Virus record (IMG/VR): IMGVR_UViG_3300033145_000684
Span: 1 to 36,139 of that record
DNA length: 36,139 bases
Source of the DNA: a virus
Lineage: Duplodnaviria; Caudoviricetes
Strand: one strand, 5' to 3'
Positions within the stretch are counted from its first letter, which is position 1. The number at the start of each line of letters is the position of its first letter. Made by a program: the position numbers and the translations under genes. Of this stretch, positions 1-36,139 are shown piece by piece. The notes under the pieces were generated by a model that searched no databases, was not told the origin of the DNA, and was given only the letters and a program-made list of their open reading frames with translations.

Positions 1-52
1 AAGCAATGTCTATGCCAAAGCATAAAAATAAATCAAATAAGTAGATAAACGC

Positions 53-81
53 TTGACATAACAGGATATAAAAAATATAAT
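53..81 (+). promoter_or_regulatory. Consensus sigma70-type promoter
   Basis: TTGACA (53-58), 17-bp spacer, TATAAT (76-81), with AT-rich upstream sequence. Confidence 0.75.
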
Positions 82-191
82 CAAAATGTAAACTATCTAA
101 AATATGTATCAAAAACGTGGTGTCTCAAAAATTCTCAACAACGGGTAGCACACGGATACAACAACCGATAAAACATTGAAATCATTACAAC

Positions 192-223
192 TGCACAATA
201 TGTTAAAAATAAAATATTGTGCA
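192..223. repeat. Perfect 10-bp inverted repeat, candidate protein-binding site
   Basis: TGCACAATAT (192-201), 12-bp spacer, ATATTGTGCA (214-223). A further partial half-site TATTGTGC lies at 312-319. Confidence 0.65.
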
Positions 224-301
224 AGTCATTAAAATAACTACAAGTAAGACATAAACGTATCATCAATCAATCCGATACACAAACGTACCACAAAATAATT
301 C

Positions 302-331
302 TTGACAGCCCTATTGTGCCCATGGTATGTA
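302..331 (+). promoter_or_regulatory. Possible sigma70-type promoter upstream of terS
   Basis: TTGACA at 302-307 and TGgTATGTA at 323-331 (imperfect -10, 18-bp spacer). Confidence 0.3.
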
Positions 332-554
332 GTGGATACAAGATATCGGATCAGTTAATATTTAACCATTTAACGCCCGGTGTGACAATGACCCAACAAC
401 CAACCAAAGAGAAACCACAAGCATTGCAGGACCGGGCTAATTCTGCCCCGAATCGGATGCCTTTGACTATGACTATAAATACAGTGATGGCGATATTATC
501 TTCGGGATGCGCCGTAAAATATATAGTAACAATTACTAATAACACTATATCACT

Positions 555-1010
555 ATGAGCGATACAGCCATAACACCACAAAAAACACTCCAATTAACAC
601 CACTACAGCAAAACCTCATCCAATACTTGTTTACGGAAAAGGATATTAAAACCGCAGCCAAAAAAGCAGGGTACTCAGAATCGTCAAGCCTATCTACCGT
701 ATATTCACTACTTCGCAAGCCTCATATCCATGACAAGATACTTGAGCACTACAAGGCAATCAACGCCTCAAATATACCTAAACTCGCACAGATCGAGAGT
801 AAAATATTCAAAAAAGTACTCGCAAATCCTGGAAAATACAAGGAATTTAAAGATGTCTTCAAGCAGGCCAAACAGCACGCTGGGTTGCTATCAGATGACA
901 CAGCACCACGTCCAGCCACCGTAAATATAGCTCATATTGAGAAGGTGCAGGTGGCCATAGGTGATATGCTGTCCAAGAGACTGCAAGGCACTGATAATGA
1001 ACATGATTAA
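555..1010 (+). CDS. terS: Terminase small subunit
   Basis: N-terminal LTPLQQNLIQY..KTAAKKAGYS...LLRKPHI matches the Terminase_2-type HTH pattern (LTxKQ..AAxxAGYS..LLxxPxI). Lies upstream of terL. Confidence 0.8.
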   Translation: MSDTAITPQKTLQLTPLQQNLIQYLFTEKDIKTAAKKAGYSESSSLSTVYSLLRKPHIHDKILEHYKAINASNIPKLAQIESKIFKKVLANPGKYKEFKDVFKQAKQHAGLLSDDTAPRPATVNIAHIEKVQVAIGDMLSKRLQGTDNEHD

Positions 1011-1362
1011 GAGAGTTAGCACTAAGGGTAAAATACATAAGCATGCATTTACAAGCTATCCGAGAGGTTATAACGTGGTGTATCGTGCATACTTACAGGG
1101 GGGCTATCCGTAAAGGCCTTGACTTCAATGTAAGTGTCTATGATATGTACGTATTAATGCGTAAGCCATGCCATTACTGTGGTAGTGTGCCTTGCAATCA
1201 GACTCAGGACTTCATGTATAATGGGGTAGATAGGTAGTGCAAGGCAAGGGCTATGTAATTGACAACCTTGTACCTTGTCGTTTGTGTAATAGCATGAAGA
1301 GTAAGCTCAGTACTAAGGAGTTTATCAACCATATCAAGAGGATATACGATTATAATAAATAA
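997..1362 (+). pseudogene. HNH endonuclease interrupted by two compensating single-base indels
   Basis: ATG at 997 reads ..YNVVYRAYLQG. A frame change in the G6 run (1098-1103) gives AIRKGLDF..PCHYCG..NGVDR. A second change near 1234 gives VVQGKGYVIDNLVPCRLCNSMK..TAA 1360-1362. The joined product has the CxxC..NGxDR..KGY..N..CxxCN HNH pattern. Confidence 0.75.
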
Positions 1363-1378
1363 CAATCCTTTAATATAT

Positions 1379-1412
1379 GGAGGCCGGGGGGTGGTAAGGG
1401 GGGGTACCCTTA
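1379..1412. other. G-run/palindromic element, candidate packaging-related site
   Basis: G6 (1386-1391), G7 (1398-1404), palindrome GGGTACCC (1402-1409) and TAAGGG/CCCTTA dyad inside an otherwise AT-rich spacer after terS-HNH. Confidence 0.35.
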
Positions 1413-1432
1413 TATGTATTTATATACTGACT

Positions 1433-1510
1433 TACACATTACAGAGCATTTACCATTTGACATAACCTACACAATGTATTACTATTATGTAAAGTACACA
1501 ACCTACACAA
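1433..1510 (+). repeat. TACACAA direct repeats, putative operator
   Basis: AACCTACACAA at 1464-1474 and 1500-1510, TACACAA at 1495-1501 and TACACAT at 1433-1439. They overlap the promoter spacer and the region up to the RBS. Confidence 0.55.
1457..1485 (+). promoter_or_regulatory. Sigma70-type promoter for the RHH-kdsA operon
   Basis: TTGACA (1457-1462), 17-bp spacer, TACTAT (1480-1485). Shares TTGACATAAC with the promoter at 53. Confidence 0.7.
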
Positions 1511-1522
1511 AGGAAGTATATT

Positions 1523-1834
1523 ATGAAGAAGCGATTTACGGTATATATTGAGGAGTCAGATTGGAAGAATATTCAAGATTCTGCTTACTGGAAGAAATTA
1601 TCGATAGGGGAGTATTTAAATCGGCTTTACAAGAACGAGCTAATGAAAGGTGTCAAAAAAGCGCAACCAGAGAAGTTTGAATCTCACAAGCCTTATTTGA
1701 GTGAGTCAGCTAAGTCAATGAATGAATCATTAACATCCGGGCCCAAGAAGGTCATTAAGACTATCGAGGATGTTCCGAAGTGGGTTGGTGGTTATTCCAA
1801 GGACATGCAGGTAGGCAAGAAGGGGGGGAAATAA
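1523..1834 (+). CDS. Ribbon-helix-helix (CopG/Arc-like) DNA-binding protein
   Basis: N-terminal KRFTVYI strand, helix EESDWKNIQDSAYWKK, then LSIGEYLNRL helix. AAGGA RBS. Confidence 0.6.
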   Translation: MKKRFTVYIEESDWKNIQDSAYWKKLSIGEYLNRLYKNELMKGVKKAQPEKFESHKPYLSESAKSMNESLTSGPKKVIKTIEDVPKWVGGYSKDMQVGKKGGK

Positions 1835-2022
1835 TGGAAAAGCGTTTTTGTAAGCAGTGCACTTATTCTAAGGGAATTTTCAAGAAGGTTTGCAATCATC
1901 CGAGAAATACGATTCTTCATGGGACATGGTATAGGCTTGATAGGGTTGAATATTTAAAAGAACCATCTGAGATTAACAAGGATAATAAATGCGCTAAATT
2001 TATGTATCCTTATCCTGATTGA
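1834..2022 (+). CDS. Small Cys-rich hypothetical protein (62 aa)
   Basis: TAATG-coupled start at 1834. CxxC..C..C motif (CKQC..CNHP..C). Confidence 0.6.
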   Translation: MEKRFCKQCTYSKGIFKKVCNHPRNTILHGTWYRLDRVEYLKEPSEINKDNKCAKFMYPYPD

Positions 2023-2028
2023 GGGGAA

Positions 2029-2763
2029 ATGAGATATATATTAGGCCCGTGTGTAATTGACGATTATGTGTTTGAGATAGCCGAGGAGCTAAAGTCTATT
2101 TGTTCCGGGTTAGATTGGGTATTTAAGGCTTCGTACGATAAGGCTAACCGGTCTGAATTAGAGTCTTATCGTGGTCCTGGTCTTGAGGAGGGGTTAAGGG
2201 TACTATCTGACATTAAGGACATGGGTTTAAGGGTAACTTCGGATGTTCATACTGTAGAGCAGGTTGAGAAGGTTAAAGACGTTTTGGACATTATTCAGGT
2301 GCCTGCGTTTTTATGTCGTCAGACCGATCTTTTATTAGCTGCCGGGGGTAGTGGTCTTGAGGTGAACTTAAAAAAAGGTCAATTTATGAGTCCGTGGCAG
2401 ATGGGCGGGTCTGTGGGGAAGGTTCGGCACGGTCAGAACATGGCGGGTCATCCTAAAGGGGTTACGATAATTGAGAGGGGTACTTGTTTCGGGTACAATA
2501 ATCTTGTTGTGGATTTTAGGGGTGTGTCTCAGATGAGACAGTTTTGGCCTGTTATATTTGATGCTACACATAGTGTTCAGTTGCCCGGTGTTGGGGGAGA
2601 GGTCGAGTATGTTCCGGTCTTGGCGAGGGCGGCTGTAGCGGTTGGGGTGGACGGTATTTTCATGGAGGTTCATTCTGATCCGGAGAAGGCTAAGTGTGAC
2701 GGTGCTAATTCTGTAAAATTGAGTGATTTACCCGGAATATTAGAAGAATTGGAGGGGATGTGA
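2029..2763 (+). CDS. kdsA: 3-deoxy-D-manno-octulosonate 8-phosphate (KDO8P) synthase, metal-dependent type
   Basis: Motifs GPCVI, FKASYDKANRS, RGPGLEEG, PAFLCRQTDL, KKGQF, ERG..FGYNNLVVD, DATHSVQ, FMEVH..P..AKCDG. KANRS and PAFL separate KdsA from DAHP synthase. Confidence 0.93.
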   Translation: MRYILGPCVIDDYVFEIAEELKSICSGLDWVFKASYDKANRSELESYRGPGLEEGLRVLSDIKDMGLRVTSDVHTVEQVEKVKDVLDIIQVPAFLCRQTDLLLAAGGSGLEVNLKKGQFMSPWQMGGSVGKVRHGQNMAGHPKGVTIIERGTCFGYNNLVVDFRGVSQMRQFWPVIFDATHSVQLPGVGGEVEYVPVLARAAVAVGVDGIFMEVHSDPEKAKCDGANSVKLSDLPGILEELEGM

Positions 2764-3017
2764 TGGGTGAAATATTAGAGGTACTTTTCCCAACTAACAC
2801 GGAAAAGATTGACAAAGACGAAAAACTTTGCAGTTTGATCAGGGCAAGAATCGCGGAGCGCAATGTTCCTAAAAAGATATTAGCCCGTAAGTGCGATATT
2901 GACAATTCGCTATTCTCGAAAATGCTTCATGGGGACAGGGTTTTTACCCCGGCGATCATAGTGAAGTTGACAGAAGAACTTGAACTGGGGCAACATATTC
3001 AGCGTTTGGGATTATAA
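2763..3017 (+). CDS. XRE/Cro-family helix-turn-helix regulator
   Basis: LIRARIAERNVPKKILARKCDIDNSLFSKMLHGDR..IVKLTEELEL HTH pattern. GGAGGGG RBS at 2751-2757. Confidence 0.75.
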   Translation: MGEILEVLFPTNTEKIDKDEKLCSLIRARIAERNVPKKILARKCDIDNSLFSKMLHGDRVFTPAIIVKLTEELELGQHIQRLGL

Positions 3018-3059
3018 TATAGCAGCATAACCACAATCTAAACGAATTGGAGGGGATAA

Positions 3060-3257
3060 ATGGAAGTACAACGAAAATGTATAGTGGATGACCCAGAAAA
3101 CGAGGGGAAATATATTGCTGTTTATATATGCCCAAAAGAGGGGTGTGAAAATCTTTTAATTTCAGAGGATAAGATAAAAGCAATGAAAAAAGAAATTAAA
3201 GATGGTCGAGTCATTGCAATGAAGTGTAAAAAATGTTCAGAAATAATTGAATTTTAG
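3060..3257 (+). CDS. Small zinc-ribbon-like hypothetical protein
   Basis: CPKEGC..CKKC motifs and a strong RBS. Confidence 0.6.
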   Translation: MEVQRKCIVDDPENEGKYIAVYICPKEGCENLLISEDKIKAMKKEIKDGRVIAMKCKKCSEIIEF

Positions 3258-3288
3258 GGGCTATTTTAGAGGAATTGGAGGGGATGTA

Positions 3289-3966
3289 GTGGGTTTTTCT
3301 AAGGAATGTAGAAATTGTGGGAAGATTAGTTGGTGGTATAAATTTCATTTTCAAAAAACAGGAAAATTTGGTTTAAATGCGAATTGTATTATTTGCAAAA
3401 GAATACTGAATAATAAATGGGCAGACAAAAATAGAGAAAAACTTAGAAGTTATAGTAGAAAACGTTATTCAAAGAATTTAGAAGAATCAAGAAAAAAAGT
3501 AAGGGAATATCGTAAAAAAAACATAGAGCATTTTAGGAAAATGAGTAGAGAATATAGAAGAAAAAATAATGAACATTGCAAGATGATTGACAAAAAATGG
3601 CGTGAAAAAAATAAAGATAAGCGCGCAGAATCGTCACGCAAATATTCTCAAAACAACAAACACAAGGCACTTATATATGAAAGAAAGAATAGGAAACGTA
3701 TGTATGGGCGGAAAAAAGAGTGGGCTAATAATAATCCTGATCGTATGAAGGTTTACCAAAAAAGACGACATATGAAAGCTGTTGGGGGGTTGTCTGATTC
3801 ATATATAAAAATGATGTTGTCTAAGCAAACTGGCATACAGTATCGTGATATACCGCAAGGAATAATAGAATTAAAACGGTTACAATTAAAAATGTTCAGG
3901 GGAATTAGAAAAGCAAAGGGGGAATTAGAAAATGGATTTAATACAAATGAGTGTAGAGTTGATTAA
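3289..3966 (+). CDS. Basic zinc-finger/helical-repeat protein, probably nucleic-acid binding; no nuclease domain evident
   Basis: CRNC..CIIC followed by K/R-rich W/Y-x-x-K-N repeats. GTG at 3289 follows GGAGGGG, whereas the track start at 3247 lacks an RBS. Confidence 0.55.
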   Translation: MGFSKECRNCGKISWWYKFHFQKTGKFGLNANCIICKRILNNKWADKNREKLRSYSRKRYSKNLEESRKKVREYRKKNIEHFRKMSREYRRKNNEHCKMIDKKWREKNKDKRAESSRKYSQNNKHKALIYERKNRKRMYGRKKEWANNNPDRMKVYQKRRHMKAVGGLSDSYIKMMLSKQTGIQYRDIPQGIIELKRLQLKMFRGIRKAKGELENGFNTNECRVD

Positions 3967-4297
3967 CGATGTTCAGGGGTTAAGGAGAGATTTCAGGAGT
4001 GGTAAGATTGCATTGGACACATATTGCAAAGAACTTGACGGAATATGTCAGATTGAGAAACTTGCCAATGTAATTATTAAAACTCGGATAACCGAGGAAA
4101 GGTTTAAAAAACCACTTATTGTTGATTATAAACAATTGCCGGAACCAGAGGTTGAAATGGTTAAATGTTTAGGATGCAACAAGCAGATTGAGCGTAATTT
4201 ATGTTTGGACTATTCTGGTAGTCAGAAGTTTGAAGAATGTGATGGTTGTGAAATTGGCAAACAAACAAAAAATCTTTTATTGAAGGAGATCGTTTAG
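3932..4297 (+). CDS. Hypothetical protein with C-terminal Cys cluster
   Basis: 121-aa ORF overlapping the upstream gene; CLGC..C..CDGC. Confidence 0.6.
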   Translation: MDLIQMSVELINDVQGLRRDFRSGKIALDTYCKELDGICQIEKLANVIIKTRITEERFKKPLIVDYKQLPEPEVEMVKCLGCNKQIERNLCLDYSGSQKFEECDGCEIGKQTKNLLLKEIV

Positions 4298-4299
4298 CA

Positions 4300-4314
4300 A
4301 GATTGTAACAATCT
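4300..4314. promoter_or_regulatory. Perfect dyad, candidate operator
   Basis: AGATTGT-A-ACAATCT immediately upstream of the terL leader. Confidence 0.4.
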
Positions 4315-4316
4315 AA

Positions 4317-4388
4317 CGGCCTGATCAGCCGGAACAAGCAATATGAAGCCATGCGGGGCCGCATATACCCGTGTGGCTTTTTTATTGC
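4317..4388 (+). promoter_or_regulatory. Structured leader/attenuator upstream of terL (small hairpin plus intrinsic-terminator-like hairpin)
   Basis: CGGC-CTGATCA-GCCG hairpin, then a 12-bp stem AAGCCATGCGGG (4346-4357)/CCCGTGTGGCTT (4368-4379) with two G-U pairs and a T-tract to 4383. Outer GCAATA/TATTGC pairing. Confidence 0.65.
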
Positions 4389-4399
4389 GGGAGGCATAC

Positions 4400-5938
4400 A
4401 TGATAGACGGTGACATGCCAGCAGGATGGTTAAGCGTATTAACCTGGCCTTATTTTTATTATCGCCAGCAGCAGCAGTATATGTTGGGGGATGCATGGCA
4501 GGTGTGGATAATCGCCGGCAATGGAACGGGAAAGTCTTTACTTGTCTATAACACTCTTGCATTGCAGATGTTGGGGCTTCATCCCAAACAGATAGGTAGA
4601 CCCCCTATTAAGATCAAGGTTTTAGTACCGTCATTTGATTATGTTGAGGATGTGGCTCTCGAAAAGCTGTTAAGTGCTCAAACCGTAATATTTACTAAAC
4701 TTGACGATACTCAGAAAGCATGGGTTGAGTTGTTAGATAAGAACGGTCTTATAGATCAGTTTACGGAGCCTTCAAACGGTAATGTCGGGTCGATTGAAAT
4801 CCCGCCTATGTTACCGCCTGATGAGATAAAGAAGGGGTACTCAAGGGAACACAAGGCCGTAGCTCTAAAGAATAAGTCCGCAATCTGGTTTGTCACATCT
4901 GAACAAGGCTGGCAGGCTCAAAGAGGCGGGGAGCACGATATATTAGCCTGTGACGAGGAAGGTGACGAAAGGGTATGGGACGAATTAAAGAGAGGACTGA
5001 GAAATGCTAAAGGCGGTGGGAGAATATACGCCGGTCTTACTCCCCCGTATCAGGAAGGTCAGGGTCCGACCTGGACGAAAGAGAAAATCCTTGATGCTTC
5101 TGTTTATGACGAAAATATAACGGTCATAAACGCTTGCATGAACGATAATCCGGCAATCACGGAGAAGTTTATTGAGGAATTTTCAAAGGGTAAGACCCAG
5201 AAACAAATAGATGTTCAGATTTACGGCAGATACCCGACCTGGGGAGACCTTGTTCATCCCGACTTTGAGGATTTTGAGTGGAATCCTGCCAAGGTTACGG
5301 GTCATTTGCTTAGAAACGACACTCCCATGCCGGATAATCATGCAGTTGATTGGGTAATGGCGTTTGACTGGCATCCGAGCAAGCCGTGTGCCGCGGTATT
5401 TGGCTGGATTGATAGGGGGGGAAACTTAACATTTTACGATGAGTTAGACAAGGAATTAGGGGAGGGTAAAGAAATTGGAGAACTCGCAGACATTTTCAAC
5501 GCTATTGAAGGATTGCCTCATAGTAAAAGAAAGTTTAGGCGCTGGCAAGACCCCTCAGCTAAATCGCAATACAATGCGGTACAGAGAGGATTCAACGCTT
5601 GGAACGCTTTTCGGCAACACGGAATTGTTACTTCCGCAGGAAAGAACAGAGATCCTTCAGTTGGTATCTCAATTGTCAACGAGTATTTTAAAGGTAATGG
5701 CAAGGATCATCCAAGAATATTCATCTATGAACGATGCAGATACCTCAGACAGTACTTAAACAACCATTACTGGAAGAGGGGTGAGGACGGTGTAGGGAAG
5801 CCTGACCCGAAATGGTCGGACTATCCGATTACGGTCAGATACATCGCACAAGAAGTAGGTAGAAGGTCTCACAGGCATGGCAGGTGGCCCTTACAGTCGT
5901 TTAAGAAACAAAGACAAGTTTATCATTTGGAGGGATAA
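4400..5938 (+). CDS. terL: Terminase large subunit
   Basis: Walker A IAGNGTGKS, Walker B ILACDEE, coupling motif GLTP, RNase H-like nuclease AFDWH..QDPSA. ATG 4400 follows GGAGG. Confidence 0.92.
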   Translation: MIDGDMPAGWLSVLTWPYFYYRQQQQYMLGDAWQVWIIAGNGTGKSLLVYNTLALQMLGLHPKQIGRPPIKIKVLVPSFDYVEDVALEKLLSAQTVIFTKLDDTQKAWVELLDKNGLIDQFTEPSNGNVGSIEIPPMLPPDEIKKGYSREHKAVALKNKSAIWFVTSEQGWQAQRGGEHDILACDEEGDERVWDELKRGLRNAKGGGRIYAGLTPPYQEGQGPTWTKEKILDASVYDENITVINACMNDNPAITEKFIEEFSKGKTQKQIDVQIYGRYPTWGDLVHPDFEDFEWNPAKVTGHLLRNDTPMPDNHAVDWVMAFDWHPSKPCAAVFGWIDRGGNLTFYDELDKELGEGKEIGELADIFNAIEGLPHSKRKFRRWQDPSAKSQYNAVQRGFNAWNAFRQHGIVTSAGKNRDPSVGISIVNEYFKGNGKDHPRIFIYERCRYLRQYLNNHYWKRGEDGVGKPDPKWSDYPITVRYIAQEVGRRSHRHGRWPLQSFKKQRQVYHLEG

Positions 5939-6243
5939 TGTTTGTATATTCCGAGAGAGAAGCCCAGGACTATGAGAAAATTACGGTATCCACAGACGCA
6001 ATAGGCATAACGGTAAGCAAGTTGAGAAATTCCATGTACGGGCCGTGCACCGGAGCGTTTATCACGGTTGAGGATGCTAATGTAAGGTTCAGGTTGGACG
6101 GAACCGATCCCACGACTACTGAGGGTCATATGCTGACAAACGGGCAAAACCTGACTTTGGGTAGTGAATCGGATGTTGGAAAGTTTCGTGCAATCAGGGA
6201 TGATGCTGTGGACGCAGTTTTAAGGGTATCGTTGAGGTACTAA
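5938..6243 (+). CDS. Small beta-rich phage protein, possibly a virion component
   Basis: TAATG-coupled to terL; ITVEDANVRFRLDGTDPTTTEG. Confidence 0.55.
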   Translation: MFVYSEREAQDYEKITVSTDAIGITVSKLRNSMYGPCTGAFITVEDANVRFRLDGTDPTTTEGHMLTNGQNLTLGSESDVGKFRAIRDDAVDAVLRVSLRY

Positions 6244-6632
6244 TGGGCGTAAATGTTCGATGTGAGGTTTGCGGCACATTCATCAGAAGGGTTGAAACCA
6301 AGGATATTGGTTCTATTCAGACCGATGAGATTTGCGATGAGTGTGACAAGAAAATAAAAGCGATTTATATGGACTTTGAGGAAACTGTTGCGAAGTTTAA
6401 GATCGCTTTAAACACTCTAAACACTTTGTCGGAGAAGGAATTTAAAACCATAAACAGTTCTGCGGAGAAACTATACAAAGATTTTATTACAGAATTTGGC
6501 AGGTCTAATCTTAACCTAAAAAGAACCCATGAGAAATATACAAACGATATTCAGGGTTTATTTAATACCACAAACGCAGAAATTGGGGATAAAATAAGAA
6601 AAATGGGTAGGTTTTTTAAAAGGGAGAATTAA
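6243..6632 (+). CDS. Zinc-finger plus coiled-coil hypothetical protein
   Basis: CEVC..CDEC followed by a helical region; TAATG coupling. Confidence 0.6.
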   Translation: MGVNVRCEVCGTFIRRVETKDIGSIQTDEICDECDKKIKAIYMDFEETVAKFKIALNTLNTLSEKEFKTINSSAEKLYKDFITEFGRSNLNLKRTHEKYTNDIQGLFNTTNAEIGDKIRKMGRFFKREN

Positions 6633-6944
6633 ATGACAATTATATCAACAAGCAATCCTATTCATGCGGATGCCGCAGGTACGTTGTGGGATGACAGTAC
6701 AGGAGTGGGAAAATCCCTGCGTCTTGTTCAATGGATAGATGACAACGGTGATATTGTGCATGACAGTACCTTAGTTCTAACGATTAACGGAATTACTTTA
6801 ACCGCAAAAATTCAGCCGTTGAACGATAATCTGCATTTTGGTGCGGTTGCGTGGCAGATTGGGCCGTTCAATCCTGGAATATCTGTCACTTCGTTTGTTA
6901 TAACCACGATGGCAACAGGCCATCTGCATGTATGGGTAACATAA
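6633..6944 (+). CDS. Small beta-rich hypothetical protein, possibly structural
   Basis: 103-aa Thr/Val/Gly-rich ORF with GGGAG RBS. Confidence 0.55.
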   Translation: MTIISTSNPIHADAAGTLWDDSTGVGKSLRLVQWIDDNGDIVHDSTLVLTINGITLTAKIQPLNDNLHFGAVAWQIGPFNPGISVTSFVITTMATGHLHVWVT

Positions 6945-8179
6945 TGAAATGCCGAATCTGTAATACTGATACAATCGAGTATTTAAGCCTGGGAGATCAT
7001 CCGCCATCGGATAATTTCCTTACGAAAGAGCAGCTTGGGCAAGCCGGTGAAAAGGTGTTTCCCCTCACCTTAGTTTACTGCCCAAGCTGCTCATTATCTC
7101 AACTGAGCTATGTAGTGCCGGCCGATGAACTTTACAATAACGAGTATCCGTATGAGACAGGGATAAACCCAGGGGGTGTTAGACACTTTGAGTCAATGGC
7201 ACGGTCAATTGATGCGGAGTTCAAACCAGGTTATGTTGTGGACATAGGAAGCAATGACGGTACGCTGCTTAACGGTTTTTACTGTAGGGTGTGTGGTATC
7301 GAGCCTGTCTGGAAGATAGCCGAGAAAGCCAAGGTGCACACCATAAACAGCTTTTTCAATATGGATGCCGTGACGAAAGCACTTGTTTATGGCGGTGAAG
7401 TCGATGTTGTAACCGCCACAAACGTATTTGCTCATATAGACGACCTTCACGGGTTTATGGAGTGCCTGGATTGCTTGTTATCACATGACGGTGTATTTGT
7501 CATGGAAGCACCTTATTTTGTGGATATGATTAAAGACTTAGCGTTTGACACGGTGTATCACGAACACTTGTCTTATTTATCCATCAAACCGTTATCTCGT
7601 TTATTTCGAGAATACGGCATGGAGATATTTGATGTCAGGCATTTTCCTATCCATTGTGGAACCATGAGATATTATGTGGCACGAAAGGGTGTGTATAAAT
7701 TCAGAACGGCTGTTGATAAGTATTTTGAAGCTGAGTTGGAATATCATAATATTGACAGATTGAAGGAATTTGGGAGGGATGTTTGGCAACTTCTTGGTCA
7801 ATTTGTAGCTGTGCTTTGGACAATGAACGCTCGTGGTCGTGTAGTTGGGGTATCAGCCCCGGCAAAGGGAAATACGCTGTTAAATTCAAATAATATGCCA
7901 GGAAAGCATGTAATTGAATATATCACAGAAACATCAGACAAAAAGATAGGGAAGTTTACACCAGGTGCTCATATTCCTGTAGTGCCAGATAGTAGATTGA
8001 TTGAAGATCAACCCGACTATGCAATTATTTTCGCTCATAATTGGGCTGATCAAATAAAAGAAAACCTAAAAGATTATAAAGGGGAATGGGTTATAGCAAA
8101 TGCAAAAGGACTCAAAGATTTATATAGCAGGCCATACGGGCCTGGTTGGCAGCGCAATAGTCAGAGAGTTGCAGCGTAA
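6944..8179 (+). CDS. NDP-hexose C-methyltransferase (TylC3/EryBIII/TcaB9-like)
   Basis: Zn motif CRIC..CPSCSLSQL, SAM motif VDIGSNDGTLL, TNVFAHI, FDTVYHEHLSY, IHCGTMR, APAKGNTLLN, GKFTPGAHIPV. TAATG start at 6944. Confidence 0.9.
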   Translation: MKCRICNTDTIEYLSLGDHPPSDNFLTKEQLGQAGEKVFPLTLVYCPSCSLSQLSYVVPADELYNNEYPYETGINPGGVRHFESMARSIDAEFKPGYVVDIGSNDGTLLNGFYCRVCGIEPVWKIAEKAKVHTINSFFNMDAVTKALVYGGEVDVVTATNVFAHIDDLHGFMECLDCLLSHDGVFVMEAPYFVDMIKDLAFDTVYHEHLSYLSIKPLSRLFREYGMEIFDVRHFPIHCGTMRYYVARKGVYKFRTAVDKYFEAELEYHNIDRLKEFGRDVWQLLGQFVAVLWTMNARGRVVGVSAPAKGNTLLNSNNMPGKHVIEYITETSDKKIGKFTPGAHIPVVPDSRLIEDQPDYAIIFAHNWADQIKENLKDYKGEWVIANAKGLKDLYSRPYGPGWQRNSQRVAA

Positions 8180-9044
8180 GGGGTATAAGAACTTAATAAC
8201 TCGTACTCACTCTGAACTTAGTTTAATGATATTTGACGATGTTGAAGAATTTTTTATAGAAGAATGTCCCGAATATGTTTTTCATTGTGCGGGAACTGTG
8301 GGGGGTATATCCAAAGCAATTAAATATCCAAGCCGGATGTTGTCTGATAATATACGAATGGGTATTCATGTGTTGGGTCATGCTGCAACTTTCGGGACAA
8401 AAAAACTACTTAACTTAGGATCATCCTGCATATATCCTGTTGCCGGCGAACAACCGTATAGGGAAGAACAGCTTGGAACTGGCAAGACCGATGAAAATTG
8501 GAGTTACGCTATAGCGAAAATTGCAGTAATTGAATACGCAAGAGCATTACACAAAGAACATGGAAAAAACTTTATCACGGCAATTCCATGCAACCTATAT
8601 GGGATTAATGACAACTTCGGTGATAACGGGCATGTAATCCCGATGCTGATTAGGAAGTTCTCTGAGCATAATGGTGAACCAATCAAAATATGGGGAGATG
8701 GAACACAGTTTAGAGAGTTTCTTTATTCTGATGATTTCGCTGAATGTGCTGTATGGTTGATGGAAACATGGGAATATGAAGATTTATACGATGGTGTTGT
8801 TAATGTTGGGAGTGGCAAACAAATTTCAATAAATATTCTTAGAAGAATAATTGGCAAAATAATACTCAACGATGACTATGATTACTATTACACAGCGAAC
8901 AGACCATCAGGTATCCAATCAAAGCTAATGGACGATGCAATTATAACTCATTTGGGGTGGTATCCTAAAACATCATTAAAAGAGGGGATTGAGAAAACGT
9001 ATTCCTGGTATAAGGAGAATCATGCCACAAACGTATATTATTAA
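8100..9044 (+). CDS. fcl: GDP-L-fucose synthase-like epimerase/reductase
   Basis: IAGHTGLVGSAI, VGGI, LGSSCIYP, YAIAK (YxxxK), PCNLYG, HVIP, WGDGTQFREFLYSDD. Confidence 0.88.
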   Translation: MQKDSKIYIAGHTGLVGSAIVRELQRKGYKNLITRTHSELSLMIFDDVEEFFIEECPEYVFHCAGTVGGISKAIKYPSRMLSDNIRMGIHVLGHAATFGTKKLLNLGSSCIYPVAGEQPYREEQLGTGKTDENWSYAIAKIAVIEYARALHKEHGKNFITAIPCNLYGINDNFGDNGHVIPMLIRKFSEHNGEPIKIWGDGTQFREFLYSDDFAECAVWLMETWEYEDLYDGVVNVGSGKQISINILRRIIGKIILNDDYDYYYTANRPSGIQSKLMDDAIITHLGWYPKTSLKEGIEKTYSWYKENHATNVYY

Positions 9045-9056
9045 GGGGATAGAGGA

Positions 9057-9902
9057 ATGAAAATAGCACACTTAGTAAATCCGGTTAATATGCCCGATGA
9101 TCGAGATTTAAGCTGGCAACAGCCCATAACATACGAATCTATGAAACGGGCAAAGGAGTTTTCTAAGGATGAAGTTCATGTGGAACAAGTTGCGTGTTTT
9201 TATCCTGAAGATGAAGATATGGTTCCTGATGGCTTTATCAAGACTAAGCCGTTAGAAATGTCGGCGTTAGATATTCAGGATTTTAAGATACCAAGAAAGT
9301 TGCCGTTATTCAAGGAAATGCTTGAAAGATTGTACGAGACTTCCGATGCTGACTATTTCATACAGACAAATGCAGACATTGGCTTAATGCCTCATTTTTA
9401 TTCGTTGGTTAAGGCTTTAATAGAAGACGGAAACGATTCGTTTTGCATAAACAAGAGGATTTTACCAGAACAGGTCAAGGATTACCTGTTGCCGATAATT
9501 TGGTCATTCATAGGCGGGGAACATGCAGGGCATGATTGCTTTGTGTTCAGGAGAGAATTATATCCTATCTTGAGATTAGGTAATATTGTAATGGGTACAC
9601 CGTGGAGCGAAACGACCTTAATAACAAACCTTGTAGCATTTTCAAAGAACTTCAAGGTGCTAAAGAACGCAAACGCAACATTTCACCTGGGGGATTCCCG
9701 TATCTGGTTGCCACAAGAATTTAATGATTATAGAATTTTAAATACCAATGAATTTGCGAGAATCTTAAAAATGTTGAGCAAGAAAAAGAGATCAATCTTA
9801 AAGCACGAAACCATAAAGTATTTACTTGGCAAATTAGTACACGAAGTAACGAACTATAAGAACGAGACGTATAGTAAGGATTGTTGGAAATTCGTTAACT
9901 AA
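9057..9902 (+). CDS. Putative glycosyltransferase (GT-A-like)
   Basis: DYFIQTNADI (DxD-like after a hydrophobic strand), HAGHDCFVF, and position next to sugar-nucleotide genes. Confidence 0.5.
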   Translation: MKIAHLVNPVNMPDDRDLSWQQPITYESMKRAKEFSKDEVHVEQVACFYPEDEDMVPDGFIKTKPLEMSALDIQDFKIPRKLPLFKEMLERLYETSDADYFIQTNADIGLMPHFYSLVKALIEDGNDSFCINKRILPEQVKDYLLPIIWSFIGGEHAGHDCFVFRRELYPILRLGNIVMGTPWSETTLITNLVAFSKNFKVLKNANATFHLGDSRIWLPQEFNDYRILNTNEFARILKMLSKKKRSILKHETIKYLLGKLVHEVTNYKNETYSKDCWKFVN

Positions 9903-9903
9903 A

Positions 9904-10083
9904 ATGATTTTAAAAATAGAAGCAAAAATTATAAAACTTGATGGAGAAGTTTTAAGTTCTGATGACCGGATTATGCAACTATCTTCTTCAAGGGATATGG
10001 ATGTTTTTGAGAGCGAATTAATGCACCAATTATACTTAATTAAGCGGTCATCAATGAAAATGGTAAAACAATTAATTAACTAA
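9904..10083 (+). CDS. Hypothetical protein (59 aa, not in the ORF track)
   Basis: ATG 9904 to TAA 10081-10083, MILKIEAKIIKLDGEVLSS..; fills the gap exactly. Confidence 0.5.
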   Translation: MILKIEAKIIKLDGEVLSSDDRIMQLSSSRDMDVFESELMHQLYLIKRSSMKMVKQLIN

Positions 10084-10086
10084 TTT

Positions 10087-10184
10087 GGGCTAATCCGGCT
10101 TAATTACCCGGAGATGCGAAAGCAAACAATAAGGGGCATGAGTAGATGCTACTCCATCTATTCAATGCCCTTTTTTTGTTGCCC
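10087..10184 (+). promoter_or_regulatory. Structured leader/attenuator upstream of cupin-portal
   Basis: TCCGG-CTTAATTAC-CCGGA hairpin, then a long stem GGGCATGAGTAGATG (10134-10148)/CATCTATTC-A-ATGCCC (10155-10170) followed by T7. Outer GGGC/GCCC pairing. Confidence 0.7.
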
Positions 10185-10198
10185 GTAAGGAAGGGATA

Positions 10199-10546
10199 AT
10201 GGAACGAACTCATGGAAGTTGGGGAGAGAAACTGAACGTATTCAGGAATGATTTATGTGAGGTCAGTATCTTAAACCTCGTACCGAACCAACGATGCTCA
10301 TGGCACAAACATGCTTCAAAATATAATTTGTTTCATGTGCTTGAGGGGGAGTTATTTATCAAAACAGATAAGGGCATATCACGATTAAAAGAAGAGGGGT
10401 TTTTTACTACACGCCCTGGGGAAATGCATGAGTTTCAGACGGCTTCAAAGCCAGCAAAAATCATGGAGATTATGTACGTCAAGTATGATCCTGAAGACAT
10501 TCAGAGGGAAACAATAGGGGGATCAATAGAGGTTACTGATGAATAA
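10199..10546 (+). CDS. Cupin-domain protein (sugar isomerase-like)
   Basis: SWG..CSWHKH..LFHVLEG..PGEMHEF cupin metal motifs. Confidence 0.8.
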   Translation: MERTHGSWGEKLNVFRNDLCEVSILNLVPNQRCSWHKHASKYNLFHVLEGELFIKTDKGISRLKEEGFFTTRPGEMHEFQTASKPAKIMEIMYVKYDPEDIQRETIGGSIEVTDE

Positions 10547-12467
10547 GAGAGATGACCGTATATTTAAACACTTGATGGAAAGATACAAATTTCACTGGGA
10601 TGCTAATCAGTACTATCGAACTCAGCATGACGAAAACTTGGAGTATTATCGTGGTTATCGAAATGCGGCTGATTATCCACTTGTGTATAACGAGAACTTC
10701 AATCGTATTCTTCCTATTATTTACACTATTTTGTCAAGGTTTATGGATCAGCTATATCAGTCCTCGAACATTATATCCGTAAAGCCGAAAAAGGGTGTGG
10801 ATATTGAGAGAGCAAAAGCGGTTGAGGGCGTACTGAACCATCAGTTTACATCTCTGAACAACATTGACATGCAGGGCGGGTCGTATTTGACTATGATGAA
10901 ATGGTTTTTTAACCAGCTTACTTTCGGGAAGGGTATTGCGAAAGCGTACTGGCGGCATGAGGAACGCATAACTCCCAAAAGAATTGCCTTGCCCATGCCT
11001 AAGTTTGACAGGTTAGGCAACTTTCAGGGTTACGATACTATGGACTTCTTAGACCAGACCATGCAGACGGTTTATGACGGACCGTATGTTGAAATCCTGC
11101 ATAACAAGATGTTTCTCCCCCATCCCGAATATAAAAACATTCAGCAGATGCCACAGGTTTTTTGCATATACAAGCGAACCATTGACGAAATTAAACGCAA
11201 AGCAGATCAAGGGATTTACAAAAACATAAACGACCTTGGAATTAAAGGCATTGGCATGGCATCAGCCCAGTCGAGCGATTCAAGGGAAATGTTTGTCAAG
11301 TCGTTATCAATAGAGGGAGCTTTTCAAACAGAGGATAGTGAGAGTTCACTTCAATCTCCTGAAGTGGATATCATAGAAGCCTATGGCAAAATGATCCTTA
11401 AAGACGAACCTTACACTGTGGGAACAGGAATACAAATCAAAGGCGTGGAAGAAGAAGCCATCGTTCATATCGGGAATTACAAGACCATCCTGTCGCTTCA
11501 GAAGAACACATACGGCGTAAGACCGTTCTTTGACATAGGGTGTTACATGCATCCCGAACTATACTGGGATTTAGGAATGGTAGAACTTACTAAGGGTATT
11601 CAGGAACAGGTGAATAATTTAGCTAACCTTAGAATCCAGAACGTGATGATGCAGATAAATCAAATGCTCATGGTGAATGTGAACGCTGACATTGACCCGG
11701 AAGCGTTGGTCTGGAAACCGTTTGGGATTATACCCGTTGATGATCCAACAGACGTTGTTCCCCTATCTGTACCTGATTATCACTCTAACTTATTCGTGGA
11801 ACAGGAAACATTTTATAAGGACACTATCCAAGACTTAACTGGAATGTACGATTACAACATGGGGCAGACTCCCCAAAGGCAGGAAAGGGTCGGGGTTGTA
11901 TATTCCATTCAGCAGATGGGAGAAGCCAGAGCCAAGTTAATGCTGATGTCAAGTGACTTTTTGGGCATGAGTCCGTTGTTAAAGTACATGATGATTTTGA
12001 ATACTTTTCATCTTCCAAGCGGGTTTGAGTATAGGCATGGCAGTTCAGACCAACCGCAGTTCAGTAACATTTTCGGGGAAGATATTCATCCTGACTATGA
12101 CTTTACGGCAAGGTACACATCAATGGAACCTGCTCTTGGGAAGCAGGCAAGGTTAGAAAGGTTATTCCAGTTAGCCGCAATGTGGAAGGACAACCCATGG
12201 ATAAATCAATATCAATGGAACAAGACCCTTATGGAATTAGGTGATGTAAGGGAAGCCGAGTATTTGCTTAAAACTCCACAACAGATGCAGCAGGAACAAG
12301 TGCAAGCCGCCAAAATGCAAATGATGGCAGAACAGCAAAAACAACAATACGAGACTCAGGGCAAGATTCAGACAAGCCACAAGGATTTTCAGGAAGCTGG
12401 TGCTCTTGCAGATCAGGGGTTTGAACACGACATGGCATTAGAAGCGATAAAGGCAATAGCTAAATAA
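10539..12467 (+). CDS. Portal protein (P22/SU10-like)
   Basis: 642 aa, between terL and scaffold/capsid; FGKGIAKAYW, PFF..GMVELTKGIQEQVNNLANLRIQN, IQDLTGM and a Q-rich helical C-terminal barrel. Confidence 0.88.
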   Translation: MNKRDDRIFKHLMERYKFHWDANQYYRTQHDENLEYYRGYRNAADYPLVYNENFNRILPIIYTILSRFMDQLYQSSNIISVKPKKGVDIERAKAVEGVLNHQFTSLNNIDMQGGSYLTMMKWFFNQLTFGKGIAKAYWRHEERITPKRIALPMPKFDRLGNFQGYDTMDFLDQTMQTVYDGPYVEILHNKMFLPHPEYKNIQQMPQVFCIYKRTIDEIKRKADQGIYKNINDLGIKGIGMASAQSSDSREMFVKSLSIEGAFQTEDSESSLQSPEVDIIEAYGKMILKDEPYTVGTGIQIKGVEEEAIVHIGNYKTILSLQKNTYGVRPFFDIGCYMHPELYWDLGMVELTKGIQEQVNNLANLRIQNVMMQINQMLMVNVNADIDPEALVWKPFGIIPVDDPTDVVPLSVPDYHSNLFVEQETFYKDTIQDLTGMYDYNMGQTPQRQERVGVVYSIQQMGEARAKLMLMSSDFLGMSPLLKYMMILNTFHLPSGFEYRHGSSDQPQFSNIFGEDIHPDYDFTARYTSMEPALGKQARLERLFQLAAMWKDNPWINQYQWNKTLMELGDVREAEYLLKTPQQMQQEQVQAAKMQMMAEQQKQQYETQGKIQTSHKDFQEAGALADQGFEHDMALEAIKAIAK

Positions 12468-12478
12468 AGGGGGATAAC

Positions 12479-12664
12479 ATGGCAGAAAAACATAAATCTA
12501 AAATTCCATATGAAATGCTTGGGGAGATATTAAAAGCATATGAGCATGGAAGAAAAGAAGATTTAGAATTGTATGAAAACGATTATATCATGTGCCCTGA
12601 TAATATAATTTGGGCAAATTGGACTGAGATTTATGAAATTAGAGATAAGATAAAGGTTTTGTAA
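12479..12664 (+). CDS. Hypothetical protein
   Basis: 61-aa ORF with a G-rich RBS. Confidence 0.5.
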   Translation: MAEKHKSKIPYEMLGEILKAYEHGRKEDLELYENDYIMCPDNIIWANWTEIYEIRDKIKVL

Positions 12665-13012
12665 ATGAGAAACCTCGTAACTATATTTGAGAAGCTGTTT
12701 AACGAGAATGATAGTTTTGCACGGCAGTCTCAGAATTACACAAGAGCGTTAAAGACTCAAGAATGGAAGTTCTTGGCAGATGCGATTTTATTAATTCGAG
12801 GTCAAATGGCACAGGATATGTTTTCAAAGAAGCACACGGAATTGACCGAATCGGAAAAGGATGTGGTTCAGAAAACGTACTATAACATAAATCAAATACT
12901 GGACTTCTTAGGTAATCCGCAAGGGTGGATTAACAGAAGGACTAAATTTAAACAAGCATTAGCCGACCAGAGTAAGACATTGTCGAGCAAGATGGGAGGA
13001 ACAACATGGTAG
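12665..13012 (+). CDS. Hypothetical helical protein in the head module
   Basis: Position between portal and scaffold. Confidence 0.6.
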   Translation: MRNLVTIFEKLFNENDSFARQSQNYTRALKTQEWKFLADAILLIRGQMAQDMFSKKHTELTESEKDVVQKTYYNINQILDFLGNPQGWINRRTKFKQALADQSKTLSSKMGGTTW

Positions 13013-13788
13013 AATCAGGAGTGGAACTTCCGAATGTGGAAGAACCAACAAAGAAGGATGAGGTAAAAGTGGAAGTGGACGTTGACGGTTTGATGGCTGA
13101 ACTAACAAAAGCTGGCGTTACAGATGCCAAAAGTCTGAGTGGAAAACTCGAAGCTGGATATGAGGCAGGGAACATGGCCCGATTATTAGGTGACGAGCGT
13201 GACCGCACTAAAGACTTAGAAGCCAAAATCGAGAAACTTCAGGCAGCACCAAAGGATGAGTTCGATTATTCGCAAGAGAGCCGTCCTATTGACATTGAGA
13301 CAACCATTGAAAGAAGCGTAGGCAAGGTTCTTGATTCAAGAGATGCAAAAGCTCGAAAGGTTCAAGAAGCAAGCTATGCCGCATGGAACAGGATTCAATC
13401 TGATGAGGATTATCACCTTATTAAAGATGTATGGGAGGAAAGACTCAAAGATCCTGGCTTTGTGATGAAAATTCAAAATGGTTCGCTTAATCCTGTAGAT
13501 GAGTACACTTCAACTTTAAGGTCGTACTATAAGACCTTGCTTAAACAATCGGCTGAAACAATAACAACTATGAAGGGCGGCAACTTAAAACCCCCTCATG
13601 TTGAAACAGGGGAGCGTGCACCTGCTAACTTAGTTAGTGAGGGTGATGAAAACACATCAACAGAGCGCAAATTTCTTGATGCAATAGGAGAGAAAATCAA
13701 GAAGGGCTATATTCCAAATGAGGACGAGGAAGCAATGATAGCCGAATGTGTGGTTATAGCTGGTGTGGGCAACGCTCCTACTAAATAG
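13006..13788 (+). CDS. Capsid scaffolding protein (putative)
   Basis: Acidic, helical/coiled-coil 260-aa protein immediately upstream of the capsid gene; GGAGG RBS. Confidence 0.7.
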   Translation: MVESGVELPNVEEPTKKDEVKVEVDVDGLMAELTKAGVTDAKSLSGKLEAGYEAGNMARLLGDERDRTKDLEAKIEKLQAAPKDEFDYSQESRPIDIETTIERSVGKVLDSRDAKARKVQEASYAAWNRIQSDEDYHLIKDVWEERLKDPGFVMKIQNGSLNPVDEYTSTLRSYYKTLLKQSAETITTMKGGNLKPPHVETGERAPANLVSEGDENTSTERKFLDAIGEKIKKGYIPNEDEEAMIAECVVIAGVGNAPTK

Positions 13789-13798
13789 GAGATAAATA

Positions 13799-15049
13799 AT
13801 GACTACAGCATCAGCATGGTTAATGACCTTTGGACATACAGAAGGCCGAGGTCAATTCCAGCGAGATATAGTTGGTGACGTGCCTTGGGGTGTCGTTACC
13901 GGGACAGAAAAAAGGGATGTGTCTGAAGCGTTAGACTTACTTGCGCTTGCAGACACTCCTTTTATTAATAGGATTGGTTGGGGGCCGGAGTCCGGTGGAA
14001 CTACAATCGAGTGGATTTCTGAGGACTTAGGCACCGGCAAGCTGAAAACCATTTCTATTATTGCGAGTGAATGGACTTCATTCGTAACGACAAGCATTGA
14101 CGGTATTCAGCCGTCACAGGCAATCAAACAGGTAAAACAAGGGTCTGTGTTGTATTACTTTGACTCTGTAACGAGTGTTCATACCCTTGCGGTTGTGACT
14201 TCAACTCCTACTGCCGGTGGTACAGGAACAAGTATTACCATGAGCCTTATTACTGCAGGGCACAGCAATGCTCTTATGAGCATGTTCGCTTCTGTGAGAG
14301 CCGGTGAGGTTTTTTATATACTCGGTGCGTATGCAAATGAAGGTTCCATTCCCAATGAACCTACACCGAGGACGAGGGTTGTGTTGTCTAACGCATTCAC
14401 GATTCTTCGGCAGGACGTACAGATTACCGGCACTATGAAATCAACGGATATGTATGCAATTGGCAGGGAGGATAGGCATCAGGTTATGCTCCGGCTGAAA
14501 GAGCTCCAGCGAGATCGTGAACGTGCTGCTCTCTATTCTGTGTATGTTGCCAAAACAACCGCAATGGCTGGATTAATAGACGGTTGTTTGGGATTTCTTG
14601 GTCAGTACAGTGGAAATCATATTGACAATACTACCAGGTCTTTAACTGAGAGTGCGGTTAATACTGTGGTTTCCTCTGTCTGGGAGAACGGCGGGAGAAA
14701 TTTGAGTTTCTTCGGTCATATTAACCAGACCGCCAAGTTTACCCGGTGGGATAAGCATCGTATTCGCACACGGGTAAATGAAGGAAAGGGCGGGGGGCGT
14801 ATTACGTCATACCTGACCGAATCCGGCATTGAGATTGACCTGATTCCAATGCCAAACGTACCGACCAACCTCGCTTTTGTGGTTGATACCTCTAAGGTTA
14901 GACTTAGAGCCAAACGAGGCAGGAAGGCCATTATGGAGAAACTCGGCAAACAGGGCGACTTCGATGATTGGCAGATTATCTCTGAATTTTCTATGGAAAT
15001 GAAGGGAGCTAATCTGAGGCAGCATGGAATGTTTAGCAAGCTAACGTAG
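13799..15049 (+). CDS. Major capsid protein (DUF5309/SU10-like) with a Ser/Thr-rich insertion
   Basis: RDVSEALDLL..DTPF..EWISEDL, RVVLSNAFTILRQDVQITGT, ELQRDRERAAL, IISEFSMEMK. AGGAG RBS and triple stop TAG TAA TAA. Confidence 0.85.
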   Translation: MTTASAWLMTFGHTEGRGQFQRDIVGDVPWGVVTGTEKRDVSEALDLLALADTPFINRIGWGPESGGTTIEWISEDLGTGKLKTISIIASEWTSFVTTSIDGIQPSQAIKQVKQGSVLYYFDSVTSVHTLAVVTSTPTAGGTGTSITMSLITAGHSNALMSMFASVRAGEVFYILGAYANEGSIPNEPTPRTRVVLSNAFTILRQDVQITGTMKSTDMYAIGREDRHQVMLRLKELQRDRERAALYSVYVAKTTAMAGLIDGCLGFLGQYSGNHIDNTTRSLTESAVNTVVSSVWENGGRNLSFFGHINQTAKFTRWDKHRIRTRVNEGKGGGRITSYLTESGIEIDLIPMPNVPTNLAFVVDTSKVRLRAKRGRKAIMEKLGKQGDFDDWQIISEFSMEMKGANLRQHGMFSKLT

Positions 15050-15064
15050 TAATAACATATACTT

Positions 15065-15085
15065 GGAGGGGTGAAATTCCCCTCC
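15065..15085 (+). terminator. GC-rich hairpin after the capsid gene (weak terminator or stabiliser)
   Basis: GGAGGGG-TGAAATT-CCCCTCC followed only by TTAAC. Confidence 0.55.
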
Positions 15086-15093
15086 TTAACTAA

Positions 15094-16317
15094 ATGAATG
15101 ACGCAGAAATTTACGATAAACGAACAGAACTTCACGGTGTAATTTCAAAGAATAACTTTGAATTTATCAAGACCGTCAATGAGATGACTCTTGGACATCT
15201 CAGGGAAGAATGGGTCAAGAACGTCAAGAAGAATAAACAGGCATGGCGAAAACACCAGAGATTAAGAAACCTATTAGGAATTGGCAAAAACAAGGCGGTT
15301 ATTGGTATCGGGTCGGGAGTGTCATTTAACAAGAATAAAGACGTACTAAAGAGATACGTTAATGCTGACGGTATAAAACCCTGGTCCGAAAGAGATTTTA
15401 TTACAATAGCTGCCAACCATCAATTCAAACCACTTTTAGAGATAGGAATTATTCCTGATTTTGTTTTATTGGTGGACGCTTCTGATGTGGTTATGGATCA
15501 GTTAAACAAAGACATCCCAAAGGAAGCAAGGGGTGTCCAGTTAATAACGGGTGTTCATGCACATCCGAAAGTCATTAAGGAGTGGGATAGGCAGGGTAGA
15601 GGAATTGTATTCTATACCACACCATCCTCTGAAATCAGGGATGTTGTTGAAAAGCATTTAAAGCGAGGAAAGAGACTCCATGAAATAGAGTTGGGCGGGA
15701 ACGTATTGAACGGTGCGTTTATGATTGCGGCTGGTGCGTTACAGTCAACTATTTTTATGGGTGTGGGTAATGACTTGTCGTTTGAGATTAACGATGATGT
15801 GGATAAACAACGCAATGGATATTATGCCGATGGTGATTATTCGAGTAACGCTGAAGTGACCGGAACCGGCAGAGACGAGGGCAAGTCAACAAAACGGTGG
15901 GCTGGTTTCTCATTAGAACGGAAACGAATCATCAGAATTGAAGAACCTATTGGTTCTAAAAAACGCTATGATTTTGAGCTTGATATTGTCGGTATGTCTC
16001 ACACTTTATGGGTGTATAAGATTTGGCTTGAATGTACCCTGATGGGTCAGACCAATCAGCCTGTTTATCTTCATTACTTTAACTGTACCGAGGGTGGAAC
16101 TCTTGGGGTTATGGCAAAAGACGATTCTGACAAAGCTATACCTGATCCTGACAATTGGTATTTTTTAGACGAAGTTTGCATTAACAAGCATACCGGAAAA
16201 CAAATGTATATGACCGCTATGTTAGAAGATGCAATTGAAATTTATTTAAAAACAAAAAGGAGTCAACAATGGCAACCCAGCCCAGATGCCCAGTATGCGG
16301 CTGTATTGGGAATGTAG
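15094..16317 (+). CDS. Maf/DUF115 (MAF_flag10) family protein, putative CMP-ulosonic-acid glycosyltransferase
   Basis: WVKNVKKN, AVIGIGSGVSFNKN (GxGPSL-like), LLEIGIIPDFVLLVD, GGNV..A..A, GVGNDLSF, FNCTEGG. Confidence 0.78.
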   Translation: MNDAEIYDKRTELHGVISKNNFEFIKTVNEMTLGHLREEWVKNVKKNKQAWRKHQRLRNLLGIGKNKAVIGIGSGVSFNKNKDVLKRYVNADGIKPWSERDFITIAANHQFKPLLEIGIIPDFVLLVDASDVVMDQLNKDIPKEARGVQLITGVHAHPKVIKEWDRQGRGIVFYTTPSSEIRDVVEKHLKRGKRLHEIELGGNVLNGAFMIAAGALQSTIFMGVGNDLSFEINDDVDKQRNGYYADGDYSSNAEVTGTGRDEGKSTKRWAGFSLERKRIIRIEEPIGSKKRYDFELDIVGMSHTLWVYKIWLECTLMGQTNQPVYLHYFNCTEGGTLGVMAKDDSDKAIPDPDNWYFLDEVCINKHTGKQMYMTAMLEDAIEIYLKTKRSQQWQPSPDAQYAAVLGM

Positions 16318-16463
16318 CATTAGGAGACTATTGCAAGAGACACCATCCCAACGCTGACGATGACGAAAAGAGCGTGTTTGAAGATTTTCCAAGTTCGTTT
16401 GATGGGGAATTTTTTCCCGGTGAGTTCGGTATAATGAAAGACAAATTTGGATATGAGCGATGA
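16269..16463 (+). CDS. Small Cys/His-rich hypothetical protein
   Basis: AAGGAG RBS; CPVCGC..YCKRH. Confidence 0.5.
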   Translation: MATQPRCPVCGCIGNVALGDYCKRHHPNADDDEKSVFEDFPSSFDGEFFPGEFGIMKDKFGYER

Positions 16464-16714
16464 GCGGAAAAGAGGTCATAGTTACTTTAGGTGATCGTAG
16501 AGGTTCGGGGTTTTGCCTCAAATGCGGCACGGATTTAATTCATCCGATTAACGACTATCAGTGTTGTTCTGAATGCACGACATACATAGAGCATTGCTTA
16601 CTTGAATTAAAGTACAAGAACCAACGAAAGAAGGGCAAGGTCGGGGGAATGAGGACTGTGGACAGACGCAATATTATGAGGCAGGTAAGACCTTTGGGGG
16701 TGCCGGTAAAATGA
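16460..16714 (+). CDS. Small zinc-finger hypothetical protein
   Basis: ATGA overlap; CLKC..CSEC. Confidence 0.55.
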   Translation: MSGKEVIVTLGDRRGSGFCLKCGTDLIHPINDYQCCSECTTYIEHCLLELKYKNQRKKGKVGGMRTVDRRNIMRQVRPLGVPVK

Positions 16715-17481
16715 AATGTGTGCTTTGTGGTGCTAATAAATATATACCGGCATCTGATTATTGTAAGCCGGACAAGTACGAAAAATGGGTGGGTTTAACT
16801 AAGATAGAACGATGCTGGAAACATTGTCTTCAGTGTGGGATGTGGCAGCAAGAACGCAATTATCCTTTAAGTCAACTGGAAAAGATTTACGAGAATGGTT
16901 ACAGACATCCTGATTTCAGGGGAGAAACTATCAAGGAAGCGTTTGACAGAATCATGGCAATTCCCGATAGCGAAAACGACACAAGGGTTAAATGGTTGAT
17001 CGACACCATGGGCGTTCCTGAAACAATGCTGGACATTGGTTCTGGTATAGGGGTGTTCCCTTACAGGATGAAAGAGGAAGGTTCTGCCGTGTGGTGTACG
17101 GAAGAGAATAATGACAGCTTAGAATTTATAAACAGTCTTGGCCTTAAATGCTTAAAAGGCATACCTGACTATGCGAAGTTTGAATTAGTGTCGTTGGTTC
17201 ATCTTCTGGAACACATTGAAGATCCAAGAACATTCTTAACAGGATTGCACAAGATTCTTCTGGCACATGGCAAATTATTCGTAGAGGTTCCTGATGCAGA
17301 AGCGTTTAACTGGCTTGATAAAGACCATGATGACTTTAATAGCTGTCATGTATGCTCTTATACTGTTTCGACCCTTTACGGCGTTCTGAGAGCGTCTGGG
17401 TTCGATGTAAGGGATATTCATAGGGTGTTTTACCCGGAACGTAAACTTTCAAGGATAATGGCAATATGTCAAAGAACATAA
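16711..17481 (+). CDS. Class I SAM-dependent methyltransferase with N-terminal Zn motif (Methyltransf_23-like)
   Basis: CVLC..CLQC, MLDIGSGIG, FELVSLVHLLEHIEDP, GKLFVEVP. Confidence 0.85.
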   Translation: MKCVLCGANKYIPASDYCKPDKYEKWVGLTKIERCWKHCLQCGMWQQERNYPLSQLEKIYENGYRHPDFRGETIKEAFDRIMAIPDSENDTRVKWLIDTMGVPETMLDIGSGIGVFPYRMKEEGSAVWCTEENNDSLEFINSLGLKCLKGIPDYAKFELVSLVHLLEHIEDPRTFLTGLHKILLAHGKLFVEVPDAEAFNWLDKDHDDFNSCHVCSYTVSTLYGVLRASGFDVRDIHRVFYPERKLSRIMAICQRT

Positions 17482-18119
17482 TGGCAAATATAGTTACTCG
17501 ACCTGATGGAACTGAGCTTGAAATACCATTATTAGGAGACAGGTTCAAGCACTTTGACTTACACGAAAATGAGCCGACATTGAGATTTCAGAAGATAAAC
17601 GGCTGGTCGATACTTGAATGTCTTGTGCCCATTATTTTGTTTTATCGGCCATACTGTATTGTAGAGATTGGTGCGGGTGCTTCCACAATTTACCTTGCGA
17701 GGGCTGCTGAAAAGTTCGGGGTGAAATTATACAGTTGCGATAAGTCACCGAGAAAGAACAAGGTCTATTTTAAAGACCATATATTTATTCAGAAGTTCTC
17801 ACATGATTTTATTGAGGAATTTGACGACATTCCTGCGGTTGTCCTTATAGACGCAGATCATAAGTATGAAGTCGCAAAGATGGAGTTTGACTTCTTCTTT
17901 GAGAAACTAATTCCCGGTGGGGTGATATTCCTACACGACACCATGCCGCCTGATGAGGAATACTTATCAGAAACGGCCTGTGCTGATGTGTATAAGTTAA
18001 GACAGGAATTAGAAAAACGTACAGACCTTGACTGTTTCACATGGCCTTACACGGCAGGATATATGGGTCTGACGATGGTGATTAAAAAAGATCCGGAGGG
18101 GAGATATTTTGAACTCTGA
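17466..18119 (+). CDS. Class I SAM-dependent methyltransferase (Methyltransf_24-like)
   Basis: IVEIGAGAST, VLIDADHKYE, LIPGGVIFLHDT. Confidence 0.85.
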   Translation: MSKNIMANIVTRPDGTELEIPLLGDRFKHFDLHENEPTLRFQKINGWSILECLVPIILFYRPYCIVEIGAGASTIYLARAAEKFGVKLYSCDKSPRKNKVYFKDHIFIQKFSHDFIEEFDDIPAVVLIDADHKYEVAKMEFDFFFEKLIPGGVIFLHDTMPPDEEYLSETACADVYKLRQELEKRTDLDCFTWPYTAGYMGLTMVIKKDPEGRYFEL

Positions 18120-18486
18120 AATAGCAAGAATACACCGTGAGGGGGTTGTGTCGGAGCTTGAACAATTAGGATTAGAGCTTGGTTCTAAATACTCTCAGGA
18201 ATGGTTTGAGGAAACCTGGAAAAGACACAAGGGCATTAAAGTGCCTGGTTTTATAGTCACAATAGGTAACGAAACAATGGTGTATGTTGACCAGAAGTAT
18301 CACAGGAAAGGCATAGGAAGCATCCTTATAGACGACACGACTGAAGTTTGGGTATTGGACGGTAATAAGATGGCAGAAGGGTTTTACAGTAAAAACGGTT
18401 TTTACAAAACTGAGACAGCAAGAAGATCAGTTATATTTGACCATGAGGTAGCTGAGAATCTTTGGAAGAAAAATGAAACTGATTAA
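18109..18486 (+). CDS. GNAT-family acetyltransferase (minimal)
   Basis: YVDQKYHRKGIGSILI (motif A) and N..AEGFYSKNGF (motif B). TTG start after GGAGGGG. Confidence 0.78.
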   Translation: MNSEIARIHREGVVSELEQLGLELGSKYSQEWFEETWKRHKGIKVPGFIVTIGNETMVYVDQKYHRKGIGSILIDDTTEVWVLDGNKMAEGFYSKNGFYKTETARRSVIFDHEVAENLWKKNETD

Positions 18487-19384
18487 CAAAGAGGTTCGCA
18501 TAGAGACAACGAATTTTTGTAACGCAAAATGCGTTATGTGTCCGAGGGACGAAATGACCCGCCCTAAAGTTACAATGGGGTATGGCCATTTCGCAGACCT
18601 TGTGGTTCAGGCATATGAGTTAGGAGCGAAACTGATAGCACCGTTTGGATTCGGGGAACCTTTAATAGATCCGACCATTGCCGATAAGGTAGCATTTTGC
18701 ACAAGGATGGGATTAGAGACATTCATCACCACAAACGGAAGTCTATTAGATAGAGATATGACAAAAGACTTAATTGATGCAGGATTAACTCACATTAGAT
18801 TCTCGGCGCATGGAACATACGGTAATTACGAAAAGGTTCACAAGGGATTGAAATTTACCAAGTTTATTGTGAATGTATCTAATTTTCTAACAAAACGAAA
18901 AGACTGCAAGGTAGATGTAACTGCAATGCCTTTGAATGGGGGAAATTCGGAAGAGATTTTAGAGTTCTGGAAAGGCAAGGTTGACGATATTGAAATCTGG
19001 AAACCTCATTCATGGGGAGGCGCAAAGAATTACAGGAACGGAAAAAGAAAGTTAAAAACCTGTGGGAGACCGAAGGTGGGCCCGGTTCAGATTCAGGCAG
19101 ACGGTAAAGTCATACCATGCTGTTTTCTTACAAATGGCGAAATCATATTGGGTGATACATACGAAAACTCAATTGAAGACATATTAAGGAGCGAGAAGTA
19201 TCGAGAATTAAAACGGAAGCATGATACGGGGGACTTAACAGGACTACCGTGTGAAACGTGCGACCAACTAATGATTCAAGACATTTCCCCATTGTTGTAT
19301 TCAAGCATTGACAACGAAATAAACAAAACAAGCTCAACGAAATTCAATTTATTGGAGGAACAAAATGGCATTAACATTAACTGA
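18473..19384 (+). CDS. Radical SAM protein with SPASM/twitch domain
   Basis: IETTNFCNAKCVMC (CxxxCxxC), GFGEPL, TTNGSLL, C-terminal C..IQADGKVIPCC..LG..PCETCD. Confidence 0.92.
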   Translation: MKLINKEVRIETTNFCNAKCVMCPRDEMTRPKVTMGYGHFADLVVQAYELGAKLIAPFGFGEPLIDPTIADKVAFCTRMGLETFITTNGSLLDRDMTKDLIDAGLTHIRFSAHGTYGNYEKVHKGLKFTKFIVNVSNFLTKRKDCKVDVTAMPLNGGNSEEILEFWKGKVDDIEIWKPHSWGGAKNYRNGKRKLKTCGRPKVGPVQIQADGKVIPCCFLTNGEIILGDTYENSIEDILRSEKYRELKRKHDTGDLTGLPCETCDQLMIQDISPLLYSSIDNEINKTSSTKFNLLEEQNGININ

Positions 19385-19652
19385 GAGATTTAGAGCTTCC
19401 ATGGGCAACAAAGCATGGAGAAACTATGAAATCATACAGTCAGACGGTACGCCACTGAGCGTAACCGCCGGGTCTATGGATTTAGACTACATAGAGGCTA
19501 TTATCGGCTGTGTGTGTAATCAAAGTATGCACGCTGCGATGTCCCTTGTCATTGAAGGCATGGCCCCGTCCATTGCTTCTGATCACAAAAGCATCCAGTG
19601 GACAAGTGCCGGCACGAACATGAAAACAAACATTACTGTAGTTGGGTGGTAA
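19365..19652 (+). CDS. Small hypothetical protein, possibly head decoration
   Basis: GGAGG RBS, MALT start, beta-rich, ends ITVVGW. Confidence 0.55.
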   Translation: MALTLTERFRASMGNKAWRNYEIIQSDGTPLSVTAGSMDLDYIEAIIGCVCNQSMHAAMSLVIEGMAPSIASDHKSIQWTSAGTNMKTNITVVGW

Positions 19653-19667
19653 AAATAGGGAGGTAAC

Positions 19668-20390
19668 ATGAGCTTAACAGTTGCCTCGGCTGCTCTTGAT
19701 ACTGCATGGGCGGAGTTTGGTGCAGTTGCTTATACGGCTGGCACACTTGCCGATGAGGACGCTTGTGTAACTGAAGTTGAGAGCAAGCTGCGGAGAGGTA
19801 CTTTAGGTGCCACATCTACGCCTACTGACACAGAGGTTAAGAATTGGCTTCAAATGGCAAAGCAGGAGTTAGCGGAGATACGTCAATTTACATGGAAAAG
19901 GCGTTATGTAACTACCACATTAACCGCGGGAGTTTACAGATATTCCCTCCCGCCTGACTTCGATGGGGGGCATATCAACATAAGGGATAAGACTAACAAT
20001 AGAAAAATTAAGGTCGTTAGTTCCCATGTGTTTGACACATTATGGCCTGACCCGGAAGAGGATGCAGGTAGTAGTGGTATCTTGTGTGCATGTATCAAGA
20101 ACCTTGAATTATGGCTTATGCCCACACCTGGGGCTGATGTAATTGAATTGGAATATGAACGCTCTGGTGATGACATAACCCCCACTGATTTTTCATGGTT
20201 GCCGGAGATTGAACGATTCCGGTGTTGTTATTTTACACTTGCTGAATCATTTGCATCCCTTCATCAGTGGGATGCCATGAGGCATTATCGAGGATTATGG
20301 GAAAAGGGTCTGGCTAAAGCCATAAAAAGTGACGGCAAGCGCAAGTGGTCAACAAGCGGCTATCAGGCAAGGAGTGTATTTCAGGCATGA
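19668..20390 (+). CDS. Head-to-tail adaptor protein (putative)
   Basis: WLQMAKQEL..W..TTTLTAGVYRYSLPPDF..LWLMPTP..IELEY pattern, and position before the nozzle gene. Confidence 0.7.
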   Translation: MSLTVASAALDTAWAEFGAVAYTAGTLADEDACVTEVESKLRRGTLGATSTPTDTEVKNWLQMAKQELAEIRQFTWKRRYVTTTLTAGVYRYSLPPDFDGGHINIRDKTNNRKIKVVSSHVFDTLWPDPEEDAGSSGILCACIKNLELWLMPTPGADVIELEYERSGDDITPTDFSWLPEIERFRCCYFTLAESFASLHQWDAMRHYRGLWEKGLAKAIKSDGKRKWSTSGYQARSVFQA

Positions 20391-21991
20391 TAAAATCATT
20401 TAAGATATTGCCGGTTTTGGGACGTAAGACCGATGTCATGGCAGATAACGAATCGTTATTCAGATTTATCAGTGAAAACATTGCCATGACCCATGATGTC
20501 GGAGGTATAAACTTCGACATAACAATCAAGGCAAACGCCTGCACCAAAACCAAAGGTTGTGTTAAGTGGGCTGGTTCTGCAACTGCCCAGGCAACTAAAT
20601 GCCTTGGCTTGTACGAATTAGTATCCGGCAGCACAAGGGATCATATCTTTTTTGATAATGGAAAGTGCTATATTTATGATGGAAGTCTTGACCCTGTGGT
20701 AAAAGAGGATGCTGGCACTACAACCTTTGCTACTGACAACACTGACATATATTCCATGTGTACTGTCGGGGCTTACATGGTGTTCGCAGACAGGGCAGAA
20801 CACACTCCCCAAAAGTGGAAGCATGGTGATGCTGCTTTAACCCCATTGATAGCTTCTGGAACCGAGTATAAGTTCAGATATGTAGTGCCATTTCAACGTA
20901 GAGTGTTGGGGTTATACTCCGATCAGGCAAATGGTGACATTGAAATAAGATGGTCAACGTCATGGCCTGGGACTGCAATTGTGGACTTGAACTATCCCGC
21001 TACTAATCAGTTATATGTTCCTAATGACGATTCTATAACTGGCGGGGCTATAATGGGGCATGATAGGTGTTATATATACTGTCAAAACTCCATACAGCAA
21101 CTTGTGTATTATCCTGATTATTCTGCACCGTTTAGATGTCACACCATGGTCCAGACTCAAGGTTGTGAGTCTCATCACAGCATCGTGAATTTGGGAGACA
21201 GGCACTATTTGTTTAATCGAAACTATGGATTTTGCGAATACAGGGGCGGCAATAACTTTCCCTATGGTGGACTGTCTATCTCTGACCCGATTGAGGACTT
21301 AATCCAAGGAATAGGTGCTGACTATTATGATCTTATCGTTGGTACGTTTATTCCCTTGACAAAAGAAATCGTGTGGACAGTTCCTCTTTATGCCAGCACT
21401 TCTCCGTCTCATTTACTGTATTACAACATAGAAACAAGGCAATGGCGAGTTGAAGACAGGTCCATGAGATATGTTGATGAATGGCGGCTTGTTGAAGACT
21501 ATACATGGAACGATTTAATAACCGATGCCGGTGGCGGGGCGGCAGATTGGTCGGGAGTGCAGGCTAATCCTTGGGCTTACTATGCTTCCGTGTATCAGAG
21601 ACTTGTTTACGCCAATACTAACGGTTATTTATACAACAGAGACAGTGACGGTATTGACGGTGCTAACCTTGACGGATATCGCATAGAACCTGCCATGCAT
21701 TTCGGAGAGGAATTTGAAAAGAAGTTTTTGCAGGAAATCTGGTTTGGTATAGCCAGATCGGGAAGTTTTTCAATAGATGTGTATCACAGAAGCGGAGACA
21801 CAATGGGGGAGTTAATTGACGAAAGCTGGACATCGTTAGGTTCTGTGTCATGTGATGATAATTCCAGACCCGTACTTCCTTGCAATAAGACCGCAAGATA
21901 CCATCAGATTAAATGGGGTACGGACTTAAAGGATGAAAGATTTAGAGTAACCGACATTGTTTTTAAATACAAAACCGGAAGTGATATATGA
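20387..21991 (+). CDS. Tail nozzle/stabilisation protein (P22 gp10/T7 gp12-like, putative)
   Basis: About 530-aa beta-rich protein after the adaptor; IRWS, QGCESHHSI, LLYYNIETRQW; ATGA overlap. Confidence 0.7.
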   Translation: MIKSFKILPVLGRKTDVMADNESLFRFISENIAMTHDVGGINFDITIKANACTKTKGCVKWAGSATAQATKCLGLYELVSGSTRDHIFFDNGKCYIYDGSLDPVVKEDAGTTTFATDNTDIYSMCTVGAYMVFADRAEHTPQKWKHGDAALTPLIASGTEYKFRYVVPFQRRVLGLYSDQANGDIEIRWSTSWPGTAIVDLNYPATNQLYVPNDDSITGGAIMGHDRCYIYCQNSIQQLVYYPDYSAPFRCHTMVQTQGCESHHSIVNLGDRHYLFNRNYGFCEYRGGNNFPYGGLSISDPIEDLIQGIGADYYDLIVGTFIPLTKEIVWTVPLYASTSPSHLLYYNIETRQWRVEDRSMRYVDEWRLVEDYTWNDLITDAGGGAADWSGVQANPWAYYASVYQRLVYANTNGYLYNRDSDGIDGANLDGYRIEPAMHFGEEFEKKFLQEIWFGIARSGSFSIDVYHRSGDTMGELIDESWTSLGSVSCDDNSRPVLPCNKTARYHQIKWGTDLKDERFRVTDIVFKYKTGSDI

Positions 21992-22704
21992 ATTTACCTC
22001 CACCGCCTGAACTTCCACCGGAAGATGCAGATGCACAAAAACTTCGTGATTGGATTAACGCCCATCACGACTGGATACTTTTGTTGTACGAGTTTTTAAA
22101 GTTTCCAGTATTTCCGGGTGGGCTGAATGTGGGAGATGCTACTAATTATTGTGGAATAGAAAACGATGGTACAATAGAATTTAATGGTACTGCTACAGTA
22201 TGGAAAGATCAGCAAGTTACCATAGGCCAAACCAAGTTTGCCGGAGTCAGTGACCCTACTTGGATAGCTTATAAGGGAGGCAGGGTATTAGCCTTTGCCA
22301 AAGCTGCCGATAACATACTTTATTTTACTGTTCAGTTGCAGCATGACTATAAAGCAAACAGTAATTTAGAGTTTCACATTCACACAGTACATCCTGATAC
22401 TGGTGCAGGTAATAGTATATGGCATTTTACTCATTCATGGGCAGATATAGGTAGCGACTTTCCTGCTGAAACTACTGTGAACAAGACAATAGCATCGCCG
22501 GTAGATGCCGATAAACATCAATTAAATTCCTTTAGCTCGACAATATCAGGTGCAGGTGCAGGGGTAAGTAGTTTTTTGTTGTGTTCCCTTCAAAGAGAAG
22601 GCACTGACGGTGCAGATACATATGATGATGTTATTTATGTAGTGGGGATAGATTTTCACTATGAAGTAGATACAGTAGGTTCAAGGCAAATAGCTACTAA
22701 ATAA
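21988..22704 (+). CDS. Putative virion protein with C-terminal beta-sandwich domain
   Basis: Pro-rich N-terminus; C-terminus resembles that of 23741..24445 (RxxxDxADT). Confidence 0.55.
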   Translation: MNLPPPPELPPEDADAQKLRDWINAHHDWILLLYEFLKFPVFPGGLNVGDATNYCGIENDGTIEFNGTATVWKDQQVTIGQTKFAGVSDPTWIAYKGGRVLAFAKAADNILYFTVQLQHDYKANSNLEFHIHTVHPDTGAGNSIWHFTHSWADIGSDFPAETTVNKTIASPVDADKHQLNSFSSTISGAGAGVSSFLLCSLQREGTDGADTYDDVIYVVGIDFHYEVDTVGSRQIATK

Positions 22705-22710
22705 TAGGAG

Positions 22711-23748
22711 GTGGTTCAAATCGCAGATCAACATAATCCCAATATCCCCGCATTAGGCAATAGTATAGCTTCTGATGTGGTGGATATAAAAGAGAACCTT
22801 GAATTTCACAAAGATTGCTTTGAAGCTATCTGTGAAGGATGGTCTAATGCTTCAGCAGCGAGCCTTGCAATTGGAACAGACAAAGTAGCAACGGCGGCTA
22901 TACAGGATGATGCAGTAACACAAGGCAAGATAGCCGACAACGCCGTTGGCAATGCCCAAATGCGGCAGGGCGCTGTTGATACTGATGAGTTAACTGATGC
23001 TGCGGTTGAGACAGCCAAGATAGCTGATGCAAATGTAACGCAGGCTAAATTAAAAACATCAACTGGAAGTGTAAATTCCGCTGATGATGATCTTGTTTCA
23101 AAAACCTTGCCCGGTGGAACATATGGTTTTTATCCACAGATTAAAATGTCAGTTGCCGCTGGTGGAGAATGGAAAGCTGCTATAACAGATAGTGGTGTTA
23201 CCGGATTTACATCATATACTACACATATTGCATTAGAAGCTCAAACGGGAGCTTATACTATTTATGCCCAACAAAGATATGTAACTTCATCCGGTGAGGT
23301 TCATTGGATATTTATTTTAAGGAATAAAGTTACTAAAGAGATTCTGTCTGTATGGCAAGCTCCTGATCATCCTTGTTTTGGTAATAGCGACAAACCATCG
23401 TTAAGACCCCATCCACATCTTGATTTTGATGAAGCTAAACACGAAATGATTGTTATAAATCCATCTAAAGAACAAGTCCTTGAAATGAAGAAAAAAACCA
23501 TTGTTGATTCTGAAACAGAACCGGATAAGGATTTAATTGAAGTAATTTTAGACGAGTATGACCTTGACGAAACAATCCAACCGGCTTGGCCTACTAAACC
23601 AGTAACAGTGGGATTGCCTCCCGAATGGGAAGAAAAACCTATAGGGGCAAATATAGTTCCAATTAAAAAAATAATACCAAGACCTGCTTATATAAAAACA
23701 GCGGGGTTGAAGATTAAAAAAGTAACACCAAATATGGGAGGTGGTTAA
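22711..23748 (+). CDS. Putative tail fibre protein
   Basis: 10-residue repeats (AVTQGKIADN/AVETAKIADA/NVTQAKL). N-terminus paralogous to the next gene. GTG start after AGGAG. Confidence 0.6.
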   Translation: MVQIADQHNPNIPALGNSIASDVVDIKENLEFHKDCFEAICEGWSNASAASLAIGTDKVATAAIQDDAVTQGKIADNAVGNAQMRQGAVDTDELTDAAVETAKIADANVTQAKLKTSTGSVNSADDDLVSKTLPGGTYGFYPQIKMSVAAGGEWKAAITDSGVTGFTSYTTHIALEAQTGAYTIYAQQRYVTSSGEVHWIFILRNKVTKEILSVWQAPDHPCFGNSDKPSLRPHPHLDFDEAKHEMIVINPSKEQVLEMKKKTIVDSETEPDKDLIEVILDEYDLDETIQPAWPTKPVTVGLPPEWEEKPIGANIVPIKKIIPRPAYIKTAGLKIKKVTPNMGGG

Positions 23749-24445
23749 AATCGCGGACGCATTCACAGATGATGTTCCGGCAGTTGCGAATCAAATATCT
23801 GACGACATAGACAAGATAGAACAGTCTCTTGGATTTCTAAAGGATTGCTTTGAGGCTTTATGTAGCGGGTGGAGTGATTCTTCGGCAGCGAGTCTGAAGG
23901 CTCAAGTTTTGCAACCTCAAAACATTTGGCTTCCTGTTCGCAAGTTTACGCCCACGACTACAAACGGGTGTGCTGCTCTTACCAATGTTGAATTAGCTAC
24001 AAACGATATTCAGATTGAATATATGGCTTTTGATCCCGGTACTCAAGAACACGCAACGATCAGTTTGGCATTACCCGAAGGTTATGATCTTGGTACTATC
24101 AAGGCTAAGTTCTTTTACATACCCGCAACAGGCTGTTCAGCAGCAGATGTAGTTCAATGGGGTATATCAGCAGTAGCGGTGTCCAATGATGATCCTATAG
24201 ATGCGACATTTGGAACAGCTGTTACGGTTACTGATGCCATTACGGCAGGGGTAGAGGCTGACCTTCATGTTTCAGCAGCTACGGCAGCTATAACCGTGGG
24301 TGGCACACCGGTTTTGGGAGACTTGGTTCATATTAAGGTATATCGTGACGCTGATGATGCTGCCGACACAATGGATGCAGAAGACGCATGGCTATTGGGG
24401 ATCATGCTACAAATAACAATAGATCAGGCTGTAACGGCTTGGTAA
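23741..24445 (+). CDS. Putative tail appendage protein
   Basis: Shares MVxIAD..KDCFEAxCxGWSxxSAASL with the preceding gene; beta-rich C-terminus. Confidence 0.6.
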   Translation: MVKIADAFTDDVPAVANQISDDIDKIEQSLGFLKDCFEALCSGWSDSSAASLKAQVLQPQNIWLPVRKFTPTTTNGCAALTNVELATNDIQIEYMAFDPGTQEHATISLALPEGYDLGTIKAKFFYIPATGCSAADVVQWGISAVAVSNDDPIDATFGTAVTVTDAITAGVEADLHVSAATAAITVGGTPVLGDLVHIKVYRDADDAADTMDAEDAWLLGIMLQITIDQAVTAW

Positions 24446-24455
24446 GGGGGAGGAG

Positions 24456-24737
24456 ATGAATTACATAGATGGAATTAAGTTTTGTACTCAGGCGTTATTA
24501 GAGAGTCTTGCACTTGCGGTTTATAAAAATGGTGGTTATCAAGTTACTGTTTATGGTCATCCTGAAGTTTTAAGATCTTCGTGTAGTTGGGAGAAATGGC
24601 GGTACAGGTTTGAACCGTCAAATGTTCATAAGGGGCTTCATAGAGTAATTTATATGTCGGATTGCGGTGTGTCTGTGAAGATAGTTTACACATTTGATTC
24701 ACCGTTTGACAAAGCTGATACGCTTGGATGGATATAG
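24456..24737 (+). CDS. Hypothetical protein
   Basis: 93-aa ORF with GGAGG RBS. Confidence 0.5.
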   Translation: MNYIDGIKFCTQALLESLALAVYKNGGYQVTVYGHPEVLRSSCSWEKWRYRFEPSNVHKGLHRVIYMSDCGVSVKIVYTFDSPFDKADTLGWI

Positions 24738-24748
24738 GAGGGGAAACA

Positions 24749-25234
24749 ATGGAACTACTCAAAATAACAAATCCGAACTGGTTGACTGTAATCGCACCGA
24801 GAATAAACGATTATGCAAAGTATTTAAAGAAGATTCATATTAAATACGAGAACTTAATTAGTGCTTTCGAGGTGTCGATTCAAAACGCACATTTACAACA
24901 CAGTCTTGAGTATGATCTTGCAGAATTTTATGTAGTTATGAATGAAGGTTCTCCAAAAGCGTTTGCACATTGGTATAGAAAGAGTCTTCCTCATATTGGT
25001 AAGGTTCAACTGGATGCTATTCATAGCTGGTCGAAATCGTCAAGGGCGGTAAGTATGTTAATTGATCAGTTTATAGAGTTCGGGAAACAACATCGTTCAA
25101 CCATTTACGAAGCTGATTGTCTTGATGAAAAGTTGTTCAGATTATTCAGGAAATACGCTGATGAGAAAGGAATAGATTGGCAAAACACGGGGTTAATACA
25201 TTGTATAGGCGTAAACAAAGGAGCAAAGAAATGA
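24749..25234 (+). CDS. Hypothetical protein, possible GNAT-fold factor preceding the ejection genes
   Basis: Alpha/beta pattern (FYVVMNEG..AFAHW..VQLDAIHS..LIDQFIEFGK) and a position typical for podoviruses. Start after AGGAGGG. Confidence 0.45.
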   Translation: MELLKITNPNWLTVIAPRINDYAKYLKKIHIKYENLISAFEVSIQNAHLQHSLEYDLAEFYVVMNEGSPKAFAHWYRKSLPHIGKVQLDAIHSWSKSSRAVSMLIDQFIEFGKQHRSTIYEADCLDEKLFRLFRKYADEKGIDWQNTGLIHCIGVNKGAKK

Positions 25235-25860
25235 AGATTTACAATGAGGTAAGGATTGATATTTCAACAGGCGAGACTATCTATGAGGACTCTTACGAAT
25301 ATGACGGAGAGGTAGCCGAGTGCAAAGGTGGTGGTAGTGTAAGCTATACTCAATCTCCCGAACAGCAACAGGTGTTTCAACAGCTAATGCCTTTGGTTAA
25401 TATGATGACACAAGCAGGGCAGCAAGGCACTTCTCCTTGGCAAATTCCTTCTACTCAATCCATGATGCCACAACAAGGCTGGTATGAAGGAATGGATCAA
25501 AACATTATGGCAGGAGTTCGGGAGCCTTATATTGATGCCAGCAAGCAATTAACCGAGTCATTGGGTTATGGTGCTGGTTCTGCAAGAGGGGGCGCAAGTG
25601 GTATGCTTGGTGGTGCTCAATCTGATTTCTGGTCTAAAGCCGGAACACAGATGGGGCAACAGGCATGGAACATGGTTAGTCCAATTCAACAGCAGGGCTG
25701 GCAGGCACAGTTACAAGGCAATCAGTTTCCATTCACCGCAATGCCGGGAATGATGGGAGGTACATATTCACAACCTGTAGTGCAACCAGGAAGTACAACG
25801 GGATCTGATATGATGTCAATGATAGGAATGCTTGGCATGGGGGCACTTGGGGGGAAATAG
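25231..25860 (+). CDS. Putative DNA ejection/pilot protein 1
   Basis: Acidic leader ending ECKGGGS, then a G/Q/M/S-rich low-complexity body. ATGA overlap and AAGGAG RBS. Confidence 0.6.
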   Translation: MKIYNEVRIDISTGETIYEDSYEYDGEVAECKGGGSVSYTQSPEQQQVFQQLMPLVNMMTQAGQQGTSPWQIPSTQSMMPQQGWYEGMDQNIMAGVREPYIDASKQLTESLGYGAGSARGGASGMLGGAQSDFWSKAGTQMGQQAWNMVSPIQQQGWQAQLQGNQFPFTAMPGMMGGTYSQPVVQPGSTTGSDMMSMIGMLGMGALGGK

Positions 25861-25869
25861 GAGGTAGTT

Positions 25870-26955
25870 ATGCCACAACCAATATATTTACCAAAAGAAA
25901 GAAGTCCGTTTGAATCTCTTTTGCCGATGGTTCAGCAGATGTTTATGATGAAGTTCAAGCACAAGATGGACATGGATATAGTCGATGCTGAGACTAAGCG
26001 AAAAGCTGCCGAGAAAACTGAGCAACGGTCATATGAACAAAAACAAAAAGGACAAACTCAAAAACAGAAATTCGTAACCGCAGGAAGAAAGCCAATTGTA
26101 GGGCCACGGGTACAACAACCTGGTGAGGTCACGAATGTTTATACTGGCAATAGGTGGGGTCAAAAACCAAGACCGCAGGCAATTACGGTTGATGGTGTCA
26201 AACTTATAGAAACTAGCCCTGGGAAATATATAAAGGCAGCGGGTACGGAAACTCCTACAAAAATGAGAAATTTTGAATTAACTATTTATGGTAAAGAAGT
26301 TCCTGAAATGAGGGGTACTTCTGAATATATTGATCGAAGATTAAAATGGATTGAACAACAAAAAGAAATGTCCCCATATACAAAACAAATAGCTCGTCAA
26401 AATGAAATAACTGCGAAAAGAGAGGGAACTAGTTTAAGGAAAGAGTTTAATACACTCCCAGAGGTCAAGGATTATAGTGAAATCAGAAAGCGATATAGTG
26501 TCATGGAAGAAGCTATGAAAGAATCTAAAACAACCAATACCTTTGTTGCTGTTGACCAGGCACTTATAACTACTTTCAATAAAATAACTGATCCTGATTC
26601 TGTAGTAAGAGAAAGTGAATATGCTCGTACAGCAGAAGATTTATCTCTTGTAGCCAGAGCAAGGGCAGCGGTATCAAGAGTTGCAAAAGGTGGAAGGTTA
26701 GACCAGCAAGGCAGAGAGGCTCTACATAGGATGGCGGGTAAGTTTATGAATATAACACAACAGAGGTATGATGATCGTTTAAAAGAATACAAAGGGTATT
26801 TTATGGGTTATGGCTTAGATCCAGAAAGATATTTAAAACCTATCACTTCTCCATTGAGGGGTGTTTCAGAATCGACTACATCACCACAGGATTTATCAAC
26901 CATGTCAGATGAAGAACTAAAGACTTTATATCGAAATATGAGTTCAGGGAGTTGA
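25870..26955 (+). CDS. Putative DNA ejection protein 2
   Basis: Helical, charged 361-aa protein with D.ALI..FNKITDPDSVVRESE, and gene position. Confidence 0.55.
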   Translation: MPQPIYLPKERSPFESLLPMVQQMFMMKFKHKMDMDIVDAETKRKAAEKTEQRSYEQKQKGQTQKQKFVTAGRKPIVGPRVQQPGEVTNVYTGNRWGQKPRPQAITVDGVKLIETSPGKYIKAAGTETPTKMRNFELTIYGKEVPEMRGTSEYIDRRLKWIEQQKEMSPYTKQIARQNEITAKREGTSLRKEFNTLPEVKDYSEIRKRYSVMEEAMKESKTTNTFVAVDQALITTFNKITDPDSVVRESEYARTAEDLSLVARARAAVSRVAKGGRLDQQGREALHRMAGKFMNITQQRYDDRLKEYKGYFMGYGLDPERYLKPITSPLRGVSESTTSPQDLSTMSDEELKTLYRNMSSGS

Positions 26956-26956
26956 T

Positions 26957-29194
26957 ATGGATTTAAGAACAGTAGAAGCTGAAATGAAAAGACGGAGACC
27001 TTCAACATCCCTTGATGTTAAGGCTGAAATAGCAAAAAGAGGCGTTGATTTAACAACGGCTTCCAATTTCGATATTACAGGACTGTCCGATATTGGTGTC
27101 GAAACGGAAAGTCTTTCATTATCAACACAGGAAAAACAAGTGCTTTCTAATTTCTATACCCCTGCTCTTGAAATGGGAGGCATGGGTATCGGCAGTGCTG
27201 TTGGCACGACTGCTGGACCAGTCGGGATGCTTGCTAGTGGTACTTTGGTGTATGGAATAGCCAAAAGTACGGCAAGGGCATTGGATGAATGGTTGGGTTT
27301 GGTTGAAATTCCAAGTGGCAAGGAAAGGGCAATTCACAGCATTAAAGATATAAAAACAGGTGCGACTTATGAAATGCTCGGTCAGGGTATTCCTGCGGCA
27401 ATAGTCGGAACAGCAAAGGGAGCTTGGTGGCTTGCTATGAAAATACCAGGGGTAAAAGATTTTATTACTCGTATTAAAAAGTTTTCACCATCTTTGAATA
27501 AAACGGAAGTGATAAAAAAAGCCAGTCAGACTCTAAAAGATCACAAAGAAAGTCTTATTCTTGGTCAATCACAAAAAGGTTCTGCTTCACAAGCAAGGGC
27601 CGGGGTAGAAGCATATGAACAAAATCTTCTAAAACAATCTGAAGTTGCTGTAAAGGCGGCAACTGAAAAAGCAGCCTCACTTCAGGGAAAAAGTGTTCAG
27701 GAAGTTGGGGAAACACTTCTCAACGAATTAAGACTTCCAATGGCAAAATCCAAGAAGCATATTGATGCGTTATATAATTTAATTCCTGAAACAACTGTTC
27801 CCTCACAATCATTAATAAAAACACTTAAAAATGTTATTGTGGATTATAAGAAAAAGGGTGGTGGATCTGGAACATTGCCTTCCGGGATAATGAAACAAAT
27901 AAGAAACACTGTACTTCCAAAGGGCAAGAAAACACCAAACGAGATCCCATTTGAAAAACTATGGAATGATTGGAGGCCGCAGATTGGGGAAGCTATTCGG
28001 GACGCTGAAAGGGGCGCAAACCCAAATTATAAACTGTCGCGAAGATTGAAGATGATAAAAAAAGGTATAGATGAATCTATGGATCAATTAGAAAAACATG
28101 GGGATGAACATATAATTGATCTATACGACAGTGCCAAAACGGCATTTACCAAACACCACGATACATTTAGAAAAGGAACGGTTAATGAAGTGTTGCGACC
28201 TGGGAACTTAATTGCTGGAAACAGGATTGCTTTTTCTGATATTCCCGCAAGATTCTTTAAACAGAAAGGCATGGATGCTGCTGATGATTTGATAAGGGGT
28301 GTCGGAAAAAATAAAGCCGGAAAGTTAATAGAAGATTATGCTGCTCAAGACCTTTTAACTGGAAGATTAACTCCCGAAGGAATGTTAAGGCCGGAGGCTG
28401 CAAGACAATGGCTATCTAAAAATAAAGCTGTTCTGCAAAAATATGGCTTATTCAATAAGTTTAAAAATATTGTGTCTTCTCAGCATGTTGCAGATACGGC
28501 AGTAAAAAACATCAATGTTTTTAACAAAACTATTGCTTCAAAGATATTAAATAGTGATGTGGAGAAGGTTGTAAAAAATGTTTTTACTGGTGCTCAGAAA
28601 AACAGTCAAAAAGTGGCGATAGATTTGTTAAACGTGCCTGGTATTAAGGGAAATAAAGCTGCCATAGAAGGCATAAGAGATTCATTTAAAGATTTTCTTT
28701 TAGAATCCATGAAGGGTAAATATGTAGATCCATTAGGAGTTCCGATAAGAGACATCAGAAAAGCAAAACAAGTTGTGGCTGAATACATGCCTGCAATTAA
28801 AGTGTTATATAAAAGCGAGCCTAAGAAAATCAAAGCATTGGCTGATTATCATAAACTTTTATACGCGGCAGAGGAGGTAATTGCTACGAGTTCAAAAGGC
28901 CCGGTTAAAAGCTTGGTAGAATCTATTGCCAGATTAGGATTTATTCAAGCCGGAGCAGGATGGAAATATAGTGCTTCACGAAGTATCGCAAGAAATATAT
29001 ACGATATGGCTGGAAGGGGTCCTAAAACTGATATTGAAATGCTTATGCGAAGGGCAATATATGATCCCGAACTTGCACAAATAATAATGGGCATGTCAGA
29101 AGGTGTTCCTGTTGCCATTACCAAAAAACAGGTTAATCATCAACTTCTTAAATATAGCATCTACACGGCTGATAAATTACGAAATCAGAACTAA
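26957..29194 (+). CDS. Putative DNA ejection protein 3
   Basis: 745 aa, Gly-rich hydrophobic segment (GGMGIGSAVGTTAGPVGMLASG) then a long helical K/A-rich body. Confidence 0.55.
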   Translation: MDLRTVEAEMKRRRPSTSLDVKAEIAKRGVDLTTASNFDITGLSDIGVETESLSLSTQEKQVLSNFYTPALEMGGMGIGSAVGTTAGPVGMLASGTLVYGIAKSTARALDEWLGLVEIPSGKERAIHSIKDIKTGATYEMLGQGIPAAIVGTAKGAWWLAMKIPGVKDFITRIKKFSPSLNKTEVIKKASQTLKDHKESLILGQSQKGSASQARAGVEAYEQNLLKQSEVAVKAATEKAASLQGKSVQEVGETLLNELRLPMAKSKKHIDALYNLIPETTVPSQSLIKTLKNVIVDYKKKGGGSGTLPSGIMKQIRNTVLPKGKKTPNEIPFEKLWNDWRPQIGEAIRDAERGANPNYKLSRRLKMIKKGIDESMDQLEKHGDEHIIDLYDSAKTAFTKHHDTFRKGTVNEVLRPGNLIAGNRIAFSDIPARFFKQKGMDAADDLIRGVGKNKAGKLIEDYAAQDLLTGRLTPEGMLRPEAARQWLSKNKAVLQKYGLFNKFKNIVSSQHVADTAVKNINVFNKTIASKILNSDVEKVVKNVFTGAQKNSQKVAIDLLNVPGIKGNKAAIEGIRDSFKDFLLESMKGKYVDPLGVPIRDIRKAKQVVAEYMPAIKVLYKSEPKKIKALADYHKLLYAAEEVIATSSKGPVKSLVESIARLGFIQAGAGWKYSASRSIARNIYDMAGRGPKTDIEMLMRRAIYDPELAQIIMGMSEGVPVAITKKQVNHQLLKYSIYTADKLRNQN

Positions 29195-29204
29195 AGGAGC
29201 AACC

Positions 29205-32141
29205 ATGAAAAGATTAAAATGGCTTTCCATATTCATAATTATATTATTAATACCCGCAACGGCTATGGGTATCATTGGACGGGGCATTTTGGATGGTGTT
29301 AATTGGGCATCTCCTGGGGCTATAGGTAATACAACACCAGCGGCAGGGACATTTACCTCTGTGGTTTCTGGTGCTATTACTGTCACCACTGCTGGGCCTA
29401 CTGATAACCTGGATGTAAGTGCGGCAAACACCGTATATATTAACACTGGTTCCAACAACGTAACAATAGGCGGTTTTACAGGAGGTGTGTCTGGTCAACG
29501 ATTATTTGTGTCTGTGATTAACTCGTCAAATAATGCCGTTTTAGAACACGCTGAAAGTACTGGAAATCAGGATATTTACCTCAGTGATGCTTCAGATGAA
29601 ACAATTACGGCAGGGTATGGTGGATGGGTGTTGGTCTGTAACGGAACTCATTGGTATGAAGGAACTGTCGGCTCACCGGCGGGTGGTTCAGGTGATGTAA
29701 CAGGCATAACTGCAGGGGATGGAATTAGAGTTGCCAACGGGGACACCGCAACACCGGATATTCATGTTGATTTTGATGAGAACACCACAAACTTAGAGGG
29801 CACAGGATTAGCTACCACGGATGTTCTTCTATATATGGATTCAAGCAACTCTGACGACATGGCAAGGGGTCTCGTTTCTGACTTACCATTAGATTTAGTC
29901 GATGACACAACTCCTCAACTTGCCGATGATCTTGATGGACAAGGGAATTATCTTGTAAATGTTCAGAATATTCCTGATCTTGCAAGCAAAGGGCCTGCTT
30001 ATTGGTTTGATGGAGTGGATGATGTAATTACTGTTGGAGATGATTCTGATATAGATGTCGGAATAGATGATTTTTATATTGAGATTTGCATTACTCCTTA
30101 TGATATTACAAGAACCACAGATTATCTTATAAACAAAGAAGCCGCTGGAATTGGTTATGGCTTATATATCAATGAAGATGATCTTTATATAAGGCTTGAT
30201 GATGATACAACAGATGTTTCAGCAATCATCGGAACAGCTGTTTTTGCTGATTATGTAAAAGCCAATATTCTGGTTACTTTTGATCGAAGTGGTAACGCAA
30301 CGGCTTACATAAATGGTAAATTAGCCGGAACAGTAGCAATATCAACAGCAAATTTAACTCTTTCAAATGCCGGTGACTTACACATAGGTCAAGATTCAGC
30401 CGGAGGTAATGAATTTTTAGGCGATATATGGAAGCATCGAATAGGTAATTTGGTTTTATCTGCTACTGAAGTCAAAGCTTTCTCATCTGGTGCACCGGTG
30501 CCTTATAAGTATATCGGTGTGAGTCAGACGGCATTAATTAACGATTTTCCAGCTTCACATGATTTTCTTGCGGTTAGTCCACAAGATGGGTGGACTTTAT
30601 ACGGCACTCCTACTACATGCTCGACAGATGGTGATTCTAAACTAACCGTTGTACTGGATGAAAATTATGAGGGAGTGTACATTAAGCCAATAACTATAGT
30701 TGGAAAACTATATCGGCTTACATTTGATGCGACAGTAACAGATTTAACGTCAGATGAAAAGCTACAAATCTATTGTGTTCATCTTACACTTATTTCTGGG
30801 ACAGCAGACATTACTGCAAATGGTACATATTCATGTATTTATCGGGCATCAGCTGCAGCCCCAACAATATATATGAGAGGAGTTAACTATTCGGATAGTA
30901 TTTCATTTACAATAGATAATCCAAGCTTTACCCAAATCGGCTGTGTCCTTCAGCTCGAACAAGATGGTATTACAGATACAACATGGTTTGATAAGTCAGG
31001 TAATGGTCTTGATGGAACTGTAAGTGGGGCGATAGCTACTAATAAAAATGTCAATTTAGTGGCTGATACTTATGGTTCTGATGGCTCGGTAACTGATGCT
31101 GAATTTCTTCGTATCAACACCCTATCTTCAAACGCTCAAGATCAAATAACCGCTAATGAGGGTGAACTTAATAACGAAGCTGGCCTATATGCCGCCTTAT
31201 CCGATGTGTCTGATTTTGTGCAACCAGATGAAAAATTCACAATGGGCGCAACGATTCAGGAAACCGTGAACGCCGATGCCACGCCTGATGTTTCAAACGC
31301 TGCAACCGGAGTGAATAATATTTATGAAAGTAACGCCAATGGTACGATTACAGACTTTGATGATACAGACGACCATAGCGAGTTTTCCGATGGTGATTTC
31401 TTTATCTTTGTCGTTACTGATGCGTCAACTGTGATAGACTTCAGCGAGAACGCTAACATTGAAGGCAATGCCGTCAGCGAGAACGCTAACATTGAAGGCA
31501 ATGCCGGAGTGGACTTCACCGGATCAGCTACGCAAATAGTTTACATTCTTTTCGTTTATGAATCAGCCCGATGGAATGCTGTCAATCTCACAGGCGGTTA
31601 CAGCACTCCAACCACGCTTGCTTTGAGTTCTATTGATATGGGCGGCGGTGATCTGGAAATACCAAACTCTGATGACCCTGATGTTGATACTACAGGACAG
31701 ATCAGCCTTGATACTGACGGATGGTTGAGGGTGTATCAGAACTCACTCCAAAAAGGTTTGCCGGTTGACGAAAATATTTCCATTACAATCCTTCAGCCTG
31801 ACGATGCGGAAGCAACTGATGACATACCAATTTGGTGTAATTTCTCTGGCATGTCTTTTGAAATACACACTATCTACGCAATGTCTGATGTTGACGATGC
31901 TACTTTTACCCTTGTTTCCTGTCCATATACAGACCTGACAGACGAAACAACCATTGAAGCTATTACGGTTTCAACAAACAGTACCGGAGTTTTCACCTAC
32001 ACAATTGGGGCGGGGGCTGGAACTGACATTGACGAAGGAACCGTACCAACCGGAGAATGCATTGTATTTGATCCCTCTGCTGATGATTTGGGTTTTGTAA
32101 CCGTGACCATACTTGGATATTATGTAGGAGATGTGGACTAA
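29205..32141 (+). CDS. Large acidic multidomain fibre/adhesin-like protein with LamG-like domain and N-terminal signal peptide
   Basis: ATG 29205 after AAGGAG. MKRLKWLSIFIIILLIPATAMG leader, IGNTTPAAGTFT and DTTPQL..DLD fibre-type motifs, FDGVDD..AYING..LHIG..WFDKSGNGLDGT LamG pattern. Confidence 0.7.
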   Translation: MKRLKWLSIFIIILLIPATAMGIIGRGILDGVNWASPGAIGNTTPAAGTFTSVVSGAITVTTAGPTDNLDVSAANTVYINTGSNNVTIGGFTGGVSGQRLFVSVINSSNNAVLEHAESTGNQDIYLSDASDETITAGYGGWVLVCNGTHWYEGTVGSPAGGSGDVTGITAGDGIRVANGDTATPDIHVDFDENTTNLEGTGLATTDVLLYMDSSNSDDMARGLVSDLPLDLVDDTTPQLADDLDGQGNYLVNVQNIPDLASKGPAYWFDGVDDVITVGDDSDIDVGIDDFYIEICITPYDITRTTDYLINKEAAGIGYGLYINEDDLYIRLDDDTTDVSAIIGTAVFADYVKANILVTFDRSGNATAYINGKLAGTVAISTANLTLSNAGDLHIGQDSAGGNEFLGDIWKHRIGNLVLSATEVKAFSSGAPVPYKYIGVSQTALINDFPASHDFLAVSPQDGWTLYGTPTTCSTDGDSKLTVVLDENYEGVYIKPITIVGKLYRLTFDATVTDLTSDEKLQIYCVHLTLISGTADITANGTYSCIYRASAAAPTIYMRGVNYSDSISFTIDNPSFTQIGCVLQLEQDGITDTTWFDKSGNGLDGTVSGAIATNKNVNLVADTYGSDGSVTDAEFLRINTLSSNAQDQITANEGELNNEAGLYAALSDVSDFVQPDEKFTMGATIQETVNADATPDVSNAATGVNNIYESNANGTITDFDDTDDHSEFSDGDFFIFVVTDASTVIDFSENANIEGNAVSENANIEGNAGVDFTGSATQIVYILFVYESARWNAVNLTGGYSTPTTLALSSIDMGGGDLEIPNSDDPDVDTTGQISLDTDGWLRVYQNSLQKGLPVDENISITILQPDDAEATDDIPIWCNFSGMSFEIHTIYAMSDVDDATFTLVSCPYTDLTDETTIEAITVSTNSTGVFTYTIGAGAGTDIDEGTVPTGECIVFDPSADDLGFVTVTILGYYVGDVD
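31441..31506 (+). repeat. Perfect in-frame 33-bp tandem duplication
   Basis: TCAGCGAGAACGCTAACATTGAAGGCAATGCCG at 31441-31473 and 31474-31506 (SENANIEGNA twice). Confidence 0.95.
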
Positions 32142-32731
32142 TGAAGAAACTACTTTTAATATTATTATTTATTGTTTCGATTGTCTCATATTCCTATGCT
32201 GGCATGGTGATTGGGAGTTGGTATGGGGGTGGTGGAGCAATCGAATGTGCACCTGTAAGTGAAGGAGCTCTTGTTTTTGCATCATGGTCAAAACCCTGTG
32301 CAGCAGTTACCTTTATTCCGTCTATTTCTGTGACAATAACAGGAATTACCGCACATCTCAGTCGAGGTGATGGCTCACCCACAACTACTCTAACAGCCTG
32401 TATTCATAATGACAATGGGGGAGTACCTGGATCAGAAATAACTTGTTCGGATGCCTTTTCAAGCTCAAACATAGGAACCAGCTCCAGTGATATTTCTTTT
32501 ACTGGTTCTATAAGTGCTTCAGTAACAGCAACAACTCCCTATTGGCTTTTACTAAAAATATCTGAGCTGGAAGGAATATCCACAATATGGCACAAAGGTG
32601 CGGCAGACGAATGTGATGGAAAGGGGAACCTCACGGCAACATACCAAGCATATAACAACGATACTGTTGGATGTGGAGGAGATTGGACAGGGGATTCAGA
32701 TGGTTCTTATATATTTAAATTAACATATTGA
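32141..32731 (+). CDS. Signal-peptide-bearing beta-sandwich protein
   Basis: MKKLLLILLFIVSIVSYSYA leader; Ser/Thr/Gly-rich; 6 Cys; TAATG coupling. Confidence 0.65.
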   Translation: MKKLLLILLFIVSIVSYSYAGMVIGSWYGGGGAIECAPVSEGALVFASWSKPCAAVTFIPSISVTITGITAHLSRGDGSPTTTLTACIHNDNGGVPGSEITCSDAFSSSNIGTSSSDISFTGSISASVTATTPYWLLLKISELEGISTIWHKGAADECDGKGNLTATYQAYNNDTVGCGGDWTGDSDGSYIFKLTY

Positions 32732-32759
32732 ATATATATATAGGTAACTGGGAGGATTA

Positions 32760-34703
32760 ATGAAAAAATTGATTTTAATACTTACATTATTGATCAGTCT
32801 GCTTTTTCCCTACACAGTTATGGCAGACACCCATGCAGCAGCATCTTGTGCGGCGGCAGACATACAAGATGCAGTTGATTTAGCGAGTAATGGTGATACT
32901 GTTACTGTACCTGCCACTGGTAGTCCTTGCACATGGAATAGTAAACTAACTCTTGATCTAACTACCAAAGGACTTTTAATACAGGGAGCCGGAAGCGGAT
33001 TAGTAACAATAGTGAGTGCCACACCATTAACAGACCCAACTTTAGAAATATTAGTAGCATCCGGGTATCCGGTTACACTTACAGGGTTTACATTTGATGG
33101 CGATGACAGAAACAATACAAGCGCAAGCGGTATTGTGAATTTCACTGGGACCGGGACTGGAGCTGATCATAGAATACATCATAATGCATTTATAAACATA
33201 GGTGACAGGGGAATCTTGTTCACTTATTCAGGGGGGGAACTATATGGATTGATAGACAATAATACCTTTACATCTACTGGCATTGGCGGAGAAATGGCTA
33301 TTTCTGCTATTGGTAACGGATCAACATCATGGAGTATTGCTCATACATGGGGTGATGCTAATGCTATTTATATTGAAGATAACACTTTTAATTGGTCCAG
33401 ATCCAGTGACGATGTCATAGATGGATATAATGGAGCAAGGTTTGTTATTAGATATAATCATTTTTATGAGAGAGGTGTTGGATTCCACGGCAATCTTACG
33501 GGCGGATATAGGTCTGTTTTTAGCACCGAGATTTACGAGAATGATATTGACCAGCAAAACGCATCCCAGGGCGATCCGATCAATGTAAAAGGCGGGTCCC
33601 ATACTATCTATAATAATCGGATAACCGGTAATTTTAAGCAACGAATATTTGCTCAAAGTGGGCGGTCTTGCTCGTCTGCGACTACGTGGGGTAAATGTGA
33701 TGGGTCAAACCCATACGACCTGAACGAAGTTGGATCTACAGGTACAAGCGGAACGGCAACGGCGGGTGGTGCTACTTCTATGGTTCATGCAGGAGCAGGA
33801 TGGGAGGTAAACGCATATGTTGATTATTATGTTCACAATACGTCTGAAGGAACAGCTACGGCTGCGGATTGCATGGCAAAGATAGAGTCTAACACATCGG
33901 ATACATTAACGCTGGTTGCCGGGTTGGGTTCGTCTTGTTCTGGTAATAGTCAGTTTGCAAACACTGAGACATATGTAATATCCCTTGGGTATCCCTGTCT
34001 TGACCAGTTGGGGCGTGGAACTAATCAAGCAACAGACAAGTCCTATGAATGGAACAATACAGAGGATGAAACTGAGATAGATTGGCTTATAAACAATCCA
34101 TGTGCTGAATCTACACCAGATGTGTTAGACCATCTTACTGTTGGGGTTGATTTAATAAACGACACTGAACGTCCAGCATACACGCCCTATACCTACCCTC
34201 ACCCACTTCGACAAGAAGGCGAAGGCGAAGCCTCCGGCACGATTATTCCAGGTGGTTGCAAGGAATCAGAGATTGTAACTGGCGGGAAATATATTGATCT
34301 TGAACTGGAAGGTGAAGAATGGCCAGCAGCCGGTGAAGCATTTGACGCTATACGACAAGATCTTATAGACGGTTTGGATAGTGCCCAAGCGGAAGCAGCT
34401 GGATGGGATGCGGTTGTAAAAGCTGAATTGGCTGTCACTACCGTTACAAGAATAGATGACGATACCGCCAGAATAACTTTACCTGACTTTGATGGTGATC
34501 CAAACACCGCTTATGAGATTACAGCAAATGAAACCATCACTTCAACTATTTGTGATACTTGTACGGTAGGTCAGGTTGAGATCGTGTGTGGTAATACCTT
34601 TCAGATTTCGGCGGAACAGATCGGGGCAGAAACAATCGGGTGTGTCTATGATGCTACCGGGCCAGCAGCGGTGTATGATGCAAATGGCCCAACAGTAAAT
34701 TAA
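32760..34703 (+). CDS. Signal-peptide-bearing right-handed beta-helix (pectin-lyase-like) protein, possible depolymerase/spike
   Basis: MKKLILILTLLISLLFPYTVMA leader, DIQDAVDLASNGDTVTVP cap, repeated IxxNxF coils (IHHNAF, IDNNTF, IEDNTF, IRYNHF, IYNNRI), YTPYTYPHPL. Confidence 0.75.
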   Translation: MKKLILILTLLISLLFPYTVMADTHAAASCAAADIQDAVDLASNGDTVTVPATGSPCTWNSKLTLDLTTKGLLIQGAGSGLVTIVSATPLTDPTLEILVASGYPVTLTGFTFDGDDRNNTSASGIVNFTGTGTGADHRIHHNAFINIGDRGILFTYSGGELYGLIDNNTFTSTGIGGEMAISAIGNGSTSWSIAHTWGDANAIYIEDNTFNWSRSSDDVIDGYNGARFVIRYNHFYERGVGFHGNLTGGYRSVFSTEIYENDIDQQNASQGDPINVKGGSHTIYNNRITGNFKQRIFAQSGRSCSSATTWGKCDGSNPYDLNEVGSTGTSGTATAGGATSMVHAGAGWEVNAYVDYYVHNTSEGTATAADCMAKIESNTSDTLTLVAGLGSSCSGNSQFANTETYVISLGYPCLDQLGRGTNQATDKSYEWNNTEDETEIDWLINNPCAESTPDVLDHLTVGVDLINDTERPAYTPYTYPHPLRQEGEGEASGTIIPGGCKESEIVTGGKYIDLELEGEEWPAAGEAFDAIRQDLIDGLDSAQAEAAGWDAVVKAELAVTTVTRIDDDTARITLPDFDGDPNTAYEITANETITSTICDTCTVGQVEIVCGNTFQISAEQIGAETIGCVYDATGPAAVYDANGPTVN

Positions 34704-34715
34704 GAGGCAAAAATT

Positions 34716-34940
34716 ATGCCAGAAAAAGAACGCAGAAGCTATGACGCAGATATAGCGGTTATCGCAAATAATGTAGAGCACATGCAAAAAGATGTGACAG
34801 AAGTTTTAACAAGGAACGGATTGATTACAACGGTCGCTCTTAATAAACAGTCAATCAAACGGGTTTGGTGGTGGGTGGGTAGTCTATCTTTAACCCTTGT
34901 ATCCTGTGGACTTTATCTCTTAGTGAGGACGGTTTCATAA
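34716..34940 (+). CDS. Small membrane protein, holin-like
   Basis: Coiled N-terminus plus one C-terminal hydrophobic segment; directly before the endolysin. Confidence 0.5.
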   Translation: MPEKERRSYDADIAVIANNVEHMQKDVTEVLTRNGLITTVALNKQSIKRVWWWVGSLSLTLVSCGLYLLVRTVS

Positions 34941-35287
34941 TGATCAGCGTAAAAGATAAATCAGTCTTAGCAAGCCTGCTAATGGTTGAATACGATGAGA
35001 CTCTAATTGATATTCTGATGTGGCTCATTGATGAATATCCTGAACGGGTTGTGTTTACTTGTGGGCATCGTGCCAGTGATAAGGGAATTCACGGTACAAT
35101 CCCATGCAGGGCGGTTGATTTAAGATCATGGACATTCAGAAGTCCTGACAGAGCCGCTAATTATATCAATATGGTATGGGAGTATGACCCTAAAAGACCT
35201 GAAATGACAGTAGCTTTATTTCACGATTCGGGGGAGGGGCCGCATTTTCATATTCAGAGTCATCCGAATACAAGGAGAAGGGCATAA
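34940..35287 (+). CDS. Endolysin, peptidase M15-like zinc peptidase
   Basis: TCGHR..H..RAVD and PHFHIQ zinc-ligand motifs, in a lysis-module position. Confidence 0.75.
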   Translation: MISVKDKSVLASLLMVEYDETLIDILMWLIDEYPERVVFTCGHRASDKGIHGTIPCRAVDLRSWTFRSPDRAANYINMVWEYDPKRPEMTVALFHDSGEGPHFHIQSHPNTRRRA

Positions 35288-35481
35288 TGGATAAAATGAC
35301 AGCATATTTAGCTGGGCTTGCGATTGTGTGTGCTACTATAATTACAGGTTTGGCAATGTTTAAGTTGACCGGCCAGAACTCGGCGGCTAAAGAAGTTGCT
35401 ATTCTGGCTATAACGGCTATGTTTTCAGCCATATCCGGTGGGAGTATAGGATACCTTGCCGGAAAAAAGAAAGGAGAGTAA
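35287..35481 (+). CDS. Putative holin (two transmembrane segments)
   Basis: Two hydrophobic helices and a basic tail GKKKGE; TAATG-coupled to the endolysin. Confidence 0.55.
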   Translation: MDKMTAYLAGLAIVCATIITGLAMFKLTGQNSAAKEVAILAITAMFSAISGGSIGYLAGKKKGE

Positions 35482-35483
35482 TC

Positions 35484-35789
35484 ATGTCTTTGGCAAGTAT
35501 TTTAAACGTATTTATGATTATCGACAAAGTTGCACCAATGGTTTTAGGGTTTATGAAACTGGTAGAAGAAAGCAAGGAAGCCGGTGAGATAAAAAAGCAA
35601 ACTGTAACCGACATGACAAAAGCAACTATTAATTCGATGGATGAGGTTACAACCGGTGGTGCTCAAAAAACATGGAGAGCGATTGAAGCACCCTTAACAA
35701 GACCTGGTGGGATAATTGATTTGCTTGCTACTTTGTTTTTTGGTTCCAGAACGGCTATTCCACTTGATATTGATATAGAAAATCCGTAG
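35484..35789 (+). CDS. Hypothetical protein in the lysis region
   Basis: 101-aa ORF with AAGGAG RBS and an amphipathic N-terminus. Confidence 0.55.
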   Translation: MSLASILNVFMIIDKVAPMVLGFMKLVEESKEAGEIKKQTVTDMTKATINSMDEVTTGGAQKTWRAIEAPLTRPGGIIDLLATLFFGSRTAIPLDIDIENP

Positions 35790-35797
35790 GACTGCTG

Positions 35798-36052
35798 ATG
35801 AAAAGGTATGGGATTGCTTCTACCACATACTACAGACTTCGGATAGACATAATAGAGTCCTATGCTTCCGGTGATCTTGACAATTCGTATAATCAGGCAG
35901 ATATGTCGTTGGAAGCTCTGGACAAACTATATACTGATGATAGATTCCAAAGTTTAGAGACTTTTGAAGCGGATAAATTGAAACTCCTCACCGAGATTCA
36001 AGAGATAGTAGATCAGCGAATTTTTAGGGAAATGTACGGCATGAAAAGCTGA
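35798..36052 (+). CDS. Hypothetical protein
   Basis: 84-aa ORF with AGGA RBS. Confidence 0.5.
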   Translation: MKRYGIASTTYYRLRIDIIESYASGDLDNSYNQADMSLEALDKLYTDDRFQSLETFEADKLKLLTEIQEIVDQRIFREMYGMKS

Positions 36053-36139
36053 TTATTTGACCCCTATCCGTTTATGAAAGTGTTCATGTGTTAATTGCTT
36101 AAAGCCATTATCCCTAACAACTTCATAAAGAGTTTGTCC
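36053..36139 (-). CDS. 3' end of a convergent minus-strand gene (partial)
   Basis: Reverse complement is open from the window edge: GQTLYEVVRDNGFKQLTHEHFHKRIGVK-TAA. Its stop abuts the stop of the last + strand gene. Confidence 0.4.
   Translation of the reverse strand, partial: GQTLYEVVRDNGFKQLTHEHFHKRIGVK

What the first reader, a model, noticed from the sequence alone, without database searches (positions are those of the whole stretch)
2029..19384. Candidate phage-encoded virion glycosylation system interleaved with head-morphogenesis genes
Seen: about ten enzymes sit in three blocks inside the packaging/head region. KdsA lies between terS and terL. A C-methyltransferase, Fcl-like reductase, putative GT and cupin lie between terL and portal. 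A Maf-like protein, two methyltransferases, a GNAT and a radical SAM enzyme lie between capsid and adaptor. Several overlap or are TAATG/ATGA-coupled to neighbours (cupin overlaps portal; the radical SAM gene overlaps the next small gene), and none shows a signal peptide or obvious transmembrane segment. Established: these families build and tailor nucleotide-activated sugars, and virion glycosylation is known in some actinophages and giant viruses. Inference: the enzymes are late-expressed and cytoplasmic, and decorate the particle with an ulosonic-acid-primed, methylated/acylated glycan, possibly mimicking host LPS or shielding the capsid. I do not know of this enzyme combination being characterised in a phage.
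Basis: partly seen in the sequence, partly recalled or inferred. Interest (0 to 1): 0.9.

Follow-up and report, generated by a model that had tools for sequence, protein, structure and literature searches.

The report
Phage capsid Kdo-glycosylation gene module
An uncultured short-tailed phage and its relatives keep a flagellin-type sugar transferase right behind their capsid gene, with scattered genes for making the acidic sugar Kdo nearby, so they likely attach Kdo to serines on their own particle, a natural protein modification not yet shown in any organism.

Summary
In detail: ten soluble sugar-type enzymes lie among the head genes. They are not one fixed system. The core is a Maf-type transferase, whose model best matches Maf 5mu5 (Z 21.6) with both catalytic acids kept. 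It follows the capsid gene in 37 of 37 relatives; a radical SAM gene (20 of 21) and a cupin (50 of 58) travel with it. The C-methyltransferase, reductase, GT-A enzyme and one methyltransferase are confined to one subclade, and the GNAT is private. kdsA is optional: kdsA or kdsB occurs in 6 of 87 portal loci, and neuB in 0 of 22 records, whereas a second Maf-bearing lineage has neuB in 36 of 50. A complete relative has no donor gene at all. This points to host CMP-Kdo as the donor. The capsid protein carries a Ser/Thr-rich insertion with five conserved serines, the likely acceptor. Best reading (0.65): O-glycosylation of virion proteins; main rival: host-surface modification. Nothing is shown biochemically, and late expression is untested. 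This scan noted Maf beside capsid genes before on other DNA, once with Kdo; my paper searches found no description.

The parts
15094..16317 (+). Core: Maf-type (PF01973) ulosonic-acid transferase, catalytic domain only; D128 and D227 match the Maf catalytic acids
   Evidence: follows the capsid gene in 37 of 37 relatives
13799..15049 (+). SU10-type major capsid protein with a ~95-residue Ser/Thr-rich insertion (residues 81-176; conserved S90, S94, S123, S135, S165); likely acceptor
15065..15085 (+). G+C-rich hairpin without a T run between capsid and Maf genes; similar hairpins of different sequence in many relatives
   Evidence: (z -3.05)
18473..19384 (+). Core: radical SAM/SPASM enzyme; nearest solved relatives BtrN and cytosylglucuronate decarboxylase; predicted sugar tailoring
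   Evidence: 20 of 21 contigs
10199..10546 (+). Core: small cupin of the mannose-6-phosphate/lyxose isomerase type, overlapping the portal start
   Evidence: 50 of 58 portal loci
2029..2763 (+). Optional donor gene: KdsA, Kdo-8-phosphate synthase
   Evidence: patchy in relatives
6944..8179 (+). Subclade block: NDP-sugar 3-C-methyltransferase (start at TAATG 6942-6946)
8100..9044 (+). Subclade block: Fcl-like NDP-sugar epimerase/reductase; Gmd takes this slot in some relatives
9057..9902 (+). Subclade block: GT-A fold glycosyltransferase of no catalogued family
16711..17481 (+). Variable slot: class I SAM methyltransferase (PF13489)
17466..18119 (+). Subclade block: SAM methyltransferase (PF13578), seen only in contigs that also carry the GT-A gene
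18109..18486 (+). GNAT acetyltransferase, private to this genome
19365..19652 (+). 95-aa Ser/Thr-rich probable virion protein, homologous to the small protein right after Maf in the second lineage; alternative acceptor
   Evidence: E 4.6e-6 against 39 window proteins
10539..12467 (+). SU10-type portal protein
4343..5938 (+). Terminase large subunit
   Evidence: position and homology to relatives
555..1010 (+). Terminase small subunit

Best explanation
This phage encodes a Maf-type transferase directly behind its capsid gene that likely attaches Kdo, or a tailored Kdo, from CMP-Kdo to serines of its own virion proteins, most likely the Ser/Thr-rich insertion of the major capsid protein. Shown: the fold and catalytic residues, the fixed position, the patchy kdsA/kdsB, the absence of neuB, and the conserved serines. 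Inferred: (1) the donor is host CMP-Kdo, topped up in some phages by their own KdsA or KdsB; (2) Maf is made from the capsid transcript and acts in the cytoplasm on subunits or proheads; (3) the radical SAM enzyme, cupin and methyltransferases alter the sugar; (4) in this subclade the C-methyltransferase and Fcl-like enzyme make a GDP-linked 3-C-methyl-6-deoxyhexose that the GT-A enzyme adds as a second sugar. Given virion glycosylation, I put Kdo as donor at about 0.7 and the capsid insertion as acceptor at about 0.55.
For: Fold: best match Maf 5mu5, Z 21.6, rmsd 2.8, 243 aligned, against Z 13.5 for MptE. Maf E324 and D415, named as catalytic in 10.1101/2020.06.03.131540, align by my count to D128 and D227, both invariant in 116 sequences. 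Two bacterial Mafs put Kdo on Ser/Thr of flagellin in E. coli (abstract). Position: Maf follows the capsid gene in 37 of 37 distinct relatives, 34 within 150 nt; 24 of the 37 were not found through Maf. Capsid and Maf trees agree (r 0.88; 11 of 20 supported splits shared). A second lineage has Maf two genes after the capsid gene in 77 of 80 loci; the other 3 end within 400 nt of it. Donor: kdsA or kdsB in 6 of 87 portal loci, always just upstream of terL or cupin-portal (kdsB above cut-off in the two scanned); neuB 0 of 22 records here against 36 of 50 in lineage 2, where kdsA is 0 of 50 above cut-off. A complete 46.6-kb relative has cupin, Maf, methyltransferase and radical SAM but no donor gene. 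Acceptor: insertion Ser+Thr 24% against 14% in the core, higher in 121 of 121 sequences; 5 of 10 conserved insertion columns are Ser against 4 of 132 core columns; the matching insertion of phage VP1 has 9 of 81 by my count.
Against: No biochemical, proteomic or expression data. Four supported capsid-tree splits conflict with the Maf tree. The conserved Ser of bacterial Mafs appears to be Asn203 here (mapping uncertain). kds genes are rare (6 of 87) and 21 of 22 virus records are fragments, so missing neuB is weak per record; the distant relative L029 has a similar capsid protein with NeuB and a NeuA-like gene. A host-made nonulosonic acid would also explain missing donor genes. Serine conservation falls to 25-33 of 41 in the more diverse set, related sequences are not independent, and small beta-rich virion proteins are Ser/Thr-rich anyway. 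Surface exposure of the insertion is inferred from HK97-fold topology, not modelled. One kdsB-bearing contig (L047) lacks the radical SAM gene and shows no cupin. In a known glycosylating group the transferase genes lie near the genome's 3' end (PMC11256854), so adjacency is not the rule.
Confidence: 0.65

Rival explanations
1. The enzymes remodel the host surface (LPS, O-antigen, flagellin or pilin) to block superinfection or change recognition.
For: Kdo is an LPS sugar; the GT-A model's top Foldseek matches include TarP, TarS and RmlT, which act on wall polymers; C-methylated 6-deoxyhexoses occur in LPS (PMC3539893 abstract); a cyanophage's kdsA/kdsB were read as cell-wall modification genes (PMC12801897 passages); flagellin is the only known Maf acceptor; kdsA lies behind a sigma-70-like site.
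Against: No membrane partner among the ten genes; no tyrosine integrase in 22 of 22 records, one of them complete; Maf is fixed behind the capsid gene and co-diverges with it; the phage Maf matches only residues 238-517 of 5mu5 and lacks the C-terminal domain likened to flagellin chaperones.
Confidence: 0.18
2. Two unrelated activities: Maf glycosylates the virion, but the C-methyltransferase, Fcl-like enzyme and GT-A block (and kdsA) act on a different target. This overlaps the best explanation and is counted inside it; the figure is the chance that the block is separate.
For: The block is confined to one subclade, 6 kb from Maf, and is followed by a strong terminator-like hairpin at about 10131-10176.
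Against: It is translationally coupled into the packaging genes; the PF13578 methyltransferase behind Maf occurs only with it, though that may be one event; other relatives put GT2 or sulfotransferase genes directly behind Maf.
Confidence: 0.3
3. The enzymes hypermodify phage DNA with sugars.
For: Virus-encoded glycosyltransferases that glycosylate DNA are known (Pyle 2024, title seen only in a reference list); GT-A fold and methyltransferases fit.
Against: No thymidylate-synthase-family hydroxymethylase in 22 of 22 records; no base-modifying family among 62 proteins of the complete relative; the genes are in the head module; Maf-fold enzymes are known on proteins and glycans. TET/JBP was not searched as a family.
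Confidence: 0.04
4. The PF01973 protein is an MptE-like pyrophosphokinase, and the radical SAM enzyme and cupin modify virion peptides or a cofactor rather than a sugar.
For: Pfam names the family MptE-like; MptE is the second structural match (Z 13.5) and the only weak hit of the close-clade profile (E 0.99); SPASM enzymes often modify peptides.
Against: Maf matches much better by structure and by the wider profile (E 2.5e-12 against 2.5e-7); the DLDG stretch of MptE reads VDAS here; the radical SAM profile is nearest BtrN (E 2.4e-18) and cytosylglucuronate decarboxylase, not peptide maturases; ulosonate genes recur beside phage Mafs.
Confidence: 0.06

Closest known systems
Maf flagellin O-glycosyltransferases (M. 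magneticum Maf, PDB 5mu5, PF01973; G. kaustophilus and C. botulinum Maf)
   Same: Same fold, both catalytic acids, soluble; two bacterial Mafs transfer Kdo to Ser/Thr in E. coli.
   Different: Catalytic domain only; encoded in a phage head operon; no flagellin gene; Kdo would be the natural donor rather than a promiscuous one; acceptor untested.
Virion glycosylation in mycobacteriophages (Che8; Freeman 2023, not held; seen through passages of PMC12619734 and PMC11256854)
   Same: Phage-encoded glycosyltransferases and a proposed glycan coat on capsid subunits.
   Different: There the glycans are at C-termini of capsid and tail tube and, in Maravista, the genes lie near the genome's 3' end; here a Maf-fold enzyme, an acidic 8-carbon sugar and an internal insertion are proposed.
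Cyanophage S-SCSM2R kdsA/kdsB cassette (PMC12801897)
   Same: Phage-borne Kdo synthesis genes; 39.8% identity to this KdsA.
   Different: A 244-kb myovirus; read as host cell-wall modification; no match to either of two phage Maf queries in that collection.
Sugar 3-C-methyltransferases (TcaB9, D-mycarose 3-C-methyltransferase) with GDP-sugar reductases, as in the proposed virenose route
   Same: Full-length sequence match, E 1.5e-58; Gmd or Fcl beside it.
   Different: Product, stereochemistry and acceptor unknown; no Gmd in this window, so the keto-sugar would come from the host or the unseen part of the genome.
Wall-polymer glycosyltransferases TarP/TarS (TarP recalled as prophage-encoded) and serotype-conversion cassettes
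   Same: GT-A fold match, Z 14-15.
   Different: About 10% identity; many GT2-like folds tie; no membrane partner or integrase seen.

Membership tests
Maf flagellin glycosyltransferase | PF01973 domain with Cst-II-like fold | tested here: met
   60 bits against cut-off 34.6; Z 21.6 to 5mu5
Maf flagellin glycosyltransferase | Two catalytic acids (E324, D415 in 5mu5) | tested here: met
   D128 and D227 (positions counted by hand)
Maf flagellin glycosyltransferase | Conserved catalytic Ser (S334/S356) | tested here: inconclusive
   Likely column holds Asn203; the paper's alignment is in a closed supplement
Maf flagellin glycosyltransferase | Three-domain architecture with N-terminal and helical C-terminal domains | tested here: not met
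   407 aa; aligns to 5mu5 residues 238-517 only
Maf flagellin glycosyltransferase | Flagellar locus and flagellin acceptor | tested here: not met
   Head operon in 37 of 37 relatives; no flagellin family hit in the window. Works like a Maf; not filed as a flagellin Maf
Maf flagellin glycosyltransferase | Transfer from CMP-ulosonate to Ser/Thr | not testable with these tools
   needs assay
MptE pyrophosphokinase | Closest fold and DLDG acidic stretch | tested here: not met
   Z 13.5 against 21.6 for Maf; VDAS at that place; importance of the stretch is recalled
KdsA | Curated model cut-off | tested here: met
   PRK05198 319.8 over 242; TIGR01362 305.6 just under 314
KdsA | KANRS motif and Cys/His/Glu/Asp metal ligands | tested here: met
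   all aligned to 1fwn; roles of the residues recalled
GDP-L-fucose synthase (Fcl) | Equivalog cut-off NF047922 | tested here: not met
   279.9 against 500; Fcl-like only
Sugar 3-C-methyltransferase | Zinc-binding, SAM and C-terminal domains | tested here: met
   PF08421 and PF08484 above cut-off
GT-A glycosyltransferase | GT-A fold with conserved acidic motif | tested here: met
   pLDDT 96.7; Z 14-15; invariant T104, N105, D107
GT2 (PF00535) | Sequence family match | tested here: not met
   no Pfam hit at E 0.01
Phage virion glycosylation (Che8 type) | Covalent glycan on virion proteins, dependent on phage genes | not testable with these tools
   no isolate; no cultured phage with a Maf match
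Serotype-conversion cassette | Membrane-bound partners and temperate lifestyle | tested here: inconclusive
   none seen, but the window is a fragment and serine integrases were not searched
DNA hypermodification cassette | Base hydroxymethylase or dioxygenase partner | tested here: inconclusive
   PF00303 0 of 22; TET/JBP not searched as a family

The most novel reading that the evidence does not exclude
A widespread class of uncultured podophages uses a stripped-down Maf as a core head gene to coat the capsid with ulosonic acids; this clade taps the host's CMP-Kdo pool to make natural Ser-O-Kdo, reshapes it with a radical SAM enzyme, and extends it with a branched methyl-deoxysugar, giving the particle an LPS-like coat.
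Probability: 0.35. Interest if true: 0.88.

Novelty: new variant of a known kind. Interest (0 to 1): 0.72.

Why it matters
Phage-directed virion glycosylation is established for few tailed phages, and a 2020 preprint states that Kdo was not known to modify proteins. A Maf fixed beside capsid genes in two large lineages would make acidic sugar coats a common feature of environmental phage particles. It would also reassign many phage 'LPS biosynthesis' auxiliary genes (kdsA, kdsB, neuB, gmd, fcl) from host remodelling to particle assembly. The claim is directly testable in laboratory E. coli, which makes CMP-Kdo, and a single-domain protein O-glycosyltransferase would be a useful glyco-engineering tool.

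Tried and rejected
Complex prediction of Maf with the capsid protein gave no answer. No sequencing run was listed for 10000-19000. Rfam: no match. Sequence search of solved structures with the close-clade Maf and GT profiles gave nothing significant; the wider profile did. No Maf match in 50,697 annotated phage records with two queries; Mx8, 31.6% identical to a lineage-2 capsid protein, has no such gene annotated in that slot. Five distant portal loci (L052-L056, 21-28% identity) showed no capsid or Maf hit and were left out of the counts. Host: portal relatives lie on contigs in MAGs labelled Desulfobacteraceae (2), Thermodesulfobacteriota, Chloroflexota and Thermoplasmata; these may be mis-binned, and KdsA identity to two such MAGs is only 49-55%, so no host is assigned. 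Promoter-like sites are at chance level, so timing cannot be read. Paper searches for phage + Maf + capsid (0 papers), DUF115 + phage + glycosylation (3 unrelated listings), nonulosonic acid + virion terms (4 listings, none with that term), virion glycosylation and kdsA found no description of this arrangement; subscription journals are mostly not covered. The VP1 structure paper was not found, and VP1's genome was not checked for Maf. Cytidylyltransferases were not counted in lineage 2. Look-ups of earlier findings by sequence and by relatives returned nothing.


Full report
Observation. The window is a 36,139-base linear virus record whose + strand carries an SU10-type podophage late region: terS 555-1010, terL 4343-5938, portal 10539-12467, capsid 13799-15049, adaptor 19668-20390. 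The overlaps are real and none of the ten has a clear membrane segment. kdsA is separated from both terminase genes by several small ORFs and lies behind a sigma-70-like site, one of 49 where 50.9 are expected by chance.

Two uncertain proteins. The PF01973 protein folds with pLDDT 91.5. Its best match is the Maf glycosyltransferase 5mu5 (Z 21.6, rmsd 2.8, 243 aligned), then MptE (13.5) and sialyltransferases (about 8). A profile of 22 phage homologues hits 5mu5 at E 2.5e-12 and places Maf E324 and D415 on D128 and D227 (counted by hand). These are the catalytic acids named in 10.1101/2020.06.03.131540 (sections 12 and 15 and the abstract read; its supplement is closed), and both are invariant in 116 close homologues. 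The phage protein covers only the central domain; PMC11339370 (passages) describes two further domains in 5mu5. ORF 9057-9902 folds with pLDDT 96.7 as a GT-A enzyme, tied among GT2-like structures at Z 14-15 and about 10% identity.

What is conserved. I fetched relatives with Maf and GT alignments and then with portal and capsid alignments (80 of 115 metagenome matches were kept by the tool). After dropping loci without a whole capsid gene or with under 400 nt behind it, and duplicates, Maf follows the capsid gene in 37 of 37, within 150 nt in 34. Thirteen of these seeded the alignments; 24 are new. The radical SAM gene lies behind Maf in 20 of 20 loci with 4.5 kb of sequence; one shorter contig, L047, reaches the adaptor without it, giving 20 of 21. 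The cupin is present in 50 of 58 portal loci; five of the eight misses end at or near the portal gene. Capsid and Maf trees for 36 genomes agree (patristic r 0.88; 11 of 20 supported splits shared, 4 in conflict). This shows long shared inheritance, not function. The C-methyltransferase, Fcl or Gmd, GT-A and PF13578 genes map to one subclade that includes the window. The GNAT has no counterpart in any locus.

The donor. kdsA was found in 0 of 21 related virus records, but two metagenome contigs carry it and four contigs carry kdsB, all just upstream of terL or cupin-portal: 6 of 87 distinct portal loci, 4 of 18 with at least 900 nt upstream of terL. The two kdsB proteins scanned pass TIGR00466. 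The four that could be placed fall on three branches away from the window. neuB is in 0 of 22 records of the clade and in the distant L029. A second lineage, reached through distant Mafs, has Maf as second gene after its capsid gene in 77 of 80 loci, not dereplicated; of the 50 records I searched, mostly the longest, 36 have neuB and none has kdsA above cut-off. A terminally repeated 46.6-kb member of the window's clade has cupin, Maf, one methyltransferase and the radical SAM gene, and no kdsA, kdsB, neuB, hydroxymethylase or tyrosine integrase. The simplest reading is a donor that the host makes anyway. CMP-Kdo is such a donor in Gram-negative bacteria (established knowledge), and two bacterial Mafs use it on Ser/Thr in E. 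coli. A host-made nonulosonic acid is not excluded, and most records are fragments.

The acceptor. The capsid protein has about 95 residues more than the SU10 profile, inserted between the two strands that form the E-loop in HK97-type folds (outer-surface position recalled from T4-type insertion domains, not modelled). The insertion is 24% Ser+Thr against 14% in the core, higher in 121 of 121 sequences. Five of its ten best-conserved columns are Ser, against 4 of 132 in the core; in 41 more diverse sequences these serines hold in 25 to 33. The matching insertion of phage VP1 has 9 Ser/Thr in 81 residues, one of them Ser, by my count from a low-confidence alignment; this is one control, and its genome was not checked. 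Maf acceptors are surface Ser/Thr without a sequon. The 95-aa gene after the radical SAM gene is homologous to the small protein after Maf in lineage 2 and is a second candidate.

Tailoring. The radical SAM profile is nearest BtrN (E 2.4e-18) and cytosylglucuronate decarboxylase, both acting on sugar-like substrates (recalled). The cupin resembles mannose-6-phosphate and lyxose isomerases. The C-methyltransferase matches sugar 3-C-methyltransferases over its length. With an Fcl-like enzyme it would give a 3-C-methyl-6-deoxyhexose, a class for which PMC3539893 (abstract only) proposes routes from GDP-mannose or TDP-glucose. That the GT-A enzyme adds it onto the Maf-placed sugar is inference, and the block may have its own target.

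Mechanism and rivals. Most likely (0.65) the capsid transcript also yields Maf, at a level perhaps set by the hairpin between the genes; Maf places Kdo on serines of virion subunits in the cytoplasm; the other enzymes vary the glycan. Host-surface modification (0.18) fits the sugar chemistry and the usual reading of phage kds genes (PMC12801897 passages), but not the fixed position, the missing membrane partners or the missing integrase. DNA modification (0.04) and MptE or peptide chemistry (0.06) fit poorly.

Known and new. Glycans on capsid and tail tube of mycobacteriophages are reported (Freeman 2023, not held; seen through passages of PMC12619734 and PMC11256854). Six searches found no paper on a Maf in a phage head operon, and no annotated phage record matched either Maf query. 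This scan has noted Maf beside capsid genes many times on other DNA, once with CMP-Kdo genes; these are unchecked notes, and my reading was written before I saw them. What this window adds is the split into core and optional parts, the Kdo versus NeuB contrast between lineages, and named candidate serines. I rate it a new variant of a known kind, interest 0.72.

Noticed in passing
L018, L021, L172-L249: A second, larger phage lineage (306-aa capsid protein, 320 matching stretches in IMG/VR, 80 kept) has capsid, ~160-aa small protein, Maf, ~89-aa small protein in fixed order; neuB in 36 of 50 records, 16 of 17 near-complete ones.
   Followed up: yes
L028:9641-11857: A siphovirus-like contig has a Maf between tail-completion genes and a probable tail tube gene (tube call by position and recall), with NeuB upstream.
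   Followed up: partly
L029:5369-12836; L097, L121: Two Maf paralogues per genome; L029 has capsid, Maf, NeuA-like, Maf-methyltransferase fusion, radical SAM and NeuB.
   Followed up: partly
window 29103-34703: Three consecutive late genes (LamG-containing 1012-aa ORF, 196 aa, 647 aa) begin with signal-peptide-like hydrophobic stretches; the complete relative G021 shows the same. Unusual for fibre-like proteins.
   Followed up: no
window 10131-10180: Long hairpin with a T run (z -4.3) just before the cupin-portal genes; terminator-like inside an apparent operon, missed by the terminator scan.
   Followed up: partly
window 53-81: Perfect sigma-70 consensus (12 of 12) in an A+T-rich stretch upstream of terS.
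   Followed up: no
window 1043-1340: Broken HNH-like gene between terS and kdsA; its motifs continue in another frame.
   Followed up: no
L036, L043, L045, L049, L136; L041, L111, L130, L134, L154; L040:6316-9120: The slot behind Maf holds sulfotransferase, GT2-like or hexapeptide acyltransferase genes in other relatives; one has a 934-aa GT2-methyltransferase fusion before the cupin.
   Followed up: partly
L125, L126, L157 portal genes: Portal ORFs about 1 kb longer than usual, possibly inteins.
   Followed up: no
L149:2911-4107; L050:2562-4558: An ADP-ribosyltransferase-like (ART-PolyVal) gene before a portal gene, and an IS21 element upstream of terL.
   Followed up: no
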